Assembly (NCBI GenBank): GCA_964291395.2
Contig: OZ219856.1
Coordinates: 1,984,001 to 2,048,000 of the forward strand
Source: Alphaproteobacteria bacterium
GTDB taxonomy: Bacteria > Pseudomonadota > Alphaproteobacteria > UBA2966
Length of the DNA: 64,000 bases
Direction: 5' to 3'
This document shows positions 1 to 64,000 of this stretch, piece by piece. The notes under the pieces were generated by a model. That model was not told the origin of the DNA. It made no database searches and was given only the letters and a program-made list of their open reading frames with translations. The translations under genes were made by a program, and so were the position numbers. Numbering within the stretch: the stretch's first letter is position 1; every line of letters begins with the position of its first letter.

Positions 1-1
1 G

Positions 2-409
2 GCGGCTCACAAGACCAACGTCAGCGACCTCGACGGCATCGGCCGCGTGATGCCCATTACCATGTTCGCCTTTCTCGTCGGTGCACTAAGCGTGATTGGA
101 CTGCCTCCGCTAGGTGGCTCCTGGAGCAAATTCCTTCTGGCACTGGGTGCTGCCAGATCTGACCAGTACGTCTTCGTAGGTGTGCTGATGCTGAGCACTC
201 TCCTCAACGTGGCGTATCTTCTGCCTCCGGTGGTCCGCGCATTCTTTTTGCCGCCCCCGAGCGCTCCGGGTCAGCAAATTCCGTTCAACGAAGCGCCCCT
301 AGCCTGTCTCGCCGCCATTTGCGTCACGGCAGCGGGTTCGGTGCTGCTGTTCTTTTTCGCCGACCCCCTGTACGTCTTGCTTGAACCGATTGTCATCACA
401 ACGAGGTGA
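2..409 (+). CDS. mrpD: Mrp/Mnh Na+/H+ antiporter subunit D-like protein, C-terminal part (5' truncated by window edge)
   Basis: Open frame from base 2 (AAHKTNVSDLDGIGRVMP...). LSVIGLPPLGGSWSK motif of the MrpD/NuoM-N family; hydrophobic helices. Confidence 0.8.
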   Translation, partial: AAHKTNVSDLDGIGRVMPITMFAFLVGALSVIGLPPLGGSWSKFLLALGAARSDQYVFVGVLMLSTLLNVAYLLPPVVRAFFLPPPSAPGQQIPFNEAPLACLAAICVTAAGSVLLFFFADPLYVLLEPIVITTR

Positions 410-416
410 GTATCCC

Positions 417-734
417 GTGACACAGGGAACGCCGAAATCCGCGGGCACGCCGCCGGAAGCACCCGGTCATCCCGCCAAACCCTCCAGCGAGAGAGAGTAC
501 TGGCTGGACCGATCAAAGAACGTGGACAAAGTGTTCTACGGAACTTGCCTGCTGTGCGCGCTTGTCGCTGCGGCCGACCTGCTTGTGCACCGCCACCTAA
601 TTTTCTCGGTGGAAGCCCTGTTCGCCTTCTACGGCGTGTACGGTTTCGTTGCGTGCGTCGGCCTCGTGTTGGCAGCAAAGGAGTTGCGCAAGATCATAAA
701 ACGGGACGAGGCGTACTACGGCGATGACCGCTAG
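417..734 (+). CDS. Small two-TM membrane protein within the mrp operon
   Basis: GTG at 417 just after the upstream stop; WLD...FYGVYGFVACVGLVLAAKELRKIIKRDEAYY; overlaps the start of the next gene. Confidence 0.65.
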   Translation: MTQGTPKSAGTPPEAPGHPAKPSSEREYWLDRSKNVDKVFYGTCLLCALVAAADLLVHRHLIFSVEALFAFYGVYGFVACVGLVLAAKELRKIIKRDEAYYGDDR

Positions 735-2433
735 CGAATTTGCTCACAGCATCCCCCCCGGCTTCGTTCTGCTCATCGGGGCGGGGCTCGTTCCGCTTCT
801 CCGCGGCCGCCTCCGCGACGCCTACCTGCTTATGCTTCCCGTGGTCGGCCTGCTCCACCTCGTTTCACTGGAGACCGGCAGCCACGTCCAAACCAGCGTT
901 CTCAGCCTCGAAATCATAGTACTTCGTGTCGACCAGATCGCGCTGGTTTTCGGCTACATATTTTATATCGCGACCTTTGTCAGCGTCATTTATGCGCTGC
1001 ACGTCAAGAAAGCCTTCGAACATGTGGCGGCGCTCACATATGCCGGGTCTGCAATCGGTGCCGTTTTCGCCGGTGACCTCATAACCCTTTTCGTATTCTG
1101 GGAACTCACCGCGGTCACCTCGGTTTTCTTGATCTTCGGGCGACGAACTCCCCGCGCCTACCGGGCGGGCATGCGCTACCTGGTCGTCCAGATCGGCTCC
1201 GGCGTGCTCTTGTTGGCCGGGACCATCCTCCACTATCTGGACACAAATTCGGTGGAGTTCGGACACCTCGGCATAGTGAGCCCCGCGACGACGTTGATTT
1301 TCATCGCATTCGGGGTCAAGTGCGCTTTCCCGTTGCTGCACAACTGGCTACAGGATGCTTATCCCGAGGCGACGGTCACGGGCACCGTATTTCTGTCGGC
1401 ATTCACAACCAAACTCGCCGTCTATGCCTTAGCCCGGGGCTACGCGGGAACAGAGATGCTCGTATGGATCGGCGCCACTATGACCGCCTTCCCGATATTC
1501 TACGCGGTGATCGAGAACGATCTCCGTCGGGTGCTCGCTTACAGCCTGAACAACCAGCTCGGCTTCATGGTCACGGGCATCGGCATCGGAACGGAGATGG
1601 CCCTGAACGGAACGATCTCACATGCCTTTTCGCACATTTTGTACAAGGCTCTGTTGTTCATGTCGATGGGCGCGGTGCTGTACCGAGTCGGCACTATAAA
1701 GGGCTCCGAGCTCGGCGGACTGTACAAGTCGATGCCGTGGACGGCGACATTCTGCATCGTGGGCGCCGCCTCGATCTCGGCGTTTCCCCTTTTCAGCGGC
1801 TTCATCTCCAAGGCGCTGATCATCACCGCGGCAGCGGAAAACGGTTATTTCATAACCTGGCTCATCCTGCTCTTCGCCAGTGCAGGCGTTTTTCACCATT
1901 CCGGCATCAAGATTCCGTATTTCGCGTTCTTCGCCCACGACTCCGGAAAACGCTGCGAAGAAGCACCTCGAAACATGCTCGTCGCCATGGCAATTGCCGC
2001 CGCCTTGTGCATTGGGATCGGCGTGTATCCGAACGTACTGTACAGCATCCTGCCATTCCCGGTGGATTTCCAGCCCTATACGCCCACGCACGTGTTGACC
2101 CAGCTTCAACTCTTGCTCTTTTCCGCCCTTGCCTTCGCAGTTCTCATCAGAACGGGCATCTATCCTCCTGAGCTCAAGTCGACAAACCTCGACTCCGACT
2201 GGTTCTATCGGCGCCTTGGCCCGCTTGCGGTCGGCGCCGTGTTGCGCCGGGTCGATCACGCGGCGGGTCTCCTGAAGAACGGCGTGAAGACGCAACTCAA
2301 GGAACTCGTCGACGGAATCTCCCGCCACCACGGGCCGGAAGGCGCCATGGCGCGCACCTGGCCGACCGGGGCGACGGCGCTCTGGGTCGCCATCCTGCTG
2401 GGCGCATTCCTGATCGCGTCCTTCTACGTCTAG
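724..2433 (+). CDS. mrpD: Na+/H+ antiporter subunit D (Mrp family, proton-translocating membrane subunit)
   Basis: 569 aa polytopic protein; DLITLFVFWE, FPLLHNWLQDAYPEA, LAYS and FPLFSGFISK motifs. Confidence 0.85.
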   Translation: MTASEFAHSIPPGFVLLIGAGLVPLLRGRLRDAYLLMLPVVGLLHLVSLETGSHVQTSVLSLEIIVLRVDQIALVFGYIFYIATFVSVIYALHVKKAFEHVAALTYAGSAIGAVFAGDLITLFVFWELTAVTSVFLIFGRRTPRAYRAGMRYLVVQIGSGVLLLAGTILHYLDTNSVEFGHLGIVSPATTLIFIAFGVKCAFPLLHNWLQDAYPEATVTGTVFLSAFTTKLAVYALARGYAGTEMLVWIGATMTAFPIFYAVIENDLRRVLAYSLNNQLGFMVTGIGIGTEMALNGTISHAFSHILYKALLFMSMGAVLYRVGTIKGSELGGLYKSMPWTATFCIVGAASISAFPLFSGFISKALIITAAAENGYFITWLILLFASAGVFHHSGIKIPYFAFFAHDSGKRCEEAPRNMLVAMAIAAALCIGIGVYPNVLYSILPFPVDFQPYTPTHVLTQLQLLLFSALAFAVLIRTGIYPPELKSTNLDSDWFYRRLGPLAVGAVLRRVDHAAGLLKNGVKTQLKELVDGISRHHGPEGAMARTWPTGATALWVAILLGAFLIASFYV

Positions 2434-2459
2434 AGGCGGGTTCGGAACGGGATCACGAC

Positions 2460-3272
2460 ATGAAATGGGACTTTGAAGAGAAGGTTGCCGTCATCACGGG
2501 GGCGGGCAAAGGCATCGGCGCGGCCACCGCCCGAGGTATCGCCGAGGGCGGTGGCCGGGTGGCCGTGCTCGATATCGACGGAGACGCGGGACAAGCCGTT
2601 GCCGACGAACTGGGAGAAGCGGGCAGGTTCTTCAAGGCGGACGTGACCGACCGAAACGGCATTGGGGCCACGATCGATGCCGTTGCCGCTCACTTCGGCG
2701 GCATCGATATCCTGGTGAACAACGCGGGCGTCGTGACGCGGCACACCATCGCCAACATGCCGCCGGAGAACTGGGACCGCACGATGTCGATCAATCTGAC
2801 CGCCGTGTTCGACTGCACCCGGGCGGCGCTACCGCACCTCAAGGCGCGGGGCGGCGGGGCGATCGTGAACGTCTGCTCCATCTCCGGCCACCGGTTCTCG
2901 CTGATCGGCGGCGTGGACTACACCTCGACCAAGTGGGCGGTGCGCGGCCTCACCCGTCAGTCGGCCTACGAACTGGCGCAGTACGGCATCCGGGTCAACG
3001 CCCTGTGTCCCGGTCCGACACTCACACCGCTCGTGCACGGTTCCATGACCCGGGAGGAGATCGACCGGGCCGCCAGGAGCTTTCCCCTCGGCGACTGGGT
3101 CGACCCCCGGGACATCGCCAACGGCGCCCTCTTCCTGGCAAGCCCCGCGTCCCGTATGTGCACGGGCATCGATCTCATCATGGACGGCGGCTTCCTTCTG
3201 GTCGGCTCGCAGTCGATCGAGGAATACATGGAGGTGCGCGGGGACGTCGCGGCGGGCGGGAAACAGGCCTGA
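2460..3272 (+). CDS. Short-chain dehydrogenase/reductase (classical SDR)
   Basis: TGAGKGIG, NNAG, YTSTK (YxxxK), RVNALCPG. Confidence 0.93.
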   Translation: MKWDFEEKVAVITGAGKGIGAATARGIAEGGGRVAVLDIDGDAGQAVADELGEAGRFFKADVTDRNGIGATIDAVAAHFGGIDILVNNAGVVTRHTIANMPPENWDRTMSINLTAVFDCTRAALPHLKARGGGAIVNVCSISGHRFSLIGGVDYTSTKWAVRGLTRQSAYELAQYGIRVNALCPGPTLTPLVHGSMTREEIDRAARSFPLGDWVDPRDIANGALFLASPASRMCTGIDLIMDGGFLLVGSQSIEEYMEVRGDVAAGGKQA

Positions 3273-3279
3273 GGAGCCC

Positions 3280-3352
3280 GGAGCGGTCCCGGTTCGGCCG
3301 GAACCGCTCCCGTCACCCTCATCCTATCCCTCTCCCTGACAGGGAGGGGGAA
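3280..3352. repeat. Hairpin followed by a REP-like CCCTC-type palindromic element
   Basis: GGAGCGGT...ACCGCTCC stem (3280-3310), then CCCTCATCCTATCCCTCTCCCTGACAGGGAGGGG (from 3316), resembling the CCCTCACCCTAACCCTCTCCC-N-GGGAGAGG intergenic repeat common in Proteobacteria. Confidence 0.55.
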
Positions 3353-3440
3353 CCGCCGCGCCGCACCCGGGCGCGGTATTGCGGCGCTGCCACGCCAGGG
3401 ATAGGGTCGCCCACGACAACGGCCGTGAAAGGGGATCACC

Positions 3441-4025
3441 ATGGACATGACCGGCGAATACACGATTCCCGCCCCTCGCGAGAAGGTATGGGAAGCCCTC
3501 AACGACGCGGAAGTGCTCAAGGCCTCCGTTCCCGGTTGCGAGACGCTCGAAAAAGTTTCCGATACCGAGTTCACGGCGACCGTCATGTCCAAGGTAGGAC
3601 CCGTGCGGGCGAAGTTTAACGGCCGCGTGACGCTGTCGGACATCGACCCGCCGAACGGATACACCATTTCCGGCGAAGGCCAGGGTGGCGCGGCCGGGTT
3701 CGCCAAGGGCGGGGCCAAGGTCTCGCTGACCAGCGAGAACGGCGGGACCGTGTTGCGCTATGAAGCCAATGCCTCGGTCGGTGGCAAGATGGCGCAGATC
3801 GGCTCGCGCGTCGTCGAAGGCGTGGCCAAGAAGACGGCCGACGACTTCTTCGCGACATTCGTGGAACAGGTCGCCCCGAGCGGCGAGGCGGCAGAGAAGG
3901 CCGCTGCCGCTCCAGCGGGAGCACCGGTGGAGGCCGCACCTGCGGCCGAGTCCGGCATCCCCACGTGGGCCTGGGCGGTCGGCCTCATAGTCATCGTCGG
4001 AATCGGGCTGGTCGTCTTTTCGTAG
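3441..4025 (+). CDS. coxG: CoxG / SRPBCC-fold protein with C-terminal membrane anchor
   Basis: MDMTGEYTIPAPREKVWEALND..VPGCE, GGKMAQIGSR; Ala/Pro linker; terminal TM helix; upstream of coxSLM. Confidence 0.9.
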   Translation: MDMTGEYTIPAPREKVWEALNDAEVLKASVPGCETLEKVSDTEFTATVMSKVGPVRAKFNGRVTLSDIDPPNGYTISGEGQGGAAGFAKGGAKVSLTSENGGTVLRYEANASVGGKMAQIGSRVVEGVAKKTADDFFATFVEQVAPSGEAAEKAAAAPAGAPVEAAPAAESGIPTWAWAVGLIVIVGIGLVVFS

Positions 4026-4092
4026 CCGGCGCGCTTCGCGGACCGAAACCGGAAGGGGCATGCCGGCCGATACGTTCCGGCGGATTCATTCC

Positions 4093-4121
4093 TTGACCTG
4101 ACCTAGCCCGAGTCGGACACT
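4093..4121 (+). promoter_or_regulatory. Putative sigma70 promoter of coxSLM
   Basis: TTGACC-N17-GACACT about 85 bp upstream of the coxS start, which has a GGAGG RBS. Confidence 0.35.
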
Positions 4122-4206
4122 ATTCCGTACAGGGAGGAACTGCCGACGCACCCGCCTCGGCCGCACCTCCATATGGCGAATTGCAAAGGGTTCTAGGGAG
4201 GATCAC

Positions 4207-4674
4207 ATGCCCACCGTTTCCCTTACGGTGAACGGCAAGGTGGTATCGGCCGAGGTCGAGAATCGCACCTTACTCGTTCAACTTCTTCGCGAAAAACTTG
4301 GACTTACGGGCACCCACGTCGGTTGCGATACCAGCCAGTGCGGTGCCTGCGTCGTTCACATCGATGGCGATGCGGTGAAGTCCTGCACCACTCTCGCGTT
4401 GCAGGTGGAAGGCGCGGACGTGACAACCATCGAGGGCTTGGCAACCAACGGTGAACTTCACCCCATGCAGGAGGCTTTCCGCGACAATCACGCCCTGCAG
4501 TGCGGATTCTGCACGCCCGGCATGGTGATGGCCGCCATCGACCTGGTGAACAAGAACCCGAATCCGGACGAACAGACGGTTCGGAGCGAGCTCGAGGGAA
4601 ACCTCTGCCGCTGCACGGGATACCACAATATCGTCAAGGCGATCATCGCCGGCGGCCAGGCAATGGGAGGCTGA
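4207..4674 (+). CDS. coxS: (2Fe-2S) small subunit of CO dehydrogenase/xanthine oxidase family enzyme
   Basis: [20 protein letters not shown] and NLCRCTGY motifs. Confidence 0.95.
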
Positions 4675-4675
4675 C

Positions 4676-7027
4676 ATGGCGGAGAATGGAATCGGCGCGC
4701 GCTCGCTCCGCAAAGAAGATGCGCGGTTTCTCAGGGGAAGCGGCAACTACGTAGACGACATCAACCGGCCCGGACAGGCGTACGCGGCTTTCGTCCGCTC
4801 GCCTCACGCCCACGCCAGGATCGAGAAGATCGACACGTCGAGGGCCGCCGAGGCATCGGGCGTCGTCGGCGTCTTCACCGGGGACGATCTGGCGGCCGAC
4901 GGCGTCGGCGGCCTGATCTGCGGCTGGATGGTCACCGACAGGAACGGCGAGAACATGAAAGCGCCGCCCCACCCGGCCCTGGCCCAGGGCAAAGTCAATT
5001 ACGTAGGCGATCATGTGGCCATCGTGATCGCGAATACGCTCGCTGAGGCGCGCGATGCCGCAGAACTGGTCGAGGTCGACTACGGCGTCCTGCCCGCCAA
5101 TGTCGATACCGACAAGGCCGATGCGGACGGGACGCCGCAGATCCACGACGACATTCCCGGCAACATGAGCTACGACTGGGAACTGGGCGACGCCGCGGCC
5201 GTCGACGAGGCGATCGAGAGCGCCGCGCACGTCACGACGCTCGAGATCGTCAACAACCGGCTCATCCCGAACGCGATCGAGCCACGCTCGGCGATCGGCG
5301 AGTACGATCCGGCGAGCGACGCCTTCACGCTCTACACCACCAGTCAGAACCCGCACGTGGCGCGCTTGGTGTTGTCGGCATTCTGTGCCATCGCGCCGGA
5401 GCACAAACTCCGGGTGGTGGCCCCCGACGTCGGTGGCGGATTCGGCTCCAAGATCTTCATCTACGCCGAAGAAACCGTCTGCACGTGGGCCTCGAAGAAG
5501 GTCGGCCGCCCCGTGAAGTGGACGGCAGACCGGTCGGAGTCGTTCGTGTCCGACGCGCACGGACGCGACCATGTGACCAAGGCCGAACTGGCGCTCGACT
5601 CGGACGGCAAGTTCACGGCCCTTCGCGTCAGCACCAAGGCCAGCATGGGCGCCTACCTGTCCACGTTCGCCTCGTGCGTGCCGACGTACCTGTACGGCAC
5701 GCTTCTGGCGGGCCAGTACACGACGCCGACGATCTATTGCAACGTGAAGGCACTCTTCACGAATACGGCGCCGGTGGACGCCTATCGGGGAGCCGGGCGG
5801 CCGGAGGCCACTTACCTCCTTGAACGCCTGGTCGAGGTGGCTGCCCGCGAAACGGGAACCGATCCGGCGGAGCTTCGGAAGAAGAACTTCATCCCGCCGG
5901 ACGCCTTCCCGTACACCACACCGGTGGTGCTGGCCTACGACTCTGGCAGTTACGAAGCCGTCCTGGACAAGGCGTGCGACATCGCGGACTACAGGGGCTT
6001 CGCCGAGCGCAGGGAGGAGGCCAAGACACGCGGCAAGCTGCGCGGCATCGGCTTCTCGAGCTACATCGAGGCCTGCGGCATCGCACCATCCGCCGCGGTG
6101 GGCTCGCTCGGCGCCGGCGTCGGCCTGTGGGAAGGCGCGCAGGTTCGCTTCAATCCCACGGGCAGCGTCACGGTGTTCACGGGATCCCATGCCCACGGAC
6201 AGGGTCACGAGACGACCTTCGCGCAAGTGGTGGCCGACAAGCTTGGCGTCGATTTCGAGAACGTCGAGGTCGTCCACGGCGACACGGACAAGGGCCCCTT
6301 CGGCATGGGTACTTACGGGTCCCGGTCGATCGCGGTCGGCGGGTCCGCCATCATCTCGGCGTGCGACAAGCTTATCGAGAAGGGCAAGAAAATCGCGGCC
6401 CACGCGCTCGAGGCTTCGGAGTCGGACATCGAGTACGACGGCGGCACCTTCAGCGTTGCAGGCACCGACCGGAGCATGTCGATGGGCGAAATCGCCTTCG
6501 CGGCCTATGTCCCGCACAACTATCCGGAGGGCCTGGAGCCGGGATTCGAAGAGTCGGCGTTTTACGATCCCGTCAACTTCACCTTCCCTGCGGGCACGCA
6601 GATCTGCGAGGTCGAAGTCGACCCGGATACCGGCGAGGTCGAGATCATCAAATTCTCGGCGGTCGACGATGTCGGAACGGTCATCAATCCGATGATCGTC
6701 GAAGGCCAGGTTCATGGCGGCGTCACGCAGGGAATCGGACAAGCCCTTCTCGAGAACGGCGTGTACGACGGAGATACCGGCCAGCTGGTGAGCGGATCCT
6801 ACAATGACTACACCATGCCGCGGGCGGACGACGTGCCGACTTACGATGTCGAGATGTACGAGACACCCTGTCCGCACAATCCTTTGGGCGTGAAGGGCTG
6901 TGGCGAGGTGGGCGCCATCGCCGCGCCACCAGCCGTGATCAATGCAATCACCGACGCTCTCGGCACCGAAGACATCGACATGCCGGCGACACCCGAACGG
7001 GTGTGGCAAGCTCTGGCCCAGGCCTAG
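4676..7027 (+). CDS. coxL: Molybdopterin-binding large subunit, form II CoxL-like
   Basis: VGGGFGSK, active-site loop AYRGAGR (form II, not form I AYXCSFR), GQGHET, GTYGSRS, GQVHGG, KGCGE. Confidence 0.93.
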
Positions 7028-7053
7028 GCAGCGCGGAGAAGGAGGAAATAGCA

Positions 7054-7845
7054 ATGTATGACTTCACGTATCACCGCGCATCCGATGTCGCGGACGCGGT
7101 CAGCAAGGTGAGGGGCACCGGCGAAGGTCGGTTCCTGGCCGGAGGCCACACGTTGATCCCGACTCTGAAGCTGCGCTTGGCAAAACCCTCCGATCTGGTG
7201 GATTTGCAGGGTATCGCAAACCTGCAGGGCATCTCGGCCTCGGACGACGGGGTCACAGTCAAGGCCATGACCACCCATGCGACCGTGGCCGAGTCGAAAG
7301 ACGTGCAGGACACAATTCCGGCGCTGGCGTCGCTCGCCGGCGGGATCGGCGACCCGCACGTCCGGGCCCGGGGGACCATCGGCGGCTCCATCGCCAACAA
7401 CGACCCGGCGGCCGACTATCCCGCGGCCGTGGTGGGACTCGGCGCCACGGTGAAGACCGACCAGCGCGACATCGCCGGCGACGACTTTTTCACCGGCATG
7501 TTCGAGACGGCGCTCAGTGACGATGAGCTTATCACGGAGGTGAGCTTCCCCAAGGCGAACAAAGCCGCGTACTACAAGTTCAAGAACCCCGCCTCCCGTT
7601 TTGCCATCGTCGGCGTGTTCGTCGCCCAAACAGGCGGCGGCGTCCGGGTGACCGTCACGGGGGCCGCACCTTGCGTGTTTCGCGTCAGTGAGATGGAAGA
7701 AGCGCTGGCCGGCAACTTCTCGTCCGATGCGATCAAAGACATCAAAGTCCCCGAGGATGGTCTCAACTCGGACATCCACGCTCAAGCGGACTACAGGGCG
7801 CACCTCGTAAACGTTTGCGCTCGGCGTGCCGTCGACGCCTGTTGA
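7054..7845 (+). CDS. coxM: FAD-binding medium subunit
   Basis: ATG at 7054 after AGGAGG; LAGGHTLIP, RGTIGGSIANNDPAAD. Confidence 0.93.
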   Translation: MYDFTYHRASDVADAVSKVRGTGEGRFLAGGHTLIPTLKLRLAKPSDLVDLQGIANLQGISASDDGVTVKAMTTHATVAESKDVQDTIPALASLAGGIGDPHVRARGTIGGSIANNDPAADYPAAVVGLGATVKTDQRDIAGDDFFTGMFETALSDDELITEVSFPKANKAAYYKFKNPASRFAIVGVFVAQTGGGVRVTVTGAAPCVFRVSEMEEALAGNFSSDAIKDIKVPEDGLNSDIHAQADYRAHLVNVCARRAVDAC

Positions 7846-7873
7846 CATCCGGACGCGTTCAAACGTCTATTGG

Positions 7874-7901
7874 AGAGGGGAGCATCGCCTCCCCTCTTTT
7901 T
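7874..7901 (+). terminator. Rho-independent terminator after coxM
   Basis: AGAGGGGAG-catcgc-CTCCCCTCT followed by a T run. Confidence 0.7.
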
Positions 7902-7923
7902 GTATCCGAATTCCGGAACCGAG

Positions 7924-8856
7924 ATGGCGAAACCGCGCCCGTTGCCTGATTCCATCGACGGCACCGAAGCCTTGCTTCGGGAAGGCGACTACCTAGCCGA
8001 CCGCAGCTTGGCGACGACCCTGTTCCTCAGCCTGAAGATGGGCCGCCCGCTGTTCCTTGAAGGCGAGGCCGGCGTCGGCAAGACGGAGATCGCCAATGTT
8101 CTGTCCGCTACGACCGGACGCCGTCTCGTGCGCCTACAGTGTTACGAGGGCCTCGACATCTCCTCGGCGGTGTACGAGTGGAACTATGCCGCCCAGATGA
8201 TCGAGATCCGCATGGCCGAGGCAGAAGGCGTCAGCGACCGGGAGCGGCTCGGCGACGACGTGTTCTCGGAGCGTTTCCTGATCAAGCGGCCCCTGCTGCA
8301 CGCCCTGGAGCCCGATGCGGCGGGCGCGCCGGTTTTGCTCATCGACGAACTCGACCGTACAGACGAGCCCTTCGAGGCCTACCTGCTCGAGGTGCTCGCC
8401 GACTTCCAAATCACGATTCCGGAGATCGGAACAATCTCGGCGCCGGAACCGCCCGTCGTCGTCATCACGTCGAACCGGACGCGGGAGGTCCACGACGCAC
8501 TCAAGCGGCGGTGCCTCTATCACTGGGTCGACTATCCCAATACGCAGCGGGAGCTCGACATCGTGCGCCTCAAGGTGCCCGGCGCCGAGGACCGGTTGAG
8601 TCGGGAAGTCGTGGGTTTCGTTCAGGAGCTGCGCCGCACCGATCTGTTCAAGCTGCCCGGAATCGCCGAGACGATCGACTGGGCTACGGCGCTGACACAG
8701 TTGGACAAGCTGTCCCTCGATCCCGAGACGATCAACGACACGCTCGGCGCCCTCCTCAAATACCAGGACGATATCGCCAAGATTCAGGGCAGCGAGGCCG
8801 CGCGGCTTCTGAATACGGTGAACGCCGAGTTGGCGGCGGCAGGCGCCGCGGAGTAG
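7924..8856 (+). CDS. coxD: MoxR-family AAA+ ATPase
   Basis: Walker A GEAGVGKT, RLQCYEG, Walker B LLIDELD, TSNRTRE, DALKRRC. Confidence 0.92.
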   Translation: MAKPRPLPDSIDGTEALLREGDYLADRSLATTLFLSLKMGRPLFLEGEAGVGKTEIANVLSATTGRRLVRLQCYEGLDISSAVYEWNYAAQMIEIRMAEAEGVSDRERLGDDVFSERFLIKRPLLHALEPDAAGAPVLLIDELDRTDEPFEAYLLEVLADFQITIPEIGTISAPEPPVVVITSNRTREVHDALKRRCLYHWVDYPNTQRELDIVRLKVPGAEDRLSREVVGFVQELRRTDLFKLPGIAETIDWATALTQLDKLSLDPETINDTLGALLKYQDDIAKIQGSEAARLLNTVNAELAAAGAAE

Positions 8857-8865
8857 CCCGCCGCG

Positions 8866-10116
8866 ATGTCCAGCTGCGGCACCGATGACGTGGCGGAACA
8901 GCCGGAAGAACAGGGGCGGTTCGCCCAGAACATCGTGCACTTCGGGCGCGTCCTGCGCGCAGCGGGGCTGCCCGTCGGGCCCGGCAAGATCATCGACGCC
9001 ACACGCGCCGTCGAAGCCGCAGGCATTACCAGCCGAGATGATTTTTACTGGACGCTCCATTCGGTGTTCGTCAACCGCAGGGATCAGCGTGAAATCTTCG
9101 ACCAGGCGTTCCACGTGTTCTGGCGCAACCCGAAGATCCTCGAGCGCATGATGTCGCTGATGCTGCCGACCATTCAGGCCGACGGTGAAGCCGAACGCGA
9201 CACGCCGAGCCGCCGATTGCTGGACGCGCTTTTTCCAGGACGCGGCGAGGGAGGCGACGACGAGGAGTCCGGCGAAATCGTCGGAGATGCGGCCGGGACG
9301 TACTCGCAACGGGAAATCCTGCAATCCATGGACTTCGAGTCCATGTCGGCCGACGAGATCGCCGAGGCCAAGGCCATCATCTCCCGCATGCGGCTTCCGA
9401 TCATGCAGGTGCCGACGCGGCGGTTCGCGCCCGATCCACGCGGTGGGCGGATCGACATGCGGGCCACACTGCGCTCGGCGCTGCGTTCCGGCACCGACAC
9501 CATCCCCCTGAAACGCTCGGCACGGCGGCAGCGTCATCCGCCGCTCGTGGTATTGTGCGACATATCCGGCTCGATGAGTCGGTACTCGCGGATGCTGCTC
9601 CACTTCCTCCACGCCATCACGAACGATCGTGACCGCGTCTTCACCTTCGTCTTCGGAACGCGTCTCACCAACATCACCCGATTTCTGCGCTACCGGGACG
9701 TCGATGTCGCGCTGGAGAAAGTCGCCGAGAACGTCGAGGACTGGTCGGGCGGCACCCGCATCGGCCACTGCGTCAAGGAATTCAATGCCCGCTGGTCGCG
9801 ACGTGTCCTCGGGCAGGGAGCGCTTGTCCTCCTCATCTCCGACGGCCTCGACCGGGACTCCGGTGAAGGCCTCGAAGTGGAGATCGAACGCCTTCACAAG
9901 TCGTGCCGACGGTTGATCTGGCTCAATCCCCTCTTGCGCTACGAGGGCTTCGAGCCAAAATCACTGGGTGTGCGAGCGATCCTGCCCCACGTGGATGAGT
10001 TTCGTACCGTGCACAACCTGCAGAGCCTGCGCGACGTGGCACAGGCTCTGGCGCGCGAAATGCCGCGCACGGAAGAAGGCCACATGGATCAATTTGCGGG
10101 AGAAAGGGCCGCGTGA
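8866..10116 (+). CDS. coxE: VWA-domain protein CoxE
   Basis: MIDAS DISGSM, WSGGTRIG, ISDGLD, WLNPL; follows the MoxR ATPase. Confidence 0.92.
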   Translation: MSSCGTDDVAEQPEEQGRFAQNIVHFGRVLRAAGLPVGPGKIIDATRAVEAAGITSRDDFYWTLHSVFVNRRDQREIFDQAFHVFWRNPKILERMMSLMLPTIQADGEAERDTPSRRLLDALFPGRGEGGDDEESGEIVGDAAGTYSQREILQSMDFESMSADEIAEAKAIISRMRLPIMQVPTRRFAPDPRGGRIDMRATLRSALRSGTDTIPLKRSARRQRHPPLVVLCDISGSMSRYSRMLLHFLHAITNDRDRVFTFVFGTRLTNITRFLRYRDVDVALEKVAENVEDWSGGTRIGHCVKEFNARWSRRVLGQGALVLLISDGLDRDSGEGLEVEIERLHKSCRRLIWLNPLLRYEGFEPKSLGVRAILPHVDEFRTVHNLQSLRDVAQALAREMPRTEEGHMDQFAGERAA

Positions 10117-10457
10117 TGACACGGCAGCAATCGCAACACGCCTGGCAGGAAGACGTCCTCGGCCAGGCTGCCGAATGGAAATCCCAGGGAGACGACGTCG
10201 CGCTTGCCACGGTCGTGACCACCTGGGGTTCATCGCCCCGCCCCGTCGGTAGCCAGCTCGCCGTCCACGGAGACGGCAAATTCGTCGGCTCCGTGTCCGG
10301 CGGCTGTATCGAAGGCGCCGTGGTGCTGGAAGCTCTCAAGACCATGGACGACGGAGAGCCGCGGCTGCTCGATTTCGGCGTGACCCACGAGCAGGCCTGG
10401 GAAGTCGGCTTGGCCTGCGGGGGCAAAGTCCAGGTATTCGTCGAGAAACTGAAATGA
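10113..10457 (+). CDS. xdhC: XdhC/CoxI family protein, N-terminal half (split xdhC)
   Basis: ATVVTTWGSSPRPVG, GSVSGGCIE, GLACGG. Confidence 0.9.
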   Translation: MMTRQQSQHAWQEDVLGQAAEWKSQGDDVALATVVTTWGSSPRPVGSQLAVHGDGKFVGSVSGGCIEGAVVLEALKTMDDGEPRLLDFGVTHEQAWEVGLACGGKVQVFVEKLK

Positions 10458-11149
10458 AGTCCGCGACCCTCGAACGGCTGCTGCGCGACCGCAGCGAGAA
10501 GGCATCGGTCGTCCTGGCGACGAATCTGAATACCGGTGACGAGAGCCTCGTGTATCCCGGCGATCTCGAGAGCGAGAACGGCCTCGATCCGGCAATTACC
10601 CAGGCGGTCAGAGAAGCGTTTCGCAGCGACCGCAGCAAGACGATCGAGACCGAGGAAGGACCCGTTTTCCTGCACGTCTTCAATCCGCCGCTGCGTATGA
10701 TCATCGTCGGCGCCGTCCATATCGCCCAGCCCCTGGCACGCATGGCCGCACTGGCCGGCTACGACGTGACCATCGTCGATCCGCGCGCCGCCTTTGCCAC
10801 GGACGAGCGGTTCCCGGGCGTGACGCTGCTGACGGAATGGCCCGACGACGCGCTGGAGACGCTTGCTCCCGATTCTCGCACGGCGGTGGTCACGCTCACC
10901 CACGATCCCAAGCTGGATGACCCGGCGCTCGAGGTGGCGCTCAGGTCGTCGGCTTTCTACGTGGGATCTCTGGGCAGCAAGAAAACGCACGCGGCGCGCC
11001 TTCAGCGGCTGACGGAAGCAGGCTTCGGCGAAGACGACCTCAACCGGATCAACGGTCCCGTGGGCCTCGCGATCGGTGCCCGCTCACCCGCGGAAGTCGC
11101 CGTCTCCATCGTCGCGCAGGTGACACAAGCCTTGCGCCAGGAGGCGTGA
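10454..11149 (+). CDS. xdhC: XdhC/CoxF family protein, Rossmann half
   Basis: IVGAVHIA, VDPR, LTHDPKLD, YVGSLGS, GPVGLAIGARSPAEVAVSI. Confidence 0.9.
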   Translation: MKSATLERLLRDRSEKASVVLATNLNTGDESLVYPGDLESENGLDPAITQAVREAFRSDRSKTIETEEGPVFLHVFNPPLRMIIVGAVHIAQPLARMAALAGYDVTIVDPRAAFATDERFPGVTLLTEWPDDALETLAPDSRTAVVTLTHDPKLDDPALEVALRSSAFYVGSLGSKKTHAARLQRLTEAGFGEDDLNRINGPVGLAIGARSPAEVAVSIVAQVTQALRQEA

Positions 11150-12790
11150 ATGGACTTCCGCCGCTTCGCCCTCGAAGAAGCCGAGGGCACGATCCTCGCG
11201 CACGGCGTCACGGTGAATGGGCGGTCCTTCAAGAAGGGGCGCATCCTCGGCACCGAGGACATCGCGGCCCTGACCTCGGCGGGACACGAGACCGTCATCG
11301 CCGCCCGGCTCGAAGCGGGCGACATTCCCGAGGACGAGGCGGCCGAAACGATCGCAAAGGCAGCCCGCGGCGACGGCGTACGCAGCGCGGCGCCCTTCAC
11401 AGGACGCTGCAACCTCTACGCCGAGGCACACGGCGTCGCACTCATCGACGATAGCCGCCTCGACGAGATCAACCTGATCGACGAGTCATTGACCATCGCC
11501 ACGGTGGCCCCGTTCGAGCTCGTGGAACCGGGCCAGATGTTGGCCACCATCAAGATCATTCCGTTCTCCGCGCCGAAGGACGTCATCTCTGCGGCCGAGA
11601 AGATCGCAGAACACGACGAACGACTCGTGCGCGTCGCGGAACTCAAGGAGAAGCCGGTGGGTCTGGTGCTGACCCGCCTACCGAGCACCAAGGAATCCAT
11701 CCTCGACAAGTCGCTGGAGACCACGCGAAATCGACTCGCGCATCTAGGCTCGTGGCTGGCCGGCGAAGTCCGCTGCGATCATACGGAGGAGGCCGTGGCG
11801 TCCGCCGTCGCCGATCTCCTGGCCCGGGGCTGCAATCCCATCCTCTTGTTCGGGGCCTCGGCGAATGTCGACCGGCGTGACGTGGTGCCGGCGGGAATCG
11901 TCCGGGCCGGCGGCGAGGTCGATCACTTCGGCATGCCCGTCGACCCAGGAAATCTCCTGCTCCTGGCGCATCACGGCGACGTGCCCGTCGTCGGCTTGCC
12001 CGGTTGTGCCCGCTCACCAAAGGAGAACGGTTTCGACTGGGTTCTGTGGCGTCTGCTCGCGGACGTTCCCGTGAATCGCGAAGACGTCATGCGCATGGGC
12101 GCGGGCGGCCTTCTCAAGGAGATCACGACACGGCCACAGTCGCGCACCGGCAAGACCGGTGAAGAACCGGCGCCCGGCGACGGAGTGCCCCGCATGCCGC
12201 GCGTCGCGGCCATCGTCCTGGCCGCCGGCCAGTCCCGCCGGACCGGCAAGATCAACAAACTGCTGGCGGAGATCGAAGGTACGCCCATGGTGGCGCGCGT
12301 CCTGACGGAGGTCTCGGCATCGGCGGCGAGCCCGATCATCGTCGTGACCGGCCATGAGTCGGATCGGGTCCGAGTAGCGCTGCAACGCGACGGCATGACG
12401 TTCGTGCACAATGCCGACTACGCGGACGGCTTGAGCACGTCCCTCAAAGTCGGCTTGCGGGCAGTTCCCGAAGACATCGACGGAGTCATCGTGTGCCTCG
12501 GCGACATGCCAAGGGTGAAGGCAACCCATATCGACAGGCTCATCGCCGCGTTCAATCCCCTGGAAGGCCGGGCGATTTGCGTACCGACCTTCGCCGGCAA
12601 GCGCGGTAATCCCGTGCTGTGGGGAGCTCAGTTCCTCGAAGAGATGCAGGAGGTCGCCGGGGACGTGGGCGCCCGTCACCTGATCGGCGCCCACGGCGAG
12701 CTCGTCGCCGAGGTGCCGATCGACGACGACGGGGTGCTGGTCGACGTGGATACGCCCGAAGCCCTGACGGCCATGGGGTCGGGAGGCTGA
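11150..12790 (+). CDS. Molybdopterin-binding (MoeA-like) domain fused to MocA-type molybdenum cofactor cytidylyltransferase
   Basis: N-terminal GMPVDPGNLL/GLPGCARSP; C-terminal LAAGQSRR..NKLL, LGDMP, GNPVLW, GDVGAR, DVDTP. Confidence 0.88.
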   Translation: MDFRRFALEEAEGTILAHGVTVNGRSFKKGRILGTEDIAALTSAGHETVIAARLEAGDIPEDEAAETIAKAARGDGVRSAAPFTGRCNLYAEAHGVALIDDSRLDEINLIDESLTIATVAPFELVEPGQMLATIKIIPFSAPKDVISAAEKIAEHDERLVRVAELKEKPVGLVLTRLPSTKESILDKSLETTRNRLAHLGSWLAGEVRCDHTEEAVASAVADLLARGCNPILLFGASANVDRRDVVPAGIVRAGGEVDHFGMPVDPGNLLLLAHHGDVPVVGLPGCARSPKENGFDWVLWRLLADVPVNREDVMRMGAGGLLKEITTRPQSRTGKTGEEPAPGDGVPRMPRVAAIVLAAGQSRRTGKINKLLAEIEGTPMVARVLTEVSASAASPIIVVTGHESDRVRVALQRDGMTFVHNADYADGLSTSLKVGLRAVPEDIDGVIVCLGDMPRVKATHIDRLIAAFNPLEGRAICVPTFAGKRGNPVLWGAQFLEEMQEVAGDVGARHLIGAHGELVAEVPIDDDGVLVDVDTPEALTAMGSGG

Positions 12791-12799
12791 AGGAACCCT

Positions 12800-12880
12800 T
12801 TGGCTTCCGTGTCAATCAGAAATGCCCGCAAGAGCTTCGGCAACGTCGAGGTCATTCACGGCACCAGCATCGATATCGAA
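12800..12880 (+). pseudogene. N-terminal remnant of a sugar ABC transporter ATP-binding protein (MalK/UgpC-like)
   Basis: MASVSIRNARKSFGNVEVIHGTSIDIE with an AAGGA RBS matches the typical MalK/UgpC start; similarity stops before the Walker A motif. Confidence 0.6.
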
Positions 12881-12950
12881 ATTACGCAGCCAAGTCTCCA
12901 GGCCAAATCAAGGCAAGGACGGCGACAACTCTTCTTTGCGTTACCGACGG

Positions 12951-13766
12951 TTACGGCGGGAACCGACGCTCCAGGTAGTCGATGACGAGTTGGATGCTGC
13001 CGTGAGCCGGCAGGTCGTTGTGACCGGCATTGGGCAGGTAAACCGCTTCCTTCGGGTCGTTCGCGGCCGCGAACAGCTTGCGCCCGAGCCGAACCGGCAC
13101 GATCCGGTCGCGCTCTCCGTGGACCACGAACAGCGGCGCGCGGACCCGGTCCATCTTGGAGAGCGAATCGAACCGATCCTTCATCAGCCAACGCACCGGC
13201 AGGAACCAGTAAGCGCCCGCCGCGACATCCACCGCGGAGGAGAACGGCGCTTCGAGCACCACGGCGCCGACATCGAATTCGGTTGCCATCTGAACGGCGA
13301 CGCCACTGCCGAGCGACTCGCCGAGCAGGACGACACGGTCGAGGGGTAGCCCCTCGGACTCGACGAAGGCCAGAGACGCCCGGCCGTCGGCGTAGAGCCC
13401 TTGTTCGCTCGCGCTTCCCGGGTTTCCGCTGTAGCCCCTGTATTCGACGAGAAGCACGCCAAAGCCCCGGTCAAGATAAGGACGGGCCCTGGGGCCCCGC
13501 ATGGCGATGCCGCCCCCGTTGCCGTGATAATAGACAACGGTGGGCCGCACGTTCTCGTCGCTGCCCCAGGGCGCGCGATACCAGGCCGCGAGCTCAAGCC
13601 CGTCGGCGGTGCTCAAGGTAACGGGCACCATTTCCGGCACCCCGGCCTGCGCCGGTGTCGACAACGAGCGGGCCGGGAAGTACATGATGCTCCGCTGCAG
13701 CACGTACATGGCCGCGACGAAGAGCGCGTAGGCCGAAAGGACATAAACCGCCGTGCGCCACATCAT
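12951..13766 (-). CDS. Alpha/beta hydrolase (Bem46/ABHD13-like) with N-terminal TM anchor
   Basis: YYHGNGG, EYRGY, GESLG nucleophile, HGERD, GHND; start placed at MMWRT. Confidence 0.88.
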   Translation of the reverse strand: MMWRTAVYVLSAYALFVAAMYVLQRSIMYFPARSLSTPAQAGVPEMVPVTLSTADGLELAAWYRAPWGSDENVRPTVVYYHGNGGGIAMRGPRARPYLDRGFGVLLVEYRGYSGNPGSASEQGLYADGRASLAFVESEGLPLDRVVLLGESLGSGVAVQMATEFDVGAVVLEAPFSSAVDVAAGAYWFLPVRWLMKDRFDSLSKMDRVRAPLFVVHGERDRIVPVRLGRKLFAAANDPKEAVYLPNAGHNDLPAHGSIQLVIDYLERRFPP

Positions 13767-13800
13767 CGTCCGTCCCCGGCGGTGGGCTTCGTGCGGATGC

Positions 13801-14925
13801 CTAGAAGACGACCATCTGGCGAATGGTCGCACCGTCCGCGAGCCGGTCGAACCCCTCGTTGATCTCATCGAGGGAGAGTTGCTCGCTCAGTAGTCCGTCC
13901 ACGGGCAGCATGCCCCGCCGATAGAGCTCGAGGTATCGAGGAATGTCGCGGACCGGCACGCTGCTGCCGCCGTAGCTCCCTTTGAGGGTCCGCTCCTCAC
14001 CCACCATCATCACGGCGGGCACGGCCAAACGCGTATCCGGGTGGGGCAATCCCGCCGTCACCGTGGTGCCGCCGCGTCGCGTGATGTCCCAGGCCGTCTG
14101 CAAGGCGGGCCCCGCCCCCGCCGTGTCGATGGCGTAATCGACACCACCGTCCGTCACGTCCCGCACGGCTTCCACGCAGTCGGCCTCACCCGCGTCAAAC
14201 GTATCGGTGGCCCCCAATTGGCGAGCCAAGGCCAACTTGTGATCGAGGATATCGAGCGCCACGATGCGCCGCGCCCCGGCAAGCCGGGCGCCCAGAATGG
14301 CGTTGAGGCCGACACCGCCGAGACCGATGACCGCGACGCTCGAGCCCGCCTTCACGGTCGCTGTGTTGATCACCGCGCCGACCCCCGTCATCACGGCGCA
14401 CCCGAACATCGCCACCTCGGCGAGGGGGAACGTCCTGTCGACCCTGATCAGGGAATTCCGATTCATGACGGCGTACTCGGCAAACGCCGAGATGCCGACG
14501 TGATGGTGGATGTCCTCGCCGTTCCGATGGAGCGCGAACCTGCCTGAATACAAGGTTCCTGCCGTATTTGCGGCGACGCCAGGTTCGCACAGCATGGGGC
14601 GGCCGCTGGCGCAGGGAACGCAGTGGCCGCAACTCGGCACCAGCGTCGCCACGACGTGATCGCCGACGGAGAGACCGGTCACGTTCGGCCCGAGCTCCAC
14701 GACCACGCCGGCCGATTCATGACCGAGTGCCATCGGCGTCGGCCTCGGGCGGTTACCGTCGATCACGGACAGGTCCGAGTGGCAGAGGCCCGCCGCCTTG
14801 ATCTCGACCAGCACCTCGCCATCGCCGGGGGGATCGAGGTCCAGTTCCTCGATGGTCAGTGGCCGCGTGTCCCTGTAGGGGCGATCCATGCCCATGGTAT
14901 CGAGAACGGCAGCGCGTATCTTCAT
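13801..14925 (-). CDS. Zinc-dependent alcohol dehydrogenase (class III-like)
   Basis: GLCHSD, GHE, CGHCVPC...C structural Zn, GLGGVG. Confidence 0.93.
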   Translation of the reverse strand: MKIRAAVLDTMGMDRPYRDTRPLTIEELDLDPPGDGEVLVEIKAAGLCHSDLSVIDGNRPRPTPMALGHESAGVVVELGPNVTGLSVGDHVVATLVPSCGHCVPCASGRPMLCEPGVAANTAGTLYSGRFALHRNGEDIHHHVGISAFAEYAVMNRNSLIRVDRTFPLAEVAMFGCAVMTGVGAVINTATVKAGSSVAVIGLGGVGLNAILGARLAGARRIVALDILDHKLALARQLGATDTFDAGEADCVEAVRDVTDGGVDYAIDTAGAGPALQTAWDITRRGGTTVTAGLPHPDTRLAVPAVMMVGEERTLKGSYGGSSVPVRDIPRYLELYRRGMLPVDGLLSEQLSLDEINEGFDRLADGATIRQMVVF

Positions 14926-15027
14926 CCCCCTCCCCTCGCCTTTTTCGATACGACCGCCTCCATGACTTTCCAGTCAAACCGGACGAACGCCGAGTATCGT
15001 TCGGAAGTTCTTGCCGAACGCCGAACC

Positions 15028-16506
15028 CTATTCGGCACCCACTTCGGCACCGGTGGTGCGTCCCGCCTTCGGATGGGTGGAGGCACCTCCGAACCAGTCC
15101 CGAACGCGCTGGCGGAAACGGCGCCAGCGTCCCTGTCGCAATGACTTGTGGAGCTCCATGAAGTAGTACATGTGCTCCTCTTCGATGTGATGACGTGGTG
15201 ATTCCTTGTAGTACTTCTTGATGAAGGCCTTCTTCTCTTCGATATCCCTCAGCATTTCGTCGCGAGTCGGGAGCACGGCGTTGCCCAGGATGAACTCCCG
15301 AATCCAGCGGGATTGCTCCTCATAATTCCAGTTGAGCGCCGTCGTCGACATGATCATGCCGATCAGGAAAAGCCCCGGCCAGTCGACGGGAACGATACGC
15401 TTATAGAGCTCCACGTTGTTGTCGACGATGGGGACGAGATCCGGGGAAAGGAACGGCAGGTCGATGAGATAGCCCGTGCAGGCCATCAGGACGTCGAATT
15501 CCTCGGACGAGCCGTCCACGAAGTGGATGGTCTTGCCATCGATCTTCTCGATTCCCTGTTTCACGATCACCCGGTTATAGGCGACATCCTGCATGATCGT
15601 GGCGCTGGTCGTGGGGTGCGCCCGCCGGGTAAGCGGCTTGAAGCCATAGTCCTCCATGTCGCCGTGCACGAGCCTGACCATGAATGCGATGATCTTGCGG
15701 CGGAGTCCGTCCGGGATCCATGGCTTGAACAGCCTCATGGAGATATCCGTGACGGGAAACCCGAAGATCAGCTTGGGCGCGATCATCACGCCCGAGCGCG
15801 CCACCATGACGCAACGCTCGGTAATCACGCACATGTCGCTGGCAATATCGACAGCCGAGTTTCCGACGCCCACGACGCAGATACGCTTGCCCTTAAAGGC
15901 TTCCGGCGTACGGTAATAGTGCGAGTGCATGTACTCGCCCTTGAATCCGTTTTGGAATTCGGGAACGTGGAGCGGCTTGGTCAGGTGCCCCGTAGCGACG
16001 CACACCGTGTCGAAAACCCAATTCTGGCCGTCGACCGTTTCGATCTCCCAGCGGGGCTCTTCCCGGCCGGGGGCGAACGATGGCTTGACGCTCGTTACCT
16101 CGGACCGAAACCGAATCCGTCCCTTCACACCGAAGTGCTCGGCATACGCGTCCAGATATTCGTGCATATCCCAGTGGCTGGGAAAACGTTGCACGGTGTC
16201 CTTGAACTTGAAGTCGCTGTAGTTCGTAAGGTTCTTCGCAGTATTGATGTGCAAGGTCTTGTAAGCGGACGAACGGCCGCTGTCGTTCTCGTAAACCCAC
16301 ATGCCGCCGATCTTGGTACCGATCTCGAACACCGTGACCTCAAGGCCCACTTCGAGGAGGTATTTGGCGAGACAAATGCCGGACGCGCCCGCGCCGATGA
16401 TCGCGATCGACTTCTCGTAGGGATCTTTCTCACGGCTTAGCGCCCACCCGGGATCACCGAGGCTCTCCGGTGCTTCCGCCCGTTCGATGGTGGTCGTCTC
16501 ACTCAT
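15028..16506 (-). CDS. Flavin-containing monooxygenase (FMO family), paralog 1
   Basis: GAGASG, FKGEYMHSHYY (FxGxxxHxxxY fingerprint), GVGNSA, ACTGY. Confidence 0.92.
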   Translation of the reverse strand: MSETTTIERAEAPESLGDPGWALSREKDPYEKSIAIIGAGASGICLAKYLLEVGLEVTVFEIGTKIGGMWVYENDSGRSSAYKTLHINTAKNLTNYSDFKFKDTVQRFPSHWDMHEYLDAYAEHFGVKGRIRFRSEVTSVKPSFAPGREEPRWEIETVDGQNWVFDTVCVATGHLTKPLHVPEFQNGFKGEYMHSHYYRTPEAFKGKRICVVGVGNSAVDIASDMCVITERCVMVARSGVMIAPKLIFGFPVTDISMRLFKPWIPDGLRRKIIAFMVRLVHGDMEDYGFKPLTRRAHPTTSATIMQDVAYNRVIVKQGIEKIDGKTIHFVDGSSEEFDVLMACTGYLIDLPFLSPDLVPIVDNNVELYKRIVPVDWPGLFLIGMIMSTTALNWNYEEQSRWIREFILGNAVLPTRDEMLRDIEEKKAFIKKYYKESPRHHIEEEHMYYFMELHKSLRQGRWRRFRQRVRDWFGGASTHPKAGRTTGAEVGAE

Positions 16507-16548
16507 GGGCTCCGGTCCGTCCCGCCATCAAGTCAAGCCGCTGCCCAA

Positions 16549-17931
16549 TCATGCCGCGCGTGGCGCGAGCCGTTGCCTGCGGGCGACGGCCTCCCGTAAC
16601 GACTTCTTCAATGCCGGGAAGTAACGCAGATGCTCTTCCTCGATGGCGTGCCGAAGGGTGGCCTTGTAGTTGGTCCGGATGAATTCATCCTGGGCTTCGA
16701 TGTCCACATACATCTCGTCGCGCGAGGGAAGGACGGCGTTGCCGAGAATGAACTCGCGCACCCACTTGGTCTGATGCTCGTAGTTCACATTAAGGGCCGT
16801 CGTGACATTTGTCATACCGATGAAGTAAAGACCGGGCCAATCCGGCGGCACGATTCGCTTGTAGAGCTTCACGCTATTGTTCTCGACGGGCACGATGTCC
16901 CGTGACAGAAACGGCAATTCGATGAGATAGCCGGTCGCCGCGATCAATACATCGAACTCCTCAACCGTGCCGTCGGAGAAGTGCAAGGTTTTTCCCTCCA
17001 CCTTGTCGATCCCCTGCTTCACGAAGATCCGGTCGTAGGCGATGTCGTTCACCACCGTTGCGCTGCTCGTCGGGTGAACCTTCTGGGTGATCGGCGGCAG
17101 GCCCAGCTTCTTCATGTCGCCGTGCACGCACCAGATGAGAAACTTGAGCGCCCTGCTGCGGAACCATTCCGGGACCCAACCCTTCATGAACCATTCGGTG
17201 ATGTCGGTGAAGGCGACGCCGAACAAGAGCTTTGGCGCGATCCAGACGCCCGTGCGGGCAACCAGGACGCAGCGTTTGGCGTAGACACAGACATCGCTGA
17301 CGATGTCGCAGGCCGAATTGCCGATACCCACGACGCAGATCCGCCTGCCGATGAACGGCTCCGGCTCCTTGTAGTCATGGGAATGGACGTAATCGCCCTG
17401 AAAATCGTCCTGAAATTCGGAGACGTGCATCGGCCTCGTGAGATGGCCAGTGCAGACGCAGACGCTGTTGAAAACCCGCTTGCGGCCGTCGACGGTCTCT
17501 AGTTCCCACTTCGGGTCTTCGGTGCCCGGCTCGAACAGCGGCGTCACCGCCTTGATCTCGGATTTGAACTCGATCCGCTCCATGACGCCGAAATGCCCGG
17601 CGTACTCCTCAAGGTAGGCGTGCATCTCCCAATGGCTGGGAAACCGCTGCACTTCGTCGCGGAACTTAAAATCGCTGAAGTTGGTCAGGTTCTTGGCGGT
17701 GTTGATGTGGAGCGTTCGGTAGGCCGACGACCGGCCGCTATCGTTCTTGTAGCACCACAGACCGCCGACCTGCGTGCCGATCTCGTAGACCGTGACGTCG
17801 AGGCCCGCTTCGATCAGATGCTTCGCCATGCAAAGTCCCGAGGCGCCGGCACCGATCACCGCAACCGTCTCGGCAGGCTTGGGAACCGACGGACCGACCG
17901 GAGTCGTCTTCATCGCGGCCGACTCGCTCAT
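16549..17931 (-). CDS. Flavin-containing monooxygenase (FMO family), paralog 2
   Basis: GAGASG, FQGDYVHSHDY, GIGNSA, AATGY. Confidence 0.92.
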   Translation of the reverse strand: MSESAAMKTTPVGPSVPKPAETVAVIGAGASGLCMAKHLIEAGLDVTVYEIGTQVGGLWCYKNDSGRSSAYRTLHINTAKNLTNFSDFKFRDEVQRFPSHWEMHAYLEEYAGHFGVMERIEFKSEIKAVTPLFEPGTEDPKWELETVDGRKRVFNSVCVCTGHLTRPMHVSEFQDDFQGDYVHSHDYKEPEPFIGRRICVVGIGNSACDIVSDVCVYAKRCVLVARTGVWIAPKLLFGVAFTDITEWFMKGWVPEWFRSRALKFLIWCVHGDMKKLGLPPITQKVHPTSSATVVNDIAYDRIFVKQGIDKVEGKTLHFSDGTVEEFDVLIAATGYLIELPFLSRDIVPVENNSVKLYKRIVPPDWPGLYFIGMTNVTTALNVNYEHQTKWVREFILGNAVLPSRDEMYVDIEAQDEFIRTNYKATLRHAIEEEHLRYFPALKKSLREAVARRQRLAPRAA

Positions 17932-18425
17932 GCCATCTCCTCAATCATCCCATCACCGCACGTGTCCATGTGAAGCACGCACCCTTCATGAAGCTTCGAG
18001 CGGCGCCCCACCCGCCAACCGTCACCCACCCACGTGCAAACAACGGGAATCCCCACAGTCAGGGATATGCGCAAAGATATTGCCGTATTGCACTTTGACT
18101 GTCGAGGCGACGAACCAAACGTCGACACAAACCTCGAGCCGGAACCCTTCCGCGCGGATGCGCGTGCTACACTTGGGGATGGACATGGACCTGATCGCTG
18201 CCACGAGCGGCCTCGCAGCGCTCATGATCGGCTCAGGTCGCCCCTTCCTTCAGCTGCGCTCAAATCGTCCGGCAAAAGGCATGTCGGGTTCTCCGCGTAA
18301 GCGGTGCCGTGAGCAGCATGCCTTCCGAGCCCTTCGCGGCGCTCCATTCAACGGGCTGCCGACATCAACCGCACGCCGATGCGGCGGGCGAGGGCGAACC
18401 GCACTCAAAACTAAAGAGAACCATC

Positions 18426-19430
18426 ATGAATGACGGCACCAACCTCCGGGTGGCTTTTGCCGGGGCAGGTCTGATGAGTCAGTTCCACCTCAACGGTTGG
18501 TCGGAGGTGGACGCGGATATCGTCGCCATCTGCGATCCCGTCGCCGAAAAGGCCGAGCGGCGGGCGAACGAATACGGCATCCCGGCCGTTTACACGGAAT
18601 TCGCCCGGATGCTGGAAGATGCCCGGCCCGATGCGGTAGATATCGCGACGCCGGTCGATACCCACGCCGATCTGGTCCGTATCGCGGCCGATCATGGAGT
18701 TCACGCCTGCTCCCAAAAACCCGTGACGCCGACCGTCGCGGAAGCCGAAGCCTTGATCGCAGATGTCGGCGATGCCATCCGCTTCATGGTCCACGAGAAT
18801 TTTCGTTGGCGGCCCCACTACCTGCAGATGGGGGAGTGGTTGCGCGAGGGCCGCATCGGACAGATCACTCACGCACGGATGACGGTCCGCAGCCCCGGGC
18901 TCGCGCCGTCCCCCGACGGGTCGACGCCACCGGACCTCATCCGCCAACCCTACCTGGCGACGTTCAAGCGCCTCATTACGTTCGAGCTGCTGATCCATCA
19001 ACTCGACGTCTTGCGCTCATTGCTCGGCGAGTTCGAGGTGGTGTCGGTGGAGATGGACCGGGTCAACAAGAATCTGGTCGGCGAAGACGTCGCGATCATC
19101 GTCATGCGGGGAGAGAACGGCGTGACGGCGGTGGTCGACGGCAGCATGTCGGCGCCGGGATACCCCGCCAGGCCCAGCGATCGCCTGGAACTGATCGGCA
19201 CCAAGGACACCATGGTCTTCGACCGCGACAAGCTGTACCTCGTCGGCGACGACGCACCGCCCGCGGAACACGATCTCGCGGTAAACTTCCAAGCCTGTTT
19301 TACCAACGCGATTCGGGATTTCGCGAACGGAGTGCGCACGGGCGAGCCGTTCTGGACCGACCGGCTGGACAATCTCAAGTCATTGCGGCTGATGGAGCGC
19401 TGTTACGAGGTCGCCGGCATCGCTCCATGA
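18426..19430 (+). CDS. Gfo/Idh/MocA family oxidoreductase
   Basis: GAGLMS, DIATP, QKP, HENFRW, IHQLD; ATG at 18426. Confidence 0.88.
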   Translation: MNDGTNLRVAFAGAGLMSQFHLNGWSEVDADIVAICDPVAEKAERRANEYGIPAVYTEFARMLEDARPDAVDIATPVDTHADLVRIAADHGVHACSQKPVTPTVAEAEALIADVGDAIRFMVHENFRWRPHYLQMGEWLREGRIGQITHARMTVRSPGLAPSPDGSTPPDLIRQPYLATFKRLITFELLIHQLDVLRSLLGEFEVVSVEMDRVNKNLVGEDVAIIVMRGENGVTAVVDGSMSAPGYPARPSDRLELIGTKDTMVFDRDKLYLVGDDAPPAEHDLAVNFQACFTNAIRDFANGVRTGEPFWTDRLDNLKSLRLMERCYEVAGIAP

Positions 19431-19461
19431 CTCGTCGTGTGCCTCACCGCCGGAACCAGCG

Positions 19462-20997
19462 CTAACCGAAGTCGGACCTGAGGCGCGTCTGTGCCGCGTC
19501 CAGGAACCGGCACAAAAGCGGGCGCGTGGCGCGCGGATCGATGACGTCTTCGACGGCGAAAGCCTGAGCAGTGAGAAATGGCGAAGCCAGTTCGCGGAAC
19601 TCTTCCTCCAGTTCAGCCTCCCGCTCCCTCGGGTCGGGCGCGGCCGCGATTTCTCGCCGGAAGGCCACGGCGACGCCCCCTTCGATCGGCAGCGAACCCC
19701 ACTCGGCGGACGGCCAGGCAACCTGGAAGTCCACGCCGTTCTTGTCGAACGGCACGGTGCCCGCGATGCCATAGCATTTGCGCACGATCACCGTGAGCAC
19801 CGGCACCCGTGCCTTCAGCAAGGCTGCCATGCTCTCGACGCCGTCACGGATCATCCCTCCCTCTTCCGCCTTGCGACCCACCAGGAAGCCCGGCGTGTCG
19901 ACGAAGAAGACGATGGGAATATGGAAGGTGTCGCAGAGCTTGATGAACTTGGTTTGCTTACGGGCGGACTTGGGATCGACGGCGCCCCCGTAGTAGGCAG
20001 GGTTGTGAGCGATGACCCCCACGGGGCGGCCCGAGAAGCGGGCGAGGAACGTAAAGACGGCACGGCCGAAGGTCGGCTGGATCTCGAATCCTGAGTCCCG
20101 GTCGATGACCAGCTCGACGAGACGGCGCATGTCGTAGGGCCGCCGCCTTTCCCGCGGAACGATCGACAGAAGCTCTTCCTCCGAGCGATCCGCGGGATCG
20201 TCATTGGCAACCTTCGGCGGAAGCTCGTGCACGTTCTGCGGCATGTAACCGAGGAACCGGCGGATCTGCTCGAAACTCTCGTCCTCGCTGTCGACGGCGT
20301 TGTCGACCGTGCCCGCGATATCGACCGCCACCTTGTAGCCCCCGAGGCTCTCTTTATCGATGTCCTCGCCGAGACCGCGTTCCGCGATCGAGGGACCCGC
20401 CACGAAGACGTGGCTGGTGCCCTTAACCATGACGGAGAAGTGGGTCAGCACTGCGCGTGCGGCGGGGCCACCGGCAGCCGAGCCTAGAACGGCGCCGATG
20501 ACCGGCACCGTGTCCATGAGATCGACGTTGCGCTCGAAGCCGTGCGATCCGGGGAGTACCGAGTACCCCCGCCGCTTGGCCGACGTGACCGACCCGCCGG
20601 CGCCATCCAGAAGGTTGATCAGAGGAATACGGTATTCATAGGCGAGATCTTCGACGAAGCCGCTCTGGCCGCCCTTGGAGCGGGCGCCGCTCCAGCTCGC
20701 GCCGCCCCGAATGGTGAAATCCTCGCCGCCGATGCAGACCTCGCGGCCGTCGACCCGCGCCAAACCCATGACGTAGGGTGCAGGCACAACCTTCTTGAGC
20801 TCTCCCTCCTCGTAGACGGCGTTTCCGGCGAGCTTGCCTACCTCGTGGAACGACCCGGGATCGGTCAGGCGGGCGATACGCTCGCGGACCGTCCGCCGTC
20901 CCTGGTTGTGCAGACGATCGATGTTTTCGCGGCCGCCGAGCTCCTCCGCCCACGCATGACGCCGATTGAGTTCCTCGACCTCGCGCTCCCAACTCAC
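19462..20997 (-). CDS. Acyl-CoA carboxylase carboxyltransferase (beta) subunit
   Basis: RERI..L.D.GSF.E, EDFTIRGG, AAGG, FVDTPGF, AWPSAE, DVIDPRATR; start uncertain (GTG 20997). Confidence 0.88.
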   Translation of the reverse strand: MSWEREVEELNRRHAWAEELGGRENIDRLHNQGRRTVRERIARLTDPGSFHEVGKLAGNAVYEEGELKKVVPAPYVMGLARVDGREVCIGGEDFTIRGGASWSGARSKGGQSGFVEDLAYEYRIPLINLLDGAGGSVTSAKRRGYSVLPGSHGFERNVDLMDTVPVIGAVLGSAAGGPAARAVLTHFSVMVKGTSHVFVAGPSIAERGLGEDIDKESLGGYKVAVDIAGTVDNAVDSEDESFEQIRRFLGYMPQNVHELPPKVANDDPADRSEEELLSIVPRERRRPYDMRRLVELVIDRDSGFEIQPTFGRAVFTFLARFSGRPVGVIAHNPAYYGGAVDPKSARKQTKFIKLCDTFHIPIVFFVDTPGFLVGRKAEEGGMIRDGVESMAALLKARVPVLTVIVRKCYGIAGTVPFDKNGVDFQVAWPSAEWGSLPIEGGVAVAFRREIAAAPDPREREAELEEEFRELASPFLTAQAFAVEDVIDPRATRPLLCRFLDAAQTRLRSDFG

Positions 20998-21200
20998 GAG
21001 CACCGCTCCCGCTGAATTTTCATCGTCCGGGACAGGCCATGCCCCGACCGAATCACGATGTCGCGGTCGACCAACCCTGTCAACTTGCGTGCCGGATGCC
21101 GAGTGCGGCAGTCTTCGAAGCAATCCTGATCGGATTCGCTTGAACGGGCCCCGGCCTACCGCGCGACGGGTGAGTGTCGCGCTGGCGATGGAGAAATCGA

Positions 21201-21860
21201 ATGACGTTGAAGCTGCGCTACAACCCGATGTCGCCGTACATCCGCAAAGTCGTCGTGATGATCAGCGAAACGGGCCTGGAGGACCGGGTCCAACGGGTAC
21301 TCACCCATCCGTGGACCGAGAACACCGACATCGGCACCGTCAACCCGCTGGGCAAGGTGCCGGCGCTCGAACTCGAAGATGGGACGAGCCTCTATGACAG
21401 CTTCGTCATCTGCGACTATCTCGACAGCTTGCATGACGGACCGAAGATGATTCCGGCGTCGGGGATGGAGCGCTGGATCGTTCTCCGGCGACACGCGCTC
21501 GGTCTCGGCATAACGGACGCCGCGGCACTTCATTTGTTCGAGCATCGGCGCCAAGCTGGCCAGCGGTCCCCCGGCTGGATCGAGCGCCAGTGGCGGGCGG
21601 TCACGCGGGGACTGGACCAAGTGGAACGCGAAGTCGATGACTTCGACGAACGGCTCGACCTCGGCCAGATCGGCATCGCTTGCGCCATCGGCATCATTGA
21701 CTTCCGCAATCCCGATTGCGGCTGGCGCGAAACCCGACCGAACCTGTCCGCCTGGTGGGACCGGCTGATGAAACGGCCCTCGTTTGCCGACACCGTGCCA
21801 TACGACTGGGTGCCCGCAGACCATGGCGGTCTCAACGTCTGGATCGACAAGGTCGCCTGA
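21201..21860 (+). CDS. Glutathione S-transferase family protein
   Basis: SPYIRKV, NPLGKVPAL, LYDSFVICDYLD. Confidence 0.9.
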   Translation: MTLKLRYNPMSPYIRKVVVMISETGLEDRVQRVLTHPWTENTDIGTVNPLGKVPALELEDGTSLYDSFVICDYLDSLHDGPKMIPASGMERWIVLRRHALGLGITDAAALHLFEHRRQAGQRSPGWIERQWRAVTRGLDQVEREVDDFDERLDLGQIGIACAIGIIDFRNPDCGWRETRPNLSAWWDRLMKRPSFADTVPYDWVPADHGGLNVWIDKVA

Positions 21861-21869
21861 GATCGAATC

Positions 21870-22859
21870 GTGCTGAATACCGCCATCATCGGCCTCGGGC
21901 GCTGGGGTCAACGCTTGGTCGACTCGGTGCAGGACGCGGGATGCCCTAAAGGGGATTTGATCCGGTTCACCCGCGCCGTAACCCGCACGCCCGCAAAGGC
22001 CACGGACTTCGCGGAACGTCACGGCATGCAGCTGGGCAGCCACTATGCGGCGGCACTGGCGGACCCCGCGATCGCCGCCGTGGCGATCGCCACGCCGCAC
22101 ACACAGCATGCGGAACAGATCGAACTGGCCGCGGCGGCGGGGAAACACGTTTTCGTGGAGAAACCGTTTACGCTCACGGCCGAGAGCGCGCGGCAATCCG
22201 TTGCGGCGTGCGACACGGCGGACGTGGTTCTGGCGCTCGGTCACAACCGACGTTTCTTCCCGTCCATGTTCGCGCTGAAGGAGATGATCGAGTCGGGCGA
22301 ACTCGGCCGGGTGTTGCATCTCGAGGGCCAGTTCTCGTCGTCGTACGGTCTCGAGCTGACACCGGAAATCTGGCGCTCCGAGAGCGCTGAAAGCCCGGCG
22401 GGCGGCATGACGTCACTCGGCATCCACTGCATCGACGCCTTCATTCACCTCAACGGTCCCATCTCTCGGGTCCAGGCCCGTAGCCTCAAACAGGCATTGA
22501 CGGTCGAGTCGAACGATACGACGGCGATGCTGCTGTGTTTCGCCAACGGGACCACCGGCCTGCTCGGCACGCTGACAGCCACCGCGCGCCTGTTCCGCCT
22601 CCAGGTATTCGGTACCAAGGGCTGGGCGCGTATCGACGAAGACGGGTCGATGACCGTGCGTGGGGTCGACAAGTGTCCGGAAACGCGCGAATTCGAGAAG
22701 CGCGACACATGCCGGTCGGAGCTCGAAGCTTTCGCCATCGCGGTCGCGGGTGGCGACCCCTACCCGCTGCCGACCGATCAGGCGATCCACGGCATCGCCG
22801 TCCTCGAGGCGATCGTCCAGTCGGCGGCCAACGACGGCGCGGCCGTCGATCTTGAGTAG
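21870..22859 (+). CDS. Gfo/Idh/MocA family oxidoreductase
   Basis: GLGRWG, IATPH, GKHVFVEKP, GHNRRF, GIHCID. Confidence 0.92.
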   Translation: MLNTAIIGLGRWGQRLVDSVQDAGCPKGDLIRFTRAVTRTPAKATDFAERHGMQLGSHYAAALADPAIAAVAIATPHTQHAEQIELAAAAGKHVFVEKPFTLTAESARQSVAACDTADVVLALGHNRRFFPSMFALKEMIESGELGRVLHLEGQFSSSYGLELTPEIWRSESAESPAGGMTSLGIHCIDAFIHLNGPISRVQARSLKQALTVESNDTTAMLLCFANGTTGLLGTLTATARLFRLQVFGTKGWARIDEDGSMTVRGVDKCPETREFEKRDTCRSELEAFAIAVAGGDPYPLPTDQAIHGIAVLEAIVQSAANDGAAVDLE

Positions 22860-22970
22860 ACGTAACCCGCTTGCACCCATCCCGGGCCCGTGAGACGATC
22901 GTTTCGCCCATCGGACCATGACGGCAGGCTCTGCGCTGCTGCCGGTCCGCTCGCTCCAAAAGGTGCCGTC

Positions 22971-23789
22971 ATGCGGAAGCCCCTCCTGACCCTCCTCCTC
23001 TCGATCGTCCTGGGATCCCTGGCGCCGGCCGCGCATGCCGCGCCTCAGGTTCTGGGCCTCATCGCCAGCGCGACCCCGGTGCCGTTGATCTGCCGCGGCG
23101 AAACCTGTTCCGCGGAACTCACCACGTTCTGCCTCCAGGAATGGCGGCCGACGCCTGAACTCGGCACCACTTACACGCCCTATGGCGGCGACGGCGTGAC
23201 CCTGGTCGGCCACCGGGCCGACGGGTCGGGCGCCACGCTTGATGCCGAGGACCTCGAGTTCGTGACGCTCGGCGGCTTCACGTCGATCTACGTGGAACTC
23301 CCCCGGCACATCCTTGACGAAGGCGGATTCGAATCGGCGAGTCTTGCCGTGGGACCCCTGGTGTCCTTGCTGCCCGTGCCCATCCCCGACGATCCCGACC
23401 CCCAGACGGAGCTCGATATCCAGATCGCTACCGGCCCCCTGCGTGAGGTCGGCGCGAAGATCCTGCACGAGGGAGACGAGCGCATCGCCGCGGCGGGCGT
23501 CATCAACCGGGTGATCATGCTCCTTCCCGATGCGAAAAAGGACACCTTGGCCGAGGCGGACGGCGGCTGGCGGCAGATCGCGGCGGAGCTCCCGCAGGTT
23601 CAAGATGACGCGCGGGTGAAGGAACTGGCCCAGCGCGAGTATGCAGCCTGCCACGCCGAAACCGGGTCCGCGCACATGAACCACCACTACCGCCTCTTAC
23701 GCATGGGCGACTGCCTATCGTCCCGCCACGACGTCCTGATACTGCCGAAGGCCGAGCAATATTGGGCAACGGTCGACGTGGGAAGCTGA
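22971..23789 (+). CDS. Hypothetical secreted Cys-containing protein
   Basis: Signal peptide MRKPLLTLLLSIVLGSLAPAAHA; coding-like codon usage; no recognisable family. Confidence 0.7.
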   Translation: MRKPLLTLLLSIVLGSLAPAAHAAPQVLGLIASATPVPLICRGETCSAELTTFCLQEWRPTPELGTTYTPYGGDGVTLVGHRADGSGATLDAEDLEFVTLGGFTSIYVELPRHILDEGGFESASLAVGPLVSLLPVPIPDDPDPQTELDIQIATGPLREVGAKILHEGDERIAAAGVINRVIMLLPDAKKDTLAEADGGWRQIAAELPQVQDDARVKELAQREYAACHAETGSAHMNHHYRLLRMGDCLSSRHDVLILPKAEQYWATVDVGS

Positions 23790-23883
23790 TGCGGTTCCCG
23801 TCAAACCGGAACCGCTCTCCAGGCATTGCACGTAGCTTACCAGGCTGCCGCGAAGAATACGGCCCGAAAGGAGGGTGACCCCG

Positions 23884-24396
23884 ATGAGTCAGCAGGAATT
23901 TCTCCCCTACGCCGAGAACATGGAGGACTACAGCGCCAAACTTCGCGCCGCTCAGAACGACAGCCAGGCACCCCAATTCTTCAGGCTGACAGCGCGCCTG
24001 CCCGAGAAAGGCAACACCGACACCATTCTGGCCGCGACCAAGCGTTCGTGGGTCGTCATCAAGACCTACGCCGAGGGCGGTGAGAATGCGATCCATGCGC
24101 ACCCCAACGACGAGCATACGTTCGTCATTCTTCAGGGGCGGGCAGATTTCATCGGACCCAATGAGGAACGGCGGTCGTGCGAGAAGTATGAAGGCGTCAT
24201 CATGCCGGCCGGCACTTACTACCGCTTCGAATCAGTCGGCGATGAGCCGCTGGTCATGATACGCATGGGGTTCGTCATCGACCCGGAACAGGACCCTCTC
24301 GGGCGGGTCAAGGCCGACGGCTCGGACTTCGATGCCTACACCACCGAGAACAAGTCGGACACGGTGGTGCTGTCCGAAGCAGCTATCTTTCCCTAG
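23884..24396 (+). CDS. Cupin domain protein
   Basis: GGENAIHAHPNDEHTFVILQG cupin motif 1; MPAGTYYRF motif 2; GGAGG upstream. Confidence 0.8.
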   Translation: MSQQEFLPYAENMEDYSAKLRAAQNDSQAPQFFRLTARLPEKGNTDTILAATKRSWVVIKTYAEGGENAIHAHPNDEHTFVILQGRADFIGPNEERRSCEKYEGVIMPAGTYYRFESVGDEPLVMIRMGFVIDPEQDPLGRVKADGSDFDAYTTENKSDTVVLSEAAIFP

Positions 24397-24498
24397 GTCG
24401 AGCCGGTCTTTCCACAAGATCCTCGTCGTCACCGCACCGTTCGGATCACCCAGCTGCCATAGACGGCCTGCGTTCGTACTTGACTAGAAAATGAACCC

Positions 24499-26127
<1,629 letters not shown>

Positions 26128-26320
26128 GACGCCCGATCCGCGCCAGGCAACGTCGCGACCGGATACCTGAGACGCCCGAGATCCCGGCGGGCTGCTTTGC
26201 CCTCCCTACGGCGGTTCAAGCTTACGTTCAACCGCCGTGGTAACGATACTCCATTGCAATCAAACAGAAGATTCAGATGGTGAAGCAACCAGTCTTCTGC
26301 GAACTCGGCTCCGTAGCCAA

Positions 26321-26492
26321 TTCCCAGTTTAACAGGGAGAATACAGGGAAATTTTCCCATTTGCAGGGATTCAGAAGCCTTTCCGTATTCGGAACATGGC
26401 AGAATCTCTAGTGTTTTCGGCTCAATTCCCTACACCCTGTTACAGAGAATCAATTCGAACGATCAGGGATTTATTTCGGGAGAACAGGGAAA
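26321..26492. repeat. Phased array of CAGGGA-core repeats in an AT-rich spacer
   Basis: CAGGGA at 26333, 26344, 26364, 26464 and 26485, CAGAGA at 26443; inverted TTCCC/CCCTG copies near 26321, 26426 and 26435. Confidence 0.7.
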
Positions 26493-26635
26493 CCCGCTGG
26501 TTCACGGTGCGCAATTCGTAAGGGCGAACAGAATAGCCACGAGCGCCACTATGAGAGATATTCTCATACGAGTTTCCAGACGATGCCTCTGTCTGCCACG
26601 TAGTTGCTCTTCGAGGATTCGCAAGGCTTTCCCAG

Positions 26636-27373
26636 ATGCACACCGATTTCAGCGGCCGCAACGCCTTCGTGACCGGCGCGGGCGGCGGCATGGGGCTTCA
26701 GATCGCGCGCGACCTGATCGATGCCGGCGCGCAAGCCACGCTCTTCGACGTGAAGCCCGCGCCGGGAGATCTTCCTGCCGGCGCCCGTTACGTCCGGGCG
26801 GACCTGCGCTCCGAAGAGGCCGTTGCCCGGGCGCTCGCCGCAAGCTTCGAGGACGCGGGCCGGCTCGACTATCTGGTGAATGCCGCGGGTGTTCTCTGGC
26901 TCGACCGCGACCGCTCCCTAGTCGATATCGATCTCGGCGTCTGGGACGATGTATTCGCGATCAACCTCAAGGGTGCGGCGTTGTGCGCCCGCCACGCCGT
27001 GCCCCTGATGAGGCAGTCAGGCGGAGGCGCGATGGTACACGTCTCCACCATCCAGTGTATGCGCGGCGACGATGCGCCCCAGGACGCCTACCAGGCGTCG
27101 AAGGCCGGCCTGATCGCGCTGTCGAAGTCGATCGCGATCCAATTCGCAGCCGATGGCATCCGCTCCAACACTATCCTGCCGGGTCCCACGCAGACATCGA
27201 TCTGGATCGACAATCCGGCACTCAAGGAGGCAACGACCGCGGCGGTGCCCTTGGGCCGTGTCGGCACCCCTCGAGACATGTCGAACGCCGTGCTCTTCCT
27301 ACTCTCGGACGCCGCCTCGTTCATCACCGGGACCGAGCTGATCGTCGACGGCGGGGTCTTGGCGAAGCCTTAG
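26636..27373 (+). CDS. Short-chain dehydrogenase/reductase
   Basis: TGAGGGMG, NAAG, YQASK, ITGTELIVDGG. Confidence 0.92.
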   Translation: MHTDFSGRNAFVTGAGGGMGLQIARDLIDAGAQATLFDVKPAPGDLPAGARYVRADLRSEEAVARALAASFEDAGRLDYLVNAAGVLWLDRDRSLVDIDLGVWDDVFAINLKGAALCARHAVPLMRQSGGGAMVHVSTIQCMRGDDAPQDAYQASKAGLIALSKSIAIQFAADGIRSNTILPGPTQTSIWIDNPALKEATTAAVPLGRVGTPRDMSNAVLFLLSDAASFITGTELIVDGGVLAKP

Positions 27374-27388
27374 CAGGCTGCTGAAATA
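27371..27388. mobile_element. Possible isolated IS (IS1182/IS5-like) terminal inverted repeat
   Basis: TAGCAGGCTGCTGAAATA at the SDR stop resembles CAGGCTG(C/T)TGAAA IS ends; no partner end or transposase seen. Confidence 0.3.
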
Positions 27389-27439
27389 CCGCCTGTCATT
27401 CCATGCAGAGGAAGCTGGTCTAACTCCCAAGCACCGGCG

Positions 27440-27529
27440 TGGCGCAACGACAAACGTCGTGCCAAGTCTGAATTCTAGGTCGAGGTCTTCGTAGGATCTC
27501 CAGTTGCGGAGGCGGAGTCCGTTAATCAT
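27440..27529 (-). pseudogene. N-terminal remnant of an SMC/SbcC-like AAA ATPase
   Basis: MINGLRLRNWRSYEDLDLEFRLGTTFVVAP matches the Rad50/SbcC N-terminal pattern and breaks where the Walker A (NGxGK) should start; ATGA overlap with an upstream 21-aa ORF tail. Confidence 0.55.
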
Positions 27530-27616
27530 GCAGCCATCCTGACGAGCTCATCCACGCACGACTCGTCCGAGGGTTGGACGTGCCGTGCCATAAAGAGACT
27601 GCTTCACCGGGGTGGT

Positions 27617-27694
27617 TGGTGACCCCAACGGGATTCGAACCCGTGTCTCGACCTTGAAAGGGTCGTGTCCTGGACCTGACTAGACGATGGGGTC
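27617..27694 (-). tRNA. tRNA-Glu (anticodon TTC)
   Basis: Minus strand GACCCCA...CGACC-CT-TTC-AA-GGTCG...GGTTCGAATCC...TGGGGTC-A-CCA; all stems pair and CCA is encoded. Confidence 0.96.
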
Positions 27695-27749
27695 ACGCCG
27701 GCCCCTCATCTAGACGCTGGGACTTGCGAAATCAAGGCGGTTGACGCGG

Positions 27750-29543
27750 TCACACAGGCTCGGCGGCATCCTCGACGATAAGCTGGGCGTCGCGGCGGCC
27801 TTGCCATTCGTCGGCCCGCAGGTGCCCCGCGACATGGAGTTCGGTCCCCACCGACCCCAACAGCGCCTCGCCCAGCGCGTCGCCAGCGCGGCGGAAGGCG
27901 ATGGTCTTGAGCCGACCACCATCGGCGCCCGCCAGGATGCAGCGGACGTGGTCGGACCCTACGATGTCCGCCTTGACGACGCGCGCATCCGCCACGGCGA
28001 ACCGTGGTTCTTCGTTCCCGGATCCGTACGGCCCCGCCTGCTCCAACAGATCCACCAACCCCGCTGTCGCGGCAGCGACACTGAGCGCGCCGTCGAACCC
28101 CATCGAAGGCGCATCGGACGCCGTCGATCCCTGCGCCGCGAGACGACTGACCAGGAATTCCTCCAGCGCCGGGATCTTGTCGGCCTCCACGGTCAATCCC
28201 GCGGCCATCGGATGGCCGCCGCCGTTGACGAGCAGACCCTCCTGACGGGCGGCGATGACGGCCGCACCGAGATCGACACCGCGGACCGACCGGCCTGACC
28301 CCTTTCCCACGCCGTCCGAAATGGCGATGACGAAGGTCGGGCGGCGATACCGCTCGGTCAGCCGGCTTGCGACGATTCCGATAACACCCGGGTGCCAGCC
28401 TTCCTTCGCGACGACGAGCACCGGTCGTTCCGCGCCGGCGGCCTCGGCCAGAATCTTCGCATCCTCGAGCACGAGCGCCTCGACAGTCTTGCGTTCGGCA
28501 TTGTGGCGATCCAACTCTGCCGCCATACGTTCGGCGACAACCGCGTCATCTTCGCCGAGAAGACGCGCGCCGAGGTCGGCCTTGCCGACGCGCCCCCCGG
28601 CGTTGACCCGCGGACCCAAAACGAAGCCGACATGGTACGTCCCCGCCCGCTGACGGAGTCCGGCGACGTCCGCCAGAGCCACGAGGCCCGCGTTGGTCCG
28701 AGAAGCCATAACCTTGAGTCCCTGCACTACCAGCGCCCGGTTCAGCCCGAGCAGCGGTACGGCATCGCAAACCGTACCCAGTGCGACGAGGTCCAGCCAC
28801 CGCCGAAGATCCGGTTCCTCCCGGCCGGACCCCCCTTTCGCGTACCAGCCCGCGCCGCGCAAGGCCCGATTGACGGCCACGGCGAGCAGGAACGCCACGC
28901 CGACGGCAGCGAGGTGGCCAAACTCGCCGCTCTCGTCCAATCGGTTGGGGTTGACGATCGCCAGTGCCTGGGGGAGACCCGCCTCGGGAGCGTGATGATC
29001 CACCACCACGACATCGAGACCGACGGCTCGGGCTTCTCTCAAGGCCTCGTGGGCAGTGGTCCCGCAGTCCACCGTGATCACGACCTTGACGCCCCGCTTC
29101 GCCAAACGCCGCAGGGCAGACACATTGGGACCATAGCCTTCGGCGATGCGATCAGGGATGTAGATCCGGACATCGGTGCCAACCGCACGGAAGAACCGAA
29201 CCAGAAGGGCCGTAGAGGTGGCGCCGTCTACGTCATAGTCGCCAAAGACGGCGATAGGCTGGCCCTGCCGCACCGCCGCGGCGATTCGCTCACTCGCCGT
29301 ATCCATGTCCTGAAGGCGCGAGGGATCGGGGAGCAGGCTCTTGAGCGTGGGATTGAGATAGTCTCGGCCCGACTCGGGAGTCACGCCCCTGCCCGCCAGC
29401 ACGCGGCCCACCACGTCAGGCACCTGCAACGACCGGCAGAGCGCGATGGCGGTGGCATCGTCGACGACCCGTGAGCGCCAAAAGCGACCGGTGAACGAGC
29501 GCTCGATGCCGAGAAAAGGGGATTGGGCAGGGTTTTCGGTCAC
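27750..29543 (-). CDS. recJ: Single-stranded DNA exonuclease RecJ
   Basis: GDYDVDG, TVDCG, VDHH, LGTVCD, GPRVNAGGR, GGGHPMAAG. Confidence 0.97.
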   Translation of the reverse strand: MTENPAQSPFLGIERSFTGRFWRSRVVDDATAIALCRSLQVPDVVGRVLAGRGVTPESGRDYLNPTLKSLLPDPSRLQDMDTASERIAAAVRQGQPIAVFGDYDVDGATSTALLVRFFRAVGTDVRIYIPDRIAEGYGPNVSALRRLAKRGVKVVITVDCGTTAHEALREARAVGLDVVVVDHHAPEAGLPQALAIVNPNRLDESGEFGHLAAVGVAFLLAVAVNRALRGAGWYAKGGSGREEPDLRRWLDLVALGTVCDAVPLLGLNRALVVQGLKVMASRTNAGLVALADVAGLRQRAGTYHVGFVLGPRVNAGGRVGKADLGARLLGEDDAVVAERMAAELDRHNAERKTVEALVLEDAKILAEAAGAERPVLVVAKEGWHPGVIGIVASRLTERYRRPTFVIAISDGVGKGSGRSVRGVDLGAAVIAARQEGLLVNGGGHPMAAGLTVEADKIPALEEFLVSRLAAQGSTASDAPSMGFDGALSVAAATAGLVDLLEQAGPYGSGNEEPRFAVADARVVKADIVGSDHVRCILAGADGGRLKTIAFRRAGDALGEALLGSVGTELHVAGHLRADEWQGRRDAQLIVEDAAEPV

Positions 29544-29551
29544 ACAGGCGC

Positions 29552-30535
29552 TTAGACGTCGTCGATGAACGGGGATTTCGTGAGGTCGCGGCGCGATCGC
29601 ACCCAGCGCATGGTGCCGGTACGCGAGCGCATCACCAGGGAATGGGTCGTGGCGAGGCTGCCTTCGCGGCGCACCCCGTCGAGCATGTTACCGTCGGTGA
29701 CGCCCGTCGCCGCGAATATGACATCGCCCCGCGCCAGATCGTCGAGCTCGTACCTCCGATTTAAATCCTCGATCCCCAGGGCATGGGCACGCGAACGTTC
29801 GTCGTCACCGCGAAACACGAGACGAGCCTGCATCTGACCCCCGACGCAGCGCAGCGCCGCCGCGGCCAGAACCCCCTGGGGGGCGCCCCCGATCCCGAGG
29901 TAGATATCGATTCCGCTCGCCGGCGTCGAGGTAGCGATCACCCCCGCCACGTCGCCATCGGGAATCAGGCGGATGCGCGCTCCGGCCTCCCGGACCTCGG
30001 CGATGATCTCCTCATGCCGCGGCCGGTTGAGGATACAGGCGACGATGTCGGACGTGTCCACGCCCCGGGCACCGGCGAGCGAACGGATGACATCGGCCGG
30101 CGCCTCACCCAGATCGATGAGCCCGAGAGGCAGGCCCCCGCCGACCGCGAGCTTGTTCATGTAAACGTCGGGCGCATGGAGCAAACCGCCCGGCTCGGAG
30201 AAGGCGACGACGGACATTGCGTTTGCACCGCCGGTCGCAGCAATAGTGGCGCCTTCGAGAGGATCCACGGCGATATCGACGTTCGGCCCGTCCCCGCTGC
30301 CCACTTTTTCACCGATGAACAGCATCGGGGCGTCGTCCCGTTCGCCCTCGCCGATCACCACGGTGCCGTCGACGGCCACGCGGTTGAGCGTCTTGCGCAT
30401 GGCCTCCGTCGCAACTTGGTCCGCTTGGCGCTCGTCACCTTTGCCCACCAGTTCCGCCGCGGCGATCGCCGCAGCCTCGGACGCGCGGAGCGCCTCAATC
30501 GTCAGGTGCCGGTCCAGCGAGTCCTGTTCCGTCAT
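29552..30535 (-). CDS. glpX: Class II fructose-1,6-bisphosphatase
   Basis: GTVVIGEGERDDAPML, DIAVDPLEG, APDVYM, DGDV, FAATGVTDG. Confidence 0.96.
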   Translation of the reverse strand: MTEQDSLDRHLTIEALRASEAAAIAAAELVGKGDERQADQVATEAMRKTLNRVAVDGTVVIGEGERDDAPMLFIGEKVGSGDGPNVDIAVDPLEGATIAATGGANAMSVVAFSEPGGLLHAPDVYMNKLAVGGGLPLGLIDLGEAPADVIRSLAGARGVDTSDIVACILNRPRHEEIIAEVREAGARIRLIPDGDVAGVIATSTPASGIDIYLGIGGAPQGVLAAAALRCVGGQMQARLVFRGDDERSRAHALGIEDLNRRYELDDLARGDVIFAATGVTDGNMLDGVRREGSLATTHSLVMRSRTGTMRWVRSRRDLTKSPFIDDV

Positions 30536-30542
30536 CGGCGAG

Positions 30543-31835
30543 TCACAGCTGTTCCATGCGAATCATCAGGGGCGGCTCGACCACCAATTCGAGTCCCGTG
30601 ATTTCCCGGAGTGCCTTGCGCATTCCCGCCTCGACCGTGACGTGGGTTGTCAGAATGACCGGCACCACTTCACCGGGGTCCCGGCCTCGTTGCAAAACCG
30701 ACTCGAGCGAAACGTTCTCATCTCGAAGAATAGCAGCAACGTCGGCCATGACACCCGGCTTGTCGACCACCATCAGCCGAACGTAGTAAGCGCCGACATG
30801 GTCTTCCATGGGAACCGCCGGCGTCGCTTCGAGAGAGGCGGTCGGAATGCCAAACGCCGGCAGATTGCCGCCCCTTGCGAGATCGATGAGATCGGCGACG
30901 ACGGCAGATGCCGTGGGTTTTTCGCCAGCGCCCCGACCTTCGTAAACCGTGCGGCCCACGAAATCACCTTCCGCCACGACGGCATTGAAGACGCCTTGGA
31001 CGTGCGCGATCGGCGTGTCCCTTGAAACCAGGCAGGGGTGCACCCGCTGCTCCACCCCGCTCTCGGTGGCCCTTGCGATAGCCAGAAGCTTGATGCGAAA
31101 CCCCAGCTCGCGGGCGTATTCGATGTCGACTGCGCCGATGTCGCGGATACCTTCGATGAATACCGAATCGAATTCCACTGGACGGCCGAATGCAAGACTG
31201 GTGAGCAGCGCCAGCTTGTGCGCCGCGTCGATGCCGTCGACATCGAAGCCAGGATCGGCTTCCGCGTACCCCAGCACCTGGGCCTCGGCCAGAACCTCGT
31301 CGAATTCCCGGCCCGTCTCCTCCATGGCCGTCAGGATATAATTGCAGGTGCCATTCAGGATGCCGTAGACACGGTTGATCCGATTCCCGGCAAGTCCTTC
31401 ACGCAACGCCTTCACGATGGGAATCCCGCCCGCGACGGCCGCCTCGTAGGCGAGACCTACACCGGCCTGCTCCGCCTGCCGCGCGAGGCGCGTCCCATGG
31501 ATCGCCATCATGGCCTTGTTGGCGGTGACTACGCTCTTGTTCGCGGCGATCGCGGATTCGACGGCGTCAAGCGCCACTCCATCGGCACCGCCGATGAGTT
31601 CGACGACGACATCGACCTCGTCGTCCGCAGCAAGTTCCCGCGGGTCCTCGAACCATCGTGTCCCGAAGAGATCGACCCCGCGGTTCCGCTGGCGGTCCCG
31701 GGCCGAAACCGCGGTGACGGCGAGGACCCGGCCGCAGCGTCGCTCCAGCAGCCCGGACTGGCCATGGAGAAGTTTGACGACGCCGGCACCGACGCTGCCG
31801 AGGCCGGCGACTCCGATCCTCAGGGGGTCAGGCAT
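30543..31835 (-). CDS. hom: Homoserine dehydrogenase (with ACT domain)
   Basis: GLGSVG, VVTANKA, EAAVAGGIP, ILNGTCNYIL, GYAEADP. Confidence 0.97.
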   Translation of the reverse strand: MPDPLRIGVAGLGSVGAGVVKLLHGQSGLLERRCGRVLAVTAVSARDRQRNRGVDLFGTRWFEDPRELAADDEVDVVVELIGGADGVALDAVESAIAANKSVVTANKAMMAIHGTRLARQAEQAGVGLAYEAAVAGGIPIVKALREGLAGNRINRVYGILNGTCNYILTAMEETGREFDEVLAEAQVLGYAEADPGFDVDGIDAAHKLALLTSLAFGRPVEFDSVFIEGIRDIGAVDIEYARELGFRIKLLAIARATESGVEQRVHPCLVSRDTPIAHVQGVFNAVVAEGDFVGRTVYEGRGAGEKPTASAVVADLIDLARGGNLPAFGIPTASLEATPAVPMEDHVGAYYVRLMVVDKPGVMADVAAILRDENVSLESVLQRGRDPGEVVPVILTTHVTVEAGMRKALREITGLELVVEPPLMIRMEQL

Positions 31836-31886
31836 GGGCGCGCCGAGTCACCTGTACGAGGCAGAATTCCGGAGGCACTCCAGCCC

Positions 31887-33314
31887 CTAGAATGAGTAGA
31901 AAATCTCGGCCCGCCGGTTTCCGGCCTCGCCCTTGGGCATCGACTCGTGGAACACCGGCTGCGAGTCGCTGACAGCGGAAATTTGAATGGCGTTCTTGTC
32001 GACTCCTAACCTGATCAGCTCGTTGGCGACGGCCGTCGCCCGATCGAGAGAGATACGGAAGTTGACAAGCTTGTGCTGTTGGATCGGGAGATTCCTTGTC
32101 CGGTGAGACGCGTGACCCACGACGCGTACAGTGCCCTGGCGCGCCCTAAAAGCCCCGGCCACGTCGAGGATGACCGCTTTCGCCTTGCCGTTCAACCGTG
32201 CCGAGCCGTTGCCGAAGTGAACCGTAGCGGGATCGGAGGGCGCGGGCGCCAGCGACGAGCCCGATGCGGCGGTCGCCGCCGGGGCGACATCGGACCCCAC
32301 CATCAAGGGTTCGTTATACGTCTCGCGCACGATGTCGGGAACCGAGGTTTGGGCCGGCGTCAGCGGCTCCGCGGACGGAGCACCGAACGACGTGCCGGCG
32401 GGCGTCGTGGTGACCGTGCTCGCCGACTCGGCCAAAGCTCGAGCAAAAGCTTGGGCGAGGACCTCTTGTTCTGCCCCAACCGATGTGAGCGCCGCGACCT
32501 CGAGTGTTGGTCGAGGCGCGGATTGGACCGGCGCGACCGGCGGCACGGGCTGCGGCGCCGCAGGCGTTGCACCCACCGTCCCGGTCATTCCCGGCGCTTG
32601 CACGATGGACGACGCGCCCGTCGTAGCCACGCGGTCGGTCACGTCCCCCGCCAACGGTGTATAGGGCGCGCGTGTCTGCGATCCGCTCTCCGGCTCGACG
32701 ATGGGGCGCGGCAAGGGTGCGGGTAAGGCAGCCTGTGCCCGAGGGACGGCGGACGGCGGTGGCGGTGGGACGGCGGCGGCCCGAGTCCTGGCTGTCGACC
32801 GCAGGTCCAGCTTCGGTAGTCGCGCCTTGGCGACGCGCTGGGTACGAGCGGGCGGAGGTGTGACGGAATTGGGCGACACGACCGGTTGCGGCTTCAGTTC
32901 GGATGCCACCGACTTGGGCATATCGCCTGCACGCAGAACCTGATCGGTGTAGCGGGCATTATCGCGATCGGCAACGAGTTCCTGGACCATCTGCTGGCGC
33001 TCCGCGCTCGAGGACGTCCGAGGCGCCCGCCGCGGGACACTCCCCAAGCTTGGAAAGCCTTTCGACTCGCTGGATGCGGTTTGGCCCCGCGCCTTCTGGA
33101 CCGCCTCGGCATCGTCAACCTCGGGGGGTGCGTCGCTACCGCCGCCGAACAGGCTCCCACCGACTATGGAGTCGTACCAAACAACGGGATTACCCCAATC
33201 GGGCACGAAGGAGCACGCAGACAGGCTCAATAAAGCACCCAGAGCCAGCACGGTCGCCGCGCGCCTCAAGGAGAGTTCGAGGAGTGGCTTCGTATTCGGT
33301 TCCAACCGTTTCAT
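31887..33314 (-). CDS. OmpA-family lipoprotein with long Pro/Ala-rich linker
   Basis: Lipobox LSAC; low-complexity middle; C-terminal F..GS..L, GHAS, SLDRA, NRRAEI peptidoglycan-binding motifs. Confidence 0.85.
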   Translation of the reverse strand: MKRLEPNTKPLLELSLRRAATVLALGALLSLSACSFVPDWGNPVVWYDSIVGGSLFGGGSDAPPEVDDAEAVQKARGQTASSESKGFPSLGSVPRRAPRTSSSAERQQMVQELVADRDNARYTDQVLRAGDMPKSVASELKPQPVVSPNSVTPPPARTQRVAKARLPKLDLRSTARTRAAAVPPPPPSAVPRAQAALPAPLPRPIVEPESGSQTRAPYTPLAGDVTDRVATTGASSIVQAPGMTGTVGATPAAPQPVPPVAPVQSAPRPTLEVAALTSVGAEQEVLAQAFARALAESASTVTTTPAGTSFGAPSAEPLTPAQTSVPDIVRETYNEPLMVGSDVAPAATAASGSSLAPAPSDPATVHFGNGSARLNGKAKAVILDVAGAFRARQGTVRVVGHASHRTRNLPIQQHKLVNFRISLDRATAVANELIRLGVDKNAIQISAVSDSQPVFHESMPKGEAGNRRAEIFYSF

Positions 33315-33489
33315 TCCTTGTGCTCCGAGTTGGCCTCTTCTTTCCCGGCAACGGCTTCCGCGGCAAATCGCCGCCCGCCCGCTACACGCCCATTATGCCT
33401 CATAGGCAACCGTTTGGCCGCCATCCCGTTTTCACCCGGTCTTCATCGTGCTGACCTTATGAAGGGGACTTATGACCAAAGGTTGACGT

Positions 33490-33537
33490 ACGCAATATAT
33501 TGTGGATCGTGATGTCTCAAATTACAAGATATGGTTG
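33490..33537. promoter_or_regulatory. Two NrdR-box-like sites 32 bp apart
   Basis: ACGCAATATATTGTGG (33490-33505) and TTACAAGATATGGTTG (33522-33537) versus consensus acaCwAtATaTwGtgt. Confidence 0.5.
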
Positions 33538-33615
33538 ATCGTCAACCCTTGGTTACAATTCCGTTATGAAGCCTCCTTGACTCACTTGTCAAAAAGGCTT
33601 TGACACCGCGACGGA

Positions 33616-34173
33616 TCAGCTTCCAGTCAACCGCTCGCGATAGGTCCGGCCGAGCCGTGCATATTGCCGCGCTGCGTCCTCGATGTATTCGACCTCATCG
33701 GGCCGCAGTTCGCGCATCAGTTTGGCCGGGGATCCCGCCCACAGCTCGCCCGACGGGACCCGCCTGCCCGGCGTTACCAAGGCACCTGCGGCCACCATCG
33801 CGCCGCTCTCGACCACGGCACCGTCCATCACCGTGGCACGCATGCCGATATAGCTGCCGTCCTGCAGGGTGCAACCGTGGATGATCGCGCCGTGTCCGAT
33901 CGTGCAGCGGGATCCGATAAAGGTACCGTGGGTCCGCCGCGTCACATGCACGACGGACCCATCCTGGATGTTGGTGAGCTCGCCGACGCGTATGACGTTG
34001 ACGTCCCCACGAAGGGTGCAGCCATACCAGATGCTGCAGCCGCTGCCGATCTCGACGTCTCCGATGACCGTTGCCCCGTGGGCGACAAAGGCGTCCGGAG
34101 CAACCTCGGGCAGCGTCTCACGGAAGGGTAACAGCAGACCGCCGCCCAGATTGTTCGCGGTTTTGGTGGTCAC
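33616..34173 (-). CDS. Gamma carbonic anhydrase family protein (YrdA-like)
   Basis: Hexapeptide repeats, LRGDVN, NIQDGSVVH, TIGHGAIIHGC, WAGSPAK. Confidence 0.93.
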   Translation of the reverse strand: MTTKTANNLGGGLLLPFRETLPEVAPDAFVAHGATVIGDVEIGSGCSIWYGCTLRGDVNVIRVGELTNIQDGSVVHVTRRTHGTFIGSRCTIGHGAIIHGCTLQDGSYIGMRATVMDGAVVESGAMVAAGALVTPGRRVPSGELWAGSPAKLMRELRPDEVEYIEDAARQYARLGRTYRERLTGS

Positions 34174-35300
34174 GGGAACATGGGCTCCTGCCTCAGCCCG
34201 GACGTCTCCTCAAGACCGTAGGCGACATTCATGTTCTGCACGGCCTGGCCGGAGCCGCCCTTGACGAGATTGTCGATTGCCGAGACCAGGATGGCTCTTC
34301 CCGGAACGCGGTCGGGAAAGACCCCGATCAGGCAATGGTTCGAGCCGCGCACGTGCCGTGTGGCCGGCACGACTCCCTCGCCGACCACGCGTACGAAGGG
34401 CTCATCCTCATAACGAGACCGGAGAATGGCACGCAGGTCGTCGGCGTCGTTTCCGCCCGTCATGTTCACGTATATCGTTGCCAGAATTCCCCGGTTCATG
34501 GGCACCAGATGGGGCGTGAAATTGAGCGTCACCAGTTCCCCCGCCGCCCTGGACACTTCCTGCTCGATCTCCGGCGCGTGGCGGTGACCGCCGATTCCGT
34601 AAGGGTGAACGCCCTCGGCCACCTCGGAGAAGAGCGTCGCCTCCTTGAGAGAGCGCCCCGCACCCGATACACCCGACTTGGCGTCGATGATGATGCCTTC
34701 CGACCCGATGACGCCGTTCTCGATCAGCGGCACGAGGGGTAGCAGGCTGGCGGTGGGATAGCAGCCGGGACACGCGATCAGGCGCGACCCGGTGAGCGCG
34801 TCGCGAGCGAATTCCGTCAGTCCGTAAACGGCTTCAGGTTGCAGGTGCGCCGCCAAGTGCTCATGACCGTACCACTGCGCATAGGTTCCGACGTCCGTCA
34901 GTCGGAAATCGGCCGACAAGTCGATGACCTTTACGTTCTTCGCCAGGCCGGCGGCGACACCTTGGCGCCCTCCCGCCACGAGCTCATCCACCATGTCGTG
35001 CCCAGTGGCGTGCAGCAGCTCCGCGATGACTTCCTGGGTGGTCCCATGGGGAAGCGTGCAGAACACGAGATCAACGTCGATTCCCGCCCATTCCACCTCG
35101 TCGATGTGCAGGAGATCGGGCAGGCCCAGGCCGCCGAGATGCGGAAACACATCGCCAAGCGGCCTGCCGGCATGACGATCCGCCGTCAACACGGTCAGTT
35201 CGACGTCCGTGTGATTGGCGAGCAGACGGACGAGTTCGGCACCGGTGTAGCCGCTCGCACCGAGAATGGCGACCCGCAGTTTGTCGGTCCCGCTCGTCAC
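34170..35300 (-). CDS. argC: N-acetyl-gamma-glutamyl-phosphate reductase
   Basis: GASGYTG, LPHG, DLSADFRL, PGCYPT, SGVSGAG, HRHAPEI, DNLVKGGSGQAVQN. Confidence 0.97.
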   Translation of the reverse strand: MTSGTDKLRVAILGASGYTGAELVRLLANHTDVELTVLTADRHAGRPLGDVFPHLGGLGLPDLLHIDEVEWAGIDVDLVFCTLPHGTTQEVIAELLHATGHDMVDELVAGGRQGVAAGLAKNVKVIDLSADFRLTDVGTYAQWYGHEHLAAHLQPEAVYGLTEFARDALTGSRLIACPGCYPTASLLPLVPLIENGVIGSEGIIIDAKSGVSGAGRSLKEATLFSEVAEGVHPYGIGGHRHAPEIEQEVSRAAGELVTLNFTPHLVPMNRGILATIYVNMTGGNDADDLRAILRSRYEDEPFVRVVGEGVVPATRHVRGSNHCLIGVFPDRVPGRAILVSAIDNLVKGGSGQAVQNMNVAYGLEETSGLRQEPMFP

Positions 35301-35338
35301 TTCATGTTCTCCTCAACCGTCCGTCGGCAATTGCCGAC

Positions 35339-35366
35339 AAAAAAGGGCGCCCGTCAAGGCGCCCTT
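35339..35366 (-). terminator. Rho-independent terminator of rplM-rpsI
   Basis: Minus strand AAGGGCGCC-ttgacg-GGCGCCCTT followed by a T run. Confidence 0.85.
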
Positions 35367-35393
35367 GTCATTGGCGGTCTCCCGACCGAACGC

Positions 35394-35924
35394 CTAACGT
35401 TTCGAGAACTGGAAGCTGCGTCGTGCCTTGCGCTTACCGTACTTCTTGCGCTCGACGACGCGGGAATCGCGGGTCAGGAATCCGCCCGCCTTGAGGACCC
35501 CGCGCAGCGCAGGCTCGAAATTCGTCAGGGCGCGGCTCAATCCGTGGCGCACCGCGCCCGCCTGTCCGGAGAGTCCGCCGCCCTTGACGGTGCACCAGAT
35601 GTCGTACTGATCCAGGCGTCCGGCCGTGACGAGTGGCTGATTGATGATCATCCGAAGCACCGGCCGCGCAAAGTAGCGCGCCCCCTCGCGGCCATTGACG
35701 GTCAACGTGCCCCTGCCGGGCTTGATCCAGACCCGGGCAACCGCGTCCTTGCGCTTGCCCGTCGCGTAGGCGCGCCCCTGCGCATCGATCCGAGGTTCCG
35801 AAAGCGGGACCTCGTGAGCCTGCGCCGCGGGCGGGGCTCCCTCGCCGCTTTCGTCGCCCGCCCCGTCCACGACGGCATCACCGAGTTCCTTGAGATCCGT
35901 AATCGTTCGTTGCCCGTCCGACAT
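35394..35924 (-). CDS. rpsI: 30S ribosomal protein S9
   Basis: [36 protein letters not shown]. Confidence 0.98.
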
Positions 35925-35926
35925 CG

Positions 35927-36391
35927 TCAGACCATCCTCTTGTTCTTGGGATTGAGCGCCGCGACGTCCAGAACCTCCGGTTTCTGCGCCTCATGCGGAT
36001 GTTCGGCACCGGCATAGACCCTCAAATTGCTCATCTGGACGCGGCCGAGCTTGTTCCGCGGCACCATGCGCTGGACAGCTTTGACGATGACCCGTTCCGG
36101 GTGCCGGCCGTCGAGCCAGTCCGAGGCCTGGCGGCTGCGGATGCCGCCGGGATACCCCGTGTGCCAGTAATAGGTCTTGTCCGTGCGTTTACGTCCCGTC
36201 AGCCGCACCTTCTCCGCGTTGATGACGATGACGTTGTCGCCGCAGTCGATATGGGGCGTATAGGTCGGCTTATGCTTCCCACGAAGGCGTGTCGCGATGA
36301 TCGACGCGAGCCGACCGAGAACAACGCCGTCGGCATCCACGACAATCCAATTCTTGTCCACGTCCGACGGTTTGGCGGAATAAGTCTTCAT
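35927..36391 (-). CDS. rplM: 50S ribosomal protein L13
   Basis: [44 protein letters not shown]. Confidence 0.98.
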
Positions 36392-36582
36392 CGTACCGGT
36401 CTTCGAACTATGACGATGCCTGCGCGGCGGCCCGGCAATGCAAAATACCGGCCGCGCGGCGGCGGAGTATGTCACACCCGCACACCAAGTCAACGGCTGA
36501 AACACCAAAATCACGGAAAATTCCGTCAGCAGATCAAAGGGTTAGATAGAGGTATTTTATTACCTCACAACAATCCGATTCT

Positions 36583-37014
36583 TCAATCGGTCGCGTCCGG
36601 AGGGATCGAGTACGTCGCGGTTACGTGCGCCACGGGCTCGGGGTCACCCTCGCTGTAGAGAGACACCTCCCCCACCGCCAGACGCTTGCCCAGTTTCAGG
36701 ATCTTTCCCTCGGCGATGATGTCCACCATCAAGGGCCGCCGCAGGAAATTGCAGGTCAAGTTCGTCGTGACGGCCAGCTCGACGGGACCGATCATTCCAG
36801 TCACGACGGCGTACATGGTCGCATCGGCGAGACCCATCAGCGCCGGTCCCGCCACCGTACCGCCGGGCCGCAAATGCTGTTCCTCGACCGGCAGCCGCAT
36901 GCGTGCGGTGCCGTAACCGATGTTCTCGACCCGGTATCCCATCAGCCCCGCGAACGGAAGCTTTTGGGTAGAGAGCGCTTTGAAATCTCCAATAGTGATC
37001 TTCGGTTCTGGCAA
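36583..37014 (-). CDS. PaaI family (hotdog) thioesterase
   Basis: LRPGGTVAGPALMGLAD, AVTTNLTCNFLR, GKRLAVGEV, TATYSIP. Confidence 0.88.
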   Translation of the reverse strand: MPEPKITIGDFKALSTQKLPFAGLMGYRVENIGYGTARMRLPVEEQHLRPGGTVAGPALMGLADATMYAVVTGMIGPVELAVTTNLTCNFLRRPLMVDIIAEGKILKLGKRLAVGEVSLYSEGDPEPVAHVTATYSIPPDATD

Positions 37015-37214
37015 GAGCGGAACCCTATCCCAACACCCGATCCCGGCCGGCAGTTGGTGCCGCGGACCGGCCTGGAGTTCACTTCCCCTAACAGGCCCAT
37101 GGCGCGCCGATCAAGGTCGTTGCCCACGACCGCACGCGACGTTGGCCGTGTCGGTGTCACCAAGCTATGATCGCACGAAATTCCTACCTCCTCGATGCAA
37201 CGACCAAGGCCGAG

Positions 37215-37739
37215 ATGGACCACGACAACTATCCGGATTCATTTTTGCGGCAGATTTTGCGCGACACCAAGACGATCGCCATGGTGGGTTCGAGCGACAA
37301 CTGGGTGCGGCCCAGCTATTTCGCTATGAAGTACCTGCAGTCCAAGGGTTATCGGGTGATCCCCGTCAACCCGAAGGCGGCGGGGAAGAAGATCCTCGGC
37401 GAGACGGTGTACGCCGGGCTCAAGGATGTGCCCGACAAGATCGACATGGTGGATGTATTCCGGAACTCGGAGGCCGCGGGCCCAATCACCGACGAGGCCA
37501 TCGAGGTCGGAGTCCCCGTCGTCTGGATGCAGCTCGGCGTCCGCAACGACGAAGCCGCCGCGCGGGCGGAGGCCGCTGGCCTCAAGGTCGTCATGGACCG
37601 CTGCCCCAAGATCGAGTACGGCCGCCTCAATGCCGAATTGAGCTGGAGCGGCATCAATTCGCGCGTCATCACCGCGAAGCGTACGAAAAAAGCCGGCAGT
37701 CCGGTCCGCCGCGGCGGCTTTTCCAGCCGGCGGCGCTGA
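37215..37739 (+). CDS. CoA-binding protein (YccU-like)
   Basis: IAMVGSS, RPS, PVNP, DMVDVFR, WMQLG, MDRCPKIE. Confidence 0.92.
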   Translation: MDHDNYPDSFLRQILRDTKTIAMVGSSDNWVRPSYFAMKYLQSKGYRVIPVNPKAAGKKILGETVYAGLKDVPDKIDMVDVFRNSEAAGPITDEAIEVGVPVVWMQLGVRNDEAAARAEAAGLKVVMDRCPKIEYGRLNAELSWSGINSRVITAKRTKKAGSPVRRGGFSSRRR

Positions 37740-37788
37740 GCCCTCCTTCGAGTTCAAGCGCCGCCACCAAACCTGAGGTCAGATTCCC

Positions 37789-39120
37789 ATGAGCGCGAAT
37801 CCCGAACATCCCGAAGAGGAACCGTCGGGCGAAGACGATCAGTCGCAGGATTACGGGTTCGAAACCCTCGCGATCCACGCCGGCGCGGCCCCCGACCCGA
37901 CGACAGGTGCGCGGACGACCCCGATCTATGCGACGGCCTCCTATGTCTTCGACGACGTCGATCACGCCGCGTCGCTCTACAACCTTCAGACCTTCGGCTT
38001 CCTTTATTCGCGCCTGACGAACCCAACGGTCTCGGTGCTGGAAGAGCGGCTGGCCGCCCTGGAGAATGGGCGCGGCGCGGTGGCCTGCGGCTCCGGTCAC
38101 GCCGCCCAGCTTCTGGTGTTTTCGACTCTGCTGCAGGCGGGCGATGAATTCGTGGCCGCGCGTAATCTCTACGGCGGCTCCATCACCCAGTTCAGTTACG
38201 TGTTCAAGAACTTCGGCTGGACCTGTCACTTCGTCGACCCGACGGACCCGGAGAACTTCCGCAAGGCGCTGACGCCCAGATGCAAAGCCATCTTCTGTGA
38301 GAACCTGGCCAACCCGGGCGGAATCATCGTCGATATCGAGAAGGTCGCCGACATCGCCCACGAGGCCGGCATTCCCCTCGTCGTCGACAACACCATCGCA
38401 ACGCCTTACCTCTGCAACCCCTTCGACTGGGGTGCCGACCTGATCACCCATTCGCTGACAAAGTACCTGTGCGGGCACGGCAATTCCCTGGGCGGGGCGG
38501 TCATCGAGTCAGGGAAATTCGACTGGGCCCAGAACGACAAGTTCCCGGCCCTGAGCCAGCCCACGGAATCCTATCACGGGATGACCTTCTACGAGACCTT
38601 TGGGGATTTCGGCTTCACCATGCACGCCCGTGCCGTGGGCCTCCGCGATCTCGGGCCAACGCTCTCGCCTTTCAACGCCTTCCTCATCATCACGGGTATC
38701 GAGACGCTGGGGCTCCGCATGGAGCGTCACGTCCAGAACGCCCGGGACGTGGCCGAATTCCTCGAAACCCACCCAAAGGTCGAGTGGGTTTCGTACGCCG
38801 GCCTGAAGTCGAGCGAGTTCTACGACCTCGCCCGGAAATACATGCCCAAAGGCCCGGGGGGCCTGTTCACGATCGGCCTCAAGGGCGGCTACGAGGCCGG
38901 CATCAGGATGGTCGAGGCCTGCGAGCTCTGCTCACACCTCGCCAACGTGGGTGATACGCGCACGCTGATCCTGCATCCGGCATCGACGACGCACCGTCAG
39001 CTTACCGAAGAACAGCAGCGCGCATCGGGATCGGGTCCCGAGGTGGTCCGGCTTTCCATCGGCCTGGAGACGGCCGCCGACATCATCCGGGATCTGGATC
39101 AGGCACTGGCGGCGGCGTAG
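37789..39120 (+). CDS. metY: O-acetylhomoserine aminocarboxypropyltransferase (sulfhydrylase)
   Basis: FETLAIHAG, YSRLTNPT, VDNT, HSLTKY (PLP lysine), ANVGD, HPASTTHRQL, RLSIGLE. Confidence 0.94.
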   Translation: MSANPEHPEEEPSGEDDQSQDYGFETLAIHAGAAPDPTTGARTTPIYATASYVFDDVDHAASLYNLQTFGFLYSRLTNPTVSVLEERLAALENGRGAVACGSGHAAQLLVFSTLLQAGDEFVAARNLYGGSITQFSYVFKNFGWTCHFVDPTDPENFRKALTPRCKAIFCENLANPGGIIVDIEKVADIAHEAGIPLVVDNTIATPYLCNPFDWGADLITHSLTKYLCGHGNSLGGAVIESGKFDWAQNDKFPALSQPTESYHGMTFYETFGDFGFTMHARAVGLRDLGPTLSPFNAFLIITGIETLGLRMERHVQNARDVAEFLETHPKVEWVSYAGLKSSEFYDLARKYMPKGPGGLFTIGLKGGYEAGIRMVEACELCSHLANVGDTRTLILHPASTTHRQLTEEQQRASGSGPEVVRLSIGLETAADIIRDLDQALAAA

Positions 39121-39201
39121 TCCGTCGCGGCCGAGGCCCGCGGGCACCCTGCGAGAACTCAAGCCGGACGCGCGGCGTGGGGACCATCAACCACCCGTTC
39201 A

Positions 39202-40959
39202 TCACCGCAAAGCAGCAGCAGCCGGGGCGTTCACCTGGACGGTAACGATATCGACGTCATGATATTGCTGGTGGCGAACGGAAGACGCGAGGTGCCGAAG
39301 CAGCCGGAGGGAAACCTCGTGCTCGACCGGTGTCTCGTCGCCTCGGTCCCCGAGCAGCGCGAGCCGGTCCTGAATGTTCTCCCCCCTCGGTGCGATCGCA
39401 AACTCCAGCACCGCGCCGCCGTTTCCTCGATAGGCAACCAGTCGCAGGCGCCGATCGGATCCTTCTCGGCCTTCGTCCGATTTGATGAGGCTCAGCAAGG
39501 TCTCCTCAGCGACCGCGTCAAGGCGAGCCGCCATCCCGCCATCCCAACCGCCACGGGACGCGAACGAGCGGAGGAACTCCCCGATCTTGGGCAGAGCCGA
39601 GAGATCGAGTTCCGCCTCCATCCGGCTTCGGCGGGACTCGGTCATCTCCAGGAACAAGGTCATGAAGATGGCCGCCAACCCGCCGGAGGTCATCCCATTG
39701 GAGAGCAGGCCGCCCGCGAAACCGGATGCGAACTCCGGGAATATCATGCCGTTTTGGAACCCGACCCCAATCCAGAAAGCGACGCCGGCGATCAGACCCT
39801 TCCGGTGGTCGATTCCGTCCTGAAGCAGGACCTTGATGCCGACCAGGAAGAGCATCGCCATCAGTATGGCGAGGTAGCCCGCGACGACGGGGCCCGGTAT
39901 CGCGAGAACCACGGCCAGGGCCTTCGGAAGGAACGCCAGAAGGATGAATATCGCCCCGGTGGCGATTCCGACGCCGCGCGCCGCGACGCCCGTGAGCTCG
40001 ATCAGCGATGCGCTCACCGACAAAGCGGTGTTTGGCACGGTCCCGGCGAAACCGCACAGCAAGTTGCTGAGTCCGTCGACGTTCACCGCACCCTGCACCG
40101 CGCGGAAATCCACCGCGCGTCCCTGTCGCCACGATACGCTCTGAACGGCGACGCAGCTGCTGATCGAGCGCAGTGTCACGATCAACGTCACCAGCAGGAA
40201 TGCCGGGACAAGCGACCAGAAGGCCGGCCCGAACTCGAGATCGAGACCGGGCCATTCGACGCTCGGAACGCCGATCCAGGGAGCTTCGGCAACACGGTCC
40301 GTGTCGTAAAGTCCGAACAGCGCGGACACCAAGGAGCCGGCAACCACCCCGAAGACGGGAGCCCAGAGACGTAGCGCCCCCCCGGCCCTCAGCGCGATGC
40401 AGACGATGACGAGTACGGTGGCAACGGCGCTCAACGGCGCGACGTGCGCCGGGCTTCCGTCCGGCACCTCGGTCAGCATTCCAAACACGACCGGCATGGC
40501 CGTGACCGGCACCAACATGAGCACCGTTCCCGAAACGGTCGCGGTCAGGATCCGCCGGAACAGCGCGATCCGCGCGGACAGGACGAACTGGAACAGTGCC
40601 GAAATGACAATCAGGGTTGCGAGCAGCGCCGGGCCGCTTTTCTCCATGGCTTCGATGCAAAGCCAGATGAAGGCCACGGAGCTGCTCATTACGAGCACGT
40701 GGTTGCACCCGATCCGACCGTAACGCACCGCTTGCAGGGCGGTGGCCGCGCCGCAAACCGCGACCGCCGCGAACACCGCCCATGACAGGTAGGTTTCGCT
40801 CGCGCCCGCGGCCCGCATCACGACGGTGGGAATCAGGATCGGTAGGGCGACGGTCAGAACTGTGAGCTGCAGGCCGAGGCCGAGACCGAGCGCCACCGAA
40901 ACTCTTTCGTCGGGCTGGTAGCGGACTCCCCCGCCAGAAGTGGAGTCGTTTCCGCTCAT
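39202..40959 (-). CDS. NCS2 (xanthine/uracil permease-like) transporter fused to a C-terminal degenerate anti-sigma-type HATPase_c domain; probable SupE-like permease
   Basis: About 440 aa polytopic core (LGLQ, ATALQ, DGLSNLLCGFAGTVPN, TGVAAR, F.PK...IPGPV); about 140 aa soluble tail (LSALPKIGEFL...LDAVAEE...SLRLLRHLASSV) with RsbW/SpoIIAB-like pattern. Confidence 0.8.
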   Translation of the reverse strand: MSGNDSTSGGGVRYQPDERVSVALGLGLGLQLTVLTVALPILIPTVVMRAAGASETYLSWAVFAAVAVCGAATALQAVRYGRIGCNHVLVMSSSVAFIWLCIEAMEKSGPALLATLIVISALFQFVLSARIALFRRILTATVSGTVLMLVPVTAMPVVFGMLTEVPDGSPAHVAPLSAVATVLVIVCIALRAGGALRLWAPVFGVVAGSLVSALFGLYDTDRVAEAPWIGVPSVEWPGLDLEFGPAFWSLVPAFLLVTLIVTLRSISSCVAVQSVSWRQGRAVDFRAVQGAVNVDGLSNLLCGFAGTVPNTALSVSASLIELTGVAARGVGIATGAIFILLAFLPKALAVVLAIPGPVVAGYLAILMAMLFLVGIKVLLQDGIDHRKGLIAGVAFWIGVGFQNGMIFPEFASGFAGGLLSNGMTSGGLAAIFMTLFLEMTESRRSRMEAELDLSALPKIGEFLRSFASRGGWDGGMAARLDAVAEETLLSLIKSDEGREGSDRRLRLVAYRGNGGAVLEFAIAPRGENIQDRLALLGDRGDETPVEHEVSLRLLRHLASSVRHQQYHDVDIVTVQVNAPAAAALR

Positions 40960-41286
40960 ACCGGGAGCGAGCCCCCGCGAGCGTTATCTACGCGGCCGAA
41001 AACGTGAGACTTCATCGCCTGACAACTTCAACAATAGTTGCTACAAATGGTGAAATTATCTTGCTATGCGGCCCTCAGGCGCGGCGTCCGTGGATATGAT
41101 AAACAGACCGGCACGCCGGCCGAAAAGGTGGGAACCTTTATCCTGCGCGAGGTTGTCGAAGACTGTCATGAGACGGCACGGCATGGGCTCGAACCCGGGA
41201 CATATTCGGTGCCGTCCCGCTGTCGCCCACCTCCTCAGCCGCGATCGGCTTCGGCGGTGAGTGCAGTGTCTTCGGAGGGTCAGCCG

Positions 41287-42477
41287 ATGAAGACCGATCT
41301 GCGCGCGAAGCAGTGGGCGGCGAAGTATCCCGACCTCGGAACCGCCCCGCTGCCGACCGAGCCATATGTTTCGGAAGAATATTTTGCCCTGGAACGCGAC
41401 CGGGTCTTTCAGCAGTGCTGGCTGAACGTCGGGCGCGTCGAGGAGATCCCGAAGGCAGGAGACTACTTCGTGCGGGAGATTGCCATCTGCCGCGCCTCCG
41501 TTCTGGTGATCCGGGGCGCTGACGGTGTCGTGCGCGGCTTTCACAATGTCTGCTCGCACCGCAGCAACAGGCTTGTATTGGATGAGCGTGGGGCATGCGG
41601 GAGAACCCTGCATTGCCGGTTCCACAACTGGACATATGACGACAAGGGCATGCTGATACATGTTCCCGATGAAGAGAATTTCCACAACTTCGACAAGAAG
41701 GATCACGGCCTGACGCCGGTGAACACGGACATCTGGGAAGGCTTCATCTTCATCCACCTCGGCTTCGATCCGGCCGAGTCGCTGCGGGAGTATCTGGGCG
41801 GTGTCGCGGACCGTCTCGACAACTGCCCGTTTCATGAGATGAAGCTGTTCCAGACCTACAGGGTGGAGGAACAGGCCAACTGGAAGGTCGGACTCGATGC
41901 ACAGAACGAACTTTATCATTTCCCCATGCTGCATGGCCGCGCTCTGGGCAACCAGTTTATGGTGAACGGCGAGAGGCAGTGTCGTTATCTGGACGTCACG
42001 TTGTTCAAACGCCACAGCACTTGGTCCTGCGAATACAATCCAGACCAGAAACCGACCCCTCTCACGAAAAAACTCTTCGCATTCGACGGCATAATTCGTT
42101 CGTTCGAGATCCCGCGGATGATCGGCGACATGGATTATTTCACCGTGTTTCCGAACTTCGTCATCCTGCTTTACCGGTTGGGAACTACGGCGGCCTACAT
42201 GACCTACCAGTTTTGGCCGCTGTCCGTCGATCGGACGATCTGGGAAACGAGTATCTATTTCCGGGAGCCCCTGACGATACGGGAGAAGCTCCGGCACGAA
42301 TACTTCAAGCGTATCTCTCTCGACACGCTGCAGGAGGATTCAGCCGCGCACGAGACTGTACAGGCAGGTCTCGCCTCGCGTGCCAAGTCACATGTGGTCC
42401 TGCAGGACAGCGAAATCCCGATCCGCTACTTTCACAAAGTGCTGGAGGATTGTGTCGGGTTTTATCGGCAGGCATAG
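41287..42477 (+). CDS. Rieske non-heme iron oxygenase alpha subunit
   Basis: Rieske CSH...CRFH, NWK...ELYH....H mononuclear iron ligands, C-terminal ED; ATG after GGAGG. Confidence 0.92.
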   Translation: MKTDLRAKQWAAKYPDLGTAPLPTEPYVSEEYFALERDRVFQQCWLNVGRVEEIPKAGDYFVREIAICRASVLVIRGADGVVRGFHNVCSHRSNRLVLDERGACGRTLHCRFHNWTYDDKGMLIHVPDEENFHNFDKKDHGLTPVNTDIWEGFIFIHLGFDPAESLREYLGGVADRLDNCPFHEMKLFQTYRVEEQANWKVGLDAQNELYHFPMLHGRALGNQFMVNGERQCRYLDVTLFKRHSTWSCEYNPDQKPTPLTKKLFAFDGIIRSFEIPRMIGDMDYFTVFPNFVILLYRLGTTAAYMTYQFWPLSVDRTIWETSIYFREPLTIREKLRHEYFKRISLDTLQEDSAAHETVQAGLASRAKSHVVLQDSEIPIRYFHKVLEDCVGFYRQA

Positions 42478-42494
42478 GCGTCGCCGCGACACAA

Positions 42495-42818
42495 TCAGTC
42501 TTGCGGGACGAAACGCAGCGGATCGCAGGCATCGACCGCCTCGCGACGCTTGTAAAGTTCGACCAGGGTGGAAACTTCCACTAGCGACAAAGACATGAGG
42601 TAGAGCCGATGCGCCGGCGCTGGCATGACCGCGCCGAAATAATCCTCCAAGTACCCAATTATTTCGTCCAGCCTCGACACCATCGCGTCGTAGAATGCAC
42701 GGATCTCGTCCATCGAGGACTCGGCCTTCTTCTCAGTTCTGGCGCGTTCCGGTTCCAGCGCCCAGTCCAGAAACGGCACCAGCTCCTCGAAAGGCTCCGG
42801 CAGCATGGGTTCGACCAT
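42495..42818 (-). CDS. Small conserved hypothetical helical protein
   Basis: LPEPFEEL.PF.DWA....R..K...SSMDEIRAFYDA pattern; RBS AGGAG; immediately downstream of the TPP enzyme. Confidence 0.7.
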   Translation of the reverse strand: MVEPMLPEPFEELVPFLDWALEPERARTEKKAESSMDEIRAFYDAMVSRLDEIIGYLEDYFGAVMPAPAHRLYLMSLSLVEVSTLVELYKRREAVDACDPLRFVPQD

Positions 42819-42844
42819 CGTCGTTCGCTCTCCTGTTTTCCCGG

Positions 42845-44509
42845 CTACACCTTGCCCTCAATGGCAACTTCGATCAGGTGGGGGGCGTCCGAAGCGAGCG
42901 CGCCGCGCACCGCGTCCGCAAGCTCGTCCGGCTCCGCGACACGGGTTCCCGCGACGCCCATGCCCGCGGCCATCTCGAGGAAGCCTAACGGAGGATCAAC
43001 TAGGTCCATCCCGTGGTATGGCAGGTTGGAAGCCACGCCGAAGCGTCGCCGGTAGATGTCGAGATTGTGCTTGAGAATCCGGTATTCGCGATTGGCGAGG
43101 ATAACGAAAAGGATTGGCAGCCGGTGATGCGCCGCCGTCCACAATGCCTGAATGCTGTACATCGCCGACCCGTCGCCGGAGATACAAAACACCGATCGCT
43201 CCGGACAGGCGAGCTTGACGCCGAGGGCGCCGGCGATACCCTGACCGATCCCGCCGCCGCGGCCTCCGAAATAATAGCCGGGGCCGCGAAAGTCGAACGC
43301 ACGCGGGATCTCGCGACTGCCGGTGATCGCTTCCTCTACGATCACGGTCTCCTCTGGCGCCACGGCCGCCAGCGTCTCCAACGCGAGCGCGACCGGCATC
43401 GGCCGCCGTTCCCGCCCCATTTCTAGGAGCGCGCGCCGGGATTTCCGTTCCTTTTCCCGAAGTACCGCGAAGCTCTCGTTACGGTTGTCGGCGGCGGCGG
43501 CGAATGCGGCCGGGCGGTCTGACAGCACCAGCTCGGAGACCGCTTCCAAAGCGGGCCCGAGGCCGGCAATCAGGCCGGTTGCGAGCCCGCAATTGCGGGC
43601 GAGGCGTTCCGCCACCTCCTCGATTTGAACCACCGCCGCACCGGACGGGAACGGCCCGGTGGGCGCGTACCAGACCTCCTCGAAGAAGGGACCGCCCACC
43701 AACAGAACTAGGTCGGCGTCGCCCAGGCTCTGCGCAATGCTCGCCGCATCGGAGGAGAGGCGGCCCCGGAAGTTGGGATGTGCGTTCGGAATCGGCTGGT
43801 GCTGATGGACGAACTCGGCCCAGATCTTCGCGCCGGTCGCCTCCGCAAGCTTCAAGACGGCATCGCCCGCACCCGCCCGCGCGACGTCGTCCCCGATCAC
43901 GATCGCGGGTTCGGCGGCGGCCAGGAGTTGCCGGGCGATGTCGCGGACGCCCTCAGGGTCCGGCGCGGGGGCGCGGTAGAGTCTGCCTGAGCCGACGGCG
44001 GCGATATCGGTCTGCTGCTCCATCACATCGATCGGTAGGGAGACGAAAACCGGGCCCGAAGGGGGATCGTGGGCGGTCTTGAAGGCGCGCCGGATGATCG
44101 GGGCGATCTCGTCAGCGGTTTCGGCCTGGACGCTCCATTTCACCACGGGTGCCGCCATGGCCACTAGATCGTGGCCGAGGAGCGGGTCGCGCAGCCGAAG
44201 GCGGGTGTCCTGCTGTCCTGCCGTAAGCACCATCGGCGAGTTGGCGCGCAGCGCGCCGTAGATCATGCCGATGGCGTTGCCGAGGCCGGGTGCCACGTGG
44301 AGGTTGACCACCCCGGTGCCGCCACCGGCTTGGGCGTAGTAGCTCGCGGCGCCGACGGCAACGCCTTCGTGCAGCGCCAGCACGTAGGAGAGCGCCGGGT
44401 ACCGGGCCAAGCTGTCGATCAGCGGGCTCTCCGTGGTGCCGGGATTGCCGAATAGATGCCGCACCCCTTGCGCCAGAAGGCTCTCCATGAAGACGTCGTG
44501 CCCGTGCAT
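42845..44509 (-). CDS. Thiamine pyrophosphate-dependent enzyme, benzoylformate decarboxylase-like
   Basis: FGNPGTTE, LHE, NLHVAPGLGN, TAGQQ, GDGSAMY...N TPP-binding motif. Confidence 0.9.
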   Translation of the reverse strand: MHGHDVFMESLLAQGVRHLFGNPGTTESPLIDSLARYPALSYVLALHEGVAVGAASYYAQAGGGTGVVNLHVAPGLGNAIGMIYGALRANSPMVLTAGQQDTRLRLRDPLLGHDLVAMAAPVVKWSVQAETADEIAPIIRRAFKTAHDPPSGPVFVSLPIDVMEQQTDIAAVGSGRLYRAPAPDPEGVRDIARQLLAAAEPAIVIGDDVARAGAGDAVLKLAEATGAKIWAEFVHQHQPIPNAHPNFRGRLSSDAASIAQSLGDADLVLLVGGPFFEEVWYAPTGPFPSGAAVVQIEEVAERLARNCGLATGLIAGLGPALEAVSELVLSDRPAAFAAAADNRNESFAVLREKERKSRRALLEMGRERRPMPVALALETLAAVAPEETVIVEEAITGSREIPRAFDFRGPGYYFGGRGGGIGQGIAGALGVKLACPERSVFCISGDGSAMYSIQALWTAAHHRLPILFVILANREYRILKHNLDIYRRRFGVASNLPYHGMDLVDPPLGFLEMAAGMGVAGTRVAEPDELADAVRGALASDAPHLIEVAIEGKV

Positions 44510-44973
44510 ATCGCTTGTTCCTGCAGCTCAGATCGCGCTGGACCGTCTTCGATATCCGGCCGAGTCGTGGCTTGCCGCTGGGCTTAACCTCGTGCCGCGG
44601 CAGCATACGACTGCGGCAAGCCACGGCTCGATTTATCGCACAGTCTGGACCGGTTTTCGAGCGGCCACCAGACCAGGGGAAGGAGCACCGCACCAAACGC
44701 CCGCACCATTCAACGCGTCCTTACTGTAAGTCCCGAAGATCGCAAGCCTGGAGACAAAACTGAAGACGTTGAAGAACCGGAACCCTGGTTGTGGATTCGA
44801 ACATGACCATTTTTGGCCCGGTAGAATCCCTGAAGGCATGCCTGCCGAGCGCCTGGGATGTACTCGCCACGCTGCCACCAAATTCTTGCATGTCCGCCAC
44901 CAAAATATGTATGCCAGGCAAATCGCATTTGCCCGCAAAGTTGTGGCACTCTCTCGGTCGGGGAGATAATTCG

Positions 44974-47900
44974 ATGACGGAACCAAGAAGCCCGGACGCC
45001 TACCGGGAGTGTAACGGACCGGGGCTTCCCACCCCACTTGCGCCCATCGCCATCGTCGGCATGGCCTGCCGGTTTCCGGGCGCGGACGGGCTCGCTGCCT
45101 TCTGGCGCATGCTGGAGGCGGGAGAGAGCGGGGTGATCGAAGGGGTGCCCGGCTCGGGCGTTGGCCGCATCGGCGAGCTGTTTCCCGATGACGCGGGGCT
45201 CCGCCCGGCGTGCCGGTTTGGCGCCTATCTCGACGACCTCGACCTGTTCGACGCCGCCTTTTTCCGCATCTCGCCGGTCGAGGCGCAATTGCTCGATCCC
45301 CAGCAGCGGATGATGCTGGAGACGTGCTGGCGCGCGCTGGAAGACGCCGGCATGGATCCCGACAGCCTGAACGGCAGCCGCACCGGGGTCTATGCTGGGA
45401 TCAGCAACAACGAATATCGCGGGCTGATCCTGGAGACCGCCTCTCCGGACGAGCCCGCCGTCAGCCTCTATTCCGTCACCGGCACCTCCTTCAACACGGC
45501 CATCGGCCGGGTCGCCTTTGCGCTCGGGCTGGAAGGCCCGGCGCTGGCGCTGGATACCGCCTGCTCGTCCTCGCTGGTTGCGATTCATCAAGCGGTGACT
45601 GGCCTGCAGCGCGGCGAGGCGGATCTGGCGCTGGCCGGCGGCGTCCACGCGATTCTCTCGGGTCGTCTGCTGGCGATGCGCGCCAATGCCGGAATGCTGT
45701 CGCCGGACGGACGCTGCGCGACCTTCGATGCGGCTGCGAACGGATACGTGCGCGGCGAGGGCTGCGGGATCGTGGTGCTCAAGCGCCTCGCCCAGGCGGA
45801 GGCCGACGGCGACCGGATCTGGGCCGTGATCCGCAGCACCGCGCTGAACCAAGACGGGGCCAGCCCCGGATTGACCGTGCCGAGCGGACCCGCACAGGAA
45901 AAGGTCATCGAGGCCGCACTGCAGCAGGCCGGGCTCGAACCCGCCGAGGTCGATTACGTCGAAGCGCACGGGACGGGCACGGAGGTCGGCGACCCGATCG
46001 AAGCCGAGGCGACCGGCACGGCATACGGGCGCGGGCGCACCGAGGGGCAGCCCCTCCTGATCGGCTCGGTCAAGACCAATATCGGCCATCTCGAAGCGGC
46101 GGCAGGAGTCGCAGGCGTGATCAAGACCGTGCTGGCCATGAAACGGGGGGTCATCCCCAGGCATCTCCACTTCCAGGAACCGAGCCCGGAAATCGATTGG
46201 GAGCGGCTGCCCCTGAAGGTAACGGCGACGCCTACCGACTGGCCGCGCGCAACCGATCGTCCCCCGCGCGCGGGGATCAGCGGCTTCGGCTGGTCCGGCA
46301 CCAACGCCCATGTCGTGCTGGAGGGGTACGGGGAAAGCGAAGGCGCCGACGCCGAGGGCCCGGAACACTGGACCACCGGATTACCCCGGTCCGTCCCCGT
46401 CTCCCAACCGGCTTCCGTCCTCCAAGCCGCGCCGGCGGCGGAGACCATCGTGCCGCGCGGCACACGGTTCCTGCCGCTCTCGGGCAGGTCGGAAGGGGCC
46501 CTTCGGGAGCTCGCGAACAAGTACCTGTCCTGGCTCGACGAACGCACCGGCGACAACAGCGCAGAAATGCTCGCCGACATGGCGTGGACGGCCGCCGTCG
46601 GGCGCAGCCATTTCGGCCACCGGGCGGGCGTGGTGTTCCGGGACGCCGACTCCCTGCGCGATGCCCTGCGGGCGCTGGAGGAAGCGGACGGGACCGTGGC
46701 GCCGCGGGCGGCGAAAAGGGTCGCATTCGCCTTTACCGGACAGGCCAGCCAATGGCCCGGCATGGGCGAGGCGCTTTACGCGAGCGAGCCGGTTGTCCGA
46801 GCGGTACTCGACCGTTGCGACACGGTGCTTGCCGAGAGCCGCGGGGACTCGCTGCTCGACGTGATGTTCGGCCGGCCGGAGGCCGCGGGCGACCTGGACG
46901 ATCCGCAGTGGAAGCAGCCGGCGATCTACGCGCTGGAGTGCGCGCTCGTCGAGCTTTGGGCGAGCGTCGGCGTGCGGCCCGACGTCGTGGTCGGGCACAG
47001 CCTGGGCGAAATCGCTGCGGCGTACACCGCCGACGTGTTCGGCCTGGAAGAGGGGCTGCGCTTCGCGGCCGCCCGGGGCGGGCTGATCGGCGCGCTTCCC
47101 GGCGAGGGAGCGATGGCGGCGGTCTTCGCGCCGGAATCCCGCGTCGCGGCGGCGCTGGAGGAGCACAACGCGGCCTCCGGGGGGATCGGCCTCTGCATCG
47201 CGGCGGACAACGGCGCGCACCAAGTAATCAGCGGTCCGACTGTGGAGATTGAAGCGATCCTCGAGCGCCTGGAGGCGGAGAGCGTTCGCGTTGCGCGGCT
47301 GCGGAAGAGCCCGGCCTATCACAGCGCGATGGTCGAGCCGGCCCTGGACGACCTGGAAGCCGCGCTTGCCGAAACCGCCTTCGCGCCTCCGTCGATCCCC
47401 TTCGTCAGCAACTTGACCGGCCGCGCGCTGGAAGCGGGCGAGGCACCCGACGCGGCGTATTGGCGGCGGCAGGCACGCGAGCCGGTGGCCTTCCGCGCTT
47501 GCGTCGAAACGCTGGCGGAGCAGGGCGTGGACGCGGTGATCGAGATCGGCCCCCATGCCGTCCTCGGACCGATGGCGGAGATGGCATGGCCGGAGTCCGC
47601 CGGTGCTGCGCCACCGGCGGTTCTCTCCAGCCTGCAACGTCCGGCCAGAGACGAAGAGCCGCCGCCGGCGGGCTCGGGCGGGGGCTTCGTCGAAGCGGTC
47701 GCCGGCGCCTACGAGGCGGGGCTTGCGGTGTCCTTTCCCGGATTCTTCGCGGGCGAGAAGCGCCGCCGGATCGCGCTGCCGGGCTACCCGTTCCAGCGTG
47801 AGCGCTATTGGGTCGAGGGTTCCCGGCGGCAGCGGTCGGGCACGGGGCACCCCTTGCTGGGTACGCGCCACGAGTCCGCGAGCGGGGAGACCGCCTTCGA

Positions 47901-50900
47901 CACGGAGGTCTTCCCTTCGGACCCGGGGTGGCTCAACGATCACCGGGTCTTCGGTCGGCTTATCGCGCCGGGCGCACTTTACGGCGCAATGGCCGCATCG
48001 GCCACCCGCGCCGAAGGAAGCGAAGCGCCGGTCGTCGAGGACTTCCAGATGCAAAGCGCCCTGATCTTCCCCGACGAGGACGCCGAAGAGGGTTCCGCCG
48101 AGCCGGGCCGGCGGATGCAGGTTCTGCTCGACGATACCGAGGACGGCGCATTCCGCCGGGTCCGTGTCCTCAGCCGGGGCGAGGGCGAGGACGGGTGGAC
48201 GCTCCACGCAGAAGGCCGAATCTCGACGGGTGCCGCCGGTTCGCCGCAGGGGGCCTCGCCGCTCGATGTGGAGGGGTTGAAATCCGACCTGTCCCCGGTG
48301 AATCTTGCGGCCTATTACCGCGCCAAGTCCGCCGTGGGGATCGATCTCGGCCCGTCCTTCCGCACGCTGGAGGCGCTCTGGGCGCGCGCCGGCGAGGCGG
48401 TGGCCGAAGTGGCGCTCCCCGCCGGGCGGGGGGACACCCCGCTCGACGTGCATCCGCTGGTGCTCGACGGCTGCTTCCAGACCTTCGCCGCAGCGCGCAA
48501 CCCCGACGGCGGCGAAGAGGGCGTCACCTATCTTCCGTTCGCGTGGGAGCGGCTGTGGCTCACGGGTAGCCTGCCGGAGCGGCTGGTCTGCCATGTGCGC
48601 GTAAGGGAAGGCCCGGAGGGCGCGGCGACGGACGCCGGAAATGGCGAAATGCCGGAGGTGTGGGCCGCGGACCTGCGGCTCTACGACCCCGACGGCGCGC
48701 TCGTCGGAGAGCTGGCCGGGTTCACCGTGAAGCGGGCAACGAGGGCGGCGCTGCTCTCGGCCGTGGAAGGAATAGACGAGCTTCTCTACGAGGTCGTCTG
48801 GCAGGACCGCGCTCTCGCGCCGGGCATCGCGCCCGCCGACTTCCTGACGAGCCCTTCCGAGATATCCGCGACCACGAATCTCTTCCCCGAGTATCTGGCG
48901 AGCGTGGACGTCGACGCCGCCGACAGGGCGGCATTGCTGGCCGATCTGGAGCAACTGTCCGAAGCTTATGCGCTCGCCACGTTGGACAGGCTGGGCTGGA
49001 AGCGAGTGGCAGGTGAGAAGGTGGAATCCGCCGAGCTGCGGGAGAGCCTGAACGTCGGGGTGGAGCACGAGCGGCTGTTCCGGCGAATGCTGGAGATGCA
49101 GGCCCGCGCCGGGGTGCTGGAGCAGGCTGGAGACGGCTTCGTCGTCACCGTCGCGTCCGGCGAGCCCCTGCCGGAGGGGTTGGTGGACGACCCCGATGCA
49201 TGGGCGGGCGAGATGGCCGTGCGGTATGCGCACGGAACGACCGAGATCGGCCTGTTCCGGCGCAGCGCCGATGCCCTGGCCGATGTGCTTCAAGGCCGCA
49301 TGGACCCGTTGACGCTGCTCTTCAGCAGCGGCGAGCCTACCGCGGCCGATCTCTATCTGAAGGCGCCGGTGGCGCGGGCGGCGAACCGGCTGCTGGCAGA
49401 TGCGGTCGCGGCGCTCCTGGCCGAATTGCCGGAAGGCCGCAAGTTGCGCGTCCTCGAGGTGGGTGCCGGCACCGGCTCGGCGACCGCTGCCGTTCTCCCC
49501 GAGCTGCCGGAGGGACGCTACGACTACACCTATACGGACATCTCCGCCGGCTTCTTCGCGGAGGCGGAGTCGCGCTTCGGCGGTGCCGAGGCGGCGATCG
49601 ACTACCGCGTGCTGGATATCGAGAAGGACCCGGTGGAGCAGGGATTCGATCGTCACGGCTACGACCTAGTGATCGCGTCCAATGTGCTGCACGCCACGCG
49701 CTACCTGAACGAAACGCTGGCGCACTGCCTCGAGGTGCTTGCCCCGTCGGGCCAGTTGGTCGCGCTTGAGAACCTGCGTGGCCAGGGCTGGCTCGACCTG
49801 ACCTTCGGCCAACTGGACGGCTGGTGGCGTTTCGCCGACGAATACCGCCCGCATCATGCGCTCGCCACCCCCGCCGTCTGGCGGCAGGCCCTCGGCGACG
49901 CGGGCTTCGAGGACATCGCGATCCTGGGATTCGACGAGTCCGACCCGAACGCCAACCCGGACCGAGGCGTGATCGCGGCGCAGGGACCGTCGGACGTGAC
50001 CGAGGCGCCCGGCGCGTGGGTAGTGGCCGCCGACCGGGGCGGCGTGGCAGCCGAACTGGCGGCGGAACTCGCGGCGCAAAACCAGATGGTCGTGCTTGCC
50101 GGCGCGGAGGCAGGCCCGGACGTGCCTTCGGTGCCCGCCGGCGCCGGCATCGTCGAGGCGTTCGTGGAAACGACACGGCGCGAGTCCTGGAAGTCCCTGC
50201 TCGAAGACCTGCCCACCGACCTGCCGCTTGCCGGAATCGCGCACCTCGTCGGACTCGGCGGCCACGGCGCACAGGCGACGACGGAAGAAATGGCCGAGGA
50301 TGCCCGACACGCGACGGCGAGCGCGCTGGCGCTGACACAGGCGCTGATGGAAAGTGACCTGACCCTGTCGAAAGGCCTCTGGTTCGTGACGCGGGGCGCG
50401 CAGGTGCTGGAGCGCGAGCGCGGCGGGCAATTGGCCGGCGCCGCCCTCTGGGGATTCGGCAAGGTGGCAGCCCGGGAAGCGCCCCGGCTGCAACCGAGGA
50501 TGCTGGATCTCGATCCCGCCGATGCGGAGCTTCCGCCGGATCTGGCAGACGAGTTTCTCCATCCGGACGCCGAAACCCATATCGCCCATCGCTTCGGCCG
50601 CCGCCGGGGCGCGCGGCTGATCCGCGCCGCTGCGGTCGCGGACCGGCTGACCCTGCCGGAGGAGCCCGGCTGGGAGCTGGAGCCCGATGCCGGCGGTTCC
50701 CTCGACGCGATCGGGGTGATGTCCATGCCGGAGCGTCGGTTGGAGCAGGGGGAAGTCCGGGCCGCGGTCGAGTCCTTCGGGCTTAACTTCCGAGACGTGT
50801 TCATCGCCATCGGCGTCGTCGACGACGTCATGGGCGGGGAGTTCTGCGGGCGAGTGCTCGAAGTTGGGGAAGGTGTCACCAGCGTCGCCGTGGGAGACCG

Positions 50901-53900
50901 CGTCGTCGGCATGACGTTCCGCAATTTCGGTTCGGAGACGGTGACCCTGGAAAAGATGATCGTGCCCGCGCCGCCCGGCTTCTCGGTCACGGAGCTTGCG
51001 ACGATCCCGACGGCGTTCGTCTCGGCGGCGCTGTCGTTCGAGCTCTCGGGGCTGAACGCCGGCGACCGCGTGCTGATCCACGCCGGCGCCGGCGGGGTCG
51101 GGCTCGCGGCGGTCCAGCTTGCCCAGGCGGCGGGCGCGGAAGTCTTCGCCACGGCGAGCGCGCGCAAGCGCGACTATCTCCGCTCGCTCGGCGTGAAGCA
51201 CGTGTCCGACAGCCGCACGACGGCGTTCGGCCAGGAAATACTCGACGCCACCGGCGGCGCCGGGGTTGACATGGTGCTGAACAGCCTGACCGGCGAGGGC
51301 TTCATCGAGGCGAGCCTTTCATGCCTGGCCCACGGCGGCCGCTTCGTGGAGATGGGCCGGGTCGACATCCTGAGTGAGGACGAGATGGCGGCGGCGCGGC
51401 CCGACGTCACTTACGCCATCCTCAAGATCGACGTCCTCAAAGAGGAAGAGCCCGCGCGGGCCGGGGAGATCCTGCGGCGGGTGATGGAGCGGCTCGCGGC
51501 CGGCGAGCTGACCCCGCTCGTCCACGCCCGATGGCCCGTCGCCGAAGCGGGATCCGCGATGAAGTGCATGCAGGGCGCGCGGCACATCGGCAAGATCGTC
51601 TTTACCAACTCGCCGCTCGCCAGGGGAACCTTACGCGAGGACCGGACCTATCTGGTGACCGGCGGGCTCGGCGGCATCGGCTGCGCAGTGGCCGGCTGGC
51701 TGGCGGATCGCGGCGCCGGCGTCATCGTGCTCAACGGCCGGCGGCCACCGGATCCCGAGGTCGCGGAGGCGATCGAGGCGCTGCGCAGGCGCGGAGCCAC
51801 CGTTCAAGTGGAGCTCGCGGATGTGACCGAGTCCGAGGCGGTGGACGCCATGCTGAAGCGGATGGACGCCGATCTTCCGCCGCTTGGCGGCGTGATCCAC
51901 AGCGTCGGCGTGCTGTCCGACGCCGCAATCGGCAATCAGAATTGGGAAAACTTCGAAGCGGTGCTGTGGCCCAAGGTCCTGGGGGCCTGGCACCTGCACA
52001 GGGCGACCGTCGGACGCGATCTCGACCTGTTCGTTCTCTTCTCGAGCGTCGCTGGCGTCCTCGGCAATCCGGGCCAGGCCAACCACGCGGCTGCCAACGC
52101 CTTCCTCGACCAGCTCGCCGCCCATCGCCGCGCGCTCGGACTCGCCGGCCAGTCCATCGCCTGGGGCGCGTGGTCGGAGATCGGCGAGGCCGAGGAGCAG
52201 CGCGAGCGGATGACCCGGCGCTCCGCGTCAGGCGGGATCGAGTGGATCACCCCGCAGCAGGGCCTCAGGGCCTTCGACCGGCTGGTGCGCGAGGACGCCA
52301 CGACAGGCGTGGTGCTGGCACGGGACTGGGAGGCGTTCGGCGAATCCCTCGAGAGCCGCCCGCCGTTTCTGGAAGACCTTCTGTCCGACGGCCAGGACAA
52401 GGCTGCGGACGACGCACCGGCCGACGACCTGCTCACCCGCCTGCGGGAGGCACCCGCGGCGACGCGCGGGGAGGTGCTCGCGGCGTTCCTGCAAGGGGAG
52501 GTCAAGGCCGTGCTGAGACTGCCGACCTCGCCCTCGCCCACAGTCGGATTCTTCGATCTGGGCATGGATTCCCTGATGGCGGTGGAGCTGCGCAACCGCC
52601 TGAACCGCGCCTTCGTAGGCGCCTACACGGCGTCCAATACCGTGGTGTTCGACTACCCCGACATCGCCGCGCTCTCCGCCCACCTGGTGGATGAAACTGC
52701 CGAGGTCGTCGGCGCGGACGCGCCCGCGACGACGCCGGAACCCGAGACGCCCCCGGAGCCGGCGACCCGGCCGGCGGCGCGACGCGACGACAGCACCGAC
52801 CCCGACGCCGTCGCCATCGTGGGCATGGCGTGCCGGTTCCCGGGCGCGCCGGACTTGCCGGCATTCTGGAATCTACTCGATTCCGGCGCGGATGCGGTGG
52901 CGGACGAGCGCCGGGAGGCTGGCCCCTGGAGCGATTTCGTGGACAACCTGCCCACGCCGTACGCCGCCTATGGCAGGGCCGGGTTCGTCGACGGAATCGA
53001 TATGTTCGATGCGCGGTTCTTCGAAATCTCGCCGATCGAGGCCCGGCTGATGGACCCCCAGCAACGCATGCTGCTGGAGACGACCTGGCAGGCGCTGGAA
53101 GACGCAGGAATCGATCCCGACAGACTGAAGGGAAGCAACACCGGCGTCTATGCCGGTATCGCCTCCAGCGAATACCGCGACCTGATGAAGACCGGCGATT
53201 ACGGAATCGGCTATCTGAGTACCGCCGCGAGCATGGCGGTCGGGCGGCTCTCCTACCGCTTCGGCCTGGCGGGGCCGACCATGCCGGTGGAACTGAACTG
53301 CGCTTCTTCGCTGGTTGCGGTTCACCAGGCCGTCACGGGCCTGCGCACGCGCGAGGCGGACCTTGCCCTTGTCGGCGGCGTGAGCGCCGTGCTCTCGGCT
53401 CCGGTCACCAGGGAAATGGCGGATCTGGGGCTCCTGTCGCGGGGCGGCGTGTGCAGAACGTTCGACGCCGAGGCGGACGGCTTCGTGCGCGGCGAGGGCT
53501 GCGGGATGGTCGTTCTCAAGCGTCTCTCCGACGCGGAGGCCGACGGCGACCGCATCTGGGCGGTGATCCGCGGCTCGGCGGTAAACCAGAACGGGGCGAG
53601 CGCCGGGGCCACGGTTCCGAACGGCCCCGCACAGGAACGGGTGATCGAACAAGCCCTTTCGCGGACCGGCTTCGCCCCCTCGGAGGTGGACTACCTGGAG
53701 GCGCACGGCGCTGGATCGGCGTTCGGCGATCCGATCGAGGTGCAAGCGGCGGCGGCGGTCTACGGCCAGGACAGGGTCGAGGACCGCCCGCTGTTGATCG
53801 GCTCGGTGAAAACCAATATCGGGCATCTTGAATCCGCGGCCGGGGTCGCCAGCCTCATCAAAACGGTGCTGGCGATGAGCCGGGGGACGATCCCCAGGAC

Positions 53901-55323
53901 CCGGAACTTCCGGACCCCGAGCCCGCTCATCGAGTGGGACCGTCTGCCCGTGCGGGTGACAGACGAGGCGATGGACTGGCCGTCCGATCCCGACAGGCCG
54001 CGCCGGGCAGGGGTCAGCGCATTCGGAATTTCCGGTGTGAACGCCCATGTCGTGCTGGAGGGATACGGTAGCGCCAACGGCATCGCCTCCAACGCCTCGG
54101 ACGGGCCTTCGTCGGCGGGACCCGCCAGGCGTGTCGCCGTGTCCCTGCCGGAACCGATCGCGGCACCTTCGGACGATAAGGGCGCGCTCACCGCGCGCGC
54201 GGTTCGTCTGTTGCCGCTCTCGGGCAAGTCGGAGGATGCGCTGCGGGCGCTCGCGGGGCGGTATCTCGCTTGGCTCGACGAGCAGGCCGACGGACATTCG
54301 ACCGGGGACGGCGCCCCCGGCCCGCTGCTCTCCGACATGGCCTGGACCGCCGGCGTCGGGCGAAGCCATCTCACGTACCGGGCCGGTGTGGTGTTCGGCG
54401 ATGCCGCTTCGCTGCGGGACAGGCTGATGGCGCTCGCGGCAGCGGCGGAGGTCGCGAAACCGGCGACCGCGGCGAAGGTCGCTTTCGTCTACCCGGGCGA
54501 AGGCGTCGACTGGGCGGGCATGGGCGAAGCGCTCTACGAGAGCGAGCCGGTGATGCGGGCGGTGCTCGACCGTTGCGAGGCGGCGATACGCGACGAGCGG
54601 GGCGAGTCGCTGCTCGACGTGATGTTCGGTCGGACCGGGTCGGCAGGAACCCTCGACGACCCCGCGTGGTCGAAGCCCGCGACCTACGCGATGACATGCG
54701 CGCTCACGGCGCTCTGGTCGAGCGTCGGCATCCGGCCGAGCGTGGCGCTGGGGCACGGCGCGGGGGAGATTGCGGCGGCGCGGGCCGCCAGCGTGTTCGG
54801 CTTGGAGGACGGGTTGCGGCTCGCGGCCGTCCCCGGCGAACCGGAGACGGTGCTGGAAGGCGTCGCGGTCGCACCGCCCTCAATCGGCCTGGTGAGCCGT
54901 GCGGCGGGTCGTCCGGTCGGGCCGAACGACGGCCTGGACGGGGCCTACTGGCGCCGCCAGCCGCAGGAAGTCGCACCGATCGAGCGCTGCGCGGAGACCC
55001 TGGCGGAGCTGGGTGTCGAGGCGGTCATCGAGATCGGCCCGCGGAGCGCAATGGGGCCGGCGCTCGCCCGTGCCTTGCCGGCGTCGTCAAACGGCGCGGG
55101 CGCGCCGGAGCCGATCGAGAGCCTGCGGTGGCCGTCGGAGGACGGGGAAGAACCGGCGGCGCTTCCCGATGGCGGCTTCGCGGACGCGGTGGCCGGGGCC
55201 TATGAGGCGGGTCTTCCGGTTTCCTTCGCGGGCCTCTTCGCGGGCGAGGCCAGGCGCCGGGTCGCGCTTCCCGGCTATCCTTTCCAGCGCCGACGGCACT
55301 GGCTCACGAAGCGGGAACGGTAA
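44974..55323 (+). CDS. supA: Type I polyketide synthase KS-AT-DH-cMT-ER-KR-ACP-KS-AT(inactive), SupA-like (sponge-symbiont ubiquitous PKS)
   Basis: KS1 DTACSS/HGTGT/NIGH; AT GHSLG; DH HRVFGRLIAP; MT LEVGAGTG; ER LIHAGAGGVG; KR TGGLGGIG; ACP LGMDSL; KS2 LNCASS; AT2 GHGAG. Start placed at MTEP after GGGAG. Confidence 0.9.
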   Translation: MTEPRSPDAYRECNGPGLPTPLAPIAIVGMACRFPGADGLAAFWRMLEAGESGVIEGVPGSGVGRIGELFPDDAGLRPACRFGAYLDDLDLFDAAFFRISPVEAQLLDPQQRMMLETCWRALEDAGMDPDSLNGSRTGVYAGISNNEYRGLILETASPDEPAVSLYSVTGTSFNTAIGRVAFALGLEGPALALDTACSSSLVAIHQAVTGLQRGEADLALAGGVHAILSGRLLAMRANAGMLSPDGRCATFDAAANGYVRGEGCGIVVLKRLAQAEADGDRIWAVIRSTALNQDGASPGLTVPSGPAQEKVIEAALQQAGLEPAEVDYVEAHGTGTEVGDPIEAEATGTAYGRGRTEGQPLLIGSVKTNIGHLEAAAGVAGVIKTVLAMKRGVIPRHLHFQEPSPEIDWERLPLKVTATPTDWPRATDRPPRAGISGFGWSGTNAHVVLEGYGESEGADAEGPEHWTTGLPRSVPVSQPASVLQAAPAAETIVPRGTRFLPLSGRSEGALRELANKYLSWLDERTGDNSAEMLADMAWTAAVGRSHFGHRAGVVFRDADSLRDALRALEEADGTVAPRAAKRVAFAFTGQASQWPGMGEALYASEPVVRAVLDRCDTVLAESRGDSLLDVMFGRPEAAGDLDDPQWKQPAIYALECALVELWASVGVRPDVVVGHSLGEIAAAYTADVFGLEEGLRFAAARGGLIGALPGEGAMAAVFAPESRVAAALEEHNAASGGIGLCIAADNGAHQVISGPTVEIEAILERLEAESVRVARLRKSPAYHSAMVEPALDDLEAALAETAFAPPSIPFVSNLTGRALEAGEAPDAAYWRRQAREPVAFRACVETLAEQGVDAVIEIGPHAVLGPMAEMAWPESAGAAPPAVLSSLQRPARDEEPPPAGSGGGFVEAVAGAYEAGLAVSFPGFFAGEKRRRIALPGYPFQRERYWVEGSRRQRSGTGHPLLGTRHESASGETAFDTEVFPSDPGWLNDHRVFGRLIAPGALYGAMAASATRAEGSEAPVVEDFQMQSALIFPDEDAEEGSAEPGRRMQVLLDDTEDGAFRRVRVLSRGEGEDGWTLHAEGRISTGAAGSPQGASPLDVEGLKSDLSPVNLAAYYRAKSAVGIDLGPSFRTLEALWARAGEAVAEVALPAGRGDTPLDVHPLVLDGCFQTFAAARNPDGGEEGVTYLPFAWERLWLTGSLPERLVCHVRVREGPEGAATDAGNGEMPEVWAADLRLYDPDGALVGELAGFTVKRATRAALLSAVEGIDELLYEVVWQDRALAPGIAPADFLTSPSEISATTNLFPEYLASVDVDAADRAALLADLEQLSEAYALATLDRLGWKRVAGEKVESAELRESLNVGVEHERLFRRMLEMQARAGVLEQAGDGFVVTVASGEPLPEGLVDDPDAWAGEMAVRYAHGTTEIGLFRRSADALADVLQGRMDPLTLLFSSGEPTAADLYLKAPVARAANRLLADAVAALLAELPEGRKLRVLEVGAGTGSATAAVLPELPEGRYDYTYTDISAGFFAEAESRFGGAEAAIDYRVLDIEKDPVEQGFDRHGYDLVIASNVLHATRYLNETLAHCLEVLAPSGQLVALENLRGQGWLDLTFGQLDGWWRFADEYRPHHALATPAVWRQALGDAGFEDIAILGFDESDPNANPDRGVIAAQGPSDVTEAPGAWVVAADRGGVAAELAAELAAQNQMVVLAGAEAGPDVPSVPAGAGIVEAFVETTRRESWKSLLEDLPTDLPLAGIAHLVGLGGHGAQATTEEMAEDARHATASALALTQALMESDLTLSKGLWFVTRGAQVLERERGGQLAGAALWGFGKVAAREAPRLQPRMLDLDPADAELPPDLADEFLHPDAETHIAHRFGRRRGARLIRAAAVADRLTLPEEPGWELEPDAGGSLDAIGVMSMPERRLEQGEVRAAVESFGLNFRDVFIAIGVVDDVMGGEFCGRVLEVGEGVTSVAVGDRVVGMTFRNFGSETVTLEKMIVPAPPGFSVTELATIPTAFVSAALSFELSGLNAGDRVLIHAGAGGVGLAAVQLAQAAGAEVFATASARKRDYLRSLGVKHVSDSRTTAFGQEILDATGGAGVDMVLNSLTGEGFIEASLSCLAHGGRFVEMGRVDILSEDEMAAARPDVTYAILKIDVLKEEEPARAGEILRRVMERLAAGELTPLVHARWPVAEAGSAMKCMQGARHIGKIVFTNSPLARGTLREDRTYLVTGGLGGIGCAVAGWLADRGAGVIVLNGRRPPDPEVAEAIEALRRRGATVQVELADVTESEAVDAMLKRMDADLPPLGGVIHSVGVLSDAAIGNQNWENFEAVLWPKVLGAWHLHRATVGRDLDLFVLFSSVAGVLGNPGQANHAAANAFLDQLAAHRRALGLAGQSIAWGAWSEIGEAEEQRERMTRRSASGGIEWITPQQGLRAFDRLVREDATTGVVLARDWEAFGESLESRPPFLEDLLSDGQDKAADDAPADDLLTRLREAPAATRGEVLAAFLQGEVKAVLRLPTSPSPTVGFFDLGMDSLMAVELRNRLNRAFVGAYTASNTVVFDYPDIAALSAHLVDETAEVVGADAPATTPEPETPPEPATRPAARRDDSTDPDAVAIVGMACRFPGAPDLPAFWNLLDSGADAVADERREAGPWSDFVDNLPTPYAAYGRAGFVDGIDMFDARFFEISPIEARLMDPQQRMLLETTWQALEDAGIDPDRLKGSNTGVYAGIASSEYRDLMKTGDYGIGYLSTAASMAVGRLSYRFGLAGPTMPVELNCASSLVAVHQAVTGLRTREADLALVGGVSAVLSAPVTREMADLGLLSRGGVCRTFDAEADGFVRGEGCGMVVLKRLSDAEADGDRIWAVIRGSAVNQNGASAGATVPNGPAQERVIEQALSRTGFAPSEVDYLEAHGAGSAFGDPIEVQAAAAVYGQDRVEDRPLLIGSVKTNIGHLESAAGVASLIKTVLAMSRGTIPRTRNFRTPSPLIEWDRLPVRVTDEAMDWPSDPDRPRRAGVSAFGISGVNAHVVLEGYGSANGIASNASDGPSSAGPARRVAVSLPEPIAAPSDDKGALTARAVRLLPLSGKSEDALRALAGRYLAWLDEQADGHSTGDGAPGPLLSDMAWTAGVGRSHLTYRAGVVFGDAASLRDRLMALAAAAEVAKPATAAKVAFVYPGEGVDWAGMGEALYESEPVMRAVLDRCEAAIRDERGESLLDVMFGRTGSAGTLDDPAWSKPATYAMTCALTALWSSVGIRPSVALGHGAGEIAAARAASVFGLEDGLRLAAVPGEPETVLEGVAVAPPSIGLVSRAAGRPVGPNDGLDGAYWRRQPQEVAPIERCAETLAELGVEAVIEIGPRSAMGPALARALPASSNGAGAPEPIESLRWPSEDGEEPAALPDGGFADAVAGAYEAGLPVSFAGLFAGEARRRVALPGYPFQRRRHWLTKRER

Positions 55324-55375
55324 GAGGGAAGCGGCTGTCGCTTCGTGACGGTATGCTCATACGCGCGCGGAAATC

Positions 55376-56275
55376 TTAGTAAACGCGGTGCCTCTCAAGG
55401 AACTCCCGGAGCAGCTCGGCACACTCTTCCGGCCTTTCCAACTGCAGCAAATGGGTCGCCTCAGGCAGGAAATCGTAGTCCACGGCGGACACTTGCCCCA
55501 GGTCGAAGGTCGGAAGGTACGCGTTTCTGATCGTCGGATCGCCACCGATGACTTTTGTCGGGCAGTAGAGCAGATCGAGATCCAACAGCGGGAAAAAACT
55601 CCGCCCGTAGTCCATGAGTTGGGCCTCGTATTCGCGAGGGCAGCGTAGTTCGTATTGCTCGTCGCTCGCGGATTGTCGAAGCGTTGTCCGGGCCATGAGT
55701 TCGTGCACGCCGGGAGCAACCCGTGCAAAGGTCGGCAGGATCCCCAGGAACTCGGCAAACGCCTCACGTGTCTTGAAGCGGTAGCCTCGCTTTCGGATCA
55801 TTTCGGCCGCGCGTTCCGCAGCTTCATGAAGCTCTACCTGACTAGCGCCCGGTTTGCACAGCGGCGGATCGAACAGAATCAGTGCCGAGTAACGACTGTA
55901 CAAAGAGAGAAGCGGCATGAGCGTTGCGAGGGAGTGAAAAACGCCCACGATCGGTTTTTCACCGTATTCGCGGGAGATCGCGTCGAGAATGAGATCGTGA
56001 TCGGAGATCAGCGTCGGAATGTTGTGATCCCGCCGGGCTCCGACGTCATTCCAGCCGTGGTTCCTGAGGTCGTAGACCATCAGGTCGAAATCGCCGGCGA
56101 GCAGCGACCAGAACGGATAATAGAGATCGACCGCCAGGCCGTTGCCATGGGTCAGCAGGAGCCGGGGGCCCGATGGATTGCCATGCCGCCGCACCGTGGT
56201 CACGGTGTTCTCGTCGAGCCGGACTTCGCATGTCGAAACGGGCTCGGGTATCGTCCATACTGCTTCTTCCGCCAT
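55376..56275 (-). CDS. supD: Alpha/beta hydrolase, SupD-like (possible thioesterase/acyltransferase)
   Basis: LLTHGNG, YDLRNHG, nucleophile elbow VFHSLA, LFDPP, THLLQLE; next to the ACP and PKS. Confidence 0.8.
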   Translation of the reverse strand: MAEEAVWTIPEPVSTCEVRLDENTVTTVRRHGNPSGPRLLLTHGNGLAVDLYYPFWSLLAGDFDLMVYDLRNHGWNDVGARRDHNIPTLISDHDLILDAISREYGEKPIVGVFHSLATLMPLLSLYSRYSALILFDPPLCKPGASQVELHEAAERAAEMIRKRGYRFKTREAFAEFLGILPTFARVAPGVHELMARTTLRQSASDEQYELRCPREYEAQLMDYGRSFFPLLDLDLLYCPTKVIGGDPTIRNAYLPTFDLGQVSAVDYDFLPEATHLLQLERPEECAELLREFLERHRVY

Positions 56276-56452
56276 GGCGGGGTCCGGTTTCTTCCCGACG
56301 CGGAGCTGGGAACAGGGGCACGGCACTGGCGGGACCGTCGCCCACCCCATGGCGGAAATGCCAACCGCCTCCGGGTTCGGAGGCGGCCGGACTTCGTTCA
56401 CTTCGTATCGGAGACCATATCCCGAATGCGCGCAGGCGTCCCCGAGTTCTCG

Positions 56453-56680
56453 TCAGCCGCGTGCATCGATATGCGCGACAAGATCCTGCAGGGTCTTGAA
56501 TTGCAGGCAGTCGTCCGCGACCAACCCCAGGCCGAACTCCTCGTTGACCGACTTGTAGAACGCTACCGCTTCCACCGAAGAAATCCCGACGTCGCTGAAC
56601 TGAGCGTTGAAATCGGGCTCATGGTCGAGGTCGAAATTATCAGCGATGATTTTGCTGATGCGCTCTTTAGTTGAAGCCAT
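56453..56680 (-). CDS. supB: Free-standing acyl carrier protein, SupB-like
   Basis: 75 aa acidic four-helix pattern; FSDVGISSVEAV attachment region; EEFG, FKTLQDLV. Confidence 0.82.
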   Translation of the reverse strand: MASTKERISKIIADNFDLDHEPDFNAQFSDVGISSVEAVAFYKSVNEEFGLGLVADDCLQFKTLQDLVAHIDARG

Positions 56681-56907
56681 AACCGTTCACTCCCTATTCG
56701 ACGGTGATAATGAGGCGCGAGAAGCACGCCAATGCAGGACGCAGGCACGGCGTCACGATACCGAGACAAGGTGCCGCATACCGTGCTCACTTTGGTATGC
56801 GTCTGCGCACTCGGTCAAGCCCTTTCAATTCCGCCGGCCGTCCAGCTTGGCCGAAAAACGTCCGTGCACTAACATTCCAACTCTGGACCACTCAGTGGGG
56901 CTGGTCA

Positions 56908-57108
56908 GTGATCGGTGTGCCGGATGAGACGTGGGGCGAAGCGATTCTCGCCGTGATCGTGGCTCTGCCCCGATCCGATCTTGTCTCCGGCAACGGCGAG
57001 GACGCCCTCATCGCGCATTGCCGACGGTTCATTGGCGGCCACAAGGTGCCTCGCCGGGTCCGCTTCGTCGACGCCTTACCCAAGAGCGCGATTGGGAAGG
57101 GCGCGTGA
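56908..57108 (+). pseudogene. C-terminal remnant of an AMP-binding acyl-CoA/acyl-ACP ligase
   Basis: VIGVPDETWGEAILAVI...HKVPRRVRFVDALPKSAIGK (A10 lysine motif); no upstream core domain. Confidence 0.75.
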
Positions 57109-58724
57109 ACTACGATCTCGACACGCTCCGCGGAGATCTCTTCGGTGGCGTTACGTCAATGGTGGTGGCACTGCCGCTGTCGTTGGGCTTCGGCATAGCG
57201 TCAGGGCTGGGAGCGGCCGCAGGCCTGTACGGCGCGATCGCGGTCGGCTTTTTCGCGGCGGCGTTCGGCGGCACGCGAGCTCAGATTTCCGGCCCTACCG
57301 CGCCAATGACCGTCGCCATGGCGGTCATCGTCACAATTTATTCGACTAACCTCACCGAAGCCCTGACAGTGGTTGTCCTGGCCGGTCTGCTTCAGGTGAC
57401 TCTGGGCCTGTCGAAGGTCGGCCGTTTCGTGGCGTATACGCCACATATGGTCGTGTCCGGATTGATGTCCGGCATCGGCATCGTCATCATCCTCATGCAG
57501 ACCCTGCCGTTCGTCGGGGCGGCCGCTACGATGGGCGGCCCCATGGGCGCGGTCCGGGCGCTGCCGGAGGCCGTGAGCAATATCGACACCGGCGCATTCG
57601 CTATAGCCGCGGTGACGCTTGCCGTCGGTTTTCTCTGGCCGCGCCGGCTGGCGAGACTTGCGCCCGGCCCTCTGGTGGCGCTGATCGCCGGTACGGCCCT
57701 GGGCGTTCTGTGGCTGAACGACGCGCCGGTTATCGGGAAGATCCCGACCGGCCTGCCGAATCTGCAGTGGGATTTGCCGTCTGGCGACTTCCTGCTGTAT
57801 GCGCTGGAACCCGCGCTTATTCTCGCCCTGCTCGGCTCCGTGAACAGCCTCCTGTGCTCTTTGATCACCGACTCGCTGACCGGGAACCGCCACAACCCGG
57901 ATCGGGAGCTGGTCGGTCAGGGCCTCGGCAACATTGTCGCGGGGCTCTTCGGGGCAATGCCCGGCGCCGGTCACGGCGTAAACACCGTGGCCAACGTCCG
58001 CGCCGGCGGGCTGACGCCGATATCGGGCATGTTGTGTGCACTGCTTCTGCTGGGGGCGGTACTGGGCCTTGGCCGGTTCGTCGAGCCAATTCCTCTCGCC
58101 GCTCTCGCCGGCGTCCTGATGAAGGTCGGCTGGGACATCATCGACTGGCGTCTTCTCTCCCGGCTGCACCGCCTCCGGCGCGAACACCTGCTCGTCATGC
58201 TGATGACCCTGGTCCTCACGGTGTTCGTCGATCTGGTCACCGTCGTGGCACTCGGGCTGATCGCCGCGGGGATGGTCCAGGCGCGGCAGCTGGAGCGCCT
58301 GGAGCTTGACAGCGTGGTTTCGGTGCCGCTGCTGGACACGACGTTTTTCGACCAGGGGGAGGAGGAAGACCCCTATGCGGCGCGGGTCGGCCTCGTTGCT
58401 CTCAGGGGGAGCTTCACCGTCGCCTCATCCCATAAGCTGGTGGGTGTGATCGGCGAGGACATCAAGGATCACGAGGTCGTCATCTTTGATTTCTCCGATG
58501 CCACCTATATGGATGACAGCGCCGCCATGGTGATGGAGAGACTCATGGACGTCGCGGACGAGGCACGGACCGGGTTCATCGTGATGGGCCTCTCGGGTTC
58601 AGTCGAGAACACCCTCCACGCGCTCAATATCCTGAAGAAGGTTCCCGAGGATCATGTGGTCGACAAGCTGGACGACGCTCGGCAGGTCGCCAAGAATCTC
58701 CTCGGCCTCGGAGATGATCGGTGA
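57105..58724 (+). CDS. SulP/SLC26 family anion transporter with C-terminal STAS domain
   Basis: GDLFGG..VALPLSLGFG, GLYGA, QISGPT, HNPDRELVGQG.GN, LAALAGVL; STAS VIFDFSDATYMDDS; GTG start at 57105. Confidence 0.92.
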   Translation: MNYDLDTLRGDLFGGVTSMVVALPLSLGFGIASGLGAAAGLYGAIAVGFFAAAFGGTRAQISGPTAPMTVAMAVIVTIYSTNLTEALTVVVLAGLLQVTLGLSKVGRFVAYTPHMVVSGLMSGIGIVIILMQTLPFVGAAATMGGPMGAVRALPEAVSNIDTGAFAIAAVTLAVGFLWPRRLARLAPGPLVALIAGTALGVLWLNDAPVIGKIPTGLPNLQWDLPSGDFLLYALEPALILALLGSVNSLLCSLITDSLTGNRHNPDRELVGQGLGNIVAGLFGAMPGAGHGVNTVANVRAGGLTPISGMLCALLLLGAVLGLGRFVEPIPLAALAGVLMKVGWDIIDWRLLSRLHRLRREHLLVMLMTLVLTVFVDLVTVVALGLIAAGMVQARQLERLELDSVVSVPLLDTTFFDQGEEEDPYAARVGLVALRGSFTVASSHKLVGVIGEDIKDHEVVIFDFSDATYMDDSAAMVMERLMDVADEARTGFIVMGLSGSVENTLHALNILKKVPEDHVVDKLDDARQVAKNLLGLGDDR

Positions 58725-58762
58725 GGAATCAAGTGTTTCCAGATTGATCGTCTCCGATAAAG

Positions 58763-58860
58763 TTATATCTTGAGCAGCTTCTGGGCCGCCTCCGTCGGCG
58801 CACCGTCTCGCGTCACATACATGTAAAGAAGGGACTGCGACACGCCGAGCCGCTGTGCGG
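58763..58860 (-). pseudogene. C-terminal HTH remnant of a resolvase/invertase (serine recombinase)
   Basis: AQRLGVSQSLLYMYVTRDGAPTEAAQKLL resembles the resolvase HTH tail; catalytic domain absent. Confidence 0.5.
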
Positions 58861-59163
58861 GCGATCTAATTTGCGGAGCGGCGCTTCGGCGGTGCCCCCG
58901 GCGGGTGTGTGTTGGTCGGCGCGTGCATTGGACGCCGTTCAACAGGCGAGTCCCCAACATTGGGGAAGTGCGGTAGCGCGCAATCCGACTATCCTCACCT
59001 AACGTGCAGAGGTGAGAAAGTAAGCAGGCAAGCCGTAGGCGGCCGCACCGACAGGGACAGGCAGGTTTGCGGCCGGGAATATCGGCAACGCGGCATAAAA
59101 GATGGCTGCCGTTCCAAGACGGACGGCGGGATCATGCCGTTCAGGACTCGAAAGCGGTAAGCG

Positions 59164-59502
59164 ATGGATGTTGCGACGGAACGGAAGAACGACGTCTTAT
59201 CGGTCCTGGTGAGCGGACGCATCGACGGCACCAACGTCATGCAATTCGAAGAGACGGTCAGAACCGTGATCGAGGAGAACGACCACGCCGTGGTCATGGA
59301 CCTTGAGCGACTTTCCTACATCAGCAGTGCGGGCCTTCGCATCCTTCTCCTGATCGCCAAGAGCCTCATGGGCCGGGATGCCAAGCTGGTGCTCTGCGCC
59401 ATGTCGGATCAGATGCGCCAGGTCTTCGAGACAGGCGGTTTCGACAAAATCATCCCAATCCACCCGTCCAGGGCCGAGGCGCTTTCTTCCTTCGGTGCCT
59501 GA
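59164..59502 (+). CDS. STAS domain protein (anti-sigma factor antagonist, RsbV/SpoIIAA-like)
   Basis: SGRID, MDLERLSYISSAGLRILL with the phosphorylatable Ser, VFETGGF. Confidence 0.92.
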   Translation: MDVATERKNDVLSVLVSGRIDGTNVMQFEETVRTVIEENDHAVVMDLERLSYISSAGLRILLLIAKSLMGRDAKLVLCAMSDQMRQVFETGGFDKIIPIHPSRAEALSSFGA

Positions 59503-60095
59503 GAGCGACCTCGGAGCGCTGCGACCGCGTCCACTGCCGCGCGAGAGCAGGCGCAGGCCTTCCCGTAATCCCGCGCAGATTTCTGCGACGGTTTTCCAGC
59601 GGTTTCCGCTGGTCTTACCGGGCACTTCGGTACGTGCAAGAAAAGCGACACGACCGTTTCTGTCTAAAAGTGGGAACACACGAATTTTTCATGTAACGGC
59701 CTCTCTCGTCGAGCTCGTGGCGGATTGCCGGGCCATAAACTCACCGAGAAGCGGCTGGTGGACCGGCACCGTCCGACACGTGTTACACACCAAGGGAGCC
59801 GATGCCCTGCGCCTGCTCACCCGCAGCGAACGTGAAACAGAATGGCAAATAGTGTTTCGCGACGTGCCACGAAGAAATCCCCGTGGGCAAGTCAACGACC
59901 CACCTATTCAACCATCAGCAGGTTGACGATACCGAAGAAGGCCAACGTGACAACCGCCCCGCGATGCGCAGGCTCCGGCTTTCACACGAGGTATTGTTCG
60001 GCGACCAGCGTCGACCCCACCGGGTCGATTAAAATCAAACGATCCCGCGCTGATCACCATCCAAACCACGCACCGATCAACCACCAGGAAGCGAG

Positions 60096-60704
60096 GTGAA
60101 CAAGATGTCTTCACGAAAAAGAATCGCCGCGGCGTTGTCCCTCGCCGTAGGGATGCTGTTCCCGACCTGCGTCGTCGCCACCGAGGAGAGCGGCAGTTTC
60201 AGCATGGTCCGGGTCCAGGTCCAGGACTACACTGCCTTTGATCACGCCGGGGGGTCGGTCTTCGGAGGCGCCCTCGAAGGTACCAGCACCATTCTCGAGA
60301 GCAGCGGCGGACCGTTCGTGGAAGACGAGCACAGCGTCTCGACGTGCGTGGCCTATGGAAAGAGAGGGCCTGCCGGCATGGATCTAGAGGTACCCTGCGC
60401 GACGACGGATGCCTCGGGAGACAGGTTGGACTCGCTCTCCAAGAGAGTTGCAGGCGGTGTCGAAGCGGGTGGTGGTGGCGAAGGCCGTATGGAGCTTCTG
60501 GGAGGTACCGGCAAATATGCCGGCATCACCGGCAGTTGCAGCTATGAGGTCGGATACCCGGCAGGCAAGTGGCTCGTCCTGATGGCCGACTGCATCTGGC
60601 GCAGGCAACAAAAAGGCAGGCACCCAGAACCAAGCGACAAGCTAAAGCCGGTTCCAGCTCTCTTCCGCCTGCTGGCAGGGGGTCTCGCCGCGGCAGGTCT
60701 CTGA
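60096..60704 (+). CDS. Hypothetical secreted beta-rich protein
   Basis: Signal peptide; paired Cys; LLGGTGKYAGITG motif; C-terminal extension may be an IS-junction artefact. Confidence 0.65.
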   Translation: MNKMSSRKRIAAALSLAVGMLFPTCVVATEESGSFSMVRVQVQDYTAFDHAGGSVFGGALEGTSTILESSGGPFVEDEHSVSTCVAYGKRGPAGMDLEVPCATTDASGDRLDSLSKRVAGGVEAGGGGEGRMELLGGTGKYAGITGSCSYEVGYPAGKWLVLMADCIWRRQQKGRHPEPSDKLKPVPALFRLLAGGLAAAGL

Positions 60705-60787
60705 CCGCTGGACCAGGACGGCGCGCCGGCAGGCCGAACGCATCTAACCCGATATCACTGAGGATGGCCCGAAGAGTGGGCTGCCCC

Positions 60788-61030
60788 CGTGGGCTTGCCC
60801 GGTCGGGAGAAGTCCAGCCTCACGCCGCTCATCCAGGCCCCCAGGTCGAGCTCCTTGCTGATGAACTCGGGTCCGTTGTCGACCCGGATGGTCCTGGGCA
60901 TGCCATGGACCCTGGTGACCCGTTCCAGCGTCGTCACCACGTCCGAGCCGCGGTAGCTCTGCCGGACGTCGACTGCCGGCGAAAGCCGGCTGAAGGCGTC
61001 GGCAATCATCAGGATGCGGATGCGCCTGCC
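60788..61030 (-). mobile_element. IS3-family transposase (integrase core) fragment
   Basis: GRRIRILMIADAFSR...PRTIRVDNGPEFISK.LD......GV.LDFSRPGKPT; truncated on both sides. Confidence 0.85.
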
Positions 61031-61482
61031 TCGTGAAGCCCTATCTGACTAGAACCAGGCTTGCACAGCGGCGGATCGAACAGAACCAGTGCCGAGTAAT
61101 GCTTAGTGAACGAAAGAAGCGTCACGAGCGTGGACAGGGAGTGAAAGACGCCGACTGTCGGTTTTCTCCCATAGACACGGTCGTTGGACTCGAGAATGAG
61201 GTCGTGATCGTGAATCAGCGTCGGAACATTGTGATCGCGTTGGGCGCCGACGCTATTCCTGCCGTGGTTCCTGAGGTCCTACACGAATAGATCGAAGTCG
61301 TCCGCGAGCAACGACCAGAACGGAAAATAAAGATCAATCGTGAGGCCGCCGTGGCTCGGTAGGAGCCGGAGGTCGGCGTCCGGATTACCGTGCTACCGCA
61401 CGGTCGTGACCGTCTCTTCGTCGAGGTCGACATCGCTGACCGAAAGAGGTTCCAGAATTTCCCAAACGGCTTCTGTCGTCAT
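61031..61482 (-). pseudogene. Decayed second copy of the supD-like hydrolase
   Basis: Colinear with 55826-56275 (e.g. TTGCACAGCGGCGGATCGAACAGAA is shared); in-frame TAG stops at about 61393 and 61279; 3' part replaced by the IS3 fragment. Confidence 0.85.
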
Positions 61483-61502
61483 GGCGAAAGACCCGGCTCT
61501 CC

Positions 61503-61579
61503 TTATCGAAATCCGGTTCATGATCCAGGTCGAGGTTTTCGTTGATAATCTTCCTGAGACGGTCTTCCGCCGATGACAT
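61503..61579 (-). pseudogene. Truncated second copy of the supB-like ACP
   Basis: MSSAEDRLRKIINENLDLDHEPDFD versus MASTKERISKIIADNFDLDHEPDFN; deleted before the serine motif and joined to the supD-copy leader. Confidence 0.8.
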
Positions 61580-61753
61580 GTGGATACTCCCATGACGTTT
61601 GAGTTCGGATCCCGATGGTTTCGCCCAGTCGTTGCAAGGCACGGCCTTTCTCGCCACAAGACTTCCGGCGCGCCGACGCCGGGCACGGTTTGGCAGACCC
61701 CGCCGAAGTAATCGTCCGGGACATATACGGAGGCCCCGGTGAGGGGAACGGCA

Positions 61754-61984
61754 CTAGAAGTCCGCAGCCTTGCGGATGACGTAGGTATAGACGCCGGCTT
61801 CCTCTTCCACCGACACGAGCTCCTGGTCCGTCGTCTCGCAGAACAGCCGAATATCGATGTAGGACGTGGGGTCCGTTGCCTGCACGGTCAGCGTCTCGCC
61901 GATGACGACATCCTTCAACGCCAGCCGTGTTCTGATCAACGGCATGGGACAGTTTAGCCCCTTAGCGTCCAGCGTCGCCCCCAT
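61754..61984 (-). CDS. tusA: Sulfurtransferase TusA/SirA family protein
   Basis: LDAKGLNCPMP, ATDP, DI..FC, YVIRK. Confidence 0.9.
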   Translation of the reverse strand: MGATLDAKGLNCPMPLIRTRLALKDVVIGETLTVQATDPTSYIDIRLFCETTDQELVSVEEEAGVYTYVIRKAADF

Positions 61985-62100
61985 CGCTCGCCCCCGCGCG
62001 ACCAACTAGCGTTTGAAATACCTTGGAGACACTCTCGATAAGATTCGCTCCGCAGTCTAGCGAAACCGCCAAGGCTCGCAAAACGCGGGAAAACGAGCCT

Positions 62101-62481
62101 TCAATGGATGATCATCATGCCGACCGCAAGCAGGATCATGGCGACGGCGAACGTACTGGTCACCCGCTTCAGCCGAAGGCGCTCCCGAGCGACCTCGTCG
62201 AACGTCTTGCCAATGGCCGCCAGACGTTCCTCCTCCGCTCGCAACGCGATCTCCTGCATCTCCCGCGCGTGAGGTCCGGGGTGATAGATGCCGGGATTCA
62301 GGATTTTCTCGGGAACGTCCGAACGCAAACTGGTCCTCCAGTCGGGCGACCAGAGCGCGAGGCAGCCGGCGATGGCGACGCCCAGCCATCCCGCCATCTG
62401 ATAGAGCATCAGAGCAAGACCCACGCAAACGAGTAGCCGCAGGCAGGCGATCGCCGTTGCTTGCTTATCCGTGAGCCACAT
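62101..62481 (-). CDS. Hypothetical membrane protein
   Basis: Two N-terminal hydrophobic helices, a charged coil and a C-terminal TM; start at MWLTDK after GAAGG. Confidence 0.55.
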   Translation of the reverse strand: MWLTDKQATAIACLRLLVCVGLALMLYQMAGWLGVAIAGCLALWSPDWRTSLRSDVPEKILNPGIYHPGPHAREMQEIALRAEEERLAAIGKTFDEVARERLRLKRVTSTFAVAMILLAVGMMIIH

Positions 62482-62578
62482 GGCGCTGCTTCGCCTTCGA
62501 TCATCCCACGTGTGCAGCCAAATTCTATTCCACTTGAAGGGCGCCCACACCTCACATTAACTTTGGAGCGATATCGAC

Positions 62579-63004
62579 ATGGAACAGCGCGTCAGCCTCA
62601 TCTCCCTCGCCGTAGCCGATCTCGATCGGAGCGTCGTGTTTTACGAGAAGCTCGGCTGGACCCGCTCTTTCGAGGCCGCCGAGGGCATCGCCTTCTTCCA
62701 GATCGGCGGACTCGCCTTCTCGCTGTACCCCCGCGACGACATGGCGCGTGACATCGGAATCCCGGCGGACGGTTCCGGCTTTGCGGGCTTCGCGCTCGCC
62801 TACAACACGCGGTCCCAAAACGAGGTCAACGCGGTCCTTCAGGAAGCCGAAGCCGCCGGCGGGCGAATCGTAAGGGCGGCCGCGGACCAGTTCTGGGGCG
62901 GCTACGCGGGGTGTTTCGCGGACCCGGACGGCCACCTCTGGGAAGTCGCCTGGAACCCCCACTTCCCGATTGCCGAAGACGGCAGCGTCATCCTGCCAGC
63001 ATAA
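62579..63004 (+). CDS. VOC/glyoxalase family protein
   Basis: ISLAVADLDRS..FY, LAYN, FWGGY...FADPDGHLWEVAWNP. Confidence 0.92.
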   Translation: MEQRVSLISLAVADLDRSVVFYEKLGWTRSFEAAEGIAFFQIGGLAFSLYPRDDMARDIGIPADGSGFAGFALAYNTRSQNEVNAVLQEAEAAGGRIVRAAADQFWGGYAGCFADPDGHLWEVAWNPHFPIAEDGSVILPA

Positions 63005-63108
63005 GGGAAACGTCACGGATACCCGCCTGTTGAGGCGGATTCGACTCATATCCCCTTCCCCGCTTCAATAGCGTCGGAACGCAATCCACTCACCGGGGAG
63101 GCAACAAG

Positions 63109-63978
63109 GTGAAAATCGGACTCCATTTTCCGCAAGCCGAGATCGGCGCGGACTTCGAGGTTATTCGCGAATTCGTGCAGACGGCCGAGGAACTCGGCTT
63201 CAACCACATCAACGTTCCCGACCACGTCATCCAGACGCGGACGCCGCGCGGGCCAATGCCGCTCGCCACCAACTACACGACCGAGTTCCCTCATCACGAG
63301 ACGATGACCACGCTCGCCTATGTCGCCGGCGTGACGAACACGCTCGGGATCAGCTCGGCCGTCATCATCATGCCCCAGCGGCCCGCGGTGTTGACCGCCA
63401 AGCAGGCCGCACAGATCGACGTGCTGAGCGGCGGGCGCATGCGCCTTGCCATCGGCATCGGCTGGAACGAGCCTGAATACGAGGCTCTCGACATGAACTT
63501 CCGCGACCGCGCGGTGCGCGTCGAGGAACAGATGGAGGTCTGCCGCAAGCTGTGGACCGAGGAGCACGTCACTTACAAGGGCCGGTATCACACCATCACC
63601 GACGCGGGCTTTGCGCCCATGCCAATACAGCGGCCCATCCCCATCTGGATCGGGGCGATCGCGGAGCCCGCCGTGAAGCGCGCCGGTCGGCTCGCGGACG
63701 GCTGGCTGGTCATCGCCATGGACCAGCCCGGCGATTCGACCAAGGCCAAGTTCGACAGCTTCTATGAAGCCGCGCGGGGAGCGGGGCGCGATCCCGCCTC
63801 GCTCGGCATCGAAGCGACGGTCTGGGCCGGCGAGGACGAGGATCCCGAGGAATGGGCCAAGACCGCAAAGGCCTGGATCGACATGGGCGCGACTCAGCTC
63901 CTGTTCCGGCCGCGCGGCCAGTTTCCCGCGATCCAGAAGGCCGTTCAGGCGTTCGCACCGATCATGAAGGACATCTGA
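63109..63978 (+). CDS. Luciferase-like monooxygenase (LLM) class oxidoreductase, putative F420-dependent
   Basis: PDH, HE..TTLAYVAG.T, PQR.A..AKQ.A.ID.LS.GR, GIGWNEPEY, PIWIG, ADGW. Confidence 0.85.
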   Translation: MKIGLHFPQAEIGADFEVIREFVQTAEELGFNHINVPDHVIQTRTPRGPMPLATNYTTEFPHHETMTTLAYVAGVTNTLGISSAVIIMPQRPAVLTAKQAAQIDVLSGGRMRLAIGIGWNEPEYEALDMNFRDRAVRVEEQMEVCRKLWTEEHVTYKGRYHTITDAGFAPMPIQRPIPIWIGAIAEPAVKRAGRLADGWLVIAMDQPGDSTKAKFDSFYEAARGAGRDPASLGIEATVWAGEDEDPEEWAKTAKAWIDMGATQLLFRPRGQFPAIQKAVQAFAPIMKDI

Positions 63979-64000
63979 CGGGCGCGGCTGCGTGACGTCA

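Follow-up and report, generated by a model that had tools for sequence, protein, structure and literature searches.

The sup (sponge symbiont ubiquitous PKS) cluster reportedly contains a permease, SupE, said to have been described by Fieseler et al. in 2007. RsbW-like and STAS domains are the cognate partners in partner switches, and the STAS protein HsbA belongs to a switch whose output is not a sigma factor. Non-sigma outputs are also described for MlaB-MlaF, in which the STAS protein binds another target (PMC7367683), and for SypA/SypE (PMC10120452). In the swf clone, swfA is accompanied by a homologue of 'Permease SupE', after which comes an anti-anti-sigma gene (Della Sala 2013, Table 1, PMC3908369). 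The available part of this source terms SupE just 'permease', and neither an NCS2 assignment nor an RsbW-like tail is mentioned there (PMC3908369).

The window analysed here, a 64-kb stretch of DNA taken as a whole, is best explained, with moderate confidence, by a SupE-type permease carrying a putative pseudo-RsbW tail. All of the features named in the initial annotation are confirmed, including the PKS, the free ACP, the free STAS protein with its YISSAG motif, and the SulP transporter with a STAS tail, which had been placed at 57105–58724 and has a longer ORF (Table 1). In agreement with that annotation, no sigma factor, PP2C phosphatase or stand-alone anti-sigma kinase (HATPase_c_2) gene is present among the genes called across the window.

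Table 1 Features of the rearranged sup cluster and its surroundings
Feature	Position	Strand	Remarks
NCS2/SLC23-type permease with putative C-terminal pseudo-RsbW domain	39202..40959	-	585 aa; SupE-type
RsbW/SpoIIAB-like (GHKL) domain, predicted kinase-dead	39229..39627	-	Permease residues ~445–577, ~135 residues
Rieske non-haem iron oxygenase alpha subunit	41038..42477	+	Pfam Rieske and Ring_hydroxyl_A
107-aa protein, no known family	42495..42818	-	Travels with the Rieske gene
SupA-type type I PKS	44791..55323	+	3510 aa; KS-AT-DH-MT-ER-KR-ACP-KS-AT (Pfam)
Alpha/beta-hydrolase, sup cluster	55376..56401	-	Abhydrolase_6 (Pfam)
Free acyl carrier protein, sup cluster	56453..56680	-	75 aa; PP-binding E 7.6e-10
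SulP/SLC26 transporter with STAS domain, outside the conserved system	56931..58724	+	Sulfate_transp E 1.1e-73, STAS E 1.6e-09 (Pfam)
Free STAS anti-sigma-antagonist paralogue, no adjacent kinase	59164..59502	+	112 aa; STAS E 1.8e-20 (Pfam)
IS integrase (rve) remnant, edge of region	60755..61009	-	Pfam rve E 1.2e-10, profile positions 30–102 only

The permease gene encodes a divergent NCS2/SLC23-fold permease. Its residues 28–401 match Xan_ur_permease (Pfam, E 7.9e-33), and the protein exceeds the cut-off of NCBIfam NF037981 (41.7 versus 40). The AF2 model of the full-length protein (pLDDT 82.9) finds UapA (5i6c, E 2e-14), UraA and SVCT1 as top folds, followed by SLC26Dg, prestin and BicA, which is in line with the 7+7 fold initially ascribed to both NCS2 and SulP transporters. 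The tail-fusion family yields 3257 matches and, in a separate search, 603 clusters at 50% identity, nearly all of these the C-termini of ~575–595-aa proteins, or fragments. It spans at least eight named phyla of uncultured bacteria, with tail identities of 57–77%, and 502 genomic relatives of the permease were found. The family comprises thousands of ~580-aa proteins in which the tail is always present.

The RsbW/SpoIIAB-like end of the permease, initially placed at 39202–39621, is missed by Pfam, which gives no match to the tail alone even at E ≤ 10. Structure and profile comparisons recover it, and the folded part agrees with the initial placement. The AF2 model of the tail (pLDDT 74) has the fold and the secondary-structure order of RsbW, SpoIIAB and UsfX (HATPase_c_2, PF13581). 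Foldseek gives 16 matches at E ≤ 1e-3, and the 14 of them among the matches listed are all anti-sigma Ser kinases; they include UsfX (8ih8/8jzt; 8ih8_C at E 9.3e-7), RsbW (6m36/6m37) and SpoIIAB (1tid/1l0o/1th8). In addition, hhalign aligns 46 tails with nine stand-alone RsbW-like kinases (90.5%, E 1.4e-6, 49 columns) over the N-terminal half of the tail only, that is, the N-terminal strand and two helices including the N-box EE. BLASTP of the tail against a neighbouring kinase gives 28% over 110 aa (E 4e-4), and the own-genome kinase used as query finds the tail as its best match within the window (E 0.005). PF13581 is carried by three of 120 homologues, and PF13581-carrying clusters in the ESM Atlas hold 18 of 30 matches.

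Unlike these kinases, the tail is not a stand-alone protein but forms the C-terminal end of a 14-TM transporter. The N-box Asn, the G1 Asp and the GGLG motif are invariant across the nine stand-alone kinases compared, whereas in the tails the N-box Asn position mostly holds Ser or Thr (52 of 66) and keeps Asn in four (five commonest residues S28/T24/A5/N4/I3). With the G1 and G2 positions assigned by eye, the Asp of DxGxG is absent from the five most frequent residues at the presumed G1 position of these 66 tails, and the GGLG lid motif is not found. Since the window's tail lacks the N-box Asn, which is mostly replaced across the family, and the ATP-binding motifs appear to be lost, the tail is predicted from its sequence to be an RsbW/SpoIIAB-type GHKL domain turned pseudokinase. 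Four residues (E485, E486, E519 and H563) are invariant in the tails, and N528 is kept in 65 of 66.

Within the tail-bearing family, one part supplies the permease of the sup cluster known from sponge symbionts, which consists of the permease, the supA PKS, an alpha/beta-hydrolase and an ACP; the host bacteria are presumably sponge symbionts. Among 80 related permease loci, a supA-type PKS lies beside the permease in 18 (KS 54–91% identical to the window KS), and the suggested link between permease and PKS therefore holds. All four proteobacterial clusters have the order permease-supA-hydrolase, with the hydrolase orthologues (55–72% identity) directly after supA, and the ACP comes next in three of the four. 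Hydrolase and ACP orthologues each occur in 8 of the 80 loci. The order is supA-ACP-permease-hydrolase at four loci (L024, L025, L070, L081), while L051 has the permease followed by hydrolase and ACP. Like SupE, the family provides a ~560–590-aa permease in sup clusters with supA, hydrolase and ACP, and it is the sole permease in the loci examined. We therefore infer that the family corresponds to the published SupE (ABE03914), matched by description and gene setting rather than by sequence; the source name 'SupE' was looked for and not found.

The window contains a rearranged sup cluster, in which permease and supA are separated by inserted genes for a Rieske oxygenase, a 107-aa protein and a TPP enzyme. 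In the closest sup-bearing relative (L118, genome G045), a 70%-identical copy of the Rieske gene follows the sup ACP and is adjoined by a 68%-identical copy of the 107-aa protein, which has no Pfam or NCBIfam match. The GC content of the PKS gene is 0.70–0.71, versus 0.61–0.64 in the flanks. The window copy of the permease falls outside the two all-sup permease clades (seven rows each, phyla mixed in both) and sits in a 14-row clade with three sup-linked members. No PKS is seen at the locus of its sister, L009, and no permease lies in the 20 kb examined around supA of the same-genus genome G005.

The permease tail probably serves to dock a small regulatory protein. As a cytoplasmic docking module, it would most likely bind a free STAS antagonist under the control of a true RsbW kinase and a PP2C phosphatase of the response-regulator type, which together would determine whether the antagonist is phosphorylated; docking of STAS on the tail could then switch or tune transport. 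STAS had been named as the partner of the tail at the outset, and comparative data make specific docking of STAS plausible, albeit tentative. A free STAS, an RsbW kinase and a response-regulator PP2C lie beside the permease in 9 of the 80 loci, so that the permease genes, like those of RsbW, SpoIIAB and UsfX, are associated with STAS and PP2C genes. A periplasmic binding protein and a histidine kinase are found there too, and in such lineages RsbW/PP2C may be wired to this histidine kinase. In Nitrospirales, a STAS gene is located within 1 kb of the tail-bearing permease in five of seven genomes checked, and the free STAS is far from it in the other two. The resemblance to MlaB-MlaF, SypA/SypE and HsbA lies in a free STAS with a conserved phospho-serine motif, an RsbW-type kinase, a response-regulator PP2C and an operon without a sigma factor. 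The difference is the proposed target, a putative pseudokinase domain on a secondary transporter, and a literature search found no description of a partner-switch target of this kind.

Alternatively, the tail may be a structural or dimerisation domain only, like STAS in SLC26 dimers, with no separate ligand; the partner-switch genes nearby in some lineages would then be there by chance or act on other targets. Both SpoIIAB-type domains and NCS2 transporters form dimers. No partner-switch genes are within reach of the permease in 70 of the 80 loci, and between L009 and the window permease the tail is conserved as much as the membrane domain (76.6% versus 77.8% identity), as expected of an integral part. 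However, the permease-adjacent STAS is the only STAS match in one Nitrospirales genome (G043) and the only free STAS in two others (G050 and G052). Moreover, the STAS link arose again in a second, separate permease clade with a different gene order and kinases only ~27% identical, and the invariant charged residues of the tail suggest a binding site over a purely structural domain. On balance, we regard the structural reading as rather unlikely.

Docking of a regulatory protein is also preferred over binding of the free ACP or SupA, which would couple transport to the sup pathway in parallel to the complex that ACP forms with the STAS domain of E. coli YchM/DauA. In the sup clusters, the genes for permease, ACP and hydrolase are indeed immediate neighbours. 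Nevertheless, most family members are far from any PKS or ACP and keep the tail with its invariant residues, including two of the three paralogues in the genome of the window, whose neighbours are ABC and TRAP transporters and a methyltransferase; ACP binding is thus improbable. Even less probable is a membrane-tethered anti-sigma factor, sequestering a sigma factor and freeing it by transport state: the top-ranking structures are those of anti-sigma factors, in some cases in complex with the respective sigma factor (8jzt, 1l0o), but no sigma-factor family occurs among the neighbour clusters recurring in at least four loci, to which the annotation was confined, and none is present in the window.

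The initial annotation viewed the region as one island. It proposed that the two transporters could form a heterodimer, with the NCS2 tail bound to the STAS domain of SulP, or could be toggled by the free STAS protein, and that the import of, for example, bicarbonate or carboxylate precursors would in this way be coupled to lipid synthesis by ACP and PKS. The cognate domain pairing, the common 7+7 fold and the position of both transporter genes around one PKS speak for this model. Like the permease, SulP/SLC26 proteins combine the sister transporter fold with a C-terminal cytoplasmic domain from the partner-switch toolkit, but they carry the antagonist half (STAS) rather than the kinase/anti-sigma half, and a genomic link is missing. 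SulP is found in none of the 80 permease loci and none of the four regions downstream of supA, and the four proteobacterial sup clusters have neither SulP nor STAS. Among 41 relatives, SulP (12), tail (5) and supA (3) are uncorrelated; within the genus, G001 has SulP and tail without supA, G005 has tail and supA without SulP, and in G002 and G004 the tail occurs alone. No free STAS lies within 1.5 kb of the SulP orthologues at 11 loci. Because SulP does not co-occur with the other genes beyond chance, the heterodimer model is largely refuted and its coupling of bicarbonate to ACP hardly credible. The SulP-STAS gene (best NCBIfam match BicA, 452.7 bits, under the 880 cut-off) is an unrelated neighbour at the sup cluster edge: permease and SulP/STAS pair stand at opposite ends of the rearranged cluster, and the pair is not conserved with it.

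The free STAS of the window, 18 kb from the permease, scores 82.7 with TIGR00377 (cut-off 53.45), and its SYISSAG motif is conserved in 38 aligned relatives. It is 79% identical to a paralogue 105 kb away (L002), which abuts an RsbW kinase, and the DNA duplication (86.9% over 421 nt) ends at the stop codon. It is a paralogue of recent origin, related to STAS genes elsewhere in the genome that are paired with kinases, and may simply serve those kinases. Free STAS proteins number seven in this genome. Compared with the permease-linked STAS genes of group A, the window's STAS shows 47–50% identity.

The permease encoded in the window is composed of an NCS2-type membrane domain followed by a C-terminal tail, and Pfam covers only residues 28-401. 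The membrane domain matches PF00860 (Xan_ur_permease) at 114.1 bits against a cut-off of 27 and NF037981 at 41.7 against 40, and falls far under the cut-offs of pbuX (168 against 414) and TIGR00801 (136 against 292). Since it passes only the broad NF037981 model and stays well short of the other two, the permease is a divergent NCS2 member. Its full-length AF2 model (pLDDT 82.9) has UapA, UraA and SVCT1 as top Foldseek matches, with E-values of 2e-14 to 1e-11 (UapA 5i6c, E 2.2e-14, TMt 0.78; UraA 8omz, TMt 0.84), followed by SLC26Dg, prestin and BicA at E 5e-9 and weaker. These matches confirm by fold that the permease belongs to NCS2, with the 14-TM 7+7 inverted repeat of the UraA type, and the SLC26 matches agree with the statement of the initial annotation that NCS2 and SulP transporters share one 7+7 fold. 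The NAT signature in TM10 reads [Q/E/P]-N-x-G-x-x-x-x-T-[R/K/G]. The corresponding stretch of the permease, located by eye, is PNTALSVSAS, in which P-N is kept and substitutions have occurred at the Gly, Thr and final basic/Gly positions. This degenerate signature makes a canonical nucleobase substrate doubtful.

The last 152-172 residues match no Pfam family even at E<=10. The last 157 residues, modelled by AF2 with 39 homologues (pLDDT 74, pTM 0.70), comprise a strand, two long helices, a β-hairpin, a short helix, a disordered loop and a second β-hairpin, in this order. Compared with the PDB by Foldseek, the model has 16 matches at E<=1e-3, and the 14 listed are all anti-sigma Ser kinases. 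The best is UsfX (8ih8_C; E 9.3e-7, TMt 0.69), and the others include UsfX (8jzt), RsbW (6m36, 6m37) and SpoIIAB (1tid, 1l0o, 1th8). Histidine-kinase ATPase domains match only at E>8e-3. As modelled, the tail has a Bergerat/GHKL fold of the SpoIIAB type. In addition, a profile of 46 tails aligns with a profile of nine stand-alone RsbW-like kinases at 90.5% probability over 49 columns (hhalign), and the tail is 28% identical to one stand-alone kinase over 110 residues (BLASTP, E 4e-4). PF13581 members are present in 18 of the 30 ESM-Atlas clusters nearest to the tail, and a precomputed PF13581 match exists for 3 of the 120 tail homologues listed. The 46-tail profile searched against PDB sequences returned no kinase, only spurious designed armadillo-repeat proteins. 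The RsbW/SpoIIAB-like nature of the tail, recognized in the initial annotation, is thus borne out by the fold and profile comparisons.

The tail has lost the motifs of an active kinase. In nine true kinases the EE...N, DDG.PFDP and GGLG motifs are invariant, including D89 and G115-G118. Among 66 diverse family members, the EE pair of the N-box is retained in all 66, and the five commonest residues are S (28), T (24), A (5), N (4) and I (3) at the N-box Asn position and A (48), G (7), S (5), V (3) and T (2) at the mapped G1 Asp position. Moreover, the lid glycines of GGLG are replaced by S-L-R-L. The N-box was mapped by hhalign, and G1 and G2 were mapped by eye and secondary structure without an alignment program; the loop equivalent to the lid is a low-confidence part of both the tail and the full-length AF2 models. 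The tail therefore carries none of N-box E-x-x-x-N, DxGxG (G1) and GGLG (G2), and from its sequence we conclude that it is a kinase-dead RsbW-like domain. In the same 66 relatives E485, E486, E519 and H563 are invariant, and N528 (65/66), R552 (65/66) and D531 (62/66) nearly so. Together with the lost kinase motifs, this conservation indicates that the tail is strongly constrained, though not for catalysis, and the seven residues (encoded within 39202-39627) could make up a site, unconnected with ATP, for a ligand or partner.

The fusion forms a large family. Of 8000 candidates scored in a search with the tail, 3257 proteins passed E<=1e-3, and the 120 listed are nearly all 575-605 aa long, with 62-94% tail identity. 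An index-free search of 1.84 billion representatives gave 603 clusters (E<=1e-3). In the 150 listed, the matching segment either is the C-terminus of a ~570-597-aa protein or belongs to a shorter fragment, so the tail is not seen as a free protein. Thousands of these tail-bearing proteins are labelled only 'purine/pyrimidine permease' or 'hypothetical protein' in databases. A one-genome-per-species scan yielded 502 relatives, and the analysis was continued with the best 80. Their titles name metagenome-assembled genomes of Alpha- and Gammaproteobacteria, Acidobacteriota, Gemmatimonadota, Latescibacterota, Nitrospirota, Nitrospinota, Binatota and Spirochaetota, together with unclassified bacteria. 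Tail identity to the window protein is 57-77% in these loci (49% in one), and membrane-domain identity is 70-78% in the eight best matches listed. In a FastTree phylogeny of 81 permeases with SH-like support only, which left out L031 and L042 (in-frame stop in the cut region) and set anchors <1500 nt for exclusion, the phyla are thoroughly mixed. Among 41 relatives of the host genome (G000; 4.16 Mb, 64% GC; the window is C1:1984001-2048000), the tail occurs only in the host's own genus (4 of 5 congeners; 0/35 others). G000 itself has three tail-bearing paralogues; the other two adjoin a methyltransferase and a betaine-type ABC system in one case and a TRAP transporter in the other. Downstream of another permease copy in seven Nitrospirales loci (L029, L037, L046, L057, L062, L064, L082) come genes for a zeta-toxin-like kinase, a B12-binding radical SAM enzyme, which recalls SwfC from the swf cluster, and a DUF502 protein. 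The patchy distribution of the tail and its high identity across phyla suggest lateral exchange of the permease, and the 57-77% cross-phylum identity points to exchange among co-resident symbionts.

Genes of the window and tblastn matches to them in 80 permease loci. Gene order from 36 to 62 kb is from Pfam on called genes; each locus extends up to 10 kb to either side, several being shorter.
Feature	Position	Strand	Basis	Loci with tblastn match
Molybdenum hydroxylase cluster	3441-12790			
Tandem flavin-containing monooxygenase (FMO-like) genes	15028-17931	-		
NCS2 permease	39202-40959	-	Pfam	
Rieske oxygenase	41038-42477	+	Pfam	3/80
107-aa protein, no family	42495-42818	-	Pfam without match	
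TPP enzyme	42845-44509	-	Pfam	0/80
Type I PKS, 3510 aa, KS-AT-DH-MT-ER-KR-ACP-KS-AT	44791-55323	+	Pfam	KS 18/80; MT region 17/80
Alpha/beta-hydrolase	55376-56401	-	Pfam	8/80
ACP, 75 aa	56453-56680	-	Pfam	8/80
SulP with STAS	56931-58724	+	Pfam	membrane part 0/80; STAS 0/80
Free STAS, 112 aa	59164-59502	+	Pfam	9/80
rve integrase remnant	60755-61009	-	Pfam	
ORF with ACP-like start	61385-61657	-	no Pfam match	
TusA	61754-62005	-	Pfam	
Cys/Met PLP enzyme				0/80

Each gene and domain named in the initial annotation was found in the window by Pfam or fold. Its further proposal, that the permease tail, the SulP, the free STAS, the ACP and the PKS form one transporter-anchored switch, divides into a PKS link that holds and a SulP link that does not. 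The Pfam domain order of the PKS, as tabulated, is that of SupA, and we assign the PKS to the SupA type on this order. The permease lies 3.8 kb upstream of supA, and the hydrolase and ACP follow supA directly, so that the accessory genes for hydrolase, free ACP and permease are all present. A PPTase gene is absent from the window and present in L115 and L119. The table supports the link between permease and PKS through the KS, hydrolase and ACP matches; the PKS counts rest on tblastn because longest-ORF calls gave antisense ORFs for the PKS in several high-GC loci. Two arrangements recur. In the first, the order is supA-ACP-permease-hydrolase (L024, L081; variants in L025, L034, L049, L051, L070), and in the second the permease is followed directly by supA (L027, L028, L039, L047, L071, L084). 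The DNA past supA in four proteobacterial loci of the second arrangement contains the hydrolase in 4/4 and the ACP in 3/4. In G045, an alphaproteobacterial genome whose KS is 91% identical to that of the window, a Rieske gene (70% identity) and a 107-aa gene (68%) come after the ACP, at L118:2326-3905. These two genes lie between permease and supA in the window and on the opposite side of supA in G045, and from their place after the ACP we take the window cluster to be a rearranged version of the same sup set. The Rieske and 107-aa proteins (41038-42818) may act as a pair in tailoring the sup product. The permease tree places 14 sup-linked permeases in two all-sup clades, in which five phyla are mixed; the window permease belongs to a different 14-row clade with three sup-linked members. 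Across 44001-56000 of the window, the PKS gene has a GC content of 0.70-0.71 versus 0.61-0.64 in the flanking genes, permease and SulP/STAS included, which is consistent with separate acquisition.

For a Plakortis clone, a table in PMC3908369 lists a 557-aa homologue of 'Permease SupE (ABE03914)' and, next after it, a 115-aa anti-anti-sigma gene, immediately upstream of swfA. The present family accounts for every permease observed within the sup clusters examined, and on that ground we tentatively equate it with SupE. The name SupE is absent from the 120 relatives listed and from eight clusters, and a whole-word literature search gave no further description of supD or supE. PMC4245539 describes supA as widespread in high-microbial-abundance sponges and confined to them, presents the sup product as a proposal only (mid-chain-branched fatty acids) and leaves the source organism of supA open. 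From this confinement of supA we infer that the permease-bearing bacteria are sponge symbionts.

The SulP protein has the expected architecture of a Sulfate_transp domain (PF00916, 248.7 bits) with a C-terminal STAS domain (PF01740, 37.9 bits), and scores below the equivalog cut-offs of BicA and DauA. Its place in the module, as initially annotated, is contradicted by its distribution. Besides the 0/80 in the table, SulP and STAS are found past supA in 0/4 loci of the second arrangement. Orthologues of SulP occur in 12/41 relatives of G000, showing no relation to the tail (5/41) or supA (3/41), and at none of 11 SulP-orthologue loci does a free STAS lie within 1.5 kb.

The free STAS is the only partner-switch component of the window; no sigma factor, PP2C or stand-alone HATPase_c_2 is present among the called genes of the whole window. 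Of the nine STAS matches in the G000 genome, seven are free, one is a 355-aa frame and one is the SulP; the genome also has four stand-alone HATPase_c_2 genes and one SpoIIE phosphatase adjoining one of those kinases. Two STAS-RsbW pairs, in L003 (G000:C1:2620072-2623446) and L004 (G000:C3:1051579-1054953), have identical locus coordinates, first 50 residues and blastn figures on contigs C1 and C3, and the assembly is scored 9% contaminated. The pairs may reflect assembly redundancy instead of true duplication, which would lower the kinase count from four to three. The window STAS is 79% identical to a paralogue abutting a true kinase at C1:2.153 Mb, 74% to another kinase-paired copy, and 47-50% to STAS genes of the six-genome group described below. 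Its DNA similarity to the C1:2.153 Mb paralogue (86.9% over 421 nt) covers the gene and ~80 nt upstream and ends at the stop codon, and downstream of it no kinase remnant was found (best tblastn match, E 5.5). The window STAS is thus an orphaned duplicate.

Elsewhere in the family, partner-switch genes are located beside the permease. Neighbouring ORFs of the permease loci were clustered and Pfam was run on the cluster representatives; recurrent neighbours are stand-alone HATPase_c_2, STAS, response-regulator-SpoIIE phosphatase (RR-PP2C), HAMP histidine kinase (HK) and Peripla_BP_6 (PBP) proteins. The nine loci with a STAS beside the permease are from six unclassified bacteria and three Nitrospirales. 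In the six genomes the order is permease, a 284-aa protein, RR-PP2C, RsbW, PBP and HK, then STAS on the other strand, and the genes from PP2C to HK overlap end to start. In the three Nitrospirales it is permease, RsbW (-), STAS, RR-PP2C, PBP and HK; permease and STAS are most tightly adjacent in the Nitrospirales pair of L055, with the STAS at L055:11438-11788. This five-gene module (RR-PP2C, RsbW, PBP, HK, STAS; L030:12106-17595, L055:10590-16497, also L020, L045, L050, L053, L085, L068, L088) is therefore present in two unrelated lineages in differing orders. The two groups fall in separate clades of the permease tree and their kinases (~27%) and STAS proteins (~35%) have low identity, so we count two independent associations. 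In a tenth locus (L028, from G045), PBP, HK and RR-PP2C lie upstream of the permease-supA pair, with no STAS.

Genome-wide STAS censuses are the strongest point for the partner-switch link. G043 has a single STAS match in 2.5 Mb, and this gene is located 1 kb from the permease; of two matches in 2.8 Mb of G044, one likewise lies at 1 kb. Their coordinates match L055 and L088. In the Nitrospirales genomes G050, G052 and G053, a STAS lies 0.9-1.0 kb from the second or third tail-bearing gene and is the only free STAS in G050 and G052; in G051 and G054 the STAS is not adjacent to a tail-bearing gene. A STAS within ~1 kb of a tail-bearing permease is thus found in 5/7 Nitrospirales genomes. By our estimate, the chance of adjacency within 1 kb is ~0.2% (one STAS and two permease genes in 2.6 Mb). 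Because these genomes are kin, the five count as one retained arrangement and not as five events.

Tentatively, and with somewhat less than an even chance of being right, we read the tail as a docking module for a phospho-regulated STAS, the binding side of this reading coming from genomic adjacency. When the tail (A2) and the free STAS (A4) were predicted as a complex, in a single run without controls, the score was 0.02 against a mark of 0.32, which we count neither for nor against binding. The main rival, in which the tail is a structural or dimerisation domain only, is in our view unlikely, with the constrained residues and the STAS censuses to be set beside it. Binding to ACP or SupA, genes found with the permease as tabulated, and binding to a sigma factor, none of which occurs among the annotated recurrent neighbour clusters of the permease loci, are minor alternatives.

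If the tail docks a phospho-regulated STAS, the permease would be under post-translational control by a partner switch, a kind of output new to this very widespread signalling module. In a wider scheme, which is possible and as a whole rather doubtful, these permeases would be direct partner-switch outputs. The PBP/histidine-kinase pair would control the response-regulator PP2C, which would dephosphorylate the free STAS; the dephosphorylated STAS would leave the RsbW kinase, dock on the kinase-dead tail and thereby gate transport. The sister 7+7 families would each have captured one half of the antagonist/anti-sigma pair, STAS in SLC26 and RsbW in the SLC23-like family, and a permease regulated in this way would be a core gene of the sup clusters of sponge symbionts.

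Full-text searches of a library of open-access papers found no description of an NCS2-RsbW-like fusion. It combines two known themes, transporters bearing a fused regulatory domain and components of partner switches. To our knowledge, few secondary transporters have a signalling domain fused to them, and we know of no clear bacterial partner logic for the STAS domain of SLC26 transporters after two decades of study. Whereas SLC26 carries the STAS half, the SLC23-like permease, of sister fold, carries the complementary half. For the sup cluster, the conserved permease provides a handle with a testable regulatory domain.

Three further features of the window are listed in the table. The molybdenum hydroxylase cluster is complete, with CoxG and small, large and medium subunits (CO dehydrogenase or xanthine dehydrogenase family), and is accompanied by CoxD/E-like AAA and VWA genes, XdhC and a MobA-like transferase. 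The two FMO-like genes form a tandem pair. Just past the rve remnant, one ORF starts like the N-terminus of an acyl carrier protein and may be a decayed gene.
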